A stretch of DNA of 64,000 nucleotides from a virus (Duplodnaviria; Caudoviricetes): positions 1 to 64,000 of IMG/VR virus record IMGVR_UViG_3300035696_000004. One strand, 5' to 3'. Position numbers and translations under genes: made by a program. Of this stretch, positions 1-64,000 are shown piece after piece. The stretch's first letter is position 1; each line of letters opens with the position of its first letter. A model generated the notes under the pieces. It saw only the letters and a list, made by a program, of their open reading frames with translations, did no database searches and had not been told where the DNA came from.

Positions 1-2842
1 AAACGGCGTAGGGATTCAAATCAATCGGGTGCTTTGACTTACCCGATCTGCCACCATGCATCCGTATCGCTTTCACGAGTTCAGAATACACGGCGCCTGC
101 CATCCGATCATAGCCACGAATCCGTTGATACCTAGAATCGCCTTCATCGGGATGGTGATCCACTAGGAGCATCCGACACGCTCGCATGAGCAAAGCACGA
201 AACTCCACCGGCTCTTTCATTTGGACAAGGAGTCGGCGAGTAATCGGGTCAATGAACATGGCGTAAAGCAGATCAATTTCCCTCAGAAACCGAACACCGA
301 TGCCAGCCGTCTCAAGAACATTCAGGTATACGCCCTTACGATCAAAGTCGTAGACACCAAAATCTCGAATAGCGCGATGGTATTCGTTGAACCCTGCCAA
401 CACCATCGTCGCCAGACGATCATCCCGAGAGAAGACAAGCGTCTCATCCGAGAACACCAGAGAGAACTCATGAGGTTGCAGATTCGCGCGCTCGCCACTA
501 GCAACACGCCGCGGTTCAACTTTCAGGAATGTCATCAGGTTTTCCAACCCAAGTTCATACCCGAGCAAGAGTCCTAACGGAATTGCTTTGCCGAGCACCT
601 TGACTTCAACGAATTCGGTCGGTGCCTTGGAAACAGCAATGTCTAGCATGTCTTCGATGGATGGGAGCTCTTGTAAGTCCCCATTGACACCTCTGTACAG
701 AGCACCATTCTTGTCCATGACGAGGACATCGCCCTTGCTAGATTTACCGACGCAGACCGATCCGTCTTTCTCGTAATGATCCAGCGTATCCGCATGGAAA
801 ATATCGAGACGCTTAGAGCGATCAAAGTTCCAATCAAATCCAGCTAGCGTGAACCCCCGGAAATTCATTGCAAGACCACTGTACAGACGTGGTGCGGGGA
901 AAAGATTGTCAAACACATTAGAAGGATGGAGGCTCGTCACGGTTTGATCCGTGTCATCCAGCCCCTTCAGCATGATAGCGTTAGCGAGCCACGCCACATA
1001 GTTGTTGACTTTCTTCTCACTGCGAGAAACAATGAGTTTTCCGTAATAACTGTTCAGAGCGACACGATCTGGACCGATCTTACGAATCGGGAGATCCCCA
1101 ATTTGACGACGCATCCGGTACTTGATACCACCAGACAAATAGGTGCCGTCCTCATCCACAGCGGGGAGCTTGAATCGTAACGTGGAGTTACTGCCTTCTA
1201 CAGGTGCCGCCTTGATAGTAAACGAATCAAAGGACCCGGTGATGGCATCGACACGTTCGACTTTATAGTCCGTGACACAAATGCCCATATTCTGGACATT
1301 CATCACCATCGCTGCGACATCTCTCGGCATTACATGTTTGACGTACTGTGCATCCAGCGATTGAAGCGTGGAATGCAACATGGATTTGTCAAGGATGGTG
1401 TCCTTGTCTTCCATGATCTGCGTCGGTGCAATGTTGAGGATGGTTTCAGGCGGTGCGATGAACTCCTTCATGGGAGTTTTCCCGTCAGGAGCCGTCATCG
1501 TCTTGTACGATTCAGCCAACTCCTGATAGCGACGATATTCTGCCGCAGAGAGAAGACCATCGTCCGCCAACTTATCGCAGAGTGCCTTCACGCCGTCGTG
1601 AAGTTCCAGAGGCGGGAGTTGGAAGTCTTCCGCTTTCTTAGCTGCTGCTTGACTTTCAGCGGCCTGACGCATCAGCGAGTCGAAGTATTCCATTTCACGT
1701 TCGAGGTGTTCTTCGTACGCAGGGTCGACTTTAATGTCACTACCCTTTTCAGTCGGAATATCCATTTGCTGATTGTTGGTTTCAGTGTCCGCTTCAATGA
1801 CGACCTTCTTGATCGTCACCGACGTCACGCCTTTCTCGACGTCCGTCTTCGGAACAGCAACATCAATCTTCACGATGTTGGGTTCGGTCTCATTGTTCTT
1901 TTGAACAATAGCGACGTTCCCTGGGGTTCCGGCTTCGCTCGGGTCTGTGTATTGCTCGTCCAGGTTCCCCAGTGTGACAGTGTGTTGCAGTGCCATCAGG
2001 TACCGCATGAAGCGCAGCTGGAGCTGCTTGGGTGGGAGACCTTCCTTATTGGCTTCAGGATTCTTCTGGAGTTCCTCGTCTGTCGCGATACGCCAGCTAT
2101 TGACGATACCGAGATTCATCACCGACCATCGTCCTGCAACGGTAAAGATCAAATTGACACGATCCAACCGCTTATCAGAAACATGGTTCAGAAGCGATTC
2201 CGAACGATCCTCACCCAGCCACTTCCAAACTTCCAGAAGGAACATCGCATCTTGAGAATTGAAGATCTTCAAGATGGTCTGGTTGAGCGCCAAACTAGCC
2301 CGACGAAAATCCGAGAGCGTCGGGACGCGATCAGGCAGCTTTACGGAAATGAATTGATGTCGATCCGTTTCTTCAGCCGCTTCACCGATGTTTTTCCAGA
2401 CGCTGCTCGCCACGTTCCACCAGCGATGGTATTCGCTAAAGATGGTTTTGTTGTAGCGATACATCCGGAGCAGATACGAGTAGTTGAAGACAAAGGGAAC
2501 CATGCTGTCCCTGAGTCCCTGCTCAATATCACGCACCTGACGATAACGGCGATTGATCTGATGATACTTCCGAATAGCCGGCAGGACCGGAATCGGCAAG
2601 ACCCTGGGGTTCCCTTTGCTGTCACCCAGTTTGGTGACGTGCATCATCATGATCGGACGTTTGATGTTTCGGAAAAGAAACTCATCCCGTGCAGGACCGG
2701 GATCGACTTTACTGGAGCCCGGGTAATGATAGATCGAGAACCGCGGGAGCTCTAGGAGTTTCAGATCAGGCAACAGAGGAGCCATTAAATGGCTCGACAG
2801 CCTGACACCGTAACGCCTGTAAAAAAGAGGGAACATTAACAT
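1..2842 (-). CDS. Virion RNA polymerase beta subunit, N-terminal part (phiKZ gp178-like); 3' end runs off the left edge
   Basis: Not in the ORF track; translated by hand on the minus strand. ATG at 2842 follows AGGAG. Starts MLMFPLFYRRYGVRLSSHLMAPLLPDLKLLELPRFSIYHY and later has GGIKYRMRRQIGDLPIRKIGPDRVALNSYYGK, as in gp178-type subunits. Lies directly downstream of beta'-N, as in phiKZ. Confidence 0.88.
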   Translation of the reverse strand, partial: MLMFPLFYRRYGVRLSSHLMAPLLPDLKLLELPRFSIYHYPGSSKVDPGPARDEFLFRNIKRPIMMMHVTKLGDSKGNPRVLPIPVLPAIRKYHQINRRYRQVRDIEQGLRDSMVPFVFNYSYLLRMYRYNKTIFSEYHRWWNVASSVWKNIGEAAEETDRHQFISVKLPDRVPTLSDFRRASLALNQTILKIFNSQDAMFLLEVWKWLGEDRSESLLNHVSDKRLDRVNLIFTVAGRWSVMNLGIVNSWRIATDEELQKNPEANKEGLPPKQLQLRFMRYLMALQHTVTLGNLDEQYTDPSEAGTPGNVAIVQKNNETEPNIVKIDVAVPKTDVEKGVTSVTIKKVVIEADTETNNQQMDIPTEKGSDIKVDPAYEEHLEREMEYFDSLMRQAAESQAAAKKAEDFQLPPLELHDGVKALCDKLADDGLLSAAEYRRYQELAESYKTMTAPDGKTPMKEFIAPPETILNIAPTQIMEDKDTILDKSMLHSTLQSLDAQYVKHVMPRDVAAMVMNVQNMGICVTDYKVERVDAITGSFDSFTIKAAPVEGSNSTLRFKLPAVDEDGTYLSGGIKYRMRRQIGDLPIRKIGPDRVALNSYYGKLIVSRSEKKVNNYVAWLANAIMLKGLDDTDQTVTSLHPSNVFDNLFPAPRLYSGLAMNFRGFTLAGFDWNFDRSKRLDIFHADTLDHYEKDGSVCVGKSSKGDVLVMDKNGALYRGVNGDLQELPSIEDMLDIAVSKAPTEFVEVKVLGKAIPLGLLLGYELGLENLMTFLKVEPRRVASGERANLQPHEFSLVFSDETLVFSRDDRLATMVLAGFNEYHRAIRDFGVYDFDRKGVYLNVLETAGIGVRFLREIDLLYAMFIDPITRRLLVQMKEPVEFRALLMRACRMLLVDHHPDEGDSRYQRIRGYDRMAGAVYSELVKAIRMHGGRSGKSKHPIDLNPYAV

Positions 2843-2848
2843 GAGGTG

Positions 2849-4468
2849 TTAATCTCCTGTCAGGTTGTAGAGCAATAGATCGACGGTATCGATCGATGTC
2901 GTTGAAAGAAAGCGACCATCCGTTCCGACATAGGCTCGTCGGAGACTCAGGAATTCTTCGACTTCTTCGATAGAGTCATCCGAGTACGTGCAGTTACAAC
3001 TTGCCGTATCACCGTCATGGTCAGCACCCAGACCTTTCAGTTTTGTCGGGTGAGGGATCAAGCTGTTGATGAACGGCCGACCCATGATCGGGAACTGGTA
3101 CGCGGTATGGTCTTTACCCAGCGCTTCCCAGTTATCACCCAGCTCAACACGTTTCTCGTAATCCACCGTCGTCCGAAGATACGTGCGACTCGGATAGATC
3201 GAACCGACCCCGGCTACCGGATAACGAGTAACGAAGAGGGGGTACTTGTTGGCACGCCGATAGAGCGACAGATAGAGCAACTCACACAACGTGATAGGAT
3301 GCACATCCGACTTCTCACGACCCGGAGGGACTTCATCGATATCTTGGATGAATTTGAACGTACCATCCGGACCTGCGTAGATCAAAGCCAAATAATGACC
3401 GTCCACTTCAATCGGACGATGCCTGAGGTTCTCATCCGAGAACGACGTGATGATCTTTTCGATCCCTTCATTCGTTGCCCAGCGATCAAAGTACTCAGCC
3501 TTCATCGGGACCTGTTCCGACTTCAGCGTTTTCTTGTTGACCAGCATTGCAGGGGCGTGAATATCCGGGAAACATTTCGAGAGATATTCATTCCGAATGT
3601 AGAAACGCGCCACAGGCAAGATCGCTTTCAGTCCCTGATAGAGACCGACTTGCGTGTTGTTGAAATCAACGCCGCCTTCTTCCCCGAGATAAGAAGGCGT
3701 GATATCCGTCGTCGTAATGACGTTCCGGGTACCATTGAAGATTTTGCGGGATGCCCACTTCCCTTGCATCATCTTCTTCTTGCCACGGATCATCGATTCA
3801 ATGAAAGCATAAAGCTCGTTGAATTTCTTCTGCAAATTGAATCGAGCCGTATCGAGAATCTCAGGGTTGATTCGGACAGCAGTTGTTGAGATCGTGTTTG
3901 AGATCCCGAGCAGGGATCGATAGATCTTGTTGATTTCGTCTTCGTTGACGCGGTCGTTCTTGATTTCGATATCCCGAAGACCGGCTGGCATGACCACAAT
4001 TTTGGAAGTGAAAGCATCCGCTTGATACTTCTTCAAGAGTCGGACACTTTGCTCTCTCGACGTGGATTTCGTGTTACCGTAATCGATGTCTTTCCAATGG
4101 TCAACAAAGAACCCGAAGCCCGTCTTCCCTTCCAAGGAGTTGGAGCGTTCAAAGTCATTGATTTCTTTGTTCCAGATCGCGTACTCTTGCCCGGCCATGA
4201 TGCCTGCATACAGGTGTTTCATGCTGGTCAGGACGTTATAGATGATCGGGTGAAAGATCGGGACCTTGATATCGATGTACGAGACCCGTTTGTTTCGATT
4301 CGGGTCCCCGGTGCGACCAAAGGTCAATGTCGAATACAAACCGTTCTCATGGAAGTTGCTCGTATTGCCATCGAAGATGTCGAGTGCCGTGACAGGGCGA
4401 ATGCCTTCCAGCAGTTTATCCGTGAGGACGAGAATTCTGATATTAAAAGGAATGTCGATGCGGGACAT
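2849..4468 (-). CDS. Virion RNA polymerase beta' subunit with catalytic loop (phiKZ gp180-like)
   Basis: 539 aa. N-terminal ENGLYSTLTFGRTG...SYIDIKVPIFHP, KGKWASRKIFNGTRNVIT, RYPV, and Mg-binding motif GADHDGD (DxDGD). Divergent from the tape-measure gene, as in phiKZ. Confidence 0.92.
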   Translation of the reverse strand: MSRIDIPFNIRILVLTDKLLEGIRPVTALDIFDGNTSNFHENGLYSTLTFGRTGDPNRNKRVSYIDIKVPIFHPIIYNVLTSMKHLYAGIMAGQEYAIWNKEINDFERSNSLEGKTGFGFFVDHWKDIDYGNTKSTSREQSVRLLKKYQADAFTSKIVVMPAGLRDIEIKNDRVNEDEINKIYRSLLGISNTISTTAVRINPEILDTARFNLQKKFNELYAFIESMIRGKKKMMQGKWASRKIFNGTRNVITTTDITPSYLGEEGGVDFNNTQVGLYQGLKAILPVARFYIRNEYLSKCFPDIHAPAMLVNKKTLKSEQVPMKAEYFDRWATNEGIEKIITSFSDENLRHRPIEVDGHYLALIYAGPDGTFKFIQDIDEVPPGREKSDVHPITLCELLYLSLYRRANKYPLFVTRYPVAGVGSIYPSRTYLRTTVDYEKRVELGDNWEALGKDHTAYQFPIMGRPFINSLIPHPTKLKGLGADHDGDTASCNCTYSDDSIEEVEEFLSLRRAYVGTDGRFLSTTSIDTVDLLLYNLTGD

Positions 4469-4538
4469 TGGGTTCGTCTCCAGTCAGGCCGGAATAGTGT
4501 GACAGTTTTTAAAGCTAATTCTATTCAGGGATATCACC

Positions 4539-7500
4539 ATGGCGCGCAAGAAGAAGTTAGATCTTGACGAGTTTGAAATCGATAAGAGTCTGGATTTTGA
4601 CATCCCTGACTTCGATATGAAACCCCCGAAGGATGACCGTAAGCCTGTTACAAAAGCCGCTTCCGGTTTCCTCAGCGGCGTCAAAGACACGGTCGTCTCT
4701 CCGTCCTTTATCAAGAACACTTTGCGGGTTGCACTGCCGAGAAATTATGGCGAAGTCTTCGATTTCGCGGAGACCTCGACACGTTCCCTTAAAGACCTAT
4801 ACAATACCAGCACGCGGGAATTGAGGCCCGCCCTCAATGAGCTGAAACGCGTCACAGGCCGTATGTTGCCAGAAGGGGAAACGAAGCTATCCCCGAAGAT
4901 GCAGAAGCGACTCAAGGAGTTCGCAGACTCGGCAGATAAGAGTTCTGGTTCGAGTGGTGATGCTCGCGAGATGGTTCTTCAGTCGACGATGACGGATGTC
5001 TTCCGTGCGACGGCTGAAATGCATGCAGATGCCGATGCTGACCGCGACGTCAAAGATCGCATCAAAGAGAACATTGAGTTTGGCCGTCACAAGGACAATA
5101 TCGAGCAACTCGATAGCATCCGTCAGAGCGTGACGCAACTAGCCAACTATCAAAAGGTCATTGGTTCGAGCTTCCAACGCAAATCCTTGGAAGTCCAATA
5201 TCGCCACTACTTCACGTCTATCGATATCTTGACGGAGTCGAAGAAGACGAGCGCAATTCTTGAACAGAACTTGGCCGAGATCCGGAAGAACACGGGTCTC
5301 CCTGATTTTGTCAAGAAGACCCCTTCGGAAAGCATGAAGGAGTTGTTGCGAAACAAGTTCGTAGACTCGGTTCATCAAGGTGTCTTTGGCAAACGCTCCA
5401 ATTTTGTCAGAGGCGTAACCGAGAAGCTCGCTGGGCGAGTCGTTGATAAAGTTCGTGACTTTGGTAACAACGTCATGACCGGGCTATCGGCAGCTGAACA
5501 GATTGCTGATGCTGCCAAGATGGCTAAAGAAATGGGGATGCCGTTTGACCCCCATGTCGAAGCAGGGAAGCTCGCTGGCGGTATTGCAGCCGACACCGTA
5601 GGCGGCAAAGTTGGTAAATGGCTAGCGCCCCACGTCGCCAAGATTCCCGGTGTCATCAAGTATGGGAACATGGGTGCTTATGGTGTCCGCAACCTTCCTC
5701 AGATGGCTCAGGAATGGGCCCAAGGATATGGTGGCGGCGAAGGGCTCCCAGTCATCGGTGGCACGATAGGCGCCGTCAAAGATACGGTTCGGTCTGAACT
5801 CTCGGTCAACAATTCCTTGGAAACGGACCATGTCAAGGACATGCTGGCTCCGACGCCTTATGCTCGACAAGATCACAAAGCGCTCGTCGAGGTCATCCCT
5901 GGTTATCTGGCGCGCTTGCTGCAAGAAGCCCAGATGGCGCGGACAGGGAACGACAAGATTCAGTTGACGTTGTACGACTACACGAAGAACCAATTCGGTT
6001 CCAAGACGGAGGTGTATAAAAACGCCTTCAGTAAAGTCGTGTCGACGTACGGGAAACAGGCGAACAAAGATCAACTCGAGAAGATGATCGATAGCATCAG
6101 CGGCTCTGACAAGTTAACGCCAGAACAACGCAAAGCGCTGGGTCAGCATCTGCTGTCGAGCAATCTGAAAGGGACCTTGGGCTCCAAAGCCAAACTGATG
6201 GACTCCTGGTCTTACACGGGTGCAGCATCTAAGCACGCTACGGTCTTTTCCGATATGTTTAAGAACCACTTCGGGGAAGATAAGAACTGGACAAAACGTC
6301 TCGCGTTCACAGATCAGTATAATGAGCTGGGTCGTCCGATTGATGACAGTCGACGCATCATTCAGGACTTCGCGAATGCAGGGATGCTGGACTTCCTGAA
6401 GGATGCCGGTTTGGTTGATCCTACCGGTACCCAGATCGACATGGAGAAGTTCTATTCCTACTTCAATGAAGAGGAGTACAACCCTGATTTTGGCAGCACA
6501 GCCGAATCTTCAGCCCCTGGCCTTGGTCGCAGGAAAGGTCGACAACCCAAGAAACGTCCGCGCGCTACGTTGCATAAGCGTGCCCAGCCTCGGTATGGTC
6601 ATGCTTCTCCGCAACCGCAGGAGTCCTTTGTATCGCATCAGCATTCGCAACCACAGGCTGCACCAACAACTGTCAAGTTCGACTCCAAAGAAATCGTAGA
6701 TACGATCAAGGGCGAGAGCACGAAATCGACCAGCGAAAAAATCCTCGACATGATGCTGATGATTCATCAGCAGATCGAGAATGGCGTGGGTGTCTACATG
6801 CTTGGGGAAGGACATGGTGGAGAGCACGAGGGATTCATTAGTCGTGCCAAAGGAAAGGCCGGTAAGTGGTATAATCAGTCAATCAAAGGTGCAGCGAGCC
6901 GCGCTGGTAGCTTTATGTGGTCGACGCTCGGGAAAGCCAGGAATGCCGGTAAGAACGCCGCAAATACGTTTTTCTCATTAGGTTCTACCGGTCTCGGTGT
7001 TGCAAAAAGTGCACTAGGGAAAGCGTACACCTATTCCAAGGAGAAACTCAAGAATTTCAATGAAGTGTACGTCAAAGGTGAACTGCTGCCACGGTTGACG
7101 AATGCCAAATTGAAAGCTGGGATGTATCGCGACGAATTGACAGGCAAAATTATCAAATCGTACAAAGACATCACGGGTCCTATTCGGGATCTTGAGACAG
7201 GCGAGATCGTCATCGACAAAGAGCATCTGAAAGACCTAGTCTTGAAGTCTGGGGCAGGACAGAAGGTGCTTGAGTTCGGAAAGTCGACGTTCTCCAAGAT
7301 TCGAGGCCTGTATGGTTCCGCTATGGGGTTTGGGCTGAACCAGATTCCCCGTATCATGAATGCTGGCAAGTGGGCGATGAAGAAAGCCTACAGTCTTCTC
7401 GATGGCCCAGCGGATGTATACGTCAGGACACAATCGGGTGCTCTCAGGAAAGCGCTGGCTAAGGAGACCATGGAAGCGGGTGGATATACCTCCGACATCA

Positions 7501-10500
7501 CTGGTAAACCCATCAAAAAGGTCAGCGACATTGATGGTGCGGTAACCCTCAAGATGCACGAGGTGGTACTGACCCAAGAGGAGTTCAATGACGGGATCTT
7601 CAATAAGGAGGGCAAACCACTTCGTCACGGCGTAAACAAAATCACCGGGAAGATCAAGGACGCCTTCAAGGGTTATAAAAACACCTTGTTTGGTGCTGCG
7701 TCTACGGTGAAGAACTTCTTCAAGGGCTGGATAGGTAAAGACGGGATTGTGTTCTCCGGTAGTAAGAAGATCACGGATATCCTGCTTGATATCTATAAAC
7801 TCCTTGATAAACGCATGCCTGGTGCCGCAGGTGACGGAAAGGATGAGAAAGGGTACCGGATCGGGAGTTACGCCGATCAGGAAAATGCCAAGAAGGAGAA
7901 GCTCAAGGAAGATGCTGAGAAAGGTGAAGCCGAATCCGGGAAGTCTGGTGGCAAGCTTGCTTCCTTGATGGCATCGATCAAAGGTCTAGGCGCTGGGATA
8001 GCCGGCCGCTTTGGTAAGAAAGATAAGGATGGCGACTCGGAAGAAGATCATCACGGGTTGCTGGACGATGCCAAAGAAGATGCCGAATACCAGGGTGTCA
8101 AGGGTATCGGCAAACGACTCCTAAAAGGGGGTAAAGGCGCTCTCAAGTTTGCTGGTAAACATTTGGGCCGAGCAGGGAAAGGTCTCTTGGGATTGGGTGG
8201 CAAACTCATTCCACGGATGGGTGGTGCGCTCGGAGCCGAGGCACTCATGACAGGTGGTGCAGCTGCCGCTGAAACCGCAGCAGCTGGGACGGCTGCCACC
8301 GCAGCAACGGCTGCGACAGGAGGAGGGTTCCTAGCCGGGCTGGGTGGTTTGGCGTCTGGTACAGCCGGTGTTCTTGGGAGTGTCGCCACAGGTGCGGCGG
8401 GTCTCGCTACGGGCGCAGCTTCTATCCTGTTCGGTGCGTTGGCTATTCCGGTACTTATTGGTGCGGCCGCCTATGGCGGTTACCGTTTGTACAAACATTA
8501 CAAAAACACCCATTTGGACATCCTTGAGAAAGTCCGCTTTGCTCAGTATGGTTTTTCTGACAAGGACTCCGATCACTTCGGAGCTCTCAAAGATACAGAA
8601 GACATCCTTCTGAAAGCTATTGTTGTCAAGAACGGTGTTCCCGATATCGATGGTAAGAAGGTCGACGGGAAAAAGATCATCGATGCGTTTGGTATCGATA
8701 GTCAAAACCAACCAGCTGTAGAAGCCTGGGCGCAGTGGTTTGTTCAGCGCTTCAAGCCGGTGTTCTTGACTTCTGTAGCAGCCTTGAACAAAGTGAAACC
8801 TTCGTTGTCCTTAGGTGATGCAGATGGAAAGTTGACCGCAGATGAGAAGAAGGCGTATCTTGATATTGCCAAATTCCCGTCAGGTCCTTATGGGGTCGAT
8901 ATCAATCCGTTTGATCTGAAAGCCAAACTCACGGTCGGGAAGAAAGAAGTTGAAGCCGCTGTCGCCGAAGCCTACGCTGCAATAGCGAAGGATAAGAAAG
9001 ATCTCGGCGATAAGATCAACAAAGGGGCAACGATGGCTACAGGCGTCGCTGCCACGACGGTTGGAACGGCTGCTGTACCGACATCTTCTCTTCCTCCTCC
9101 TAAAACGGTTGCGACCGCAGCAGGCGCGAAAACCTCGTTGGCACAGATTGATAATTCAGGGTTCCAGAATAACCGCGGGTTGATTTCTGTTGCTGCGAAT
9201 GCTGCACCTACTCTCCAAGCCTTTAATGGACGTGTAGACGGTTTGACAGCAGCGCGGTTTAAGACCTACGGTTTGAAAGAAATGGAAGCCGATAAGATTC
9301 GGGCTCTCGCTGCATTGGAGCAGGCCGTTTCTGCTGAAATGAAGTTGAATAGTTCCAAAGTCGCTGAATGGTCAGGTTCGGGTGACAAGATCTTCGCAAA
9401 GATGTCTAGCACGTTTGGCATCGATTCGAAATCTGACAACATGGCAGAAGACTGGAAAGCTTGGTTTACGAATCGCTTCCTCCCGACGTATCTCGTGTAC
9501 GCTACGACGATCATGGCGGGGACAAAGAAAGCGACCGTGGATTCTGCGGTCCAAGCGCTGAGACCCAAGATTGCTCTCGATACGGCTCTTGCGACAATCG
9601 GGGCAACCGCTACGCGTTCTGGTGGAAATGTTGCTGTCTGGACATTCTCTTCCAGTCCGTGGCCCGGGTATAAGCTCAACATGAGCATCAGCACGACAGA
9701 CCTCAACATTCAAGGTTTGAAAGATGATGCCAAGAACGAGACCTTGTCGGAGAAGAAAGCCAACGACCTGAAGGGGAATAAGGAAGGTGATGCCAAGAAC
9801 CCGACTGGCGGGTCTATTGGCGGGACCGGGGACAAAGATAACGGGAAACCGCAGAGCTTCTTTGACCAGGTCAAGAACATCATCTCCAATCCCATGGGCG
9901 CTATTAAGAGCGCAGGTAGCGCAATCAGTGGTGCCTGGGATGCAGCAAAATCCGCACTCGGGTTCGGTGGCGGTGGCGAGATCACTCAACCGGGTCATGG
10001 TACAGGCGGCGACATCAATGCGATTCCAAAGCCAAAGGGTGATGGTAGTTACGCAGCGATGAAGGAAATGCTGGACGCGGCAGCAAAAGCAGCGGGTGTC
10101 GATCCTAGATTGATGGGTATCGAGGCAGCGATTGAATCGGGTTTCAAAACCAACGCAAAGGCAGGGACGTCTTCAGCAGCGGGTCTGTTCCAATTTGTAT
10201 CCGGAACATGGCAAACGATGTTGAAACGGTATGGGGCGAAATACGGGATTAATCCGAATACGCCTCCGACCGATCCGAGAGCGGCTGCCTTGATGGGCGC
10301 TGAGTTCATCAAGGAAAACGTCAATGCGTTGAAAGGCACAGGTAAACAGATCAGTGACACAGATGTTTACTTGGCTCACTTCTTAGGGGCGGGTGGTGCA
10401 GTTAAGTTCCTAAAGAGTGACCCGAACGCCATTGCGGCACAAGGTATGCCAGATGCGGCTAGAGCGAATGCCAACATATTCTACGATCACGGTCGACCGA

Positions 10501-11165
10501 GGACGTTTGGTGAGGTCTACGCCTATCTTAACAACCTGGTTCGTACTCGTGCCAAGCAGTTTGGTATCGATGGTGCTGGTGCAGGATCAGAAGCAATTAA
10601 GCCATCGGCTGCCAAAACCGCTACCACAGCGGCTACGCCGGCTAAAGCGGGTGCCAAAACAGCGACACCTGCCGCAGCTAGTAAAACTGCTCCCGCTGTC
10701 GCTGCTACAGCAGCACCTGCGGCTACGGTGAAGTCGGCTCCATCGTCGACAGCTACTGTGCCAAAGACCAAAGCACTTCCTGTTGTTCCGCAGTTGACGC
10801 AAGCAGCAATGGGGTCGTCAAAGTCGACGTCCGCTATCGATGAATTGGGTTCGGGCTTCTCTCCGGCAGCCGCTGATCTCGCGAGCAATACGAGGTCACG
10901 TCGCTCCAGTTCGGTGTCTTCGAAATCGGGCGATTCAACATTGGAGAAGTCCCTGAATGTTCAGGAAGAAATGTTGAAAGTGTTGAAAACCATTGCTGAC
11001 AAACTGACACCTGCGTCGGGATCTTCTTCGGGAGCACAATCCGACAAGGGTGACAATTCACCTCAAGCACAACGTGATGTCTCGACGTACGCAAAAGATG
11101 TCATGAAGTCCTCGAGTGAGATGCCGGGTCTTCCAATATCTTTGGATAAGTTCGGTATCAGTTAA
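4539..11165 (+). CDS. Tape-measure-type virion protein with C-terminal lytic transglycosylase (phiKZ gp181-like)
   Basis: 2208 aa. SLT domain AAKAAGVDPRLMGIEAAIESGF...SAAGLFQFVSGTW...DVYLAHFLGAGGA, internal duplicated domains and Ala/Gly-rich helices. Size and synteny match gp181. Confidence 0.9.
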   Translation: MARKKKLDLDEFEIDKSLDFDIPDFDMKPPKDDRKPVTKAASGFLSGVKDTVVSPSFIKNTLRVALPRNYGEVFDFAETSTRSLKDLYNTSTRELRPALNELKRVTGRMLPEGETKLSPKMQKRLKEFADSADKSSGSSGDAREMVLQSTMTDVFRATAEMHADADADRDVKDRIKENIEFGRHKDNIEQLDSIRQSVTQLANYQKVIGSSFQRKSLEVQYRHYFTSIDILTESKKTSAILEQNLAEIRKNTGLPDFVKKTPSESMKELLRNKFVDSVHQGVFGKRSNFVRGVTEKLAGRVVDKVRDFGNNVMTGLSAAEQIADAAKMAKEMGMPFDPHVEAGKLAGGIAADTVGGKVGKWLAPHVAKIPGVIKYGNMGAYGVRNLPQMAQEWAQGYGGGEGLPVIGGTIGAVKDTVRSELSVNNSLETDHVKDMLAPTPYARQDHKALVEVIPGYLARLLQEAQMARTGNDKIQLTLYDYTKNQFGSKTEVYKNAFSKVVSTYGKQANKDQLEKMIDSISGSDKLTPEQRKALGQHLLSSNLKGTLGSKAKLMDSWSYTGAASKHATVFSDMFKNHFGEDKNWTKRLAFTDQYNELGRPIDDSRRIIQDFANAGMLDFLKDAGLVDPTGTQIDMEKFYSYFNEEEYNPDFGSTAESSAPGLGRRKGRQPKKRPRATLHKRAQPRYGHASPQPQESFVSHQHSQPQAAPTTVKFDSKEIVDTIKGESTKSTSEKILDMMLMIHQQIENGVGVYMLGEGHGGEHEGFISRAKGKAGKWYNQSIKGAASRAGSFMWSTLGKARNAGKNAANTFFSLGSTGLGVAKSALGKAYTYSKEKLKNFNEVYVKGELLPRLTNAKLKAGMYRDELTGKIIKSYKDITGPIRDLETGEIVIDKEHLKDLVLKSGAGQKVLEFGKSTFSKIRGLYGSAMGFGLNQIPRIMNAGKWAMKKAYSLLDGPADVYVRTQSGALRKALAKETMEAGGYTSDITGKPIKKVSDIDGAVTLKMHEVVLTQEEFNDGIFNKEGKPLRHGVNKITGKIKDAFKGYKNTLFGAASTVKNFFKGWIGKDGIVFSGSKKITDILLDIYKLLDKRMPGAAGDGKDEKGYRIGSYADQENAKKEKLKEDAEKGEAESGKSGGKLASLMASIKGLGAGIAGRFGKKDKDGDSEEDHHGLLDDAKEDAEYQGVKGIGKRLLKGGKGALKFAGKHLGRAGKGLLGLGGKLIPRMGGALGAEALMTGGAAAAETAAAGTAATAATAATGGGFLAGLGGLASGTAGVLGSVATGAAGLATGAASILFGALAIPVLIGAAAYGGYRLYKHYKNTHLDILEKVRFAQYGFSDKDSDHFGALKDTEDILLKAIVVKNGVPDIDGKKVDGKKIIDAFGIDSQNQPAVEAWAQWFVQRFKPVFLTSVAALNKVKPSLSLGDADGKLTADEKKAYLDIAKFPSGPYGVDINPFDLKAKLTVGKKEVEAAVAEAYAAIAKDKKDLGDKINKGATMATGVAATTVGTAAVPTSSLPPPKTVATAAGAKTSLAQIDNSGFQNNRGLISVAANAAPTLQAFNGRVDGLTAARFKTYGLKEMEADKIRALAALEQAVSAEMKLNSSKVAEWSGSGDKIFAKMSSTFGIDSKSDNMAEDWKAWFTNRFLPTYLVYATTIMAGTKKATVDSAVQALRPKIALDTALATIGATATRSGGNVAVWTFSSSPWPGYKLNMSISTTDLNIQGLKDDAKNETLSEKKANDLKGNKEGDAKNPTGGSIGGTGDKDNGKPQSFFDQVKNIISNPMGAIKSAGSAISGAWDAAKSALGFGGGGEITQPGHGTGGDINAIPKPKGDGSYAAMKEMLDAAAKAAGVDPRLMGIEAAIESGFKTNAKAGTSSAAGLFQFVSGTWQTMLKRYGAKYGINPNTPPTDPRAAALMGAEFIKENVNALKGTGKQISDTDVYLAHFLGAGGAVKFLKSDPNAIAAQGMPDAARANANIFYDHGRPRTFGEVYAYLNNLVRTRAKQFGIDGAGAGSEAIKPSAAKTATTAATPAKAGAKTATPAAASKTAPAVAATAAPAATVKSAPSSTATVPKTKALPVVPQLTQAAMGSSKSTSAIDELGSGFSPAAADLASNTRSRRSSSVSSKSGDSTLEKSLNVQEEMLKVLKTIADKLTPASGSSSGAQSDKGDNSPQAQRDVSTYAKDVMKSSSEMPGLPISLDKFGIS

Positions 11166-11171
11166 ACAGGT

Positions 11172-11198
11172 GCCGGCGAGTCGAGAGGCTCGCCGGTA
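11172..11198 (+). terminator. GC-rich hairpin after the tape-measure gene
   Basis: ccggcgag...ctcgccgg inverted repeat just after the stop; no U-tract. Confidence 0.45.
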
Positions 11199-11225
11199 AT
11201 CCCATCATGAACGGAGTATTACACC

Positions 11226-13286
11226 ATGGGCCCTTTAGTAGCGGATAAGAGCTGGGTTCGACAAGCGTTTCTGGTAAAATCGTCCGACCTTCCTACGGTC
11301 GCCGTTCAGAATAGAACGATGTCGACCGCTCAGCTGAAGTTTACAGACACGACGCCGGGCGGCAGTTTCGCTATTAACCCCCCTCCTCAATTTTGCCGAT
11401 TTACTGACCCTCGTGTCAAGGGGTTAGCGAATGGGTCTCCTGGTCTCGGTCGATACTACAACGAGGCCATTGAAGAAAATAGCCAACTCATCAATCTTCG
11501 GTTCGGTGTTCCCAAGTTCAATTCCTTGACGACGTTCTTCGGTGGCTTCTATAACAGTGGCGCCGGGCAACTCGCACGGACAGGGCGCTCGACGGATGCA
11601 TTCTACGCAATTGGTAAGGCGGCTGGGTTTGTCGTCAGTATCATGAGTTGGAAGTTGCTGTTCGTCCATGCTCTTGGTTATGCATCGAACTTCGTGCTTC
11701 AAAAACCATCGAGTAAGTTCTACTATCTGAAACCAACGATGCCGTTGTACTGGAACGCCGTACAAACCATCGTGAACCAGATCGCAGTGAACATGGGGAT
11801 TGTTCCCAGACTCGGTGGTAACGACGTGATGACGACAATTGGTAACAACTACCAATTCGATAGTAGCGGTCAAGCCAAGCTTCACGCGTTACTTCCGGAC
11901 ATCATCAACACCAGTGGCAGTATTGACGTCTTCTCGATGGCGAACAAAGCGCAACGTCTTGCACGTCAATTCGCCAAGCTTCAAGAAGCACAACTGAGTG
12001 AAACGGATTTCACACTGTCGAGTGCTATTCAGAGCATCTTCACCACCAAGATTTCCGATACCCCGGTGGATTATGCAACCTACTTGAAGAAGTGGGTCTC
12101 TGGTACGGCGCAGGCACAACTCGCTTCGTCTACGGCTTCTGGTGCTGAAGTCGGTACCGAACAACTTGACAGTAGCGCGTCGGCTAACTCGGGGTTCTTT
12201 GACTTCTTGAAAGCCGAGCTGGATGATGGCGGTGCATTTGCCACCTTCCGTGTCAATTACACCGGTGCTGTCGGTGAAAGCTTCAGTAACTCTGTAGGTG
12301 AGTCAGACATTGCGCAGAAGATGAATTCGACATCAGCCTCAGCACGCGAGATGAAATTCAACTTCGCTAACGGTAACCTCATGGGTGGTGCAGCAGGCGC
12401 ATTGCTCCAAACCGTATCCGGGGCTATCACGGATGTGGTCTCCGGAGCATTGGATGGTTTGCATCTGAGCGGTCTTGCTGCATTGGGGGGTTCGGCTTTT
12501 GTCGACATACCGAAACACTGGCAGTCGTCGATGGCCTCGTTACCCCATAGCACGTACACGATCAACCTGAATTCTCCGTACGGGAATCCAGTCTCTAGGC
12601 TGATTAACCTCTGGGTACCCGTGGCTATGTTGTTAGCGGGGACACTCCCTCTATCGACAGGTACGCAATCGTACACGAGTCCGTTCATTTGCGAACTGTA
12701 CGACCAGGGTCGTTGCCAGACACGTCTCGGGATGATTGAAAGCCTCTCTATTACCCGTGGTACCGGAAACACCGGTTTCAACAACCGTAATGAAGCACTC
12801 GGATTGGAAGTGAGCTTCAGTATCGTTGATATGTCATCGGTTCTCCATATGCCTATCCACGCTGGTTTCGGTATGACCGCCGCCACGGCTCTAGGTAATG
12901 CGGGGGGTGTTCTGGGGGGTGTATCGGGTGCTGTCCTAGGGAGTGGTGCCGGTGTCGTAGGTGCGGCTGTCGTGGGTGGTGCAGGCGCCACCGCGGGTAC
13001 GGCTATTGGTTTTGCTACGGGTACGGCTATCGATACCGCTTCTGCGGCGGTAGATACGTTTGCCAACATCTTCGATGATGACAACTCGTTTACCGATTAC
13101 ATGGCGGTTCTCGGAAGCATGGGTCTGGAAGATCAGATCTATTCGTGGAAGAAGTTTAAGCTGAAAGCTACCATGCAAGCTGCACAGTGGAAGTCCTGGA
13201 CATCGGCTGCTCACTTTGCTTCGTTTATGGGCGACACGAGTGTTGCTCGAGTGGCTTCTGCTATTTTCAAGGGTACCGCGAGGTAA
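11226..13286 (+). CDS. Virion/baseplate structural protein (phiKZ gp182-like)
   Basis: 686 aa, GGAG RBS. Motifs KFTDTTPGGSFAINPPPQF, FVDIPKHWQSS and YTSPFICELYDQGRCQTRLGMIESLSITRG; follows the gp181-like gene. Confidence 0.75.
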   Translation: MGPLVADKSWVRQAFLVKSSDLPTVAVQNRTMSTAQLKFTDTTPGGSFAINPPPQFCRFTDPRVKGLANGSPGLGRYYNEAIEENSQLINLRFGVPKFNSLTTFFGGFYNSGAGQLARTGRSTDAFYAIGKAAGFVVSIMSWKLLFVHALGYASNFVLQKPSSKFYYLKPTMPLYWNAVQTIVNQIAVNMGIVPRLGGNDVMTTIGNNYQFDSSGQAKLHALLPDIINTSGSIDVFSMANKAQRLARQFAKLQEAQLSETDFTLSSAIQSIFTTKISDTPVDYATYLKKWVSGTAQAQLASSTASGAEVGTEQLDSSASANSGFFDFLKAELDDGGAFATFRVNYTGAVGESFSNSVGESDIAQKMNSTSASAREMKFNFANGNLMGGAAGALLQTVSGAITDVVSGALDGLHLSGLAALGGSAFVDIPKHWQSSMASLPHSTYTINLNSPYGNPVSRLINLWVPVAMLLAGTLPLSTGTQSYTSPFICELYDQGRCQTRLGMIESLSITRGTGNTGFNNRNEALGLEVSFSIVDMSSVLHMPIHAGFGMTAATALGNAGGVLGGVSGAVLGSGAGVVGAAVVGGAGATAGTAIGFATGTAIDTASAAVDTFANIFDDDNSFTDYMAVLGSMGLEDQIYSWKKFKLKATMQAAQWKSWTSAAHFASFMGDTSVARVASAIFKGTAR

Positions 13287-13301
13287 AAGAAAAAGTGACG
13301 T

Positions 13302-13335
13302 CATACAGGCCAGGGCAAACGCCCTGGCCTGTATG
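13302..13335. terminator. Bidirectional hairpin, CATA...TATG family
   Basis: Perfect 15-bp stem catacaggccagggc-aaac-gccctggcctgtatg between convergent genes. Confidence 0.75.
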
Positions 13336-13336
13336 C

Positions 13337-14425
13337 TCACCAATCAGCGGTGGAGTAAACCGAACTATTGCTTGACGATGTGGTTTGAGACCCGCTCGAC
13401 GCGACGGTCATCGGAAAGTCTGTCGCCAATTGATCTTCAACACTGGTCGTTTCGAATTTATCCGAATAAGCCAAATCCATCAACGTGGTATCGGAAGAAG
13501 CCTGTGCACCACTCACCACCAACGTTTTGAAATCATCGCTACCATCAGCAAACTTGGAAAAATCAACAGCCGTCTCCGACGTTCCGGAAGAAGATGTCAG
13601 TGTCGAGGACATCCAAGCGGAATCAACCGATGAATATGCAGCCGTAAGACTTGTAAATTCCGAACTGATCGTATTGTCCGTTGAATTATCCGATGCCGTG
13701 TAACTGCTCGAAAAGTCACTGATGATGGTCGGGTTAATGGCCAGGACACCACCCGTCCCTAATGCGTCGCCCATTTGAGCCAGGTTTGCTACATCCGATC
13801 CTGATATCGTGGTAGGTAACGATGCCTGAGCCACTTGGGAGATGGAACTGGTATCCGTCCCTAGAGCGCTGATCGAAGAGGAGAATGACCCCGTCACGCC
13901 CAGTGACGATAGGCTCGATGAAAGGCTCGTCGAGAGTGCGACTTTAGCAACAGCATCATTAATCGCCAGTACGCCAGCATTCCCACTGTACGCACTCAGT
14001 AACTTGCTCACCGAGCTCAAACTATCGAAGTTTGTTGCCTTCGCTTGCTGAACCGCTTTGCCAAGGCTGATTGCCAGCTTGCCATCGGTCGTGATCGAAC
14101 TGAAGAGACTCGATGCATCAGTGAGCCCAGCTTTGGATAACAAGCTGCTGGTGATACCTGAGATGGCCAGCAATCGATTTGTCCCTGTCAGATTTGACAG
14201 AGTCGATTTCAACTTCTTTGCATCTGCCAGCGCTGTTTCAGCCGCCTTCAAACCCGATACGAGACTTTTTGCACCCCGGAGCACATTGGTCAAACCAAAG
14301 TCATACGAGGTGCTGAAGTCTTTCACACTTGTGATGACAGCACTATTCGTCTGTTTATAGACGTCGGTTGCCTGTAAGGTCGCATCACCCGACGACTGCC
14401 AAATATTACTTGCCGTAGAGCCCAT
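13337..14425 (-). CDS. Ser/Thr-rich hypothetical protein, probably virion structural
   Basis: 362-aa ORF with GGAG RBS and strongly S/T/A-biased composition. Confidence 0.6.
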   Translation of the reverse strand: MGSTASNIWQSSGDATLQATDVYKQTNSAVITSVKDFSTSYDFGLTNVLRGAKSLVSGLKAAETALADAKKLKSTLSNLTGTNRLLAISGITSSLLSKAGLTDASSLFSSITTDGKLAISLGKAVQQAKATNFDSLSSVSKLLSAYSGNAGVLAINDAVAKVALSTSLSSSLSSLGVTGSFSSSISALGTDTSSISQVAQASLPTTISGSDVANLAQMGDALGTGGVLAINPTIISDFSSSYTASDNSTDNTISSEFTSLTAAYSSVDSAWMSSTLTSSSGTSETAVDFSKFADGSDDFKTLVVSGAQASSDTTLMDLAYSDKFETTSVEDQLATDFPMTVASSGSQTTSSSNSSVYSTADW

Positions 14426-14449
14426 TATTTTCTCCGAGAATGCAAAAAA

Positions 14450-14471
14450 AAGAGGAGTCTCCCCCTCTTTT
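14450..14471 (-). terminator. Rho-independent terminator candidate
   Basis: aaagagg...cctcttt stem with an A-run on the plus strand (U-tract on minus), just after the stop of 14485-15042. Confidence 0.5.
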
Positions 14472-14484
14472 CCTGCCGAGCGTC

Positions 14485-15042
14485 TTAGAGACGCTTCAGC
14501 AGATGCCCGTAATTGGGCGTGGCTGGGTGCCGGCCTGTTTTCAGCAGTTCCCGCACATGTTCAAAATACCCTGTCACTGTGGGTGACGATGCCGGCCGAA
14601 TGAAGAGACCGGACATGAGGTCCTCGGTCTCCTTGTTGGTCGTTTGGTAGATGTAGTAATGATCGAATGGCAACGTCGATTCCAACATCAGCCGACGCAT
14701 CTCGCTGTTCTGCGAGATCTTGTAGAAGTTCGCTTCTTCGACAATGGCGTCAAAGTCTTCCAGGAACGGACCCTTCGCGGCCTTGTTGGCCCAGCGCGCT
14801 TCCATGCCGCTCAGTTCGCGAATGCTGTTCGACGGATTGACCGAACGGATCCACGCCATGAACGCTTCCATGGAGTTGAACGGCCCGAAGAGCGGGTGGT
14901 TGAACGGCGCGTAGTACAAGCTGCTGAGCATGCGGCCGAGTTCGGTGCGGGCTCGCATGTCGATGTTGATGTGTTCGATCCCGTCCTTGAGGACGATCGG
15001 GTTGTCGGTTGTTTCGTGCGGCATTTCTTTTGTCACGCTCAT
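14485..15042 (-). CDS. NADAR/YbiA-like domain protein
   Basis: Start moved to ATG 15042 (AAGGA RBS). DGIEHINID...RTELGRMLSSLYYAPF..FGPFNSMEAF...KISQNSEMRRLMLES follows the NADAR pattern LSNF..PF..F.SVEH...KF.QN..LR..LL.T. Confidence 0.5.
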   Translation of the reverse strand: MSVTKEMPHETTDNPIVLKDGIEHINIDMRARTELGRMLSSLYYAPFNHPLFGPFNSMEAFMAWIRSVNPSNSIRELSGMEARWANKAAKGPFLEDFDAIVEEANFYKISQNSEMRRLMLESTLPFDHYYIYQTTNKETEDLMSGLFIRPASSPTVTGYFEHVRELLKTGRHPATPNYGHLLKRL

Positions 15043-15076
15043 AGATATTTCCTTCCGCGGAGGCTTGGTTTCAAGA

Positions 15077-15607
15077 TCAAACCAGTCCCGTCTTATTGGT
15101 CGGTCGGTTCTTCGTATTAACCTGGTTCGATTCGTAGTTGCCGCCAGGTTGCTCATCGTCGCTGCTGTCATGGTCGTATCCTTCCTCGTCTGAAGAATCG
15201 GTGGTCCAGTGATCCCTCTTACCTACAGGGAGCTCTAACCCCGGGATTTCGTACTTTACCCCATTTTTTTCGATGACCAAATAGAGGGTCGCCTTGTCCG
15301 GGTTTGCAAAACGCATCGCCTTCAGAAAGGTTTTCCAACTTTGATGGTCTCGTGTGAGATCCTTGACGATATTGCCACGTACACTCGCCAGGTCCACATT
15401 GTTGTCGGGGATGTTCCTCTTGTCAGCCAAATAATCGGCCATCATCTTCGTCCATTTGGATGCCCCAACATCAAGCGTCTCCAGAACGTTTCTGAACAAC
15501 CAAGCCAATCCGCCGCTGCTACCGGTAATGGAGTTCTTACCTTTGTCCGCTTTGGACAGCATCGTCAGGAGAGGTGATTGTCCTCTGTCGCGCCTAAGAA
15601 AGGCCAT
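15077..15607 (-). CDS. Hypothetical protein with acidic C-terminus
   Basis: Start moved to ATG 15607 (AAGGA RBS); helical core followed by a D/E-rich tail. Confidence 0.6.
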   Translation of the reverse strand: MAFLRRDRGQSPLLTMLSKADKGKNSITGSSGGLAWLFRNVLETLDVGASKWTKMMADYLADKRNIPDNNVDLASVRGNIVKDLTRDHQSWKTFLKAMRFANPDKATLYLVIEKNGVKYEIPGLELPVGKRDHWTTDSSDEEGYDHDSSDDEQPGGNYESNQVNTKNRPTNKTGLV

Positions 15608-15649
15608 AGCCGTAATCCTTATTAAAAACCGCACATTAAGATACTACCC

Positions 15650-16159
15650 CTACACTGAAGCGACCAGCAGAGCTTGAAGCACCACCAGAAGCATTTCAGT
15701 GAAGGATTCAAGCGAGCGCTTGTAGTATCCGTACATCCCAGTATCCGGCGAAGGATCTGTGGGTTCCATCAACGCACAAAACGTCGTGAGTTCCTTCTTC
15801 AATTCCGCCACAGCATCCACTATGTTTAGATAGTGGCCGCTACGAGAGATAAAGAATGTATCCAACGTCGTCCACGCCACTTCTTGCTCCAGGGAGTAAT
15901 CCTTGAGCGTGGCTAATCGACCAATCGTCACGTTCAGATGCCGCAACGTCTTGGTCAGATGTTCGATAGAGAGATAGCCTGTAGCGATCTCGAAGTTTGC
16001 CCCGACCTTGGGGGAGTAATGCGCGAAGCGCTCAGGCCGAAGCATGGTAAGCATAGCGGCGCATTGAGCGCGCTTTGTCGGTAGTTGCCCGTATCGACCG
16101 ATTCGAAAGAGCACGACATACTTCCTCAGTGTCCTGAGTATTTCACGAAGCTTAACCAT
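15650..16159 (-). CDS. Hypothetical protein, probably early
   Basis: Start moved to ATG 16159 (AGAAAGG RBS; MVKLREILRTLRKY); early-promoter-like motif upstream. Confidence 0.6.
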   Translation of the reverse strand: MVKLREILRTLRKYVVLFRIGRYGQLPTKRAQCAAMLTMLRPERFAHYSPKVGANFEIATGYLSIEHLTKTLRHLNVTIGRLATLKDYSLEQEVAWTTLDTFFISRSGHYLNIVDAVAELKKELTTFCALMEPTDPSPDTGMYGYYKRSLESFTEMLLVVLQALLVASV

Positions 16160-16206
16160 CTCAGAAACCTTTCTTATGACTCGGTTACTACCTATTGTCA
16201 GATGGA

Positions 16207-16229
16207 TGATATATGTTTGAAAATATTTA
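16207..16229 (-). promoter_or_regulatory. Candidate early (vRNAP) promoter
   Basis: Minus strand reads AAATATTTTCAAACATATATCA, nearly identical to the motif at 54887-54908. Confidence 0.5.
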
Positions 16230-16244
16230 TATTGGAGATTTACG

Positions 16245-16664
16245 ATGACCGACGTGATTAACGAGCGTCCTTTTGAGAACGACGACGAAACACACAACTT
16301 CACTCAAGGCATCCGTAAAAAGATTGTACTGGCGATGATGCCGGCTGGAAACATCCCGAACGATCCGGATAATATCAAACTCATCGCAGGGTTGCTGACG
16401 GACATTGACCGAACGACTCTGGGTCGCGCCAAGATCAAGAGCGACGAGAACATTGCCAATACGCAGATGCTGACCGAGGTCGTAACGGCAACGCTTCTGA
16501 AAGTGGATCCGAATAAGATCTTCGGGGAACATACCCGTGTTGAGCGGGAGATTCCGATGATCTCCGTTGATCAAATACCTGATCCTATCCTGGTAGAAGG
16601 CGAACTGGATGAGCAGTCGGAACCGATTTCGTACGATGCCTTTATGGAACGCTTTGAAGAATGA
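16245..16664 (+). CDS. Hypothetical protein
   Basis: 139 aa with GGAG RBS; ends at a hairpin shared with the convergent gene. Confidence 0.65.
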   Translation: MTDVINERPFENDDETHNFTQGIRKKIVLAMMPAGNIPNDPDNIKLIAGLLTDIDRTTLGRAKIKSDENIANTQMLTEVVTATLLKVDPNKIFGEHTRVEREIPMISVDQIPDPILVEGELDEQSEPISYDAFMERFEE

Positions 16665-16665
16665 T

Positions 16666-16705
16666 CACAGACCCCTGCACCCGAAACGGGTGCAGGGGCT
16701 ATGAC
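16666..16705. terminator. Hairpin, CATA...TATG family
   Basis: cccctgcacccg-aaa-cgggtgcagggg followed by ctatgac, between convergent genes. Confidence 0.7.
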
Positions 16706-16706
16706 G

Positions 16707-17426
16707 CTAACGCGAATCAGACAGAACGCTGAAGTACCACGGATCCAGAAACTCCAGATGAATCAATGGAAGTAACGACGTGATGACGGCTTCAAACGGA
16801 TGCATTGCTTTCCGAGTGGTCCCCGCAATTTGGAGGTCCGTCAGTTCCTCGTTGTACAGCGCCGGAGCAAACAAAACCACATCCGTCAGCACAGGTGCTG
16901 GCATCGCTGCAAACCCTTTGATGTTGGTATTGATCCATTCCTCAAAATGATACATCACCATCATGATGACATTTTGTTTCACGCTCATCGGCGTGAGATC
17001 TTTCAGAGGGATGTACTCGATCTTTACCTTACAGAGGTGCCCCATCATTTCAGACACAACGCTTTGAAGCTCTTGCATGACTTCTGGAGTCATCTGGTAC
17101 GGATACGTATTGACGAGGAGTTGAATCTCCTGCTTGTGAGGCATCGTCATGGCTTGCGCCAACACTTGAATGACTGTGGTGCGCAAGTGCTTCCCGATAT
17201 TGGTCAGGAATGAATGCTTCAGTGTCTCCTCATCACGTTCCGCGTACATCTTCAAATAGAGAGCGCGATCAACCCCCTTGAAGATATCGGTCTTTCGATG
17301 GTGATAACCGTTGTTCAGTACATCGGCCGCCACCTGCTGATTCATTTTCGCGAGTGTCCCCAGACGCGTGTCCAGAATGCTATCCAGGTCCACATAGATG
17401 ATTTGCTCTAGATGACCCGCTGCCAT
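16707..17426 (-). CDS. Conserved phiKZ-like protein with HAD-like N-terminal DxD motif
   Basis: 239 aa; IYVDLDSILDTRLGTL resembles HAD motif I. Confidence 0.55.
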   Translation of the reverse strand: MAAGHLEQIIYVDLDSILDTRLGTLAKMNQQVAADVLNNGYHHRKTDIFKGVDRALYLKMYAERDEETLKHSFLTNIGKHLRTTVIQVLAQAMTMPHKQEIQLLVNTYPYQMTPEVMQELQSVVSEMMGHLCKVKIEYIPLKDLTPMSVKQNVIMMVMYHFEEWINTNIKGFAAMPAPVLTDVVLFAPALYNEELTDLQIAGTTRKAMHPFEAVITSLLPLIHLEFLDPWYFSVLSDSR

Positions 17427-17429
17427 GGT

Positions 17430-17951
17430 TTATTCCGCCTGTTGAATGAGCTGTTGTTCATGTCGACGTTTCATGAGATCGTTGAGAGTGCCAGCGATAT
17501 CGATGAAATTGGTCTTGATCATGGCGAGAATGAACAACCATTTGTTGTCCGCCAAAACAACGGTTGCTGCCTCATACGTCGGTAGACGCGACCGGTAGTC
17601 GTCCGGCAACATCGAACCGCGATGGTTTTTGTTGCTGATCGGGGAGAACCCTTCAGCAAGAAGCGCAGCGTACGTATCGTACAGGTCCAATCCAGATCCC
17701 CAATTGGAGAAGAATTGTGCTTGGACTTCAAAAATGAAGTCCCTCGTGATCGCCGAGCCGAAGACAGAACTGTAAAGCGCGTTGGTCCTGTCCGACGATA
17801 CAAAGAGGTACGGTGCCGTCTTTGCCGTCGTATCGCACAGCGAATAGATGTACGGTATATCGTCGAGCGAAACCCAACGTGCCGAAACCGTGTTGAAAGC
17901 CTCAACAAAGGCACCTTTGATCTCAGCGACCATGTCAACAGAAAGACTCAT
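17430..17951 (-). CDS. Hypothetical protein
   Basis: 173-aa ORF tightly packed in the minus-strand operon. Confidence 0.6.
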   Translation of the reverse strand: MSLSVDMVAEIKGAFVEAFNTVSARWVSLDDIPYIYSLCDTTAKTAPYLFVSSDRTNALYSSVFGSAITRDFIFEVQAQFFSNWGSGLDLYDTYAALLAEGFSPISNKNHRGSMLPDDYRSRLPTYEAATVVLADNKWLFILAMIKTNFIDIAGTLNDLMKRRHEQQLIQQAE

Positions 17952-17961
17952 GGTAAACCCT

Positions 17962-18636
17962 TTAAAGCGTGTTTTGTAAATGGCAGGCTGTCAAGAAGGC
18001 TCGCAGCGTGTCAGTAGAAGTCACCGTCGTACCGAGGGTCTCGATGCTCTTGAGGTTGACACCACCTGTCTTACTGATGCTGTCATTCATCGCATTGAAG
18101 GCCTTCGTATCCCCGCCACGCATCTTGATCATTTCCAGCAAGCTACGGTCGAGGTTTCGAGCAGCTAGAATTTGAATCTCTGGCATGGAGATCTTACTGC
18201 CCTTCGACGCACCTGTTGGTTGACCCGTGAAATCATCGACAGAACGATTGTGTTCGGGAATCGAGATTTTCTTTTCCTGCAACTGCGCCTGACGACGTAC
18301 CGGAAGATCAACAATCAGATACTTCTCGGGTGTCATGTACGGCGGAATATCGTTACCCGGATCAATCAGCAACTGTTCAAAGAACTCGTGACCCAATTCT
18401 TTGGCCAAAGCGAGGTTTCTCTCGACGCTTAACTTCATCCCGGTTAAGTTGGGGACGATGATGGCCAGACGAATCGTTCCGTCATTGAGACCGTGCATGA
18501 AGGTATCAAACGCCTTGTCGTCCATGTTGGCAAACAGACGTTCGTAAATCTTGGTGTTGGGGGAGCCCGGCAAGAGCGCATCGATGTACTTGATGATGTA
18601 CTCTTCCGCCGCTTTTCGGTTTTTACCGGTAGGCAT
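17962..18636 (-). CDS. Virion RNA polymerase beta subunit, C-terminal part (phiKZ gp149-like)
   Basis: 224 aa. YLIVDLPVRRQAQLQEKKISIPEHNRSVDDFTGQPTGASKGSKISMPEIQILAARNL...EMIKMRGGD matches the beta C-terminal signature (TGQP...G.K...E). Confidence 0.85.
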   Translation of the reverse strand: MPTGKNRKAAEEYIIKYIDALLPGSPNTKIYERLFANMDDKAFDTFMHGLNDGTIRLAIIVPNLTGMKLSVERNLALAKELGHEFFEQLLIDPGNDIPPYMTPEKYLIVDLPVRRQAQLQEKKISIPEHNRSVDDFTGQPTGASKGSKISMPEIQILAARNLDRSLLEMIKMRGGDTKAFNAMNDSISKTGGVNLKSIETLGTTVTSTDTLRAFLTACHLQNTL

Positions 18637-19267
18637 CTAATTTTCCTTTTTCGCTATCTGGGTCCAGAATAAACACCTTGTAATCCAAGTGCTCGGACTT
18701 AGCCAGATTGATCATGTGTTTCGTTCCCTTGGAAACGCCGTCATAAAAAGCGAATAAAGTATTGGCAACTTCTGCCATCTGCTCATTCCGGATATACCCA
18801 GCCCGCTTACCGTATTCATCCCAGTCAGCAGGCATTTCCACCCACGGGTAACCGTGCTCTTTGCACCATTTGATAATCATGGCGTCAGCACCTGTTCGTG
18901 CTTTACCGGTGATGAAAACAATGCTCTTGTCGTGGTAATAATCGTACGCAACGATATCACCCATGATTTCTGAGAAACGTGCGTAGTCGTTGATTGTCCG
19001 ACTGCCCGCCACGATAGCTGCAATATCGTAAGCCGGTATTTCCGCTACAGTGTGACGACCAAACTTGAGGTCGGTACTGAGTTCATCAGTGTCGTTTAGT
19101 ACCATGGTCATAATCGAATCAGCGCCATAAAAGGTCGCCGCCTCAATGAGTTCGCACATCGTCATCCAAAAATAATGAGTGAGATCAGTCCGACGGGAAA
19201 CCCCGTCGGACTCCATGTGCTTCAGGGGAGATGATGTTTCACCATGCACCGCAGCGGAATTTCGCAC
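18623..19267 (-). CDS. SLOG-superfamily (YspA/DUF2493-like) protein; true start may be internal
   Basis: IVAGSRTIND...ITGKARTGADAMIIKWC...PADWDEYGKRAGYIRNEQMAE...FYDGVSKGTKHMINLA is the characteristic SLOG/DUF2493 pattern. Confidence 0.8.
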   Translation of the reverse strand: MRNSAAVHGETSSPLKHMESDGVSRRTDLTHYFWMTMCELIEAATFYGADSIMTMVLNDTDELSTDLKFGRHTVAEIPAYDIAAIVAGSRTINDYARFSEIMGDIVAYDYYHDKSIVFITGKARTGADAMIIKWCKEHGYPWVEMPADWDEYGKRAGYIRNEQMAEVANTLFAFYDGVSKGTKHMINLAKSEHLDYKVFILDPDSEKGKLDAYR

Positions 19268-19521
19268 ACGATGCGTTTCCAGGACGAGATCTCGCCGGTA
19301 TCGACCAGAGAGAAGCGTTCGTTCGAGGTGTCACTTTGGAGGGCCGGATCCATGGCGCCGAAGATCAGACGTAGTTGACGATTGATCAGAAACCGCTGCA
19401 CCGGCAGCGGTGTGGAAGACTTGAGAGCATCCGGGTGCAGACCTTCTTTCCATGCGGTCGGATTCGGGTGCCCCGCTTTGACCAGTTCGGACGTAAAGAA
19501 ATCGGCCAGTAATTCATTCAT
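19222..19521 (-). CDS. Hypothetical protein
   Basis: 99 aa, GAGGTG RBS, in the operon. Confidence 0.6.
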   Translation of the reverse strand: MNELLADFFTSELVKAGHPNPTAWKEGLHPDALKSSTPLPVQRFLINRQLRLIFGAMDPALQSDTSNERFSLVDTGEISSWKRIVCEIPLRCMVKHHLP

Positions 19522-19535
19522 GATTCACCACCTCG

Positions 19536-19973
19536 TTAATTGGAATAACTGATATTGTTTTTTTCGAAGAACTGACGACTTCCCGGCGACCCGAGCTCAG
19601 CCACAAAGTCAGCTTCTGGGAACCGTTGACGCGCTTCGCGATAGAGGGTAGACCCTACACCAAAACGACGATAGATCTCTTTTACGTAGAAGCAAATCGT
19701 CGTTTTGTTATCGTGAGGCCGATATTGGAGATAACAGATCCCCATGAGATCGTACGTACCCTCAGCCAGGAGGATGGTTTCGTCCTTAGAAGGCGCTCGG
19801 AGAGCCTCGTACAGACGATTCTCCAATTGCCATCCGGGGTGATACAACCTCTCGCGTAATGCAAGCTCCGCACCATCCCGGAGATCATCCAGGTGAAGGA
19901 TGCGTATCTGGGACCTCAAAGAAGTCTGCGAGTAATACAACCGTTGAAAAAACTGTTTTAACCATCGCATCAC
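19536..19973 (-). CDS. GNAT-family acetyltransferase
   Basis: FYVKEIYRRFGVGSTLY (motif A, R-x-x-G-x-G) and C-terminal SRQFFEK; start overlaps the UvsX stop. Confidence 0.7.
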   Translation of the reverse strand: MMRWLKQFFQRLYYSQTSLRSQIRILHLDDLRDGAELALRERLYHPGWQLENRLYEALRAPSKDETILLAEGTYDLMGICYLQYRPHDNKTTICFYVKEIYRRFGVGSTLYREARQRFPEADFVAELGSPGSRQFFEKNNISYSN

Positions 19974-21409
19974 ACCGCATCCTCATTGTATTTGGGAAGA
20001 CGTTTCTTGTTTTCATCCATCCAGTAAGGATGGTATTTTCCTTTCCTCATTCGGAGCAGATCGAGCGTCGTCAGGCGCGGTACCGGATGATCGTAGTCGT
20101 TGATGGTCCACCATGGTCGGGTATTGAGCAAATCGTCCCAGTCGTACCCGAGTGCCTTGATATCATCGTACAACTCTTTCGGAGTGCACATGTATTCATC
20201 GACACTGTGCCAAAGATACGACATCTGACACATTTCGGAGGTGATGTTCAATGCGCGCCGAAAACGTTGATCGGCATCGATCATACTGCGCACCGTCGTC
20301 CGACCAAACTTCGCATTCGGATAGAGGGACATGGCGTACGAAACGTTCCCCCCTTCCAATCCGTAGTAGTCCTGCTCACGAATGTGGTTGAATTCCGTCA
20401 GGGACGGCAAGACACCTTCGGATTGAGATACCACGATGGTCAGAGGCATGCCAGACGGACCGCTTTTGCCCCGTAGGTTCGTGATCGATACCTTGTTGAG
20501 GTCAGTGTCCATCCGCATCTTGTCATTCGCGTCACGGGGGTATTCTGGGCCTTTGAGGTCCTTTGCCATCATCGGCGATGCATTGTGGCAGTTGTAGCAG
20601 TTGTGGGTAATGAACGTGAACTTGTCCGTCACCCCTTTGATCTTGTCACCATTCTTCAACGTGCGCAGTTTCTGAATGGGAACTGATCCGGCAGGACCTG
20701 CGTTCTGCATAGTGGATTCTTTACCCAGATGCGCTGTCATCAACAGGTAGTTGTACGCTGCACCATTGAGGTTCGGCGCATCCATCAGGAACCGCAACTT
20801 GGCGAGACCTTGACGCATGTGGATCGTGTTGCCGCCCGATTCACCCAGTTCATTCTTGTCGCCCATTTCGAGAACATCTTCTGTCTTGAATTCACTGAAG
20901 CTGTCCACACCGGTAAAGGTCGGCATGATGATACGGAAGTTCTCGCTTCGATCACTGTTCATGAACGGCGTTTCAACCGACAACTTGGCCGCGTTCTTAC
21001 GCTTCTCTTTCAAATAGGTCCGATGGATTTCGTACCATTCATTCCCGGTATGCTCGACATCCGATGTGATACGGTAGCGACCGATATCGATGATATCCTG
21101 ACCAAAGAACTCACGAATCCCTTGAGCCATGGTGCGCTTACGATCTTCGATGACGTTGTCTTCCGTATCGTAGAGCGTCCCTTTGGAATCTTTCATGCGG
21201 GCCATCGCGGTCATTTGCATGTAGTCGAGGATCGTCGACTTGAAGTTATTGCCGATCCCTACGAGACCCGTGAGAGTCGAGAGACCGCCATTCAGAATCA
21301 TGTCGCCGTATTTGCCCATGACGTACGTGCCGGTCGGGATATCAAACAGGCAACCGATGTTGATCATGATGCGAAGACTGGCTGGCTTAAAGGAAGGCAT
21401 CAGGTCCAT
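19970..21409 (-). CDS. uvsX: UvsX/RecA-like recombinase (phiKZ gp152-like)
   Basis: 479 aa. INIGCLFDIPTG, Walker A-like GIGNNFKST, Walker B VDSFSEF, GKSGPSG. Confidence 0.82.
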   Translation of the reverse strand: MDLMPSFKPASLRIMINIGCLFDIPTGTYVMGKYGDMILNGGLSTLTGLVGIGNNFKSTILDYMQMTAMARMKDSKGTLYDTEDNVIEDRKRTMAQGIREFFGQDIIDIGRYRITSDVEHTGNEWYEIHRTYLKEKRKNAAKLSVETPFMNSDRSENFRIIMPTFTGVDSFSEFKTEDVLEMGDKNELGESGGNTIHMRQGLAKLRFLMDAPNLNGAAYNYLLMTAHLGKESTMQNAGPAGSVPIQKLRTLKNGDKIKGVTDKFTFITHNCYNCHNASPMMAKDLKGPEYPRDANDKMRMDTDLNKVSITNLRGKSGPSGMPLTIVVSQSEGVLPSLTEFNHIREQDYYGLEGGNVSYAMSLYPNAKFGRTTVRSMIDADQRFRRALNITSEMCQMSYLWHSVDEYMCTPKELYDDIKALGYDWDDLLNTRPWWTINDYDHPVPRLTTLDLLRMRKGKYHPYWMDENKKRLPKYNEDAV

Positions 21410-21483
21410 TTTTTATTCACCAGAGTGTAGGATTTAGTCAAATGATTGAACCGCGGCGTTAAAATTAACCAAAGGATCGTCCC

Positions 21484-21496
21484 AAATGCTATGGTT
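21484..21496 (+). promoter_or_regulatory. Candidate late (nvRNAP) promoter containing TATG
   Basis: AAATGCTATGGTT upstream of a head-protein gene; nearly identical to AAATACTATGGTT at 35341. Confidence 0.4.
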
Positions 21497-21531
21497 CTCA
21501 TCTCGACTCTATATCAGTAAAGGACAATCCA

Positions 21532-22356
21532 ATGGATGCCGCATTTGTTCGTGCCCGGGATATCGCGGCACTCGAAGCTTTTCAATTTGGTGCTGTCAAT
21601 GTCAGCAGCTTGCTGGAACGTGTACTACCGACTCTGACGACCGGGATTGCTGGTTTCGTGGGGCGTTTCTCGGCTACCGATCACGGCGTCAAACTGAAAG
21701 CCAATCGTTACGAGTTTGTCAAAGAACTCACGACCCACAAGTACATGGATCTGGCACCTATCACTTCGTACGTGCCGGAAGGTCTCGACAAGACGTATCT
21801 CGAATACGGCGCTGTTCTCAAAGCGGCGGCTGACCACGCCTCTCATGTCGAGGAGTATCTCGCTGACGTATCGAGCTATCTCGGCGGCATCCTGAGCAAT
21901 CGAGATAACCGCATGGGCGGAAAGAGCAAGATCCCGAAATACATCGGGATCGAAAAAGAACGAAACGAACTCAATGAATCACTCGGGCATTGCTTCAAAA
22001 ACGGTTCGACTCGGGCAGAAGTCGCCTACAGCGAAGTGGTAGACCGCAACAACGACTGGCTCCATGTGTTCGATCTGGTAGACAGCATCTCCAGAATGAT
22101 GAACGCGGTGAATCGGAAGCGCCTGAATGATCGCGCAACGGATGCCGTGAACATGTTGACCAAGATCATGGAACTGCATAAGAAGGGTGAACTAGAAGGT
22201 CTCGCCCCCGAAGTCATCGGCGAGCTCTCCGAAGGCACCTTCCAAGCTGCTTGCGAGCTGGAGTTCTTTGCGATCGTGTACTATCGGTCCATGAACCTCG
22301 CGAGCTGCGTGGATAACACGGTCGATAACATCCGCCGCATCATTTCTCAAAAGTGA
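21532..22356 (+). CDS. Virion head protein (phiKZ gp153-like)
   Basis: 274 aa, AAGGA RBS, N-terminal protease-type site IAALEAF; divergent from uvsX as in phiKZ. Confidence 0.65.
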   Translation: MDAAFVRARDIAALEAFQFGAVNVSSLLERVLPTLTTGIAGFVGRFSATDHGVKLKANRYEFVKELTTHKYMDLAPITSYVPEGLDKTYLEYGAVLKAAADHASHVEEYLADVSSYLGGILSNRDNRMGGKSKIPKYIGIEKERNELNESLGHCFKNGSTRAEVAYSEVVDRNNDWLHVFDLVDSISRMMNAVNRKRLNDRATDAVNMLTKIMELHKKGELEGLAPEVIGELSEGTFQAACELEFFAIVYYRSMNLASCVDNTVDNIRRIISQK

Positions 22357-22359
22357 GAG

Positions 22360-22396
22360 CATACGACCCCGGGGCTTTCGCTCCGGGGTCTATGAC
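22360..22396. terminator. Hairpin, CATA...TATG family
   Basis: cata-c-gaccccggggc-tttc-gctccggggtc-tatgac between convergent genes. Confidence 0.7.
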
Positions 22397-22401
22397 GGCC
22401 A

Positions 22402-22854
22402 TTAGCCGAATATCTCACCCCTGTTCTGGATGAGGAGTCGCAGATCTTTTTCCAGATTGTTTCCGGCGTTGTCATCACCATACTGAAGCCAGGTAGGGAT
22501 CTTCAACTTGATCTTCTCGACGATACTCGACAGAATCATTTCGGAATCCGTCTCGTGCGTATTGAAGAGAATGGAAAGATCATTGATTACCTGATCATCC
22601 CAGATCACCTGACTGATGGTTGCTGAGAACTTCATCGCCTTTTCACGTCGGCACAAATTGAAAAGGGAATTCAACTTCTTCAGCGTTTCCGGATTGACTT
22701 CACAATACTTGGAATTGTTTGGCTTGCACATCCCGTAGCGCGCCACACCGGCAGAGAACGATGCCAGAAATAAGACGCGCTTGGTATGCAGCGGGAGCCG
22801 TGATTTAAGAAAGGACGCAAACCCGGATCGAACCGGGGCTGGAATCCGTGACAT
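22402..22854 (-). CDS. Hypothetical protein
   Basis: Start moved to ATG 22854 (AGGAG RBS). Confidence 0.55.
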   Translation of the reverse strand: MSRIPAPVRSGFASFLKSRLPLHTKRVLFLASFSAGVARYGMCKPNNSKYCEVNPETLKKLNSLFNLCRREKAMKFSATISQVIWDDQVINDLSILFNTHETDSEMILSSIVEKIKLKIPTWLQYGDDNAGNNLEKDLRLLIQNRGEIFG

Positions 22855-22899
22855 GGCGATACTCCTGCCGTGACATCCCGCCACGGCATTGCAAAGGCG

Positions 22900-24504
22900 T
22901 TAGATAAACCGCACGTTGCTGTGGTAACCGCACCAGATGCCGATATCGTCACCCGCCTCGATGATCGTCGCATAACGGAAAGCGAGTTCAGAGACTTCCC
23001 AACTCACAATCGTAACACGCGGGTTCAGAGGAGAGAGCCTGTTCAGTGCGTTTCGATCAGGCATGTCGATACCGAGGGTGAAGATCACATCAACTGCACC
23101 AGAACGTTCCCCTACTGCATAGTTTGTTTGTGTTTTGAGCGCAGCAAAGCCCACTTTGTATTCAGGCTTCAGATGCATTGAGAAAGATTCCTCGACCACC
23201 TCTACCTCAGCTTCATCCGCTGCGGCTTTCTTGGCTTTCGGCACTTTCTTCGGTTTTTGTGAAACCGACTCATACAAAACACTCGTGATGTCCGTACAAG
23301 TCAGGGTCGGATCACTCAGCTTGAAGCGTTGAAGAACCCCGCCCATTTCCGAAATCGCATCGATGGCTCGCATTGCGATGCCTTCCGGATTTTGTTCCTT
23401 CATCAGCGGTTCTTTATCGAGACACAAGAGCTCGATATTGCGCTGACCACGACGAATGAGAGAGGTCTCTCCGTACAGCTCAACATCTCGATAGACAGCC
23501 GGTGAGAACAGCTTGTCGAGCTTGACGAGCATGAGGCTGTCATTGTCTTTCGCCAGGTATTGCGCGTATTCGATCAGCTGCTCCATAATGGGTTGCGGCT
23601 TCGAGAGCTCGATGATTGAGAAGCTACCATCGGAAATGCGCGTACCCAGGTGATCGTCTTCTTTCCCGTGTTCTCCCAGGTAGTATTCGCCAGGCTTGCG
23701 TTCCGTATCCTGCGTCGTAAAGTACATGCGACGATTGTAGATGAAGGGATGTTTCTCGATCTCTGGTTTCCAGTACCCTTGGGCAGGGGAAGAATTCATC
23801 GTGTGGATCGGGGCACCGGACCAGCGAGGCTCGCGACGCAATGCTGATACAACAGTGCCTTGGGTGGCTGCTTTATCTGCCAGCACATTCCCAATGTTGA
23901 TGCCTTCACCCGGTTTCTTGTTCAGACCGTCCGTGTGGCTGCGTACCCAGGTGAAATTCACCGTGACGCCACGGGCACGGAGTTCTTCGGTCACCGCCAT
24001 CAGCTTTTCGAAGTGCTCACGGTTCGGAACGGGTGTGAAGCCATCCCGTTTCTTCCAGTTGTTCTTGACCCAGTTGCTGATCCACTGGTTCATGGACTGG
24101 ACCACGTAGTTGCTGTCCGTGTAAATCTGGATGAATTCGACGTCGTAATCCCGAGCGTACTCGAGCGCTTTGGTCGCCGCTACGATTTCAGCGACATTGT
24201 TGGTTTCATCACGAGTGAACCCGCCAGAACCATCCACGTAATGGATCGGAGTGACTTCATGAGCCGCCCGAACATTGCTGGTGACAAACTTCTCCCACAG
24301 CTCATCCGTGATAGGAACCATCGAACCCTTGAACGTTGCCTTATCGACATAACCAGCCGTCGTGATCAAGTACTTCGTGTTACCGCTGCCTTTCTTAGGG
24401 GCTTCGGCCGAGAACATGTAACCGTGAATACCCCAGCCAGCCGGACCGGGGTTGGTTGGAGCACTACCACCATCGCTATAAATGATAAAACCGTTGGACA
24501 TCAC
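22900..24504 (-). CDS. rnhA: RNase HI-domain protein (phiKZ gp155-like)
   Basis: IYSDGGSAPTNPGPAGWG, TNNVAE, IYTDSNYV, WVRSH, GNVLADKAA; extended C-terminal domain. Confidence 0.88.
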   Translation of the reverse strand: MMSNGFIIYSDGGSAPTNPGPAGWGIHGYMFSAEAPKKGSGNTKYLITTAGYVDKATFKGSMVPITDELWEKFVTSNVRAAHEVTPIHYVDGSGGFTRDETNNVAEIVAATKALEYARDYDVEFIQIYTDSNYVVQSMNQWISNWVKNNWKKRDGFTPVPNREHFEKLMAVTEELRARGVTVNFTWVRSHTDGLNKKPGEGINIGNVLADKAATQGTVVSALRREPRWSGAPIHTMNSSPAQGYWKPEIEKHPFIYNRRMYFTTQDTERKPGEYYLGEHGKEDDHLGTRISDGSFSIIELSKPQPIMEQLIEYAQYLAKDNDSLMLVKLDKLFSPAVYRDVELYGETSLIRRGQRNIELLCLDKEPLMKEQNPEGIAMRAIDAISEMGGVLQRFKLSDPTLTCTDITSVLYESVSQKPKKVPKAKKAAADEAEVEVVEESFSMHLKPEYKVGFAALKTQTNYAVGERSGAVDVIFTLGIDMPDRNALNRLSPLNPRVTIVSWEVSELAFRYATIIEAGDDIGIWCGYHSNVRFI

Positions 24505-24564
24505 TGACCCCTTGAATGATTGGTGCTACACAAACTATTGAGTCAGCCAATAAAAAGACACTCC

Positions 24565-24897
24565 TCATCGAATCTCGGTAAAGGGGTTCCAACCCGTTAC
24601 AGTACCTGTCGAGGGAGAAACGCTATACGTGCCTCCTGGCGGGACAGGGAAACAAACTGTCACGAGGGATCCAACCGCCGCAGATTGTGACGAGCTTTGC
24701 ATAGTGACCCCGTTAACGACCGCGATCAGATAAGCACCTGCAACAGACATATTGGCCGAAGCACTCACTGTAATTTGTCGAGGCGTGTTGTTTGGGTACG
24801 TCGTCCCAGGAACGCGAGTCGTGAGCGAGTAGTTTATCGGAGATTGTGCAACTTGAAGCATCGCCAGCGCGTAAGCTGATTGAGCAGCTTGTGTCAT
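24565..24897 (-). CDS. Small beta-rich protein resembling tail-fibre C-terminal domains
   Basis: 110 aa; TYPNNTPRQITVS...CFPVPPGGTYSV...W..FTEIR pattern; GGGG RBS. Confidence 0.45.
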   Translation of the reverse strand: MTQAAQSAYALAMLQVAQSPINYSLTTRVPGTTYPNNTPRQITVSASANMSVAGAYLIAVVNGVTMQSSSQSAAVGSLVTVCFPVPPGGTYSVSPSTGTVTGWNPFTEIR

Positions 24898-24912
24898 GAT
24901 ACGTTCCCCAAC

Positions 24913-25347
24913 TCATCGAGAAGGTTTTGTGAAATTCACGCACTTGATCAGGTATCGCTCCTTGGCATCTTGCTGAATCTTCTTGACGGTGGCGATATAC
25001 TGTCGCAATTCATCAATATGCTTCATCATGAGGTTATCGATACCGATCTGATCCGTATGGTTCAAACGCTTGAGCGCGTCGATAGGGAGCTCCGGTGTAG
25101 GAGGGAGCGCAGGAAACTCAAATCGAGGACACATGTCTTTGGTCAGAGAGGATTCCTTTACATACACTGGATGAACCACAATCTTTGGCGGAACCGGTGG
25201 CGGTAGCGAGGGCAGGGGTGGAGGTCTCAATGCAGGATCCCTCGCATCCAAGATAAAGGTGTCATGGTACGACACCTCCGTCTTATTGGTGGTAAAGTTA
25301 CCACACCCCAACAAGGTCAGGGAAATAAACATCACGTATTTTTTCAT
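24913..25347 (-). CDS. Lipoprotein, o-spanin-like
   Basis: Signal peptide II MKKYVMFISLTLLG-C, Pro-rich linker PPPLPSLPPPVPP, C-terminal helix; GAGG RBS. Confidence 0.6.
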   Translation of the reverse strand: MKKYVMFISLTLLGCGNFTTNKTEVSYHDTFILDARDPALRPPPLPSLPPPVPPKIVVHPVYVKESSLTKDMCPRFEFPALPPTPELPIDALKRLNHTDQIGIDNLMMKHIDELRQYIATVKKIQQDAKERYLIKCVNFTKPSR

Positions 25348-25358
25348 AGAGACCTCGC

Positions 25359-25727
25359 TTAGCGTGCACCCGAATGTTTCTCGGAGTCTCGCAGCTTCAA
25401 CATTTGATCTTCCACCGCATTGAAAGTGTTGTCCTGTGTCGGCGATTCAGCAACCGGAGCACTTTCTTGCTTCGGGTACACGACTGCCGGCGACTGGGAA
25501 ACGAGTTCAGGCTTGCAGACCTTGGCCAGATGTATCTGAGCGGATGAGATGCTCACCAGGCGAATAAACTGCCAGATATTCAAACCAAACGAACCCGTGA
25601 TCATGATGACCAGAAAGACCGCTTTCTTGTTGGAGTGAATGGCCTCCAAGAAGGTTTTCTTACCAATGACCATTTCCCAAAGGAAAGGCCAAAAGGTTTC
25701 GAGTATTTTCCAAATAAACCCCGTCAT
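25359..25727 (-). CDS. Membrane protein (i-spanin- or holin-like)
   Basis: Hydrophobic segment AVFLVIMITGSFGLNIWQFI; AAGGA RBS; directly upstream of the lipoprotein. Confidence 0.55.
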   Translation of the reverse strand: MTGFIWKILETFWPFLWEMVIGKKTFLEAIHSNKKAVFLVIMITGSFGLNIWQFIRLVSISSAQIHLAKVCKPELVSQSPAVVYPKQESAPVAESPTQDNTFNAVEDQMLKLRDSEKHSGAR

Positions 25728-25750
25728 TATTGCTTCCTTGCGTTCGACGC

Positions 25751-25762
25751 CAATTTTATGAT
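25751..25762 (+). promoter_or_regulatory. Candidate late promoter containing TATG
   Basis: CAATTTTATGAT, identical 12-mer to 61074-61085; both precede structural genes. Confidence 0.4.
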
Positions 25763-25842
25763 TGCCGTCATTCAGCTATTGTAATGCTGACGTGATTAAA
25801 CGTCAACATCTTTTATTGATCAAAACCTCCCGGGATAAAATC

Positions 25843-27150
25843 ATGTACGTATTAAAAGGTTTCGTGGCGAATGCGCTCTTTGCCAATAACAACCCCGGCA
25901 CAGTAGCCACCTTTGGCGAACTGTCGACCCAGTCGTCGACGTACACGAACTCCATGGGGGTTTATGTGGCGTCGGATGTGGCGAATCTGACACTCAATAC
26001 GTTTCTGAGCGCGACTGATGGCGTGACGACGGCGCTGGACGCTACGCTCAAAGAGCAGGTCCTGACGATCGCTCAATGGCTCTACACCAAGAGCATCAAT
26101 ACCGCAGGTCAATTGGATGCTGACGATCTTCTCACCCAATTGCTCACCGGGTTCTCGTCGGTTGCGTCGAGCTTTGCATCGGGCAGCATGGTGAACAACG
26201 GCACGTACTACATGCCGGAATGGATCAGTTTCACCTACAACGCTTTGAGCGGGAGCTTCATCAAGATCTGGTTCTGCGATGCCAGTTTCCAGACTCAGTA
26301 CGACGAGTACAACATCACGGTGGTCCCGCCATTCTCTGCACTGGATGCTGTATTCTTCGGCGGAGCCAGTGTGGTTAAAGCTGATGCCGCTGCTTCGACC
26401 TGGAAGACACAGACCGAAACGATCCAGACAGCTCGTAACGGAAATCCCGAGACCTCACTCGTCGGGATGACGTATGACTACGTGGATCCGACGGATTCCA
26501 CCAATTTGATCCCAACCAACTGGGCTACTTTGATTTACGGTACGGTCGGTGACAATATCGATTCGATCAAATCGGCTTTGCAGACATACATCCTGGCAAA
26601 TTCGACGCACACCCAATCTGAATGGACAGCGATCCTGCCGGATATCTTCAAGACGACGGAATTCATCTTGGTTCCTCGATACGACCAATACGCCATCGCT
26701 GACCGCGCAATCGAGGCCGGAGTTTACAGTCCGATCACGAACATAGCAGCTGGTATAGCCGAAATTGCGAAATACGCATTTCCGGCATCGACGTATCCGT
26801 CGGCTCATATTAATTCCTACGCCTGCGATATGGGACACCCGTACAAGTCGCTGAATATCCTGTCCATCGGTAGCAATCAGAACCAGAACAACCAGTACCA
26901 GCTGACACAATTGTTCGCTGATTTCATCGCTGTTTCGACGTCGTCCACCGACTTCAGTCGAATGAGCACGACCACCCAAGCATGGGCTGAACTCCTGTCC
27001 GAGCTTCTGATCGCGGCAGAAACGGCTACCGCGTACAGTTCGTTGCCGACTGGGATGACACGCTTGACGCGTAATGGGATTCTGTATGTGGTCGCCGATT
27101 ACAACAACATCCAGTACCTCGTCGTTGCCAAGAGCAACTTCAGTTCCTGA
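25843..27150 (+). CDS. Virion structural protein (phiKZ gp157-like)
   Basis: Start moved to ATG 25843 (MYVLKGF). TFGELS, MPEWI, KIWFCD, LPDIFKTTEFILVP motifs; synteny with the RNase H block. Confidence 0.65.
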   Translation: MYVLKGFVANALFANNNPGTVATFGELSTQSSTYTNSMGVYVASDVANLTLNTFLSATDGVTTALDATLKEQVLTIAQWLYTKSINTAGQLDADDLLTQLLTGFSSVASSFASGSMVNNGTYYMPEWISFTYNALSGSFIKIWFCDASFQTQYDEYNITVVPPFSALDAVFFGGASVVKADAAASTWKTQTETIQTARNGNPETSLVGMTYDYVDPTDSTNLIPTNWATLIYGTVGDNIDSIKSALQTYILANSTHTQSEWTAILPDIFKTTEFILVPRYDQYAIADRAIEAGVYSPITNIAAGIAEIAKYAFPASTYPSAHINSYACDMGHPYKSLNILSIGSNQNQNNQYQLTQLFADFIAVSTSSTDFSRMSTTTQAWAELLSELLIAAETATAYSSLPTGMTRLTRNGILYVVADYNNIQYLVVAKSNFSS

Positions 27151-27160
27151 GGAGTGACAT

Positions 27161-27817
27161 ATGGCAACCGCTATTGTCCCGAGTATCAATAGTTCCGGTA
27201 TCTTTACGTTGGCGGCGCCTTTTGAAGCGATGCTGACAGCCGGAATGAGTTATACCTGTCGTGCAGTGCGTACCATTGCTGACTTGGTGGCTGACGGAAA
27301 AGACCCGTACACGGATACTTACGTCGCGAATGGCTTGACACAAACACAATACAACACGGACGTGGCAAACGGCGTGTGCATTGTGAGTCTGGCTCCGACG
27401 TCAACCAGTGGGACGACAGTGTACGTGCCGAGCAGCTTCATTACGGCACTTCCGTCTTCGGGTGGTGTGAATTATCAGATTCTGGGTTTGTTGGTGAATA
27501 TGGGGGCGTTACCCGTTAGCACCGACTTGACGTATCTCAAAACTCAGATTTCCGAGATTGTTCAAAACACAATCGGATCGACCCCGACGTTGACGGCTGC
27601 CAAGTTGTCTGCTGTCAGCCTTCTATCATCGGCAGATGATGCCAAATACCAGGCGGCTCGCGCCCTACTGATCAGCAGTAGCCAGACAAACCTCGCTAAA
27701 GCATTAACGAATGAAGCAGCCTTGGCGAGTGCTACGCAGAAAATCACCGCTCTCGAAGCGTACATTGTTCAGTTGAATGCCGAGATCACGACGCTCAAGG
27801 CGTCGGGGAGTACTTAG
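27161..27817 (+). CDS. Virion structural protein with C-terminal coiled coil
   Basis: 218 aa, GAGGAG RBS; PSINSSGIFTLAAPF...YTCRAVRTIADL. Confidence 0.6.
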   Translation: MATAIVPSINSSGIFTLAAPFEAMLTAGMSYTCRAVRTIADLVADGKDPYTDTYVANGLTQTQYNTDVANGVCIVSLAPTSTSGTTVYVPSSFITALPSSGGVNYQILGLLVNMGALPVSTDLTYLKTQISEIVQNTIGSTPTLTAAKLSAVSLLSSADDAKYQAARALLISSSQTNLAKALTNEAALASATQKITALEAYIVQLNAEITTLKASGST

Positions 27818-27842
27818 CACTATAACTGAAAGAGAGCCGGAC

Positions 27843-27920
27843 ATGCAGACAGTAGGGTACAGTGTGGTAGTGGTATTGTATCTCGTGTGGGTTTGGATCT
27901 TGACACTACCACCTTTTTAA
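27843..27920 (+). CDS. Small hydrophobic peptide MQTVGYSVVVVLYLVWVWILTLPPF
   Basis: Hand-found 25-codon ORF filling the gap between the upstream gene and the hairpin; one TM helix; weak GAGAG RBS. Confidence 0.4.
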   Translation: MQTVGYSVVVVLYLVWVWILTLPPF

Positions 27921-27922
27921 CG

Positions 27923-27961
27923 GTCATAGCCCCAGGAGCTTTCGCTCCTGGGGTATATGTC
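27923..27961. terminator. Hairpin, CATA...TATG family
   Basis: gtcatag-ccccaggagc-tttc-gctcctgggg-tatatgt between convergent genes. Confidence 0.7.
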
Positions 27962-27966
27962 GCGAG

Positions 27967-28947
27967 CTACACGTTGGGCGCCACAATGGCTTCCTGAGAA
28001 ACGATTTGTTTCCCAGATACAGTGCCGTTTACGGCCGTCACATCTTGATCCGCCGTGAGGCTACCGGTGACTTCCATATCACCACCAAACTTCGCCTTAC
28101 CGGTCGACTTACCGTCACTACCCGCGGCTGTGGTCAAATCACCCGCTACGGCTACCGAACCATTATGCGTTGTTTCGGACGTGATCGTCGTCGTCGTCGA
28201 ATTGATCGTGCTGTCAGCCGTATCGAGTTCGTACGAGTCTGTCGCGCTCAGCGAAATCTTTTTACTATCGATTTCAAAACTATCGAGACCCGACATCTTG
28301 AATGCTGTCCCTGTCAAATCCATGACTGCACCATCAGGGTTTTCGACATGGAACTGGTTTTGACCGAAATCGTACTTCACTAGATTGCCGGTATTGTCAT
28401 CGACAGTGAGCGTCCCAGCTTTTGTGTTCAATGAAATATCGAAAGCAAACGGCTCGCTATTTGCTTTCGAGGTGTGGATCGTGATCGCCCCTGTGAGCGG
28501 ACTAAACGTACAGGTGTAGTGGTTGTCATTACTCGCGTCGACATCTTCCTCAGCGGTGCCGCTGTACCCCATGACCACATGCTCGAGTTTACGTGTCGAG
28601 CTGTCGTTCGACATGGTAGACCAATAGAATTGATCCGTATCCGCAAACCGCCAAATCTCGACCTGTTCACCACGCCGGACATCGGGCGACGTCTTTCGAT
28701 TGCTTTCCCCGACAGGCCGCCATTTACATGGAATCGTGGCAGCTGTTTGCGATTTCGTCGTATAGGCACTTCCGGTACCATCGACGCCCGAGGACTCCAG
28801 GGCGGTTGTGTTGGGTGTCAATTCGCCATCCAGCATGGCATGCTTCTCAAGCGGCGTGACTTCGACGACATCCGTGTTAGCGGCTTTGTTTTCGGCCACG
28901 ACACCGTGCGAATAAAAGTGCCAGTCCGAAACAGTGCGTTGCGTCAT
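27967..28947 (-). CDS. Baseplate central spike (gpV/gp5-like; phiKZ gp164-like)
   Basis: GVVAENK, SPDVRRGEQVEIWRFADTDQFYW OB-fold-type N-terminus, then short repeating beta-strand segments; AGGAG RBS. Confidence 0.65.
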   Translation of the reverse strand: MTQRTVSDWHFYSHGVVAENKAANTDVVEVTPLEKHAMLDGELTPNTTALESSGVDGTGSAYTTKSQTAATIPCKWRPVGESNRKTSPDVRRGEQVEIWRFADTDQFYWSTMSNDSSTRKLEHVVMGYSGTAEEDVDASNDNHYTCTFSPLTGAITIHTSKANSEPFAFDISLNTKAGTLTVDDNTGNLVKYDFGQNQFHVENPDGAVMDLTGTAFKMSGLDSFEIDSKKISLSATDSYELDTADSTINSTTTTITSETTHNGSVAVAGDLTTAAGSDGKSTGKAKFGGDMEVTGSLTADQDVTAVNGTVSGKQIVSQEAIVAPNV

Positions 28948-29013
28948 GAAAAACTCCTGTTAAAAAAGATACGCGCGCCCTATCATCTGACAACGGATAA
29001 CAGGGCTTCAGAT

Positions 29014-31497
29014 ATGCGTTATACTTCAGTGAAGCTAGTAGGGTATAAACGATTCCTTTTGAACAATATTCGGGAATTCACGTTTACCCCTACCGAACGA
29101 TTTCAATTGATCCTCGGGACGAATGGATGCGGGAAGTCTTCATTGATCGAAGAAATCTCACCATTTCCTGCTGCGCCCTCAGACTACTCAAAAGATGGAT
29201 CGAAAACGGTCGTCATTATGCATCACGGTATCGAGTATGTCTTGACATCTGTCTTTGCACCCAAGGCGCATCATGAGTTCATGAAAGACGGCGTTCCCAT
29301 GAACCAGGGCGGCACGGCCAGCGTCCAAAAAGAATTGATTAAGCAGGAGTTCGGCTACACGCAAGACTTCCATGCGTTTATTATCGGGAAAGAGCGTTTC
29401 TCCGAAATGAGTATCGGTAGACGTCGAGAACTCTTGACCTCCCTATCGGTCGTGAGCTACGACTATGCGCTGAAGGTCTACGATAAGCTCCGCGAAATGT
29501 TGCGTGATGCAACAGGAACGATGCGTCGTTATAAAGAGCGTCTCGTTAACGAGACCTCAAAACTGATTTCGAAGGAAGAGGAAGAACAACTTCTTATCGA
29601 TGTTCAGAATCTCCACGATGAACTCACTCTGTTGCAGACACGCCGAGCACCGGTAGAAAGACCCTCAGAAGCCCTCTCACGCGACGCAGACCGTATGTGT
29701 AGTGAAGTGCTCACCCTGAGCACTAGAGTGCTCCAGAGGTACGCTAGCGTCGATATAGAAGGGCGTTACGCATCAAAAGAAAGCCTCGATGAGAAACTGG
29801 AGACCTCGAAACTCAATGTGGCCGCACTAGAGTCGAAATTGGTCACCTTGGTAGAGATCCATGATCGCTTACAAAGTGATTTGGAGATTCTCAAGAAAAC
29901 AGGCGAACAAGGGATCGAGGTCCTGATTCAAAAGCGCGATGCTATTGTCGAAGAACAGAAAGCGATTCTGGTAAAGCGGAAGTTAGGTTTCGAAGACTGG
30001 GACACACAACGCCTCCAGACACTCGAGGCAATCTACGATGACCTGTCGGCTATTCTTCAGGTGCTTCCGATCAACGAAGGTCGGCGGTTCTCGATGCAAC
30101 GTCTGGAGACGCTACGCCAAGAAGTCAAAGACATCAAAGAAATTGTCCATACGCTCCAGCGCCAACTCGATGCCCACATTGCAACCAAGAACCATCTCGA
30201 GCTCCACAAGAACGATTCGAATGTTCAGTGCCCTGCCTGTAATCATCGTTGGGTGCTGAATTATTCCCCTGAAAAGTTGGCAAAGGTCAATAACGCTATC
30301 GAGAAGTTCTCGTTAGAGATCGATGCCGGAAACCTAGCAATCGCTGGTAAAGAAACCGATATCAAGGAGACAGAAGAGTATCTGGAACTGTACAACAACT
30401 TCGGTCGCTGCGCGAAGAGTGCGCCGAATCTGAAGGTGTTCTGGAACTATCTGGTTGAAAATGAATTCGTCACGAATGCTCCACGTAAGGCGCTGGCTGT
30501 ACTTGAGGTCTTTCGGAAGGACTGTTCCTTTGAGCGCGACGCTCACGAGAAATCTCAAGCCATTGCCGAAATCAACGCCCTCATCTCGCAAGCCGAACAC
30601 CTTGGCGCGGCGAGCCTCACCGATACGATGGCTCAACTCGCTCTTTCGGAAACCGAAATCTCGAACCTGACACAAGCTCTGATAAAAGAGCGTGCGGAAT
30701 ACAATTCGATGATGTCGGACAAACGTGCTTATAATGAGCTCATGGAAATGGCTCGTAAGCTCGATGACCTGATGTTCAATGCGGACAAGCTGAATAACGA
30801 CGCTATCGAAGCGTTGCGTCGTGAGATCATCATTCGGTCAATCCAGACGCTACAGGTATCCCTCGCAACCAAGTCTGAAGCGCTCAGTAATCACGAGATG
30901 CAAAAACAACGGGTGACGGATCTTGAGGTGGATATCGAAAAGCTGAAGTTGGAAGAAGAGTGCCTGAAGTTGATGGTGAAGGAACTCTCCCCAACAGAAG
31001 GCTTGATTGCGGACGGGATGATGGGTTTCATTCGAAATTTCACAGGACAGATCAATGGTTTGATCCGTAAGGTTTGGTCTTATCCTCTCCAGGTCTATCC
31101 GTGTGGAGCGTCGAATGAAAAGGGCGCTGAGCTCGATTATAAGTTCCCATTGATGATTCAGTCGAAAGACAATGTCGTTCCGGATATTTCCAAGGGGAGT
31201 AGCGGGATGGTTGAGATTGTGGATCTCGGTGCTCGCATTGTCTCCTTGCGCTACATGGGTCTGTCCGCATCGCCTCTCTATCTTGATGAGTTTGGCAGGA
31301 CGCTGGATAAAGCGCACCGGACGTCCGCTATGGAGATGATTCGGTCCCTGATGGAAACATTACCGTTCACTCAGATGTTTATGGTGAATCACTATTCTGA
31401 TTTGTACGGTGGTTTTGCAAATGTTCAAACGTGCGTGCTGGACTCTCGCAATATCGCACTCCCCCAATCTTACAACGAACATGTTGTCATTGAGTAA
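29014..31497 (+). CDS. sbcC: SbcC/Rad50-like ABC ATPase (phiKZ gp165-like)
   Basis: Start moved to ATG 29014 (MRYTSVKLVGYKRF). Walker A GTNGCGKSS, coiled coils, CPAC zinc hook, SSG signature, Walker B LYLDE, H-loop. Confidence 0.88.
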   Translation: MRYTSVKLVGYKRFLLNNIREFTFTPTERFQLILGTNGCGKSSLIEEISPFPAAPSDYSKDGSKTVVIMHHGIEYVLTSVFAPKAHHEFMKDGVPMNQGGTASVQKELIKQEFGYTQDFHAFIIGKERFSEMSIGRRRELLTSLSVVSYDYALKVYDKLREMLRDATGTMRRYKERLVNETSKLISKEEEEQLLIDVQNLHDELTLLQTRRAPVERPSEALSRDADRMCSEVLTLSTRVLQRYASVDIEGRYASKESLDEKLETSKLNVAALESKLVTLVEIHDRLQSDLEILKKTGEQGIEVLIQKRDAIVEEQKAILVKRKLGFEDWDTQRLQTLEAIYDDLSAILQVLPINEGRRFSMQRLETLRQEVKDIKEIVHTLQRQLDAHIATKNHLELHKNDSNVQCPACNHRWVLNYSPEKLAKVNNAIEKFSLEIDAGNLAIAGKETDIKETEEYLELYNNFGRCAKSAPNLKVFWNYLVENEFVTNAPRKALAVLEVFRKDCSFERDAHEKSQAIAEINALISQAEHLGAASLTDTMAQLALSETEISNLTQALIKERAEYNSMMSDKRAYNELMEMARKLDDLMFNADKLNNDAIEALRREIIIRSIQTLQVSLATKSEALSNHEMQKQRVTDLEVDIEKLKLEEECLKLMVKELSPTEGLIADGMMGFIRNFTGQINGLIRKVWSYPLQVYPCGASNEKGAELDYKFPLMIQSKDNVVPDISKGSSGMVEIVDLGARIVSLRYMGLSASPLYLDEFGRTLDKAHRTSAMEMIRSLMETLPFTQMFMVNHYSDLYGGFANVQTCVLDSRNIALPQSYNEHVVIE

Positions 31498-31509
31498 AGG
31501 AATACGAAC

Positions 31510-34026
31510 ATGATTGACGATATCATTGAGAAGAATCTGAAGGACATCTTCAAGGCCTCTCAGAGAGCAACGGAAAAGCGAGACCAGGTCATCAAGCAAC
31601 TGGTGAAAATCGTGAAGCTGCAAGATGCCAGAATGAAAGCTCTTTCCGACCGACTGGAGGAGCATGTTCACAATAAGTGCAACCCGCACGACACCACGTC
31701 GTGTCAAGTGGATGCTTTCCCGGATACTGACGAAAAGGACGATGTACCGAGCCCGCTGCACTTCGGTAACATCTCGTGGAAACCGCAACCCTCTCGCGTG
31801 CTTCCAACCCGCAATATTGCCGAAGGCAAGGAACAGCCGATCGCACGACCGATCTGGCCATCAAAAGAGGTTGCCGCAATATCAATCGCTCAACGACCTA
31901 CAAAGTACAACCTCGCCGAAGGTAAGGTGCAGCCGCTCGATCGCCACGTATACCTCACTCTCAACAATTGGGGTGGGAAAAACACAACGAAAATATGTTT
32001 CGTTATTCTTCAACAGGCCATGAACGGTATCCAACAACTCCGCGACAATGAAATCGACAATGTGCTTCTCGACGGAGAGCACACTCATGTTTTTCTGACA
32101 CGCTCCAATCTGGATTCCTTCAAACCGCTCATTGAATCCATGAGTGCCAATTTCCGGCGGCACGCTCTGTCCGAAGCGCCGATGGCTCTTAAGCACCATA
32201 AAGACTTCATGGAGCGCTGCACGCTCGCGCTTGACGTGATATCTCATGTTGTTGGCGAGGACGCGGATACATTCGAAGAAGCAGCAAAGCAGCTTTTTGC
32301 TCAAGAAATGGCGGCGTATCGCCGTGAACTGGGTCCGAAACCCGCAGCATCCGGCAGAGCGATGGTGTTCGATCTTACCAAAGATGTTTTTGCGTACGAT
32401 GATGATCTCATCCGAGACATTTCGAATTGCCTCAACAGCGTCCGCAAAGACGAACTCGAGTGTGTCATCTTGATCGGTTCGAAAGGACAGCTCCCTCTGA
32501 GCAAGGGGTTTGATAAAAAGCTGAATGAAACACGTTCGGAAATCCGTGCCCGATTCGACGCCTACGTTCATCGTCATCAAGGCGCCGCGTCGGATGAAGA
32601 AATCAAAGACCTGCTGGATGTCTTCGGCCCCGTATTGGATGCCGTGTCCTTGGTGTCCGAACACGAACAAGTCTTCTTTCTGAAACAGATGAAGAAGATG
32701 TACGACGGTGTTCGGAAGCCCCAAGAAGCGGAACCGATTCCGCACAGTTCGATCCTCGCCCCGGAGTCGGCAAACACCAGAGTGTCGACAGTCATTCTTC
32801 AGCTGCGCGCGAATCCCGACAATATTCACGAAGCTTCGGTATACGTGAAAGATCTGATGAAACCGGAAGAGGCGCCCTCTGTCGTACTGCGCAGTGTGGA
32901 AGAGCTCATCGCCACCCTACGTTCCGGCAAGTACGCCATGAAGCTCGTTTCGGATAACGGTCAAGCGCAAGATCCTTCCCCTGCCGAACCCGCTGCACCC
33001 GAAGCCAAAGCCGAACTCTTTCCGGCCACCAAGAAACTGGATCCCGAGCCGATTAAAAAGACGAGGATCAATCCTTACCCGGTGAATGTGGAATGCGGCA
33101 TCAAAGATACGTCCGCTGATCCGATCGCCCCCGGACGTATTGACGTCCAGACCAGCCGACCTTTCTGGGTGACGGGCGTGAACCCGATGTCGCGAGTGTA
33201 TCTGAGCGCTATCCCGGGTCACTATCCGTCGGTTGATCTGCCTGTCTCTGGTGGTCGGCAAATCAAGTGCAGTTGCGGTTTCGAAACTCGTGTGTACTAT
33301 GCGAGCGAAACCATGGAGGAGGTTAACGGGGTTCCGACTCCGCATCCGGCGCTGGTACTTTGGCAACAGCACATTGATGCCGCCGCGCACGCCTATCGCA
33401 ACAACCAACGTGCAATGGTCGCCGAGAAGACCTTTGGTGCGACCCAGGCGCCGGAAGTCGCTCATGTATCGGAAGGACCTCATGTCACCGTGGTTCCCGG
33501 TAACCTGGTCATTGATGCGCTCAACACGGCTCGTACTGCGCTGGTCCAGGCACGGGATCACACCAAACTCGCAATGGAGAAAGGAAAGGTAAACGATGCG
33601 GATGAAGCGAACAAGCTCCGGAAGACCCTTGTTAACGATTTCGTTGGTCCTGACAGTATGTTTGTTCGCTATCTGTCTCCTGACGTGTTTGTCGGTGGTC
33701 GGGGCCTTCTTGGGATTAAAGAACTTGGGTTCGAAGTCTATCAAGACGATATCGAGGTGGTGCCGTGGCGGATTCTCTCGTCTTACGTAGAGGGTGCTTA
33801 TACACGGCGCAATGGCGCGCGTCAACTGCTCTTCAAACTCGGTGACTACCAGCTTGCCCACAGGAACTGCGATGACAACCTCGTGGAACCTTGGCTTCTT
33901 GAGTCTAACAGCGAAAAGACGACCAAGTCGCCTGTCTTGCAACTCTCGACCCCGGAGCTGGCTCAGCTGCATGGCGCGCTCCTGAAGCGTTTCCAAGACT
34001 GCCTGGGTAGCGGTATTTCGATGTAA
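31510..34026 (+). CDS. Large hypothetical multidomain protein
   Basis: 838 aa, AAGGA RBS; Pro/Ala linkers; one CSC...H motif; no family recognised. Confidence 0.65.
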   Translation: MIDDIIEKNLKDIFKASQRATEKRDQVIKQLVKIVKLQDARMKALSDRLEEHVHNKCNPHDTTSCQVDAFPDTDEKDDVPSPLHFGNISWKPQPSRVLPTRNIAEGKEQPIARPIWPSKEVAAISIAQRPTKYNLAEGKVQPLDRHVYLTLNNWGGKNTTKICFVILQQAMNGIQQLRDNEIDNVLLDGEHTHVFLTRSNLDSFKPLIESMSANFRRHALSEAPMALKHHKDFMERCTLALDVISHVVGEDADTFEEAAKQLFAQEMAAYRRELGPKPAASGRAMVFDLTKDVFAYDDDLIRDISNCLNSVRKDELECVILIGSKGQLPLSKGFDKKLNETRSEIRARFDAYVHRHQGAASDEEIKDLLDVFGPVLDAVSLVSEHEQVFFLKQMKKMYDGVRKPQEAEPIPHSSILAPESANTRVSTVILQLRANPDNIHEASVYVKDLMKPEEAPSVVLRSVEELIATLRSGKYAMKLVSDNGQAQDPSPAEPAAPEAKAELFPATKKLDPEPIKKTRINPYPVNVECGIKDTSADPIAPGRIDVQTSRPFWVTGVNPMSRVYLSAIPGHYPSVDLPVSGGRQIKCSCGFETRVYYASETMEEVNGVPTPHPALVLWQQHIDAAAHAYRNNQRAMVAEKTFGATQAPEVAHVSEGPHVTVVPGNLVIDALNTARTALVQARDHTKLAMEKGKVNDADEANKLRKTLVNDFVGPDSMFVRYLSPDVFVGGRGLLGIKELGFEVYQDDIEVVPWRILSSYVEGAYTRRNGARQLLFKLGDYQLAHRNCDDNLVEPWLLESNSEKTTKSPVLQLSTPELAQLHGALLKRFQDCLGSGISM

Positions 34027-34041
34027 GGTCTGCTGATGCAA

Positions 34042-34077
34042 TCATAGAGCCCGGGGCGTTTGCCCCGGGCTCTATGA
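34042..34077. terminator. Hairpin, CATA...TATG family
   Basis: Perfect 16-bp stem tcatagagcccggggc-gttt-gccccgggctctatga between convergent genes. Confidence 0.78.
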
Positions 34078-34079
34078 CA

Positions 34080-35315
34080 TCAGATATCCGCTCCAATCTT
34101 TAAGAAGAAGGCGTAGCTGTTTTCCATCGTCAAGTCCGTCTCACATGCATCCGAAAGGCACACCTGATTCATGGCGTCTACCGTGTGATAGAGTCGGTTG
34201 TAGACAAAGTTGTCTACAACGTATAGTGCCCACTGACCATCTTCCCATTGCGGCCAGTACTCCGCACATTTACCCACACCATTGATCAAGAGATGTTCTG
34301 GATCCTCAAAGGCAATCAGTTGACCCGGGAATGGGGTCGTCTGAACAAACCCGCGTTCTTTGAACACATTGGGATTATCCAGAATAACAAAGAATGATTG
34401 AGGGAGTTGTACATACGCCAGCAAGTTCTCATCGCTCAGAAAGTCATCAACAACGATCTGAGAGGCATTGTTTCGTGTCCGCTGGATAGGAAGACTCGAG
34501 AGGTCGATTGTTTTCCATGATTCGTAATAGCGATCGAATAACGGAATGTTTTCGAAGTCAATAGCCACTTCCGTCGTCCCGACTTGATAGAACGATTTGT
34601 TGTCAATGAGATGGAGATACCCGCCCAACACCAACATCACAGTTTTATTCGTGATATCGATACCGAGATCAACAAACATCCGGTTCCGATACGATTGTGT
34701 GGAATCCTGCTTATAGATCATGGACGAAGTAATCGGAAGTTGTGTCAACGTTCCGAGCTTCTGGAAGTTCAAGATACCGACTTGATTTTTGTTCGCCAGT
34801 AAGCAGGACTTCATCCCTTCACGGATGTAACAACCGTTGGGATCCTCTACAGTCTGATGAAAGAAACCATTGACCGACACCAAGCAACTCTTTGCAAACA
34901 AGGAGAAGTCAACACCCGACTTCTCGAGGTAGAGCCATTTCTTGTCACCGGCTGGCAATGTTACGGTCGAAGAGATCGTAGGTTTGACCGGTGTAACACT
35001 GTAACCCGCCAAGAACGCATCTTTGAATCGAGCGTAGCGGGTATTTAGCGTCGTGAGTGTCGTGCTCGCAGGGAGCGTTGTAGCCCCATTAGCAGCCAAG
35101 AACGCATTGAAGGTAATCGCTTCACCACCGACCTTATATCGGATGTCGGCGAAGTGCAAGCAGACATTTTGATCGAGAAAGGGGTTCGACAAAATGATGT
35201 AAGCATCGAGATAGTCGCTGACGAGCGTGGAGATCAGCATATCGCCAATGTCGATACTCACCCAACGACCATCACCATCGATGGGTTTTGCAATAGCGGA
35301 TACGACATTATACAT
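34080..35315 (-). CDS. Virion structural protein (phiKZ gp139-like)
   Basis: 411 aa; SCLVSVNGFFH, VMLVLGGYLH, PQSFFVILD, EYWPQWEDGQW; divergent from the tail-fibre genes. Confidence 0.65.
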   Translation of the reverse strand: MYNVVSAIAKPIDGDGRWVSIDIGDMLISTLVSDYLDAYIILSNPFLDQNVCLHFADIRYKVGGEAITFNAFLAANGATTLPASTTLTTLNTRYARFKDAFLAGYSVTPVKPTISSTVTLPAGDKKWLYLEKSGVDFSLFAKSCLVSVNGFFHQTVEDPNGCYIREGMKSCLLANKNQVGILNFQKLGTLTQLPITSSMIYKQDSTQSYRNRMFVDLGIDITNKTVMLVLGGYLHLIDNKSFYQVGTTEVAIDFENIPLFDRYYESWKTIDLSSLPIQRTRNNASQIVVDDFLSDENLLAYVQLPQSFFVILDNPNVFKERGFVQTTPFPGQLIAFEDPEHLLINGVGKCAEYWPQWEDGQWALYVVDNFVYNRLYHTVDAMNQVCLSDACETDLTMENSYAFFLKIGADI

Positions 35316-35340
35316 AGCGATCCCCGTAAAAATTGACTTG

Positions 35341-35353
35341 AAATACTATGGTT
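35341..35353 (+). promoter_or_regulatory. Candidate late promoter containing TATG
   Basis: AAATACTATGGTT about 70 nt upstream of the tail-fibre ATG. Confidence 0.4.
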
Positions 35354-35420
35354 AGAAAGGCGGCCTATAGGATATTTGATCGTAGGCGTGACCTGAAACA
35401 GTCGAAATTTAGGAGGGCAC

Positions 35421-37817
35421 ATGCCTACTGCAACAACTTATGCTTACGATCCGACGGGTGTCCTCCCTGCGAATCTGGTGCCAAATGAGCAGCAAATCCT
35501 CACGCCGAATGTGTTTGCGGAGTACTATTGCATCGTCCCCAACTTCGCTCCGTTCTTTGGCGATTCGTTGTCGATCGTGTTTGTGCCCGCTGATACGACC
35601 CAGGCCTCCAGACCGTTTGTATTGGGTACCGATTTTTATCCGACGCACGAGTTCATCTCGGCGTCCCGAGCGTGCGCCAAACCGATCTATGGGTCGATCA
35701 CGTTCTTCAATACCAGTTTGTCTGGTGTGGCTATCATTTCGTATCAAACACTCGGTGGTCAGTGGCTGATCAACCAGCAAGAAATTGCGACGATACTGGC
35801 TGATACGGAGCACAACCCGAGAACGACCGCTTGGGAAGAAGTGGTCTATGTGCCGAACAACTTCCCTCCGGTTGACCATGAATGGAATCTGGTTGACATG
35901 GTCGGAATGAGCGAAATCGTTACAGCGCTCGGTACTATCGAAACCTCGCTCCGAGATATGACTCAGACAGGGTTGGCTGCTCACCTGGCAGACTATACCA
36001 ATCCGCACCGCGTGACGGCATCGCAAGTCGGCCTCGGGAATGTCGACAACTTCACGACGGCGACGCTGCAAGACGCTTTGGCGGGTACCGCAACGAATGA
36101 ATTCATGACGCCCTACACAACGATGCAAGTCGTTGATACGGTCGCTCTGGAACCGTTGCAAACTCACATGGCGGATTACACCAACTCCCACAAGGTCACG
36201 GCTGCTCAAACGGGAGCCTACACGTCTAGCCAAACCGATGCACTGCTCATAAAGAAGCTGGATTCTACTGGAGTGGCAGCGGATTCGGCGATGTTCGGTG
36301 GCAAGACGCCAGCGGCGTATGCGGCTGCTGTGTTGCTGGGTACCGCTGCGAATGCGCAAGCTCTGGGCGGTGTTTCTCTGGCTACCTTGCAGGCCTCGAT
36401 CACGGCGGCCGGCACGTCCGCGACGACCTTTGGTGGTTTTACCTACAGTGCTGCGAAACAAGACATTCTTTCCGGTACTGCCGCCAATTCGTTGGAGCTG
36501 GCTGGGATGGATGTCCCGACGTTGACCGCACAGATTCTGGGAGGCACAGCCGCTAACGCCTCGGTAGCAGAGAATGCACAGGCGCTCAGTGGGTTGTCGG
36601 TATCGGATCTGACGACGCAGATTTTGGCGGGTACCGCAGCAAACGCTACCCAATTTGCGGGTTTGACGCAATCTGCTTGGGAGCAGACGATTGCGAACCA
36701 AATCACCGAAGCCACGTCGTCGATCTTGGCAGCACCTACGATCGCCGCTACCACTGGTGATACGGTCAACGCAACGTGGTACAAGTTCGCCACGCTCATG
36801 TTCACATCGGGGCAATCGGCTGTTCCTGCTGATGGTGATTCTCAGTGGCTGGTGTCGGGTGGTGATAACGGTACGGCGTCAGGTCTTTACTACGTGCGCC
36901 TCTCGTTGCGCGGAGCGTTGGGATCTGAAGCTAGCATCGAAGTCATCAATCTGAATGGCGTCAGTGCGGATGTGGACTTCGGTTTCAACACGGTTCAAAG
37001 CGCTACCGGTAGCTCGGTGTACAATGTTGGAGTCTGGTTCAAAGCGGGTGCAAACCATAGTCAAGTGACCGTGGTTCAACTGGCGATTGGTCAGGGCTCG
37101 ACTCTTACGACATCGACGATTGCTGAATCGGCTGTGACGGTAGAACCAACCGGAATGACGTACGCCGGCTCCAATACGTTGATAGCTGCCACCACGGCTG
37201 AGCTCAATTCTCTCGATACGACCTTGACTGCATTGATCAACACCGCTCAAACGGCAGCGACCAATGCCGCAGCGGCTGCAACTGTTGCTCAAAACGTTGC
37301 TACCGCTGCGTTGGCTAAAGCCAACAACCTGTCGGACTTGACAGACGTTGTCGCAGCTCGCACCAATCTCGGTGTCTACAGCACCACCCAGGTGGACACG
37401 AGCATTTCGACAGTGACGACGCTAGCTAATCAAGCGAAGTCGTGGGCACAAAACGCTTTGGCATCGGCAAACACTGCGAATAACGCTATAGCGACACCTG
37501 TTGTTACGGTGGATGCTGCAACAAGAACGTTGCTGGCCACGGACCCGTCCTATTCTGGAAATGTCGGGAGCACGTTGCTATTTAACGGCACTACTGACCA
37601 GACTTTCTACGTTGCAGATGATACCGCCGCTGTTGTTCCAGTGTATGCGATTCTCGAAGTGTACAATACCGGATCGGGTAATCTGACGATCACGGTCGCG
37701 GATGCTAGCGTTTCGCTGAATGGTTCGACTACGTTCAGCAAAGTCATCAGTGCGTACACCAAAGCCACGCTCAAGAAGATCGCAGCCAATACCTGGTTGG
37801 TGACGGTTAGCGCTTAA
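35421..37817 (+). CDS. Tail fibre protein
   Basis: 798 aa, AGGAGG RBS. N-terminal YAYDPTG...NEQ anchor, HLADYTNPHRVTASQVGLGNV repeats, GTAANA repeats, beta-rich C-terminal domains. Confidence 0.8.
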   Translation: MPTATTYAYDPTGVLPANLVPNEQQILTPNVFAEYYCIVPNFAPFFGDSLSIVFVPADTTQASRPFVLGTDFYPTHEFISASRACAKPIYGSITFFNTSLSGVAIISYQTLGGQWLINQQEIATILADTEHNPRTTAWEEVVYVPNNFPPVDHEWNLVDMVGMSEIVTALGTIETSLRDMTQTGLAAHLADYTNPHRVTASQVGLGNVDNFTTATLQDALAGTATNEFMTPYTTMQVVDTVALEPLQTHMADYTNSHKVTAAQTGAYTSSQTDALLIKKLDSTGVAADSAMFGGKTPAAYAAAVLLGTAANAQALGGVSLATLQASITAAGTSATTFGGFTYSAAKQDILSGTAANSLELAGMDVPTLTAQILGGTAANASVAENAQALSGLSVSDLTTQILAGTAANATQFAGLTQSAWEQTIANQITEATSSILAAPTIAATTGDTVNATWYKFATLMFTSGQSAVPADGDSQWLVSGGDNGTASGLYYVRLSLRGALGSEASIEVINLNGVSADVDFGFNTVQSATGSSVYNVGVWFKAGANHSQVTVVQLAIGQGSTLTTSTIAESAVTVEPTGMTYAGSNTLIAATTAELNSLDTTLTALINTAQTAATNAAAAATVAQNVATAALAKANNLSDLTDVVAARTNLGVYSTTQVDTSISTVTTLANQAKSWAQNALASANTANNAIATPVVTVDAATRTLLATDPSYSGNVGSTLLFNGTTDQTFYVADDTAAVVPVYAILEVYNTGSGNLTITVADASVSLNGSTTFSKVISAYTKATLKKIAANTWLVTVSA

Positions 37818-37821
37818 TAAA

Positions 37822-37858
37822 TCATAGAGGGCAGCCACGGAAACGTGGCTGTTTTATC
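37822..37858 (+). terminator. Hairpin between the tail-fibre genes
   Basis: cagccacg-gaaa-cgtggctg followed by ttttat; left flank tcatagaggg. Confidence 0.5.
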
Positions 37859-37859
37859 A

Positions 37860-38888
37860 ATGACCACGTTGATTCAATACCCGCTAGATCCCACAGGGGC
37901 GTCTCCGACAAACCTCGTGGAGAATGAACCCCATACACTGACCACCCGAACGTATCGTTGCTTTGCGACCGATTACGGTGCGTTCTTCGAAACCTCCATG
38001 GTCGTGACCGATGTGGCGACAGGGAAACCACTTACCTCTGACCAGTTCTACTGCGCCGAGATGTACGAGCTTCCGTCGGCACGATACGGCCAAGAGATTG
38101 ATGCCATTGTCGTGATTACGGATAGCGCGATCAGCAACAATGTAACCGTCACGTATCAAGCACTGGGTGGTCCTTACAGTACGGCTGCTACGGCGATTAT
38201 CAGTCAGCTCAATGCGCTCCAGCTGGATGATCGCCCTATCTCGTGGCCGAACATCGAGATGAAGCCGTCCGAATACCCTCCGAGTTTCCACTTGCACGAT
38301 ATCGGGGATGTATACGGTTTCGAATATCTGGTTCATGCCATCGATCGAGTGAGGGCTGCAATCGAGCTGGGTGACGCTGCATCGAACGACGGTATCTACA
38401 AGTACATCGATTCACAGATCGCTGCTCTGAATTCGATTCTGAGTACCGCCAATGCCGCTTTGACAACCCACTTGAACAACTTTTCGAACCCGCATAACGT
38501 GACGGCTGCCCAAACAGGCGCCATGACGGCAGCGGATACTCAGTCGTTGGTATCAGGTGTCGAGTCGGAATTGCAAGCGCACATTCAGAATCAATCGAAT
38601 CCTCACGATGTGACGGCTGCCCAAATTGATGTCTATACGAAGGAACAGTCCGATTCGAACTATCCTTCGATGGCGCAATTTAACGCGTTGCTCGCCGCAT
38701 TCAATCAGCACATCCAAAACCAATCGAACCCGCACAATGTGACAGCGGCTCAATTGGGTGTGACAACGACGGCTTCGTTGACGGCTCTTCTGGCGGGCTA
38801 TCAGCCTCTGTCGAGTGCTGTCAATGCAAGCAACTTCAACTCGTACTGGGATACGCGCTTGAGTCAGCGCATGGCCTTCACGTATTGA
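37860..38888 (+). CDS. Tail fibre/baseplate-associated protein, paralog of 35421
   Basis: Likely start ATG 37860 (MTTLIQYPLDPTG); three H..N.SNPH.VTAAQ repeats. Confidence 0.7.
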   Translation: MTTLIQYPLDPTGASPTNLVENEPHTLTTRTYRCFATDYGAFFETSMVVTDVATGKPLTSDQFYCAEMYELPSARYGQEIDAIVVITDSAISNNVTVTYQALGGPYSTAATAIISQLNALQLDDRPISWPNIEMKPSEYPPSFHLHDIGDVYGFEYLVHAIDRVRAAIELGDAASNDGIYKYIDSQIAALNSILSTANAALTTHLNNFSNPHNVTAAQTGAMTAADTQSLVSGVESELQAHIQNQSNPHDVTAAQIDVYTKEQSDSNYPSMAQFNALLAAFNQHIQNQSNPHNVTAAQLGVTTTASLTALLAGYQPLSSAVNASNFNSYWDTRLSQRMAFTY

Positions 38889-38907
38889 TAATCAAAGGAG
38901 GTAGTGC

Positions 38908-39441
38908 ATGACAACGCTTTCGTTGAGTACGTTGACACCTGCCTTCTTGAATCGTCCCAATGATTCGATCCTGCGTGATTTGATTTATCACTTCACCAAG
39001 TTCGACATAGGTCGGTACAACAACGTCACCTATGGTCTTCCTACTATCTTGGATATCAAGAAAACGGTAGACCTGGATGAGAACACGTTGTTGACCGTAA
39101 AGATTCCTCGATCGGAGAACTTCCGATTCAATGGAGCGTATCATGCTCTGTATCGACGAATCCGATTCAGTGAAGCCGGTATCAGTTATATCCACGGGAA
39201 CTTCAGTCTTCCGATCAATACGCAAGACCTGGTTCCAATTATCAACAAGCAGTTCAACCTCCAACTGACGACTGACGATATCACCAATATCGAATACACG
39301 TCAGCAACGACAGCTGTTACCTTGAAAGCCAACCCGAATTCGAGAGTGTGGTTCGACTCTCTTCAAGTCGGTATTCAGGATAAGTTGTTTGCTGTCGTGA
39401 ATCTTTCGGGATTCAAAGAAGTCGTCATAGAGCCATTCTAG
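38908..39441 (+). CDS. Hypothetical virion/tail-associated protein
   Basis: 177 aa with AAGGAGG RBS, in the tail-fibre operon. Confidence 0.6.
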   Translation: MTTLSLSTLTPAFLNRPNDSILRDLIYHFTKFDIGRYNNVTYGLPTILDIKKTVDLDENTLLTVKIPRSENFRFNGAYHALYRRIRFSEAGISYIHGNFSLPINTQDLVPIINKQFNLQLTTDDITNIEYTSATTAVTLKANPNSRVWFDSLQVGIQDKLFAVVNLSGFKEVVIEPF

Positions 39442-39442
39442 C

Positions 39443-39482
39443 GGCATAAGCCCTCTCCCGTTTGGGAGAGGGCGTCTATGAC
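39443..39482. terminator. Hairpin, CATA...TATG family
   Basis: ggcataa-gccctctccc-gttt-gggagagggc-gtctatgac between convergent genes. Confidence 0.72.
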
Positions 39483-39484
39483 CG

Positions 39485-40105
39485 TCATTCTGTTTCGTTC
39501 AGAAATTGGTTGGATGTAATGAAGTAATCGTCGTAGAGTTTCCGAACAAACCCTTCACGGTCCTCCACGGTATTCTCACCATAACCTTCCGGTGCGATGA
39601 CCTCATCCAGATCAATCGGAAAATCAGGAATGGCGTTGTCCTTATCCTTGACTTCCAGATCAATCTTACACCATGGGTAGTACTTACCCTCGGGGTCCAG
39701 ATAGACGTCAATTTCCCAGACCAATTCACTGTTTTCAACAGGGAAGGCAAAACGATCTTTGATCATCCCGACTTCTGACAGGAATCGGAATTGGTTGAAG
39801 TTGTCCTCATTGGATGGAATGGCGAGTTCGAGCTTGCCATCCTTTTCACCCAATTTGACTTTCGTCGTGAGGACAAACTCTGGTTCAGCACCTTCTTTGA
39901 CCGTCTTGCGAATTCGAACTGACCCCGTCCCTGCGTTCTTCGGTGTCTTGGGGATACGAAGTTCCCATTGCTCTTGGCGTTCTTTGGAAGCGGCTCTTTT
40001 CAGTTGTTCCAGATCAACGATCTTGGCATAAAAGACATGCTCAATTTCCTTGATAGGAACACCGTTGGCCTCTTCCTCCAGAGCGACTGACAATAAACAT
40101 GACAT
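39485..40105 (-). CDS. CYTH (triphosphate tunnel metalloenzyme) domain protein
   Basis: EIEHVF (ExE), VRIRK, KLELAIP, IKDRF, WEIDVY, KIDLEV; N-terminal VALEEE. Confidence 0.72.
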   Translation of the reverse strand: MSCLLSVALEEEANGVPIKEIEHVFYAKIVDLEQLKRAASKERQEQWELRIPKTPKNAGTGSVRIRKTVKEGAEPEFVLTTKVKLGEKDGKLELAIPSNEDNFNQFRFLSEVGMIKDRFAFPVENSELVWEIDVYLDPEGKYYPWCKIDLEVKDKDNAIPDFPIDLDEVIAPEGYGENTVEDREGFVRKLYDDYFITSNQFLNETE

Positions 40106-40116
40106 AGTGGCGTCTT

Positions 40117-40581
40117 TCAAGAAAAGATAACGCGCGCAATCTCAGTGACTGTTTTCAAGAGTTCCTGGAGATTCGGGGTCTTCGACAAATAACTGTCCCT
40201 GACACCACGCTGTAAAAGTATCCCTGACATGGCGAGCACAAAAACGATCATCGTGATCGTCACGGTCTTTTTGAACCAAACACGAAAAGCCTTTCGATCC
40301 GGTTCGTCTACTTCGCCGACATAATGCCAGGGGTCATCCTCACTCCGGATCGATTGACGATACGTATACAACAGGTCGATCTGATCTTCAGAGCTCAATT
40401 CAAACAACGCATCCTTGAGATCACGACCGGTTGATTTAGCATGTAATCGAGGGAGTGAGGGATCTTTCTCAGCCAGCGCCGAATAGGATGCTATCAAATC
40501 CCCAAGAGGTGAACGACCCGCTCTTCTGGCTGAGAGTAGGCGGGTGTCGGATATCCCCCGGAGAATATCTTCGATAGGCAT
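40117..40581 (-). CDS. Membrane protein with C-terminal TM segment
   Basis: TVTITMIVFVLAMSGILL hydrophobic stretch; AAGGAG RBS; downstream of the spanin pair. Confidence 0.6.
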   Translation of the reverse strand: MPIEDILRGISDTRLLSARRAGRSPLGDLIASYSALAEKDPSLPRLHAKSTGRDLKDALFELSSEDQIDLLYTYRQSIRSEDDPWHYVGEVDEPDRKAFRVWFKKTVTITMIVFVLAMSGILLQRGVRDSYLSKTPNLQELLKTVTEIARVIFS

Positions 40582-40591
40582 GTTGATCTCC

Positions 40592-40909
40592 TTACTTCGT
40601 CAGTAAGGTCGTCGACAACCCCGGCGTGTTGAACAGTGCTTTGTGCGCGGCTTTCCAGGCACGGATCTGAACGATGTTGTTCTGGCAGATACCGGTATAG
40701 ACATACTGCTTGTTGAGCGTACTCGTCAACATGTCCTCCTTGTCTTGATCATTCGCCGCCAGGTACGCGTCTTTGGCTGGCGGTGGTGCAAAATTGCACG
40801 ATACCAGCAGCGCATCCGGAAGATCCGAAAACATGGGTTTTTCAACCACCTTTGGGGCTGCACACGCGGTCAGCGTCAAGACGAGACCGACCAGAATAGT
40901 TTTATACAT
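40592..40909 (-). CDS. o-spanin (Rz1-like lipoprotein)
   Basis: Start moved to ATG 40909. Lipobox LVLTLTA-C; PDALLVSC..APPP; C-terminal C..NI.QIRAW, typical of Rz1-like proteins. Confidence 0.7.
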   Translation of the reverse strand: MYKTILVGLVLTLTACAAPKVVEKPMFSDLPDALLVSCNFAPPPAKDAYLAANDQDKEDMLTSTLNKQYVYTGICQNNIVQIRAWKAAHKALFNTPGLSTTLLTK

Positions 40910-40923
40910 GAGAAACCCCTTGC

Positions 40924-41382
40924 TTAGTTCGGTGAGGTAGCGCACGACGGGTCGCTCGCGCCAGCGCTTTTACAAAACGTGAACCAGAGTGTGTCGATCC
41001 GAACACTGCTGACCTTTTTGGCTTCTTCAGCCGCATTGGACGCCGTCTTCGGAAGGGTCGCGTAGTGCTGCTGGATATGGGCGATCTTCTGGTCTGCTTT
41101 CACTTGGTTGTCAGACGTATCCAGAACGAGTTGAGTGTCAGCAGCTGATGCCGACGCTACCACCTCCGTATTGATCGCACCACTGCTCGCTGCCAGCTTG
41201 TTGTCGGCGACGACGGTGTTCACTGCGTTCGTCGCGATGTGATTCTCGAGGACGAGGGCTTTGTTCTGGCCCTTGTAATAGACCGCCGCAATGACGATAG
41301 CGGTGATCAAGAGGCCCGCAATCACCCACGCCCCCGTTTCGATTTTGGCTTTGTAGGCCGTAAAGAACCCTGGAAGAGACAT
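40924..41382 (-). CDS. i-spanin (Rz-like)
   Basis: N-terminal TM GAWVIAGLLITAIVIAAVYY, helical periplasmic part, C-terminal Cys pair; directly upstream of the o-spanin. Confidence 0.65.
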   Translation of the reverse strand: MSLPGFFTAYKAKIETGAWVIAGLLITAIVIAAVYYKGQNKALVLENHIATNAVNTVVADNKLAASSGAINTEVVASASAADTQLVLDTSDNQVKADQKIAHIQQHYATLPKTASNAAEEAKKVSSVRIDTLWFTFCKSAGASDPSCATSPN

Positions 41383-41960
41383 CGTTCTTCTCCAATCTGT
41401 TTATAAAGACCGTATGCCACCGCAATGGCATCGATAGAGTGTTCATCTAGCGTGTCCAGCGTATTGGCTGAACTCTCGTATTTCAAATCAGGTAATGCTA
41501 AGACCGCTTCACGAACAGCGTCTTTCTTTGCACTGGACCCTGCTTGGACAGCGAGCTTGACACAGGAGGGGGGCAACAAATGGAGTTGACACCACGAACT
41601 GTACCGCGTGACAGCCTGACGAATAAACGTCATGGTCGTCATCAGCGTCCCGTATGCATACGGTCGCAAGGAATTAAAGAAAGGGGATTCTGTCGCAACG
41701 TAGTCCGGTTGAACATCATTCAGAAGAGAAACCAACTCATCCGAAATCGCAGAGACTCTGGAATACATCTCGCCATGCTGTTCAGCCAACCATAAATCCC
41801 GACCTGGTAATCGTTCGCCGACCAAGGTCCTGGCTTCGGTACTGATGATCTCACCTGTTCGATTACTGAAGACGAGCTTAGCAATACCGAATGTGTTCGT
41901 GCCAGGATCGAGACCGACGATGCAGACCCGGTCACGGAAGTGGGACCGCATCGTCAGCAT
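41322..41960 (-). CDS. ruvC: RuvC-like Holliday junction resolvase
   Basis: IVGLDPGTNTFG, VATESPF, VKLAV, DEHSIDAIAVAY catalytic motifs. Confidence 0.85.
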   Translation of the reverse strand: MLTMRSHFRDRVCIVGLDPGTNTFGIAKLVFSNRTGEIISTEARTLVGERLPGRDLWLAEQHGEMYSRVSAISDELVSLLNDVQPDYVATESPFFNSLRPYAYGTLMTTMTFIRQAVTRYSSWCQLHLLPPSCVKLAVQAGSSAKKDAVREAVLALPDLKYESSANTLDTLDEHSIDAIAVAYGLYKQIGEERCLFQGSLRPTKPKSKRGRG

Positions 41961-41969
41961 AGAGATCCT

Positions 41970-42827
41970 TTACGACGTCGTGGTCGTATTGGAGATGTTC
42001 AGCAAGGGTTCACTTGCTCCGACATCCAGGATCAGTTCCAGACCCGTCGAAGCGTAGACGAGCGGGTACATGCAGTTAACGAACTCAATCACTTGCGCAG
42101 CGATGAGCTCATTGAAGTTGAACGTACTGGCACCACTACCCGATGCGCTGATGGTTTTGTCCACACCGGAGATCAGACCGATCTCCGAAATGATCGCGTA
42201 GTTGGTGTCACCATAGATGACATTGGCGGCATTCAGGAGTTCGGTAATGTCAAAGGCATCCAACGACAGATCCAGTTGACTCGTTACCTTGGCGAGCTGA
42301 CCCGTCGCCACGTTGACACCCGTGGCAGACAACTGCTTGGCGGTCGGGGACAGATTGGTGCTGTCCGGGGCGAATACGACATCCGTCGCTGTACCGTCCG
42401 ATGCTACCGTTTCGATCTGGATGACCGGTGCGATACTGGACGAATCCTGACGTTTCGCATAGTACGCTGCGTAAGCGATTCCGTTCCACTCTTCGATCCG
42501 GCGCAGAGCGTAGTTGGCTTGTTGAGCTGTGGTCAGATCGTTCGTCAGTTCACGAAGAACAAACGGGAGATGATGGAAACAGCACGGGTCGGTCGCTTCA
42601 TGTTGCAGCGGGGTGCTGATCGGAATGTTGTTGGTACCGACCGTGGTGGTATGGCCACCATTGCCGATGACCCAGCCTTTGAACTCCGGAACCGACGCCG
42701 GAACCACGCCGCCTTCGATAGCGAACTTTTCATTCAGGGTCGTGTAGGGAGTCAGTTGAAACGACCCGCCCAGGAGTTCAAGCGATTGCAGGTACGAACC
42801 GTATACGGTACGAGTGAGGTTTTGCAT
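41970..42827 (-). CDS. Virion structural protein (phiKZ gp127-like)
   Basis: LTRTVYGSYLQ, TTLNEKF, IGNGGH, PFVLR, AAYYAKR, IISEIGLISGVD. Confidence 0.65.
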   Translation of the reverse strand: MQNLTRTVYGSYLQSLELLGGSFQLTPYTTLNEKFAIEGGVVPASVPEFKGWVIGNGGHTTTVGTNNIPISTPLQHEATDPCCFHHLPFVLRELTNDLTTAQQANYALRRIEEWNGIAYAAYYAKRQDSSSIAPVIQIETVASDGTATDVVFAPDSTNLSPTAKQLSATGVNVATGQLAKVTSQLDLSLDAFDITELLNAANVIYGDTNYAIISEIGLISGVDKTISASGSGASTFNFNELIAAQVIEFVNCMYPLVYASTGLELILDVGASEPLLNISNTTTTS

Positions 42828-42900
42828 AATGCCGAATCTCTTTTAAATGAGTTAAAAAAGTGCTCCACAGAATGGGCGTATTAAGTGCGCTTTAGCTCAA

Positions 42901-45231
42901 CTATTCAGGGTCAACCTGAATGTTTTGCTGTACATTGGTAACGACACCTGTCGAACCACCGCCTGTCACGACGACAGGAGTGATATCACCACCAAAGATG
43001 AGATCGGATGTCTCGTGTTCTTCGACTCTCAGGTAAATCTCATTGCCATAAACATCCGGTACCGTGTAACGCTGAGCAGAGGTCAGGCTATTATAGATAT
43101 CGGATCCAAACACCTCGACTTCACCACGGGTATGGCTAGGTAGTGTGTTCTTGGAGATGATCCCTGTGAATCGAGTGTTGAGACGAACCGTTTGACGAAT
43201 AGCACGTTTCCCTAAAGAAATCAGAGATCCAACATCGATCTTCGTGTTCTCTTTCCAACTCCCCTTGACGGTGGCCGTATTGTAATTCCCGACGTCATAC
43301 GTGATCGAGTCTTTAAACTCAGCAGAGGTCCCTATTGCACGAACGCCCAGGTTATCGGCAACAATCGTGTTTTTGAGTTGGCCCGCTTGGTTACCGACTC
43401 GGAAGCACGCCCAATCACCCGATTTGATTTTGACCGTGTTGATGGTAGCGATAAACTGCACGCTATAGCTCGACAACTGCCGCATCAACTTGACCATGGC
43501 GGCTTGGATATCTGCTAGAGATACCGCCGTATTGAGTGATGACCCAGTGGCGTCCGCCAAGATGGTCTGATAGAGCGTTGCCATATCCGTGTTGGCAAAA
43601 TCGCTGATCACGATATCGCGTTCAGCAAACCAACGTGTATACGTCAGACCTACACCATCGGGTTCGCACACCGCATCCTGATAGAGTCGCGTTACCATGT
43701 TGTCCACATAGCCACGAACATCCTTGTGCTCCTGATACGCAACGTACTTACGTTGCGTATTCATTGCCGTGTAGACAGACTTACAGAACGAGTAAAACGC
43801 CGTGATGGAAATCTGTTTGCTCATCGCCGGCATCAAACCCAATAAGTACGTCGCTACACTGTTGTCTACCATCCCTGCCTTTGCCATCGACATGAGATCC
43901 GACGCAGAAGGAAGAGGGTGGCGTTGGATGCGCTGCGTGTAGACAGGTTGCACGATGTCCAGCGTGACGCCGTAAGCTTGCCAGTAAGCGTATTGAGCAA
44001 ACACAAACGCATCCGACATCGACAGAGGGATGCTTTCCCCCGTGGAAGGATTGGTAACATCCACAATGGCACTGTACAGTCCGTTCATCCCCATGTACGC
44101 CCAGTAGTACAGCAGAATGTCTGCCATCGTGTAGGGCGTACTGTCCGACGTGTCAATCATCGCCGATTCAAGGACTTTGGTCGGGAGACGATTCGACAAC
44201 GAATACTGCATCGCTTTCGTTATATCAGATTCGACATACGCTTGAACAGTCGCGTTCTGGGGGGCCGATTCATCCTCTTTGGTCAGTAATGTATCCAACG
44301 TGATCGTTTTGGCGGTGTTGGAGCTATACGCCGTATTGAGCGCTTCGTATTCAAATACGATACCGGGTTTGAGTGCCGCAGGCATGACGGAGGTATCGTG
44401 TTTCATCACGTATCGAGCCAGTGGCAAATTACGAGCCGTCATGACGTTCTCAACGAGCCAGTTAAACGTGCTCGTCATCCCACTGTGTCGGGTGATGTAG
44501 TCGATGTTCTTATAAAAGAAGAGCGATTGATCAAGCGTCAGTGCATCCAGGATGTCATCGCTGAAGTTTCGGCTTGCCAAATATTGACCGACATGGAAGC
44601 TGTGCGCCTCATTTGTTTTGCAAGCGGCTTTCCGAAGATTGATGATCGCTGGTACCAGAAAGATATACTGAAGACCCAGGTTCGATACCATGTTCAGATT
44701 GTCACTAATATTGTACTGGGTGTTTGTCCATCGCGTCCGATACGCAGTCACCCACTTCTGGAGGTTGCTAATCAGACTGTATTCATTACTCTCCACGAGA
44801 TCACTCGGATAGCCGAGAATCGTCCCGTCAACCGCATTGATCGCTGTCGTAATATCGACCGGGTATAGCACACCCAAGATCAACGATAGCTGAGTGGGGT
44901 ATTGACTCAGGAGTTCATTGAAATAGCGAGTGCCATACGCGTAGGCCCGCGCTGTCGCTGTATGAATCGCCAGGTTCGCCAGCGTGAAGTCAATGGTCTC
45001 TAGAGTGTCGAGGGACACGACAGTCATCATGGTGTCGAGGGAGTGATACAACCCCGCGAGGTTCATGTAGTAACGCCACGTCGTAGGATCAGCTGTGTTG
45101 ACACCGGTTGACGGATAATACGTCGTGATGTAGGAATTAATGGCGTCACACTCGAACTGGGACTTAATTCGAATTGTGCTTGCTAGTTGTATGACGCTAT
45201 TGAGGTATATTCCGTATTTATTAGAACTCAT
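42901..45231 (-). CDS. Virion structural/baseplate protein (phiKZ gp128-like)
   Basis: 776 aa; WRYYMNLAGLYH, NEAHSFH, PTKVLES, RQLSSYSVQF; divergent from the portal. Confidence 0.65.
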   Translation of the reverse strand: MSSNKYGIYLNSVIQLASTIRIKSQFECDAINSYITTYYPSTGVNTADPTTWRYYMNLAGLYHSLDTMMTVVSLDTLETIDFTLANLAIHTATARAYAYGTRYFNELLSQYPTQLSLILGVLYPVDITTAINAVDGTILGYPSDLVESNEYSLISNLQKWVTAYRTRWTNTQYNISDNLNMVSNLGLQYIFLVPAIINLRKAACKTNEAHSFHVGQYLASRNFSDDILDALTLDQSLFFYKNIDYITRHSGMTSTFNWLVENVMTARNLPLARYVMKHDTSVMPAALKPGIVFEYEALNTAYSSNTAKTITLDTLLTKEDESAPQNATVQAYVESDITKAMQYSLSNRLPTKVLESAMIDTSDSTPYTMADILLYYWAYMGMNGLYSAIVDVTNPSTGESIPLSMSDAFVFAQYAYWQAYGVTLDIVQPVYTQRIQRHPLPSASDLMSMAKAGMVDNSVATYLLGLMPAMSKQISITAFYSFCKSVYTAMNTQRKYVAYQEHKDVRGYVDNMVTRLYQDAVCEPDGVGLTYTRWFAERDIVISDFANTDMATLYQTILADATGSSLNTAVSLADIQAAMVKLMRQLSSYSVQFIATINTVKIKSGDWACFRVGNQAGQLKNTIVADNLGVRAIGTSAEFKDSITYDVGNYNTATVKGSWKENTKIDVGSLISLGKRAIRQTVRLNTRFTGIISKNTLPSHTRGEVEVFGSDIYNSLTSAQRYTVPDVYGNEIYLRVEEHETSDLIFGGDITPVVVTGGGSTGVVTNVQQNIQVDPE

Positions 45232-45270
45232 TTGACCGAGTCTCCCATTTGATAACGAGGTGCTTTTAAC

Positions 45271-48129
45271 ATGGCAAAGGATAATTTTGACACTATTCTG
45301 CGAGCCGCAGGGTCTGGGAAAACATTCCCTGCCTTAGGGATCGTGAAAGCCGACGCAGGTATGGTTGCGTTGATGAGCAAGATGGTTCCGTCGAAACGCC
45401 CTTCCTTTTATGGAAAGGACGGTAACCGAGCACCGGAACCTCCGGACTTGGGCCAAATGCGTCAAACGGCAGACCGGATTGCGCAGAATACGTCAGATAC
45501 CCAGACGATCATGCAGATGCTGCCAGACACAGAGTTGTCTGCACAGATTCTGATCAGTTCTATTCTGGCTCCAAAGGATCTCGAAACGACCGAACTGACG
45601 TTTACGGGACCTGAAGGTATTGTTCCGCCTGACGTCGCAGCGGGCGTCACAGCAGCGCTCAAATTGTTCTTTGAGCAAGACTATAAAATTAAGGCCGAGC
45701 TGCCAAAAATCCTCAGGGATGTCTTGTTCGATACCGGTAGCTATGCGGAAGCTATCATTCCTGAGAACGCCATTGACGAAGTGATCAACGGCGAGCAGCA
45801 TCTCTCGTTGGAGAGTTTGGGGATGGAGTTTACCCGAGAAGGCCATATCCGGAACAAAGGATTACTCGGGCCTGTTTTTAATTCTACGCCCACACCGGTA
45901 CAACGTCGTTCCGCATTAGCTCTGGAATCGCTGAGTTATAAACGCGATCCGGGAACAATCGATTCCAATGTGACGCTGGAAGCCGTCTTCGGGAAGCCGG
46001 TTGAGACAGGGATCACCGTCACGGACAACTACAATGTCCTGAAGATCCCAAAGATACAAGACCGTGTGCGAGGACAGCAAGTAGCCTCCAGGATCGGCTC
46101 TCCCGCAATGGAGTCATTGCATGGAATGACGGATAGAAAGCTCTCTAGCCTCATTTACAAGCCGGGAAACACCCATTACAAGCCAATTGTGAGCTTGAAG
46201 ACGCAGGAACAACTGCAACGTAAGACCGTGGGCAATCCGCTACTCCTGCATCTGCCGTCTGAATCTGTATTACCGGTCTATGTCCCAGGGTCTCCTGAGA
46301 ACCATGTCGGGTATTACGTGCTCCTGGATCCCGAAGGGCACCCGCTGAACAAAACGAAGGATATCGATTACTATACGCAACTCGGTAATCGGATGAATTC
46401 GACCGGATCGTTCTCGTCGGCGCTTCTGACCAAGATGCGTACCGATATGGGCGGCTTTGATTTCAGGAATAGCGACCATCTCGATTATAGCGTCAGAGCG
46501 TATGGCGAAATGATCGAACAAGACTTCTTGGCTCGTCTTCGGAATGGCGTATATGGAAACGGCGTAGCCCTTGCCAAACGGGAAGAGTTCTACCGCATCA
46601 TGTTTGCCCGGACGTTGTCCCAGCAAAACACACAGGTGCTGTTTGTTCCTGTGGAATTGATGACGTACTTTGCGCTGCGCTATGCTGATGATGGTACGGG
46701 TCGGTCCTTGATGGACGGTATGAAGATCCTGAACTCGATTCGGTGTATTCTGACGTTTGCCAACACCATGACGGCGCTCAAGAACTCCATCGGTCGGACA
46801 GCGGTGAACCTCAAGTTGGATGAGGATGATCCGGATCCACAAAAGACGATCGAACGGATGATTCACGAGTTCCTGAGGACCCGTGAGCAGTCCCTGCCTA
46901 TCGGGATGAGCAATCCGTCGGACATCGCCGACTGGATGGGTCGTGCAGGCTTCGAATTCACCTTCGAAGGCCACCCGGGACTTCCTGATGTGAAGATGGA
47001 CATCAGTGAGAAATCGTCAGCCTACCCGAAGGTCGACACCGATCTGGAAGAGCTCTATCGGAAACGCGCAATCATGTCTGTGGGTCTTTCCCCTGATTCG
47101 GTTGACGCTACCTTCCAACCCGAGTTTGCTACGAGCGTGGTTGCAAATAACCTGCTCTTGGCAAAGCGTGTCGTCCAGATTCAGGATGAGTTCACCCCTA
47201 TCCTGAATAAGCACTTGCGTAAGATCGCCATGAACTCTGAGCACATCGTGAAGAAGATCAAGGATATCTTGACCGACAACATCGATGCCATCGTTGCCAG
47301 GGCGAAACGTAAGGGCGAGCTGGAAGACAAGGATTACTCGGGTGATGAGAATCAAGCAGCCCGCGAATACGTGATCCATCGTTTGCTACATGAGTTCATC
47401 GAGAACTTCGAAGTATCGTTGCCGAAACCCAACTCGGTGACTCTGGAAAACCAACTCACAGGTCTCCAGAAGTACAGCGAAGCCTTGGATGCCGTTCTGC
47501 CGTCCTACATCAGCACGGACTTTCTCAATAGCGATACGATTGGGGATCTGTCCAACCACGTGGATGCCATTCGTGGTGTCGTGAAAGCGTACTACATCCG
47601 GAAGTATCTCTCCGAAAATGGGATGCTTCTGGAGTTGAACGAACTCATCACGAACGACGAAGAAGGTAAGCCGGTTGTCAACATCTACAATGAGACAGCC
47701 AATCATGTCAACTCCTTGATGGCGTCGCTCTCGTATTGGATGGATAGTGTCCAAATCACGAAGCAAGCTGCCAACAAGGCTGAGCATGCTCGAACTGAAA
47801 CGGACGGTGGCGAAGGCGGTGCTGAGGTTACGACAACCGATACGACCGGTGGTGGTACCACGGGTTCGGACACGGGTAATGACAACGATGACTTCGGCAA
47901 TGACTTTGGTGACGACTTCGGGGACATGGGCAATGATCTGGGCGGTGATGAAGGTGGCGGCCCTAACGATGGTCTGGGTGGCACTACGGGGCCTGCAAGT
48001 AGCGGAGAAAATGAAACACCGGAAAAGACACCGGAAGCTTCCGCTAACACAGAAAAACCCACTCCCGAGAAGGAAGAAGAGGGAGAACCCGAAGATAAGG
48101 GCAACACTGAAGAGAAACCCAAGCCATAA
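45271..48129 (+). CDS. Portal protein (phiKZ gp129-like)
   Basis: 952 aa. MQMLPDTELSAQILISSILAPKD, LPSESVLPVYVPGSP..HVGYYVLLD..G, FYRIMFAR, FEGHPGLP; synteny with gp128/gp127. Confidence 0.75.
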   Translation: MAKDNFDTILRAAGSGKTFPALGIVKADAGMVALMSKMVPSKRPSFYGKDGNRAPEPPDLGQMRQTADRIAQNTSDTQTIMQMLPDTELSAQILISSILAPKDLETTELTFTGPEGIVPPDVAAGVTAALKLFFEQDYKIKAELPKILRDVLFDTGSYAEAIIPENAIDEVINGEQHLSLESLGMEFTREGHIRNKGLLGPVFNSTPTPVQRRSALALESLSYKRDPGTIDSNVTLEAVFGKPVETGITVTDNYNVLKIPKIQDRVRGQQVASRIGSPAMESLHGMTDRKLSSLIYKPGNTHYKPIVSLKTQEQLQRKTVGNPLLLHLPSESVLPVYVPGSPENHVGYYVLLDPEGHPLNKTKDIDYYTQLGNRMNSTGSFSSALLTKMRTDMGGFDFRNSDHLDYSVRAYGEMIEQDFLARLRNGVYGNGVALAKREEFYRIMFARTLSQQNTQVLFVPVELMTYFALRYADDGTGRSLMDGMKILNSIRCILTFANTMTALKNSIGRTAVNLKLDEDDPDPQKTIERMIHEFLRTREQSLPIGMSNPSDIADWMGRAGFEFTFEGHPGLPDVKMDISEKSSAYPKVDTDLEELYRKRAIMSVGLSPDSVDATFQPEFATSVVANNLLLAKRVVQIQDEFTPILNKHLRKIAMNSEHIVKKIKDILTDNIDAIVARAKRKGELEDKDYSGDENQAAREYVIHRLLHEFIENFEVSLPKPNSVTLENQLTGLQKYSEALDAVLPSYISTDFLNSDTIGDLSNHVDAIRGVVKAYYIRKYLSENGMLLELNELITNDEEGKPVVNIYNETANHVNSLMASLSYWMDSVQITKQAANKAEHARTETDGGEGGAEVTTTDTTGGGTTGSDTGNDNDDFGNDFGDDFGDMGNDLGGDEGGGPNDGLGGTTGPASSGENETPEKTPEASANTEKPTPEKEEEGEPEDKGNTEEKPKP

Positions 48130-48164
48130 TCTCGAGTAGGAACCAAAAAAAAAAGAGTGAGGTG

Positions 48165-48199
48165 CATAGACCCCCGGAGCATTGCTCCGGGGGTCTATG
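48165..48199. terminator. Hairpin, CATA...TATG family
   Basis: Perfect 16-bp stem catagacccccggagc-att-gctccgggggtctatg; A10 run at 48145-48154. Confidence 0.78.
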
Positions 48200-48202
48200 A
48201 TG

Positions 48203-48559
48203 TCAGCTGGGTACGCCGATTTCTTCAAGCAACATGTGGGAGTGTTGGCAGAGATGGAGTTGTTTCCAGGTATCCTTTTCGGTATGCTTGACCACGACAC
48301 GACCGTGATTGTCAAGGGAAACATCTAGCAAGACCGTCCGCGACTTAATGGCGCAGGCTGTCGTTAAAAAGGTTTTGATGAGTTCGGGTAGGTTGCTGGG
48401 TATTTTGGTGAGTTCCTTTTCGTACACGATCTCTCGATATAAGAAAGGTAAGGCATAGGTGTGATTTTTGTCATCCCATGCCACGAATGGAGTGGGTGAT
48501 TCGGGGTCAAACTGTATTCGCACGAGGTCATCTTCGTGCCCATAGATGAGGGCGGGCAT
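48203..48559 (-). CDS. Hypothetical protein
   Basis: 118-aa ORF ending at the hairpin; weak RBS. Confidence 0.5.
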   Translation of the reverse strand: MPALIYGHEDDLVRIQFDPESPTPFVAWDDKNHTYALPFLYREIVYEKELTKIPSNLPELIKTFLTTACAIKSRTVLLDVSLDNHGRVVVKHTEKDTWKQLHLCQHSHMLLEEIGVPS

Positions 48560-48623
48560 TGTTAGGCTTTCTTTTTGAGGAGGGACGTATCCATATCATT
48601 CGTCTGGTGCCCTGGATCAATCC

Positions 48624-49115
48624 TCAGCCGTTGCCATTTTGTTGTTGTTTCTTTTTCTTTTGTCGAGCGTAGTATTCTTTCCAGGCCCGTTTCCCACATT
48701 CCCGACACTGTCGCTGACCGAAACGATTGGGTTCTTCAGGGAGTCGATGACCTCGCTTGCAGAACTCTTTCTGGCCTCTGACGTCTCGTGCGGCCTTTAA
48801 CCAGGAGTTCGGTTTATCCCAGCGAATATTCCCCGATGAATAAGGAGCCGTTTCATCAATTTTCCGTACGACCTCGCTCTTAAGCGGAGGACGAACAAAA
48901 ACCGTCAGGACTGTTCTCCAAATATACAAAGTGTGACGTTTTGCTTGGTGATGCAGTGAGAATGTTTCGACTTTCCCCACTACAATGGGTGCAAGGAACT
49001 TTCCCGCCAGCCTCCGACCTCGTGAATCAAGTCGTGGTAATGACCTCGCTCGTCCCAAATTGGAGATCTCGTAGGCGCCTTCGTACCCAGGGATAGGTCT
49101 CCAGACCTCAGTCAT
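48624..49115 (-). CDS. NUMOD4-HNH homing-endonuclease-like protein with degenerate HNH and C-terminal Zn finger
   Basis: Start moved to ATG 49115. EVWRPIPGYEGAYEISNLGRARS (NUMOD4); HNH positions substituted (IWRTV, VRKID, YSSGNIRW); CKRGH...QCREC. Confidence 0.7.
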   Translation of the reverse strand: MTEVWRPIPGYEGAYEISNLGRARSLPRLDSRGRRLAGKFLAPIVVGKVETFSLHHQAKRHTLYIWRTVLTVFVRPPLKSEVVRKIDETAPYSSGNIRWDKPNSWLKAARDVRGQKEFCKRGHRLPEEPNRFGQRQCRECGKRAWKEYYARQKKKKQQQNGNG

Positions 49116-49356
49116 AAAGAACCGCCCATTCATCAAGTGCGGCATCGCAATCGCAATCTGGGCAGATGGAACCGATCGTCTCAGGGTGCAAGTCCGTCCC
49201 ACAAGTCGTACATTGGCGACGCGCCTGATTTGTTGCCAACACATCGGTTTCCGTCGTTGTAGCGACCACATCAAATTCGATAGGGGTCGACGCTGCTTCT
49301 TCGAGCTCTTTGAACAACTCGATTTCTTTGTCGATGTAATCGAACGGGACTTTCAT
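49108..49356 (-). CDS. Small zinc-ribbon protein
   Basis: 82 aa; CTTCG...CPDC; AAGGA RBS. Confidence 0.55.
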   Translation of the reverse strand: MKVPFDYIDKEIELFKELEEAASTPIEFDVVATTTETDVLATNQARRQCTTCGTDLHPETIGSICPDCDCDAALDEWAVLYD

Positions 49357-49370
49357 TTCTCATTCCTTTA

Positions 49371-49826
49371 TTAACGGAAAATTGCAATCCCTGTACCGGC
49401 CACACGAGCAAACGCCTGCCAGAGAGAATCATAGACCTGCGGATTGATGGCTGTTTGGATCAACTGAGCCCGGCAGATTTCAAAGTCACCCGCGAGCTTC
49501 GAGCATGTTTGAGGGCCGATAAAGCCTTCACAGTCCGTGAAATGAATCAACTCCCGAAAGAGAGTGTCATCGTGATTCAGCAAGGCGATGTCAGAGAGCT
49601 GTCGCCGAAAGTGACGGTAATAGACCCCATTATACGACAAATTCACAGGATCCACTTTTTTGCAGATCAGTTTCTGGGGAAGGCCGTCACCGTGACCGAT
49701 GTACTCGGGGTCATTAATCGCTTGAGTCCACGTATCTTCATCGAGGAGGTCGCCGTTTTCATCGAGAAGTACGGCTTCATTCTCGGGACGAACCAATGTC
49801 TTGTAAAAAGTAATCAGCAAACTCAT
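49371..49826 (-). CDS. Hypothetical protein
   Basis: Start moved to ATG 49826 (GGAGG RBS). Confidence 0.6.
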   Translation of the reverse strand: MSLLITFYKTLVRPENEAVLLDENGDLLDEDTWTQAINDPEYIGHGDGLPQKLICKKVDPVNLSYNGVYYRHFRRQLSDIALLNHDDTLFRELIHFTDCEGFIGPQTCSKLAGDFEICRAQLIQTAINPQVYDSLWQAFARVAGTGIAIFR

Positions 49827-49842
49827 GGGTTCCTCCAAATGA

Positions 49843-49867
49843 AATAAAGACCGGGCCCGAAGGCCCG
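49843..49867 (-). terminator. Rho-independent terminator candidate
   Basis: ccgggcc-ttcg-ggcccgg followed by tctttattt on the minus strand. Confidence 0.6.
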
Positions 49868-49877
49868 GCCGTTTCGT

Positions 49878-51812
49878 TTAGTTCACGATACGAATCAGAT
49901 ACGATTCTTCGTTCACGAACCCTTGGCAGATCTCGAGCGTGATGTTGTCACGCGTCCGGATGAAGTGGCGTTCGAAGTCCCACAGCTTTTCCTTCTTCAT
50001 GATCGCCGTCACCAGATCAATCAGACCGTTCGTGAATTCATGAGTCACCAGCGACCCAATCTCACGATCCGTTTCGACTTCGAAGTCATTGAAGTAGCTG
50101 TCCACGAAAGTCATGGAGTACTTCGACGGCATCGGAGCGAACAGGAGGTCCGACGCGACCACCGCTTCTTCCGACCCCAGCAACGCCACGTTCAGCGCCT
50201 TCAGATCGATGTCGATCTTCGGGATTGCGCCACGGATCAGCGTCTTCTCGTTCATGCTGAGACATTCGCTGAACATCTTGCCGTAGTTTTCACGCAGATA
50301 TTCTTGCAGATCGGCGTAGTCTTCGATGAACGATTCCAGATGAACCTCGCGACTCGCGATGCACATCCGGTTTTCCAGTGCCCGGTTGAAGACATCCGTC
50401 AGGCGCTTGTTCGTTGCCGCTTGGATTTCAATCGGAACGTTCTCATCGCTCATGAAGTTGATGATGTCTGCGATCGTTTCTTCCGGGTGTGCCCACTTCA
50501 GATCATCGATTGCAATACCGCGGACCAGAACCGGATTGCTGACGGTAGCCGTCGCACGGAAGGCACGGATATCGATCAGATCGTTGTCCGCGCACGCTGC
50601 CCTCACTTTCGCCCATTCAGCAGCGGCCTTGACCCAGGCATCATCCAGCGTGGTCGAGGTGATGTCACCCGGCAGATGATCGAGATGAAGTTTCACCTTC
50701 TTCTCTTCCGGGATCTTTTCGATCATCGTCTTTTGGTCCGTGACGATGTCCGACAGGCGTACGGCTTGTTTGGCCAGCTCGTATGCGTTCACGCCAGTGT
50801 GATCAACAGGGACAGCCGTCCCACGCCAGTTCGGGATCTTGTGTTTCGTCGGGTCCACTTCCATGCCTTCCCGGTCAATCAGTTGTTGGATGCCATCAGC
50901 GTTGCGTACCACACGACTTTGCCAGAGCGTCGCGTTCCATGCACGCCAGAACGGCTGCAACACGGTCGGTTTCCAGTCGATAGGCTTCAGGACTTCGAAT
51001 TGAGTGTTCACTGTTTCCCTTTCTTCCTGCTGATCGACGGCTCGATCGCTTTGACGAGCTTCGTAACGGCTCGGCGCCCTGGCGGGCTTCGATGTCGCAC
51101 GACTCGTGTTACCGATGAAGGATTGCTCGCCTACAGCCACACGACGTTGAGGAGCATTTCCGGACTGTTGATTCGCCAAGCTCGAACCGAACCGGCCGTT
51201 TCCTTGCTGTTGCGATCCGACCACCGGAGCACCTTGGCGACCTCCGTATCGGGAGTTCACAGGCGGCGGCGCACCGCGACCACCGCGTACCTGTGCCCGA
51301 CTTGTTTGGAAGGCTTCCTGAATCGTGATCGGATTTCGACGATAGCGATCAAGTTCGCTCATCACGCGTTGCATCGAGTCGATGGCGTTCGTGACAGGCC
51401 CCCGAACAGACGGATGGCACCAGTTCAACAACTCCGGATCTTCAGCGGCGCAGATCGCACCGTGCATGGAGACCGCGTCGTCCACCAGGACATCAGCGGC
51501 TTCTTCCACGTTCCGGAATCGGCCATCGATAATCCCCATGGCGATCATGTCGATCGTGTCTTGGAGAAGATAGGTGAAGTCCTGGTTGTAGAAGCCGTTG
51601 ACGGCGTAGCGGTTGAACATATAGATACGAACTTCGCTCGGACTCGGACCAAAGGCCTGATCCTGGATCTCGAGTGCGCAACCCGCCGCAATCGCATCGA
51701 CGTATCGCAGAACTTCGGGATCCCCTTCGACCTGGAAGTACCGGGGCGGTCGATCAACGGAGATGTCCATTTGATTGTACATCAGTCTGTCGATAGGGTA
51801 ACGTGTTTCCAT
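49878..51812 (-). CDS. Conserved phiKZ-like hypothetical protein downstream of nvRNAP beta
   Basis: 644 aa; helical N-domain, G/Q/R-rich linker and C-domain; strong codon bias (antisense frame stays open). Confidence 0.65.
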   Translation of the reverse strand: METRYPIDRLMYNQMDISVDRPPRYFQVEGDPEVLRYVDAIAAGCALEIQDQAFGPSPSEVRIYMFNRYAVNGFYNQDFTYLLQDTIDMIAMGIIDGRFRNVEEAADVLVDDAVSMHGAICAAEDPELLNWCHPSVRGPVTNAIDSMQRVMSELDRYRRNPITIQEAFQTSRAQVRGGRGAPPPVNSRYGGRQGAPVVGSQQQGNGRFGSSLANQQSGNAPQRRVAVGEQSFIGNTSRATSKPARAPSRYEARQSDRAVDQQEERETVNTQFEVLKPIDWKPTVLQPFWRAWNATLWQSRVVRNADGIQQLIDREGMEVDPTKHKIPNWRGTAVPVDHTGVNAYELAKQAVRLSDIVTDQKTMIEKIPEEKKVKLHLDHLPGDITSTTLDDAWVKAAAEWAKVRAACADNDLIDIRAFRATATVSNPVLVRGIAIDDLKWAHPEETIADIINFMSDENVPIEIQAATNKRLTDVFNRALENRMCIASREVHLESFIEDYADLQEYLRENYGKMFSECLSMNEKTLIRGAIPKIDIDLKALNVALLGSEEAVVASDLLFAPMPSKYSMTFVDSYFNDFEVETDREIGSLVTHEFTNGLIDLVTAIMKKEKLWDFERHFIRTRDNITLEICQGFVNEESYLIRIVN

Positions 51813-51853
51813 GGATTTCCCTTTTTACTTTGTTAGTGGCACGCCTGCCAGTA

Positions 51854-53458
51854 TTAGATACGACGGATAACTTCTTCTACTTCAAGAAGCAAGTCGATAA
51901 ACTCCGGGTTCTTTTGAACCAACCCGCTAGGGGCAACACGGAGGTGTCGATTGATGCGACTGTGACCGCTAGGCTCACTCTTCGGGATATTCAAATACCC
52001 GCCGACTTCAGCGATCGAGGAATGCAATCGCTTAGACGGATCCGACAAGGCAGCGGTATCATTCTTGCCGCCGGTGGACGAGCTATTTGCCTGAGGCACC
52101 ATCAACGCCGTCATCTTGAATGCTTTGTTGTCTCCCGATGTGGTCGTGGTCGATACTTCACCATGACCTTCACGGATAGCAAACACCGCCCCCATTTTGA
52201 TGTACGTCGTCATCAATTGCTCAATCTCTTTACGCGTGATCGTCTTTCCAGATCGAACCAACGTGCCGAGACGGAAGTAGAAGTTATTGATTTGGTTCAT
52301 CAGTTCCACAAAGACATAATACAGGATACTCAATTCCTTATCATACAGGCTATTGATCTTATCCTTGGAACTGTTGCACCAGTCATTGATACGCTCAATG
52401 ACAATCATGAAGAACTCGTACAGATCGTTGACCGGTAGATTGATCTCCTTGAATTTCTTCTTCATGACTTCGTCGACATACTCATCGAGAGATCCGATGT
52501 GGACGCAGACGTCATCATGAATTTTACCGATGTTAACATTGCCCGAATACAGAATGCGACCCAGGAAGGTTCTCCACATGCGCGGTGTGTCGATTTCATT
52601 GACATCCATTTCATGGGAGAAGTGCTCAGCGATATAGAAGAAACCGCCGACCATGCTCTTCATCGTGAGGGTGAACTTATCCCTCGGAATGACAAGAGCG
52701 ACCTTGCTCGGGAACGAGAACTTGTTGTTGAGGAGCTTGGGACGACTGGAACAAATGACCCAGTCTTCCTTAGGATACTTCTCGCGAGATACAGTATCCA
52801 CCATCTCCACAATCGGTACAGCACCCGCTGTCCTGAGAAAGGCTTCCGAGAACCCGAACTTGCAGAACAGGTAATGCGCCAACGTGGTGTTGCATTTCAC
52901 GGCTGGCTTGATCTCGAGCTTCTGAGGGTTCTTGTTGTAGACCAGTGACCACGGAACTTTGACGCTGTCGATGCAATCATCGACGATCAATTGATGGTCC
53001 AGTCGTTCAATCGTGATCCGTGCACGAATCAGACGAACGAATACACTATCCAGTCCCGGGCTCAATACCCGATCCGCCAAGATAGGGCTGATGACAAACC
53101 GACTACCGCTGATATGGAGAATACCCGCTTCTCCTACAAACGGCAGCTTGATGTACCGAACAATCTCTTCGCCCTTGAAATCGAAGATGTACTTCATCAT
53201 GTAGAAGTCTGTTCGGGCCATGTCGAATACCCGGACATTGCTACGTTTCCGGGTTTCTTCATTGAACTCCTCTTGTGCATCGCACCGCTCACACCGAACA
53301 TATTTCAGTTCAGGTGGAAAGCCTTTCGCCACCGCTCGCCAGACCGAGTTGATGTACGATTCGGATAACTCCATATGCGCAACAGCCAAGCCGTTGGCAA
53401 TGAGAGGATTCAGCTGTGGCGTATCGCCAATAGCAATCTCACTAATAAAATCATCCAT
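51854..53458 (-). CDS. Non-virion RNA polymerase beta subunit, N-terminal part (phiKZ gp123-like)
   Basis: TPQLNPLIANGLA, YIKLPFVGEAGILHISGSRFVISPILAD, LHSSIAEVGGYLNIPKSEPSGHSRIN; synteny near MCP. Confidence 0.85.
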   Translation of the reverse strand: MDDFISEIAIGDTPQLNPLIANGLAVAHMELSESYINSVWRAVAKGFPPELKYVRCERCDAQEEFNEETRKRSNVRVFDMARTDFYMMKYIFDFKGEEIVRYIKLPFVGEAGILHISGSRFVISPILADRVLSPGLDSVFVRLIRARITIERLDHQLIVDDCIDSVKVPWSLVYNKNPQKLEIKPAVKCNTTLAHYLFCKFGFSEAFLRTAGAVPIVEMVDTVSREKYPKEDWVICSSRPKLLNNKFSFPSKVALVIPRDKFTLTMKSMVGGFFYIAEHFSHEMDVNEIDTPRMWRTFLGRILYSGNVNIGKIHDDVCVHIGSLDEYVDEVMKKKFKEINLPVNDLYEFFMIVIERINDWCNSSKDKINSLYDKELSILYYVFVELMNQINNFYFRLGTLVRSGKTITRKEIEQLMTTYIKMGAVFAIREGHGEVSTTTTSGDNKAFKMTALMVPQANSSSTGGKNDTAALSDPSKRLHSSIAEVGGYLNIPKSEPSGHSRINRHLRVAPSGLVQKNPEFIDLLLEVEEVIRRI

Positions 53459-53491
53459 GTGCTTTTCTTTATTTTCAAGTGATGAAACCTG

Positions 53492-54727
53492 TCAGGAGAA
53501 TAGAGAGAAGAACCCCCCTATCACGCTTGTCACGCACGACACCATCAACTTAGCGGTTCCGCTAAAGAAGAGAGCTTTCGCGGCGACAATCGCTGCTCCT
53601 ATCCCAGCAATAGCAATAGGCAACCATTTCAAGACTTCGCTAGAATCTTTCCTTTCGATGGAGAGCGCTTCGTAATGATCTTTCACTCGCGTTTTCTCTA
53701 GAGCCTGTTGATGCTCGAAGCGTGCCCGTGCATCATCCAACTCCTTACTTCGCCGTTCGAGTTCAGCCTCACGTTCTTTCGCCTCAGCCGCTCGCTTATC
53801 TTTGAGACGATCGAGTTCAGCCATTTCACGATCAATTTCGGCCTTACGTGCCGTCAAGTCTAGCCTCGACAAGTTTATCTGATGCTCGAGCTCAGCCAGT
53901 TCCTTTTTCTGATTGGTCTCAATATCCCCATTATTCAATGCATCTTCATGCGTCGAAAAGAGCAACAGACTCTTGAAGGTTTCATCCGACAGTTCGTAGT
54001 ACGTATACGTCGTTCCTCGTTTCCCTGCTTTGAGTTCGTCTGATTTCAAGCTGATGTGGACATAAATCCCATCTTTCTTGGTGAGATCTTTCTTAGGATC
54101 AATCAGGTAAACACTCTTGCAATGATTGTAGTACTTCGATCCGTATATCCCCTTGTTATCGATAAACTCGATACACATCCCAAAGTTGGGCGCATTCAGA
54201 TCAATACTGGTGAGCTTGGCTAACTCCTGGAATCGGCCACCCTGACTGTACGGGTGATGCGGAGCAAAGATCGGCTCTTCTTCCAAACTCAGCACAATAT
54301 CTAGGTCGGGAATATAAATACTCTTACCCGGTGCTTTTAATAGTTCTTCCTCCGTGATACGGAAGTACGATGACACTGAGACCGGACCGTGCTTGCGTGC
54401 GTGACCTGTGTTCAACTGATCACGCATGGCTTGTAATTCCTTTGTATCGCTTTCGTCCACATTCCTCAGCAGACTAATGGCGGCCACCTTACCAGCATCA
54501 TCCAGTGTGACGACCGATCGTATTTCAATCGCTCGTTTCCCTAAACTGTGATCTGGTTTGACGGAGAGTCGTAATCCATTTCGATACGACAAGGTAACGG
54601 GTCTCCCTAACCCATTGAGGTATTCAATAGTTGTCTTTACCGGAACATTGATGTTCGAACGTGACAGCAAGTTCACTTCGTACGGTTCCATGAAATGCGG
54701 GTGTTGCGTAAGCTCAGGATATTGCAT
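53492..54727 (-). CDS. Conserved phiKZ-like protein (gp122-like) with coiled coil and hydrophobic C-terminus
   Basis: 411 aa between MCP and nvRNAP beta; APHHPYS, coiled coil, C-terminal VLKWLPIAIAGIGAAIV. Confidence 0.65.
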   Translation of the reverse strand: MQYPELTQHPHFMEPYEVNLLSRSNINVPVKTTIEYLNGLGRPVTLSYRNGLRLSVKPDHSLGKRAIEIRSVVTLDDAGKVAAISLLRNVDESDTKELQAMRDQLNTGHARKHGPVSVSSYFRITEEELLKAPGKSIYIPDLDIVLSLEEEPIFAPHHPYSQGGRFQELAKLTSIDLNAPNFGMCIEFIDNKGIYGSKYYNHCKSVYLIDPKKDLTKKDGIYVHISLKSDELKAGKRGTTYTYYELSDETFKSLLLFSTHEDALNNGDIETNQKKELAELEHQINLSRLDLTARKAEIDREMAELDRLKDKRAAEAKEREAELERRSKELDDARARFEHQQALEKTRVKDHYEALSIERKDSSEVLKWLPIAIAGIGAAIVAAKALFFSGTAKLMVSCVTSVIGGFFSLFS

Positions 54728-54886
54728 TTTTTATTCCTGGTATTCTCGAGGGTACTGAAGGCCGCTAGGCTCTTTTTGCTTTTCGGTCTAGCGTGACAGG
54801 GAAATCGGGCCTCCTTTATCGGAGCGAATAATATTCATGGCAGTATAAGAACTCCTTGGGCTGGATTCAAAGGGACTATCTTTTTA

Positions 54887-54908
54887 GTAATATATGTTTG
54901 AAATATTC
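54887..54908 (-). promoter_or_regulatory. Candidate early (vRNAP) promoter with TATATTAC
   Basis: Minus strand GAATATTTCAAACATATATTAC contains the phiKZ early-promoter core TATATTAC; upstream of the gp122/gp123-like operon. Confidence 0.6.
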
Positions 54909-54914
54909 TACATG

Positions 54915-54966
54915 GCGGCATAAGGGCATAAATCCCTCTCTCCACTCGAAAGAGTGGAGAGAGGGA
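54915..54966 (-). terminator. Major capsid gene terminator hairpin
   Basis: Perfect 15-bp stem tccctctctccactc-gaaa-gagtggagagaggga; on the minus strand followed by TTTATGCCCTTATGCCG. Confidence 0.75.
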
Positions 54967-55013
54967 CCAGCCCCAATAGCTGAACTTCAACAGCAAGTCA
55001 TTACTGGAACGGA

Positions 55014-57257
55014 TTACACCGTGGTTTCTGCGGCAGCACCGGACGGTACAGCAACAGTCGCCACTTCCAGGGCAACCTTCGAAGCCACCACGTCCTGGAT
55101 ACCCTTCACGTTCAGCACGCCCATGATCGGGGTGTTGACAACGTGACGGAACGACGGTTGTACCGTCAGTTCCTTCGAGGTCTGACCGCCACGGGCGATC
55201 GGCAGTACGGTAGCGACTTCCGGCTTCCAGGCCATGTTACCGAAGTGCAGCGGGTTCGGTACACCATCCTTTTCACCGAATTCACCGAACGCGAAGATGA
55301 TCTTGCCGATCATGTTCTTGTTCATGGTGGACACGATCTTCACATCGAATTCCGGCCCGAACAGGCGGGTATCACCCATGATCTGGAGATACTTGGCCAG
55401 TACGATGTCGGTACCGATGATCACGGTCGGGTTCTTGTCGACACCGCCGTTGATGGCGGTAGCGGCAGCCTTGTAACCGGAGTCACGATAGGCACGATAC
55501 ACCATGTCGCGCAGCTGGTTGATGAAGAGTGCGTGCAGGTCGGAGATGCGATCGGCAGTGGTCAGCGAGTCGAGTTTCATCGACACGTCGAACGGCAGTT
55601 CTTCGAAGAACGGAGTCAGCACGAAACGGCTGATACCCAGCATTTCCGAATCTTCGGTGACCGGCAGGCCGGAGTTCGAAGAGATGTATTCAGCCAGGAC
55701 ATCACGGGTTTCCAGCAGCTTGGCCACGGCCGCATTCGAGGTACGAATGTGGGTGGTGGTGATCAGCGCCGCCAGATCCAGTGCATCGTTTTGGTCACCG
55801 ACGGTCACCGGACGAGCGATGGTGATCGGAGCGAGCAGCGGCACTTGGTAGATCATCTTGAAGTTGGTCAGGTCCAGACGTTGACCGATTTCACGACGGT
55901 TGCTGTTGACGCGACGAGCTTCCACGTCCCAACCGAAGGCATTGCCCGATGCGAACAGGTTCGCAAAGGCCAGGCCTTGGCCGGTGGTCAGATCCATGAC
56001 GTTGCCGTCAGCATCCTTGATTTCGTACGCGCTCACCTTGCCAGCCGACGTGGTGCAGTCGGCGATTTCGAGGTTCAGGTCACCCGTCACCATCACCGCC
56101 AGACGAGCCGAATAGCCGCCAGCAACGAACTGAGCCAGGAGCTTGGAAGCCGAACCATCGATCAGGGTGGTATTCGAGTTCACCGGCAGAGCCTGGGTGT
56201 TGAAGTTCATCACCATACGGCGATAGTTGGCTTGCGGGGCGTACGTGAAGGTAGCACCGGTCATTTGGGCGACGCTCTTGAACTTCACGACTTCGGTCAC
56301 GGCGGCGCCGGTGCTGTCGGTACCGGTGAAGCTCATGTACAGCGCGCTCATGTTGACAGCGGAGTCCAGAGCATCCAGCGGGCCGAGCAGGCCGTTGGCG
56401 ATCAGGGCCGGGGTTTGCGACAGACCCAGCAGGTTCAGCGAGACGCCGATGGCCAGCGGGGCAGTCGAAACGGTTTCGCCTTCTTCGGTGACGATGTTCT
56501 TCGGAGCAACCAGGCTCGGAGATACGAACTTGTTGGCGGACGAATCCTGATACACCGGAACGAGACGGGTGGTGTCGTTCTTCAGGATATCGGGATCGAT
56601 CAGCGCAAACACGACGTTCTTCTTGCGGAAGTTCCGTTCGATGTCGCCGGAGATGTCGCGCTTGAAGTCGTCGTAGACTTGGACCAGGTTCATGGACACG
56701 GTGTAGCCGACTTGGTCGGGGGTCACGGTCACGGTCGGGAAGAAGGCTTCACCGAACTCGTCCTGGCGAGCAGCTTGCATGTTGTACGCGGTGGTGTAGA
56801 CCACGGCGTCTTTGTTGGCACGTTCGTCGTAGGCTTCGAGAGCCGGACGGATACGACGTTCCAGGCCGCCGGAAGCGGGCATCACGGACGCGGATTCCAT
56901 GGCCGGCAGCGCGCGTTGCAGCGGCGAAGCCAGGAAGCCTTGCATGTCGGCGGAAATCAGGGCACCGGTACGAGCCGCTTCTTTTTGAGCAGCGGTCAGC
57001 TTCAGGCCGCGAATGGAGGCGTCGTCGCCACCGAAGTTGTTGACCAGGTTTTCCAGAGCGGTGTTGAAACCATTGATTTCGGTTTCGAGTTCATGCAGAT
57101 CCGGTTCGCTGAGGCTCTCGAACGAAACGGACAGCACTTTGTTTGCGGTCTTTTGCGAAACGAAAGAACCACCTTGGCCGTTCATCGCATCACGGAGGTT
57201 GCGAACCAGGGCGCCCAGGCTGCGGCCGTTTTTGGGTTTTTCCTTGAAAATGCTCAT
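55014..57257 (-). CDS. Major capsid protein (phiKZ gp120-like)
   Basis: 747 aa. PALEAYDE cleavage-type site, YNMQAARQDEFGEAFFPTVTVTPDQ, NSNRREIG, IIGTD, PLHFG, QPSFRHVVNTPI; strongest codon bias in the window. Confidence 0.92.
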   Translation of the reverse strand: MSIFKEKPKNGRSLGALVRNLRDAMNGQGGSFVSQKTANKVLSVSFESLSEPDLHELETEINGFNTALENLVNNFGGDDASIRGLKLTAAQKEAARTGALISADMQGFLASPLQRALPAMESASVMPASGGLERRIRPALEAYDERANKDAVVYTTAYNMQAARQDEFGEAFFPTVTVTPDQVGYTVSMNLVQVYDDFKRDISGDIERNFRKKNVVFALIDPDILKNDTTRLVPVYQDSSANKFVSPSLVAPKNIVTEEGETVSTAPLAIGVSLNLLGLSQTPALIANGLLGPLDALDSAVNMSALYMSFTGTDSTGAAVTEVVKFKSVAQMTGATFTYAPQANYRRMVMNFNTQALPVNSNTTLIDGSASKLLAQFVAGGYSARLAVMVTGDLNLEIADCTTSAGKVSAYEIKDADGNVMDLTTGQGLAFANLFASGNAFGWDVEARRVNSNRREIGQRLDLTNFKMIYQVPLLAPITIARPVTVGDQNDALDLAALITTTHIRTSNAAVAKLLETRDVLAEYISSNSGLPVTEDSEMLGISRFVLTPFFEELPFDVSMKLDSLTTADRISDLHALFINQLRDMVYRAYRDSGYKAAATAINGGVDKNPTVIIGTDIVLAKYLQIMGDTRLFGPEFDVKIVSTMNKNMIGKIIFAFGEFGEKDGVPNPLHFGNMAWKPEVATVLPIARGGQTSKELTVQPSFRHVVNTPIMGVLNVKGIQDVVASKVALEVATVAVPSGAAAETTV

Positions 57258-57321
57258 TGCTGTCTTCCTTGCACAGTTGAAGGGATGCTTTTGGGGGCTT
57301 CAAAAACAACTACATCCGGCT

Positions 57322-57912
57322 TTAATTCAAGAGTCGGAGGTAGAGGTCAAACCATTTCGTCTTCGCAACCTCATTGTAAGGGCGATACATAGTAAGTAGC
57401 AGCAGTATCTTCCTCATGAGCGCCAGACGACGTTCCGAAATAGGCAGAGCTCCGGTGTCGCCAGGGTTGATTGAGAAGAACGAAGGATAAAGAACAAACA
57501 TGCCAAATTCACGACATGCGTCATAATCAATAAACAAGGCTCCGGGCACGTCCTCACGACTTTGGTAGGCCGTGTTGTAACCGTTGCCCTGGAACAGACG
57601 AGCATTGAACTCGTTGTCGACGTCTTCGGAGCGAGCCAAGAGTTCATCGATCTCGTTGAGTACGACCATCTCACCGATACGTTCAGCACCTGTCCGCCAT
57701 GCGCAGTACAGAGTGTCTTCAAAGACGTCGTCGCACTTGACGCCTATAATATCCGTGATTTTCCGCTGGAGCCTGAGAAAGCAGGCCATATCGAATTTCG
57801 ACAGGCACCGTCTGGCTTTCTCATAATCGAGTAAATCCTCGCACGAAAGCTTGCTTCGTTTGCGGGCTTCATCGACCCAGGGCGGTATAAAAAGGATCAA
57901 TTTATCTGCCAT
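57322..57912 (-). CDS. Conserved hypothetical protein (phiKZ gp119-like position)
   Basis: 196 aa between MCP and DnaB; GAGG RBS. Confidence 0.65.
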   Translation of the reverse strand: MADKLILFIPPWVDEARKRSKLSCEDLLDYEKARRCLSKFDMACFLRLQRKITDIIGVKCDDVFEDTLYCAWRTGAERIGEMVVLNEIDELLARSEDVDNEFNARLFQGNGYNTAYQSREDVPGALFIDYDACREFGMFVLYPSFFSINPGDTGALPISERRLALMRKILLLLTMYRPYNEVAKTKWFDLYLRLLN

Positions 57913-58112
57913 CGGGTGGTTACCTCAAATAGTAGAAATATTTTTTATCTACCACTGCCATTATGTATGAACCGAGCTAAAATCGCATACCTTCCGATAC
58001 CCTGGCACTGGACCGTGTTGTCATAGTAATATTGCCTAGGGATCCCTTCTATAGAGTGGTTTGATACCTCAATCAAACTCAAGATCAACGCACCTCTTCG
58101 ACGACAATAAAA

Positions 58113-59669
58113 ATGAATTCGAAATTACTCCTTGTCAAAAGCATCACTCTCTTGTACAGAGAGTCACAGCTGACCACGAAGAATGATCGCTCTGTGGGTC
58201 TCGTCCGAGAAGTCACTCGGAAGATCAAAGCACCCGAGATCAACCTAGGCCTCGATCCAGAAGCTGAAACCATAGAAGGCTTGAAGCAAACCGTACTCGC
58301 TATGTGCGAAGATGGTGACGAAACAGAATACGAGATTACCGAGCTCCTCCAGCGAGTGAAGGTCGCCGCAGGTGAGGATGCTACGCTCTACGATGCTATT
58401 AAAGATGGTCTCACAGCTAATCTGGAAGAGCAAGGGATCAAGAAAGCCTGTATCAGTCTGCGTCGTGCTATTCAAAAGCACTTTCGAGACGAGGCCGTCA
58501 AAGAAATCATCGGCAAAGCCAGCGTCAAGCTGAAATTCAATCCGGATGATATTCCGGACATGAAAGACTTTGTTCAAGAGCTCTGCACGCAACTGGAACC
58601 GTTTCAAGGTGATGTGACGGGAGCGAATGATCCGGCCATCATTTCGGAAGTCGACTTCGATAACGATGATTCGATCGCTGAGATTTTCAGTGTCATCCGA
58701 AAAGATGAAGATGGCACAGGGATCATGCGCACCGGATGGCAAGCACTCAATCGAATGATCCGTGGGGGATTTCGTCGAGGAGAGTGCGCCGTCGTCTCAG
58801 CGTTGCAACACAACTTCAAAACAGGGATGATGATCAGCCTCTTCCGGCAGTTTGCGCTGTATAACAAACCGGAGATGCTGGATCCGACCAAGAAACCCAT
58901 GTTGCTGTTCTTCTCCTTCGAGAACGAAATCAGCACAAACACGCACCTCCTTTATAAGTACATGAAGGAGAACGAGACAGGTGTCGAAGTCACACCTCAA
59001 GAGATCGAGCAGATGTCGGATGCCGAGATGGCAGCCTATACGCGTGAACGTATGGCAGTCAACGGCTACCACAGTCGCATGATCCGGATCAACCCAAGTC
59101 TGTGGACCTATAACGATGTCTTTAATAAGATCATCGAAATTGAGTCCGAGGGCTACGAGATCCATGTCTTGATCCTTGACTACCTCGCCATGCTCCCAAC
59201 GACCGGATGTCGAACAGGGACGATTGGTGAGGACATTCGTGATCTCTTCCGACGCTGCCGTAACTTCTGCTCAGCACGAAAGATTTGCATGATCACCCCG
59301 CATCAAATTTCGACGGATGCCAAGCAGTTGGTCCGCGATGGTGTCAACGAGTTTGTGAAACAGATTGCCAACAAGGGATATTACGACGGTTGCCGTCGTC
59401 TTGACCAAGAAGTCGATCTGGAAATCTACATGCATATCGAGATTGTCAATGACCTGTCTTTCTTGACCTTGCAGCGTGGTAAGCATCGTACCGTCGTGGG
59501 ACAGACACCTCGTGAACACCTCTATACGGTCTTGCCATTCGAAAAGGTGGCGGCGATACCGGATGATGTCGATAAACACGACAGAAGTCGAAGGAAGCCT
59601 GGAGCAGGACCGCGTGGTGCGGCAAATGAACAGCCGGTCTGGATGACCGATATGGAAATGGCTGCATAA
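58113..59669 (+). CDS. dnaB: DnaB-like replicative helicase (phiKZ gp118-like)
   Basis: MRTGWQALNRMIRGGFRRGE, Walker A-like ALQHNFKT, FSFEN, LILDYL, TPHQIS, LDQEVD, QRGKHR. Confidence 0.9.
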   Translation: MNSKLLLVKSITLLYRESQLTTKNDRSVGLVREVTRKIKAPEINLGLDPEAETIEGLKQTVLAMCEDGDETEYEITELLQRVKVAAGEDATLYDAIKDGLTANLEEQGIKKACISLRRAIQKHFRDEAVKEIIGKASVKLKFNPDDIPDMKDFVQELCTQLEPFQGDVTGANDPAIISEVDFDNDDSIAEIFSVIRKDEDGTGIMRTGWQALNRMIRGGFRRGECAVVSALQHNFKTGMMISLFRQFALYNKPEMLDPTKKPMLLFFSFENEISTNTHLLYKYMKENETGVEVTPQEIEQMSDAEMAAYTRERMAVNGYHSRMIRINPSLWTYNDVFNKIIEIESEGYEIHVLILDYLAMLPTTGCRTGTIGEDIRDLFRRCRNFCSARKICMITPHQISTDAKQLVRDGVNEFVKQIANKGYYDGCRRLDQEVDLEIYMHIEIVNDLSFLTLQRGKHRTVVGQTPREHLYTVLPFEKVAAIPDDVDKHDRSRRKPGAGPRGAANEQPVWMTDMEMAA

Positions 59670-59676
59670 AGCAGCC

Positions 59677-59712
59677 GGCAGGGACGGGCATTCCGTCCCT
59701 GCCCCCTATGAC
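59677..59712 (+). terminator. Hairpin, TATG family
   Basis: ggcagggacgg-gcatt-ccgtccctgcc followed by ccctatgac after the dnaB stop. Confidence 0.65.
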
Positions 59713-59726
59713 ACGGAGAATAAAAA

Positions 59727-61010
59727 ATGGTACAATTTTGCGATACGAACATGATTCCACCCAACCCGAAAATAGCCGTTGTTCTGTTGGGCGTTCGGAA
59801 ACTCAATATCTGGGACGCAGTATTACGACCGAAGCTCATCGAGGACATCAGGATTCTCTTTGAAGAAAAGGTGGTCATAGTTTCTGGATTAACACCCGGA
59901 GGTATTGAACCCGATTCGGATGCGGCGATCGTAAAACCGAAGGTGGTCGTCGGTTTCAGCAAAGACTACAGCCCAGTGGAGACGATCCAGTGGATGGAAT
60001 CGATGAAAGACGGTCTCCGATACGACATCTTGTTCATTGAAACGAATGATACGTATTCGGACGTCGGTCGAGTATGGTTTTGTTCGGACATTAGTTTCCA
60101 AAGCGTATCAACAATACCTGAGTTCGAGAAGCCAGCAAGAACCCTGAAGTTCAGTTCTAACAACCTGAGTAAGGCGCCGCCTCGTAAGTTTGTTGAAACA
60201 CTTCTGCGTAAGTTCAAAAACAAACAGTCTGGCGAAAAAGAGACCGAAGATTCGATCGGTATTCCCGGTATCCCGTATCACATCGATGAAGGTCATGTAT
60301 TTGGTCCGGTTCGGTCCATCATGAAGTTTGTCGACATCATGGACGCGATCAAACTCACTTCCCGCGATATCTCCATCAGAGCCACTCCAACCGAGGCGCC
60401 TCCGGCTGAAGTTAGTGCCGCTGTCAGAAAAATCAAAATGGATTTTGAAGACACGGTCAAAAATGCACCGTATGTTCCTTCCCAACTGAACGTCTTGGTT
60501 CTGGATGTACATGAACCGGTAGGAGAGGGTGACAGAGATCTTGAGGAACACGAGAACTTCAAGCAAGCATTCAAAGCCGTGGTTGAAACGCAAGCGATCA
60601 AGATTACGGGGTTCAATACGCATTACGAACCCAGTCCGGGGAACCCCGAATATCTTGACAATATGGCGGAACCTTCGTTTACGTTCTGCGAATCCTTCGG
60701 AAAGCCCATTACGCGCATGACAACGCGGATGGCAAACTTCTCCAAAGACCTCTCGTACGACATGATCATCTTTGAACTGGACGTCACAAAGACGATCGTC
60801 CAAGACGCTTGGTTGTGTCGTGGGATGACGCTCAGGAAAGTGGATGGGTTCACCGCTGAACGTGATCTGGAACGTGGTGTTTCGAAAGGCAACAAAACAC
60901 CGTGGGTGCGCATTACATTCAAACCCGTCAGGACCGAACGAGGAGAGTACGCTAACGACGTGGCCCAAAAAGAATTCAATGCGCAGATCACGGAGAAAGC
61001 ACCGGATTAG
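59727..61010 (+). CDS. Hypothetical protein with two tandem tail-tube-like domains
   Basis: 427 aa, GGAG RBS. Internal repeat YDILFIETND...RVWFCSDI / YDMIIFELDV...DAWLCRGM resembles phiKZ-family tail tube motifs. Confidence 0.5.
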   Translation: MVQFCDTNMIPPNPKIAVVLLGVRKLNIWDAVLRPKLIEDIRILFEEKVVIVSGLTPGGIEPDSDAAIVKPKVVVGFSKDYSPVETIQWMESMKDGLRYDILFIETNDTYSDVGRVWFCSDISFQSVSTIPEFEKPARTLKFSSNNLSKAPPRKFVETLLRKFKNKQSGEKETEDSIGIPGIPYHIDEGHVFGPVRSIMKFVDIMDAIKLTSRDISIRATPTEAPPAEVSAAVRKIKMDFEDTVKNAPYVPSQLNVLVLDVHEPVGEGDRDLEEHENFKQAFKAVVETQAIKITGFNTHYEPSPGNPEYLDNMAEPSFTFCESFGKPITRMTTRMANFSKDLSYDMIIFELDVTKTIVQDAWLCRGMTLRKVDGFTAERDLERGVSKGNKTPWVRITFKPVRTERGEYANDVAQKEFNAQITEKAPD

Positions 61011-61030
61011 ATCTCAAGATCTTTTTTAAG

Positions 61031-61063
61031 AAAGAGGGCGCCTTCGGGCCCCTCTTTTTATGC
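61031..61063 (+). terminator. Terminator hairpin with U-tract and TATG
   Basis: aaagaggg...ttcg...ccctcttt followed by ttatgc. Confidence 0.65.
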
Positions 61064-61073
61064 TTGCAGATCT

Positions 61074-61085
61074 CAATTTTATGAT
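61074..61085 (+). promoter_or_regulatory. Candidate late promoter containing TATG
   Basis: CAATTTTATGAT upstream of the head-protein operon; identical to 25751-25762. Confidence 0.4.
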
Positions 61086-61109
61086 CATTGATAACTAGAG
61101 GTTCCCCCC

Positions 61110-61853
61110 ATGTCTGCCGTAGACACTTTGAAGGAGCATTCTCGTTCCTATTCCGAATTAGTACGACGCAATATCCAGTTTGTTACTCCGGCAGATGTCC
61201 CTGATGGACGCCTCTACCATATTTCGACCAATACGGACATCAAGAGCTTTGTCCCGTTAATCGGTCGTAGACAGATGCTGAAGGAAGATAGGACTGTCCC
61301 TCGGATTTGTACCGCAGCAACGCTCCTAGGGTGCTTTATAGGCTACACAAAGGCACTCTCGTCTGACTTTCGCATCCCTTCCACGGGTAAGGAAGAAAAC
61401 GAGTTCTATAAAGGAGGCTGGAAGATCTACGGTTTTCCTTTTGAAGCCGGTATTCGTCCGAAGGAAGCACTGCTCCCCGATGGAGACGAAAGCGATGAGC
61501 ACTGGCTCGTCTCTTACGATCAAGCGACTGCCGAATATGAACCGGTCGTGATCGGTAAAATGTTCATTCGAGAAATTCGAATGGTGGCCACGTCCGGGAA
61601 ACGTCCAAAGACCGATATCCAGCTGTACCTCGAGAACATGAGTGATGCCCCGGTCTCTTTTTCGAAACGTCTCGTATTAGAACCTGGCTACCACTGCGTC
61701 ACTGGTCCTGGTTTTAATGAGGTCAGTCATTGGGCCGATGATGCCGAGTACCAAGATAGCATCATCAGTAAAACCGAATACACGGAAGCAAAACTCCATT
61801 GTGCCAACCTCCTGGGTCTAGAAGATCAGATGCCAGGCTTCTTCAAATGGTGA
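61110..61853 (+). CDS. Putative virion head protein
   Basis: 247 aa; LYHIST..IKSFVP.I..RQ...EDRTVPRIC..TLLGC; C-terminal GLE; first gene of the ALE-motif operon. Confidence 0.6.
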   Translation: MSAVDTLKEHSRSYSELVRRNIQFVTPADVPDGRLYHISTNTDIKSFVPLIGRRQMLKEDRTVPRICTAATLLGCFIGYTKALSSDFRIPSTGKEENEFYKGGWKIYGFPFEAGIRPKEALLPDGDESDEHWLVSYDQATAEYEPVVIGKMFIREIRMVATSGKRPKTDIQLYLENMSDAPVSFSKRLVLEPGYHCVTGPGFNEVSHWADDAEYQDSIISKTEYTEAKLHCANLLGLEDQMPGFFKW

Positions 61854-63256
61854 CAGAAATGAATGGCGATCCTCACACCAAGGTCATACCGCCTTCCATG
61901 GCGTTTGTTTACTACCTCCCGGTAGAAGATGAAGAGAAAAAGCACAACACTTACATCCTCAAAGGGTTGAATGACGGGCATACGTTGCTCAATGATCTTC
62001 ACCAAGCCCTTGAGAACTTGGGATCGTTGTCGAATGCGATCAAACAAGAAGGTCGACTGACGACGGAACTCGCGCTGGAATCGGAGTTGGTCCTGGGAAG
62101 CAACTCGCTTCTTTCGTCGCACTTTGCAGCGGGTACGCAAAGCGAAAAGTACAAGGCAGCCCTGGAGTCCATCAACGGCGGGATCGCCGCAGGATTGGTG
62201 GCTATCTTTGCTGCAATGGCTGCTCTGATCGTGAAAATGATCAAGTGGTTACGTCACCGACACAGCAGCTCGGAATTTCAAGGTTCGACCGAACAGATCA
62301 AGCACGTCGAAGATATTCTGGGATCTCAGGAATTACAGAAAGCTATCCCGGCGTCGATCGATAAACTGGTCGAAGAAGGTATCAATGGTGGCGGGATTGG
62401 GACGGAAGATTTCCGGATGGTGCCGGATGACCAACTCAAGACGATCTACCAAGGCTACATCGAATCCTTGTCTGATCCGGAAGTCGACTTCTTGACATCC
62501 GGTCACCGTTATACTGCCATCAAGGAAGCGATTGGTGAGTTCTCTGCCGGCCACTTCCCGGAATACGTGAAAGGTGTCGATACGGACATCACGAAATGGA
62601 TGTTGGAGGTCTTTCAAAAGACCCGAAACGTCGGTCGGGATGAAGACATCGTGGAGGAATTTGTTCAGGAGCAGAAATCTGAACTGGGTGAACTGAAGTC
62701 GAAGTATCGGCGTCACGAAGAAACGATCGAGAAGCTGAGCAAGAAATACGTCAACTTCCCGCCATCTCGAAACACGAGCTCGTTGCAGCGGTTCCTTGTG
62801 AAACCCAGCACCCTATTCCCGGAGCTGGAGAACCTCTGGAAGGCGATGCGGTTCGAACAGGTGAGTCAGGATGACCGGAAACTCCTCGCGACGCTGGAGG
62901 ACTTCCAACGCCGCATTGAACGGGATATCACGCACTTCAAGAATCGGCGTGATAGCGGTGAGACGACGTGGCCTGCCGAGATTGCAGCATTGAATCTGGC
63001 CAAGAGCGTGCATGAAGAAATCTTGGAATCGGTGGTAGGTCTTGTAAAGATCGCTGCTTTCATTCAAGACTCTTCGATTCTGGCGTACCATGCTACAAAG
63101 AAATCATTCGGATACATCATCCGAATCCTCTCGATTATCGTCAAGAACCCCAAAGTGGATCGCGACGAAATCAAAACCTGCCTCGACAAAATCCAAAAGA
63201 AGCGCAAGGAGCTCATGGATGTCTTAGGCGTAGACGAAGAAGGAGTGCAACAATGA
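61847..63256 (+). CDS. Internal head/ejection protein, phiKZ paralog-family type
   Basis: Likely start 61847, overlapping the previous stop. QALEN, LALES and AALES sites followed by amphipathic GGIAAGLVAIFAAMAALIVKMIKWL. Confidence 0.7.
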   Translation: MVTEMNGDPHTKVIPPSMAFVYYLPVEDEEKKHNTYILKGLNDGHTLLNDLHQALENLGSLSNAIKQEGRLTTELALESELVLGSNSLLSSHFAAGTQSEKYKAALESINGGIAAGLVAIFAAMAALIVKMIKWLRHRHSSSEFQGSTEQIKHVEDILGSQELQKAIPASIDKLVEEGINGGGIGTEDFRMVPDDQLKTIYQGYIESLSDPEVDFLTSGHRYTAIKEAIGEFSAGHFPEYVKGVDTDITKWMLEVFQKTRNVGRDEDIVEEFVQEQKSELGELKSKYRRHEETIEKLSKKYVNFPPSRNTSSLQRFLVKPSTLFPELENLWKAMRFEQVSQDDRKLLATLEDFQRRIERDITHFKNRRDSGETTWPAEIAALNLAKSVHEEILESVVGLVKIAAFIQDSSILAYHATKKSFGYIIRILSIIVKNPKVDRDEIKTCLDKIQKKRKELMDVLGVDEEGVQQ

Positions 63257-64000
63257 GTTTGCTTCATATGGCGTTAGAGGCTGAAGAACTGACGATCGTC
63301 GAAGAATGCCCTATCACGGATGAACACATCAGTGAAGTTTCGGCAATTCTGCATCAATCAGAAGCTCTGGAGGCACTTCGAGATCGACTTCTTCAAAGAC
63401 AAACGTTGGAAAAATCGGTGGCACTCGAGTCGTATAGACTGCTCGGCAACGAAACTGTCGTCGACGCGTTTTACACGGGCGATCAATCACAATCGTACCG
63501 TGTCGCCCTTGAAGGTATTGTCGGTGGAATTATGTCGGCAGTGACGGGCGCTATCTCGAAAGTCATCGAGCTGATAGGCCGATTCATCAGCTGGGTTTTC
63601 GGTGGCAGCGGTAGTAACGGGGATGGGGTTTCGTCGTCGTCGGCGGCTAGCCAGGTAACTCCAGCGGAATGGAAAGCTGCTGAAAAGAGTCTTCAAGACG
63701 TCAATCGAGCTACTCCCAAAAACACAATCGTTGGAGCGGGCCCTGAAGAAACCTCTCGGCGTGATGCTGCTTTCGCAAAAGCAGCAAAACCCGCGGAACA
63801 AACCAAAAAGAAAGCGGAGGATTTAACCGCCGAGTTAAAATCCAACAAGGAAAAATTCTATCGTAGTCTCGCGGCACATGAAGTTTGGTTGGGATATAAG
63901 ACGGGGTCTGAATACCCAGCGCAAATAATCGGTGCGTTGAAAAAACCAAATATCTTCAAACGCCCCCTCGACACGATTGTTTCTGACTTTATCAAAAGCA
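63253..64000 (+). CDS. Internal head/ejection protein paralog; runs off the right edge
   Basis: Hand-translated: ATGA overlap with the previous stop, no stop before 64000. MSLLHMALEAEE...EALEA...VALES...VALEGIVGGIMSAVTGAISKVIELIGRFISWVFGG. Confidence 0.75.
   Translation, partial: MSLLHMALEAEELTIVEECPITDEHISEVSAILHQSEALEALRDRLLQRQTLEKSVALESYRLLGNETVVDAFYTGDQSQSYRVALEGIVGGIMSAVTGAISKVIELIGRFISWVFGGSGSNGDGVSSSSAASQVTPAEWKAAEKSLQDVNRATPKNTIVGAGPEETSRRDAAFAKAAKPAEQTKKKAEDLTAELKSNKEKFYRSLAAHEVWLGYKTGSEYPAQIIGALKKPNIFKRPLDTIVSDFIKS

Follow-up and report, generated by a model that had tools for sequence, protein, structure and literature searches.

TATG-tailed intergenic hairpins as very probable transcription terminators of an uncultivated phiKZ-like jumbo phage

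In the jumbo phage phiKZ, 61 terminators have been located at ONT-cappable-seq 3' ends, where they share a common stem-loop followed by YTTATKYYGT and were described as intrinsic terminators of the canonical kind that contain a TTAT region (Putzeys 2024, PMC10914365); ONT 3' ends in phiKZ do not separate termination from processing. The similar motif A (n=59) occurs in 201phi2-1, eight of whose terminators are active in vivo (Poppeliers 2024, PMC11512511), and AR9/PBS1, another jumbo phage with two multisubunit RNAPs, shows strong termination at predicted hairpins (Lavysh 2017, PMC5312081). A separate body of work concerns the phiKZ nvRNAP, whose late promoter core is TATG with transcription starting at the G: a pocket in the beta-lobe of gp123 binds non-template 5'-TATG-3', initiation uses UpG at -1/+1, and TATG alone is insufficient for initiation (Yakunina 2015, PMC4666361; PMC12809450). 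The puzzle is that the tail of the terminators bears the same TATG as this phage RNA polymerase start signal.

Here we describe a family of such hairpins in an uncultivated phiKZ-like jumbo phage from peat (219.8 kb, 51% GC), to which the window, the stretch of 64,000 nucleotides that we analysed, belongs. We propose that the hairpins and their T-Y-TATG-M-Y-S-Y tail very probably serve as terminators, ending what the multisubunit RNAPs of this phiKZ-like jumbo phage (Chimalliviridae-type, nucleus-forming) transcribe. The major capsid gene matches the Pfam family PhiKZ_MCP at 3e-182, and BLAST detects a homologue of gp123, the beta-like subunit of nvRNAP (27% identity, E 6e-76), which together mark the genome as phiKZ-like and equipped with such polymerases; a divergent DnaB is also encoded. 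FLC9 is the nearest named relative, with 52.7% identity in the major capsid protein (MCP). Searching viral contigs with the capsid protein found no close relatives of the locus, and a search of 5.8 billion proteins returned no match above 55% identity. The stretch is carried by four peat metagenome runs, all of them DNA runs, and contigs from the four over 22300-42299 are identical to the window wherever they cover it, with zero variants. Scanning the window for Rfam families and tRNAs gave no matches. Gene contexts (co-directional or convergent) come from our own rough ORF calls.

The eleven sites that a sequence-only reading of this DNA had picked out all lie where that reading placed them or a few bases away (Table 1), and all fold as RNA, with MFE values of -19.9 to -35.2 kcal/mol and z-scores of -2.7 to -8.6 against dinucleotide shuffles. 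As had been noticed, the stems differ in sequence between sites and the flanks are the part held in common; the pairing of the stems persists. Convergent stop codons lie 40-50 nt apart with the gap filled by the hairpin, and at six of the seven convergent junctions, as the reading had counted, both sides carry the signal, a left-hand CATA and a right-hand TATG (13302, 22360, 27925, 34043, 39445 and 48165); the seventh, at 16672 (16666 in the earlier reading), indeed has CACA as its left flank and a tail on the plus side only. Its account of the co-directional junctions was likewise borne out: TATG follows the stem after dnaB (59707) and at 61059 and 61080, and is doubled on the minus strand after the capsid gene. 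The exception it named, at 37822/37832, carries UUUUAUC (no G) on the plus strand; a TATG tail exists only in the antisense direction, where the CATAG to the left provides it. The minus-strand U-runs that it reported at 13302 and 48165 are found 7-11 nt beyond the motif. TATG as a start codon or as a stop/start overlap is ruled out by its position at convergent junctions and after hairpins.

Table 1. Hairpin sites in the window, with the gp123 homologue given as context for the mechanism (outside the repeat set).
Feature	Coordinates	Strand	MFE (kcal/mol), z	Details
GC hairpin after 2208-aa gene	11173..11196	+	-24.6, -5.1	neither TATG nor U-tract
Bidirectional terminator hairpin, convergent	13302..13335	.	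-33.4, -8.3	15-bp palindromic arms including CATA (13302-13305) and TATG (13332-13335); between stops 13286 (+) and 13337 (-)
Canonical-looking U-tract terminator	14448..14471	-		stem, then UUUUUUUUGC
12-bp GC hairpin 16672-16698, convergent junction	16672..16703	+	-29.8, -7.5	tail CTATG (TATG 16700-16703)
Bidirectional terminator hairpin, convergent	22360..22394	.	-27.1, -4.5	CATA 22360-22363, TATG 22391-22394; one G-U/A-C position in stem
Hairpin 27930-27953	27925..27959	.	-27.1, -5.8	CATAG (27925) left, TATATG right (TATG 27956-27959); probably a convergent junction with minus ORF 27967-28947
Bidirectional terminator, 16-bp perfect palindrome	34042..34077	.	-35.2, -8.6	includes CATAG/CTATG (CATA 34043, TATG 34073); between stops 34026 (+) and 34080 (-)
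Variant site, 8-bp hairpin 37832-37851	37823..37858	+	-21.1, -6.1	CATAG at 37823
Bidirectional terminator, hairpin 39450-39473	39445..39480	.	-30.3, -6.5	CATAA 1 nt before stem, GTCTATG after
Bidirectional terminator, 16-bp palindrome	48165..48199	.	-33.9, -7.3	includes CATAG/CTATG; on minus strand closes block containing nvRNAP gp123 homologue
phiKZ gp123 homologue, nvRNAP beta-like subunit	51854..53458	-
Terminator after major capsid gene, 15-bp hairpin 54933-54966	54919..54966	-	-32.3, -6.3	doubled tail TTTATGCCCTTATGCC (plus-strand CATA at 54927 and 54919)
Terminator after DnaB-like helicase gene, 11-bp hairpin 59677-59703	59677..59710	+	-24.7, -4.4	tail CCCTATG (TATG 59707-59710), 17 nt upstream of next start codon
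phiKZ-like terminator, UUCG loop	61028..61083	+	-19.9, -2.7	tail TTTTTATGCTTG (TATG at 61059), then second TTTTATGA at 61080

Two further hairpins complete the table: the site at 14448 shows that terminators with a U-tract occur beside those with TATG in this genome, and the hairpin at 11173 is either a tail-less member or unrelated.

Across the whole genome the placement of the signal is non-random. A scan with a minimum stem of 8 bp and dG <= -12 yielded 53 intergenic hairpins (106 flanks). Among the 60 terminator-oriented flanks, 33 have TATG at the 3' foot vs a null of 2.2% (p ~1e-38); it also stands there on 15 of the 46 other intergenic flanks and on 2 of 32 flanks of genic hairpins. About 45% of the terminator-oriented hairpins carry CTATT/TTATT, a U-tract or nothing in place of TATG. 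Where present, TATG begins 1-3 nt past the stem or within it, and a PWM of 50 tails reads T-Y-TATG-M-Y-S-Y, with information extending past TATG itself. The elements thus have the anatomy of phiKZ-type terminators, namely a stable GC-rich stem-loop with the tail 3' of the stem, downstream of genes and bidirectional between convergent ones.

The claim that most sites have no adjacent U-tract is largely right: the 8 nt after the stem contain a mean of 3.1 T, with three or fewer in 36 of 60 flanks and five or more in 8 of 60. Exceptions are 61031 and 37832, which have UUUU(U)AU tails, and a few canonical U-tract terminators (14448 minus, and 181105 outside the window). Canonical Rho-independent terminators resemble our sites in their stable GC hairpin past a stop codon and in the U-runs at 14448 minus, 61031 and 181105, but the U-rich stretch of ~7-9 nt directly after the hairpin is not a genome-wide feature here; at most sites its place is taken by a TATG that is position-specific and keeps its G. 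In this 51% GC DNA, the feature that is kept is TATG rather than U-richness.

The tail might nonetheless be a degenerate U-tract, or a generic elemental pause site (consensus Y(-1)G(+1), after a G-rich stem arm) for any multisubunit RNAP, its match to the promoter core being coincidental, and we consider this a real possibility, albeit short of probable. It agrees with the published view of the phiKZ elements as intrinsic terminators of canonical type (PMC10914365), with the activity of 201phi2-1 terminators with host RNAP (PMC11512511) and with the T-rich tails of phiKZ, whose 8 post-stem nucleotides hold a mean of 4.5 T vs 3.1 here. It does not readily accommodate the 21 of 33 TATG tails in our phage that have three or fewer T in 8 nt, nor the base after TAT, which is G in 32 of 38 cases (84%) and T in only 3 (p = 6e-14), nor the information at tail positions +4 to +9, where RP12, FLC9 and phiKZ show much the same preferences.

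The tail is conserved across the family. Our scan of phiKZ recovered it on 8 of 15 flanks as TTTATGYYGT, and it is found in RP12 (8/9), in FLC9 (4/6) and more weakly in RSL2 (6/14); TATG tails were found on 0 of 4 flanks in the unrelated jumbo phage RSL1, 1 of 10 in lambda and 1 of 20 in AR9. With phiKZ and motif A of 201phi2-1 the likeness is close: a GC-rich stem-loop leads straight into (Y)TTATG and an extension of the Y-Y-G-Y type, the elements stand after genes and are bidirectional at convergent pairs, and the phage has its own RNAPs. The regulatory arrangement behind the capsid gene is likewise similar, a terminator being followed by an AT-rich ...TATATTAC element. The differences are that the tails here are U-poorer, often CTATGAC or CTATGCC with fewer leading T's, that phiKZ stems are of a fixed CCYCCCC/GGGRRGG type and ours are not, and that many of ours form long perfect palindromes, with CATAG paired to CTATG; the phage is also distant, its MCP being at most 55% identical to any known. 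AR9, in contrast, has plain U/A-rich tails and the late promoter AACA-N6-T(A/G). The element itself is therefore not new, having been published in 2024 for phiKZ and 201phi2-1; given the match to the mapped phiKZ stop signal, our finding is largely ordinary, but it is a well-supported instance.

From homology to the mapped 3' ends of phiKZ and 201phi2-1, we infer that transcripts of this phage end at the hairpins. In the mechanism that we envisage, a GC-rich RNA hairpin and a short conserved tail would together end the transcripts of the phage RNAPs, and at convergent pairs a single palindromic hairpin with a tail on both strands would stop both transcripts. The polymerase would slow as its active site reached the U|G of TATG, and the hairpin would then release the transcript from the weak U-A-U hybrid, two steps that we put forward by deduction.

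The strand correlation that the sequence-only reading proposed proved weaker than stated there. Comparing oriented with non-oriented flanks gives Fisher p = 0.03, and at co-directional junctions a curated count, which depends on our gene calls, gives ~10 sense-only, 3 antisense-only and 6 two-sided sites (binomial p = 0.09). Many co-directional sites are two-sided and probably also halt antisense read-through. A strand-specific RNA signature appears in the loops, where UNCG/GNRA tetraloops at co-directional hairpins are sense-only in 12 cases and antisense-only in 3 (p = 0.035), and seven loops are UUCG; this preference for the transcribed strand indicates a role at the RNA level. It weighs, together with the one-sided tails, against the notion that these are DNA-level palindromic sites (for protein binding, recombination or replication) or mobile REP-like repeats, which the perfect 15-18-bp palindromes at several sites and the recurrence of CATAGAGCCCG at 34042, 195573 and 197782 might suggest. 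The stem sequences vary freely between sites while pairing is kept, and only the flanks are common to them, which is not the pattern of the sequence-conserved palindromic units of REP/BIME elements; the sites are also placed strictly after stop codons. In addition, the tails are often unequally spaced from the stem on the two strands (39450, 136573), so that they are two tails and not one palindrome, and at 39445 the stem plus YTATG is accordingly separate for each strand. A DNA-level role is thus highly improbable.

An RNA processing or stability element, produced by nuclease trimming that halts at a protective hairpin or by a cut at the UAUG box, would also leave ONT 3' ends at these positions, which are ambiguous in just this respect, and UNCG loops and very stable stems are well suited to blocking an exonuclease. 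We consider it unlikely: trimming leaves the conserved tail 3' of the hairpin unexplained, and the 201phi2-1 elements lower downstream expression in terminator-trap assays, as termination would (PMC11512511). Part of the sequence-only interpretation is supported, namely that these are stop or 3'-end signals for a phage that uses RNAPs of its own and that the tail is sequence-specific; the phiKZ-like genome, the match to the phiKZ motif and the G after TAT speak for it.

The same interpretation took TATG to be what nvRNAP recognises as the core of phiKZ late promoters, which is correct (PMC4666361, PMC12809450). The terminator tail carries the identical four bases on the non-template strand, although here TATG follows a hairpin, has its own downstream preference (M-Y-S-Y..A) and at many sites, being convergent, faces no downstream gene. 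A rival reading is a composite terminator-promoter, in which nvRNAP re-initiates at the G of the tail TATG for the next gene, and the site at 59707, whose G lies 17 nt upstream of a start codon with GGAG between, and the doubled tails after the capsid gene and at 61059/61080 would suit this idea. We judge it improbable: the best-formed motifs occupy both strands of convergent junctions, so that initiation there would yield nothing but antisense RNA; six or more terminators on the minus strand, one of them inside the window and five outside, have a separate, dedicated promoter-like motif 17-43 nt further on; and TATG by itself does not suffice for nvRNAP (PMC4666361).

A refinement compatible with the terminators is that the nvRNAP beta-lobe pocket that binds the promoter core also reads the tail TATG on the non-template strand, and that an elongating polymerase then pauses just past the hairpin, U being in position -1 and G in position +1. 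TATG would then be used twice by the phage family, its second use being past the hairpin, where it would arrest the elongating enzyme at U|G in place of a U-tract. We entertain both the pocket reading of the tail and this dual use as possible but rather doubtful. Besides the binding and UpG initiation known for gp123 (PMC4666361, PMC12809450), the gp123 homologue here has four of seven pocket residues aligned as identical (S144, N186, S334 and Q466), a pairwise BLAST result too crude for much weight, with the other three not so aligned. A P119L-like ATATT-RC-TATG element lies at the orthologous divergent region (~58013-58036, minus) and is, by sequence, likely the orthologue of promoter P119L. 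In the phages of 51-56% GC, the tails shed U's yet keep TATG; such tails in this phage, FLC9 and RP12, and the near absence of TATG tails in AR9 with its different promoter, fit the dual use without proving it, the AR9 contrast being confounded by phylogeny and 27% GC. Against it, the argument is inferential throughout, and 201phi2-1 terminators of the same family stop host RNAP in uninfected cells (PMC11512511), so that termination can do without a phage pocket, at any rate in the U-richer versions. TATG-tailed hairpins also close units that begin with an early-like, presumably vRNAP, promoter motif, such as the one ending at 48165 on the minus strand. None of the papers that we consulted ties the tail to TATG recognition.

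For the terminators themselves, several points may serve the study of related phages: (i) the hairpin-plus-YTATG rule annotates operon ends and the direction of transcription in uncultivated phiKZ-like phages; (ii) the terminator design is common to lineages with capsid proteins only ~30-55% identical; (iii) members with higher GC split two properties that are confounded in the AT-rich phiKZ, in that U-richness decays while TATG and its G stay, which makes sequence reading of the tail by a phage polymerase testable with purified phiKZ nvRNAP and 3'-end maps; and (iv) dual use, if true, would make a single short signal on the non-template strand govern both initiation and termination, which would be unusual.

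Within genes, the motif is avoided on the sense strand, where TATG ranks 3 (o/e 0.62) and CATA 1 (o/e 0.52) for under-representation among 256 words, with synonymous-shuffle z-scores of -13.6 and -8.7, respectively. Since CATA is also low in lambda (0.73) and other TA-containing words are depleted too, this avoidance is weak evidence. Both words are depleted in the genes of phiKZ, FLC9 and RSL2 as well, and to a lesser degree in those of RP12.

On sequence grounds, the hairpins are this phage's set of phiKZ-type terminators, a published element type, as indicated by their match to the motifs of phiKZ and 201phi2-1, by the presence of the same tails in relatives and by a similar layout after the capsid gene. 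The 3' ends of phiKZ transcripts were mapped by ONT-cappable-seq, which gave 61 terminators composed of a stem-loop and then a TTAT region with the consensus end YTTATKYYGT, the conserved ones including six bidirectional terminators between convergent genes (Putzeys et al. 2024; PMC10914365). Motif A of 201phi2-1, with 59 terminators, is closely similar (Poppeliers et al. 2024; PMC11512511). When other phage DNA was run through our own hairpin and tail scan, TATG was present in 8/15 hairpin flanks in phiKZ (38% GC; TTTATGYYGT, often two-sided), 8/9 in RP12 (53% GC; TTATGCCGY), 4/6 in FLC9 (56.5% GC; CTATGCC or TATGACG) and 6/14 in RSL2 (52% GC; a weaker tail). The unrelated jumbo phage RSL1 (58% GC; 0/4 flanks) and lambda (1/10) had no tail, and AR9 (27% GC; 1/20) had a plain U/A-rich one. 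After the capsid gene, this phage and phiKZ both have a terminator followed by an AT-rich element with TATATTAC at its end. The sequence-only reading had proposed a terminator, pause or RNA-processing signal for the phage polymerases, and its terminator part is supported by the motif match.

The window is the first 64 kb of a record of 219,772 bp, which has 51% GC and a terminal repeat of 127 bp. The window carries genes for a major capsid protein of the phiKZ type (Pfam PhiKZ_MCP, 3e-182), for a divergent DnaB helicase and for a gp123 homologue; in phiKZ, gp123 is the beta-like subunit of the non-virion RNA polymerase (nvRNAP). Among named phages, Burkholderia phage FLC9 is closest (capsid 52.7% identical), with Ralstonia RP12/RP31 next, and no capsid match in a collection of 5.8 billion proteins exceeds 55% identity. 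Given the capsid and gp123 homology, the low identity to known phages and the origin of the DNA in peat metagenomes, this is an uncultivated jumbo phage, a distant member of the phiKZ-like group. Over window 22300-42299, contigs of four runs on peat metagenomes (2019-2020, four study codes) agree with the sequence, with no variant listed where covered; one phage strain recurs across those samples.

All hairpins listed in the sequence-only reading were found, with folding energies of -19.9 to -35.2 kcal/mol (z -2.7 to -8.6 against dinucleotide shuffles). At seven convergent junctions the hairpin occupies the gap between both stop codons, and CATA on the left with TATG on the right was confirmed at six, the hairpin at 16672 carrying CACA on the left. 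The co-directional cases had also been read correctly (the site that follows dnaB, the one at 61031 and the doubled minus-strand tail past the capsid gene), and so had the distal U-runs (13302 and 48165) and the exceptional site at 37832. A 326-aa ORF (window 27967-28947, minus) is overlapped by an SbcC-like ORF listed at 28474-31497 (plus, GTG at 28474); the PHROG match of the latter begins only at residue 171, so its true start probably lies near 28980, which probably places the 27930 hairpin at a convergent junction.

Across the whole genome, hairpins of at least 8 bp and a dG of -12 or lower were called blind to what flanks them, and flanks were classed by whether a same-strand gene ends just upstream. 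TATG occurs in 33 of 60 such terminator-oriented flanks (p ~1e-38 against the 2.2% of random 18-nt windows), 15 of 46 other intergenic flanks and 2 of 32 flanks of hairpins inside genes. The 50 tails aligned on TATG give the consensus T-Y-TATG-M-Y-S-Y, plus an A six bases past the G; TATG starts 1-3 nt past the stem or lies within it, where CATAG pairs with CTATG, and G follows TAT in 32 of the 38 tails having TAT. Tails contain few U's (on average 3.1 T per 8 nt past the stem; three or fewer in 36/60), and CTATT or TTATT, a real U-tract or no tail at all is seen at a minority of hairpins. In genes read on their sense strand, CATA (observed/expected 0.52) and TATG (0.62) rank first and third of 256 in under-representation, with synonymous-shuffle z of -8.7 and -13.6, and the density of both is 2-4 times higher in intergenic DNA. 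This genic depletion is common to phiKZ, FLC9 and RSL2 and weak in RP12; it constitutes weak evidence because the controls are mixed, RSL1 being without depletion and lambda having CATA at 0.73.

The premise that TATG is the core of nvRNAP late promoters was sound, as nvRNAP depends on TATG and initiates at the G with UpG at -1/+1 (PMC4666361). Upstream of the gp119 homologue, the divergent region contains ATATT-AC-TATG; phiKZ late promoter P119L (TGCTATATTGC-TATG-TAGACAG) has ATATT-GC-TATG at the orthologous place. This likeness suggests that the phiKZ promoter code is also used in this phage. Another TATG follows 36 nt further down. A 21-nt motif, AATATTTCAAAC(A/C)TATATTAC, has 17 copies at up to five mismatches, all on the minus strand; 15 are intergenic, and in all but one a minus-strand gene lies 13-241 nt downstream. 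It is probably the early (virion RNA polymerase) promoter, an identification that leans on what we take to be the phiKZ early consensus. Its second basis is the published wording 'AT-rich consensus element' (PMC8244752). The reverse complement of the motif is the source of several hairpin-less plus-strand TATGs. One tail-less hairpin between a copy of this motif and the start of the next minus-strand gene is a 5'-leader structure or attenuator, not a terminator.

Positions of individual genes, promoter-like elements and hairpins
Feature	Position	Strand	Remarks
phiKZ gp123 homologue (nvRNAP beta-like subunit)	window 51854-53458	minus	27% identity, E 6e-76
Late-promoter-like GGCAATATTAC-TATG-ACAACACGG	window 58013-58036	minus	divergent region, DnaB gene / gp119 homologue
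21-nt motif copies	window 54887-54907, 16206-16226	minus	15 more at genome 69100-212240
15-bp GC hairpin without tail	genome 74294-74326 (outside window)		between promoter-like motif 74348-74368 (minus) and minus-gene start 74262
C(UUCG)G tetraloops, transcribed strand	genome 77939, 104880, 126740, 143576, 188641, 214784	minus
C(UUCG)G tetraloop, transcribed strand	window 61031	plus

By homology, RNA probably ends at these hairpins. From the promoter properties of nvRNAP, we infer that an elongating nvRNAP could be held on reaching the TATG register just past the hairpin and would then release the transcript from a weak U-A-U hybrid. In favour of this, the 51-56% GC phages that were compared keep TATG and its G while U's are lost, and TATG tails are missing from AR9, which has AACA-N6-T(A/G) as its late promoter; in the literature searched, no paper linked terminator tails to TATG recognition by nvRNAP. 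Against it, the AR9 contrast is confounded by phylogeny and base composition, transcription in uninfected Pseudomonas chlororaphis is stopped by eight 201phi2-1 terminators, which therefore act on host RNA polymerase too (PMC11512511), and units headed by the early-like promoter motif likewise end in TATG-tailed hairpins. We regard the nvRNAP reading as rather doubtful, and a generic weak-hybrid or elemental-pause tail as possible, if short of probable. The testable idea that TATG may be both start and stop signal is worth keeping. Re-initiation at the tail, to which the sequence-only reading had thought termination might be coupled, is improbable as the main role, since the best motifs have no gene to face, at least six minus-strand terminators have a separate copy of the 21-nt motif 17-43 nt on, and TATG alone is insufficient for initiation. 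Less likely still are a role in processing only and one at the DNA level.

The rule that TATG follows the stem on the transcribed strand held genome-wide only in part: about 10 co-directional junctions are sense-only, 3 antisense-only and 6 two-sided (p = 0.09, after curation of contexts), and oriented and non-oriented flanks differ in TATG (p = 0.03), counts that depend on our own ORF calls. At two-sided sites the two tails are often not equally far from the stem (39450 in the window, 136573 in the genome), which argues for two independent stem-plus-tail signals rather than merely a longer palindrome. Of the co-directional hairpins with a loop of 4 nt, 12 have a UNCG or GNRA tetraloop when read as sense only, 3 when read as antisense only and 9 in neither reading (p = 0.035), a sense-strand bias that supports an RNA-level role. 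UUCG occurs seven times; among the other terminator loops are UACG, UCCG and GCGA.
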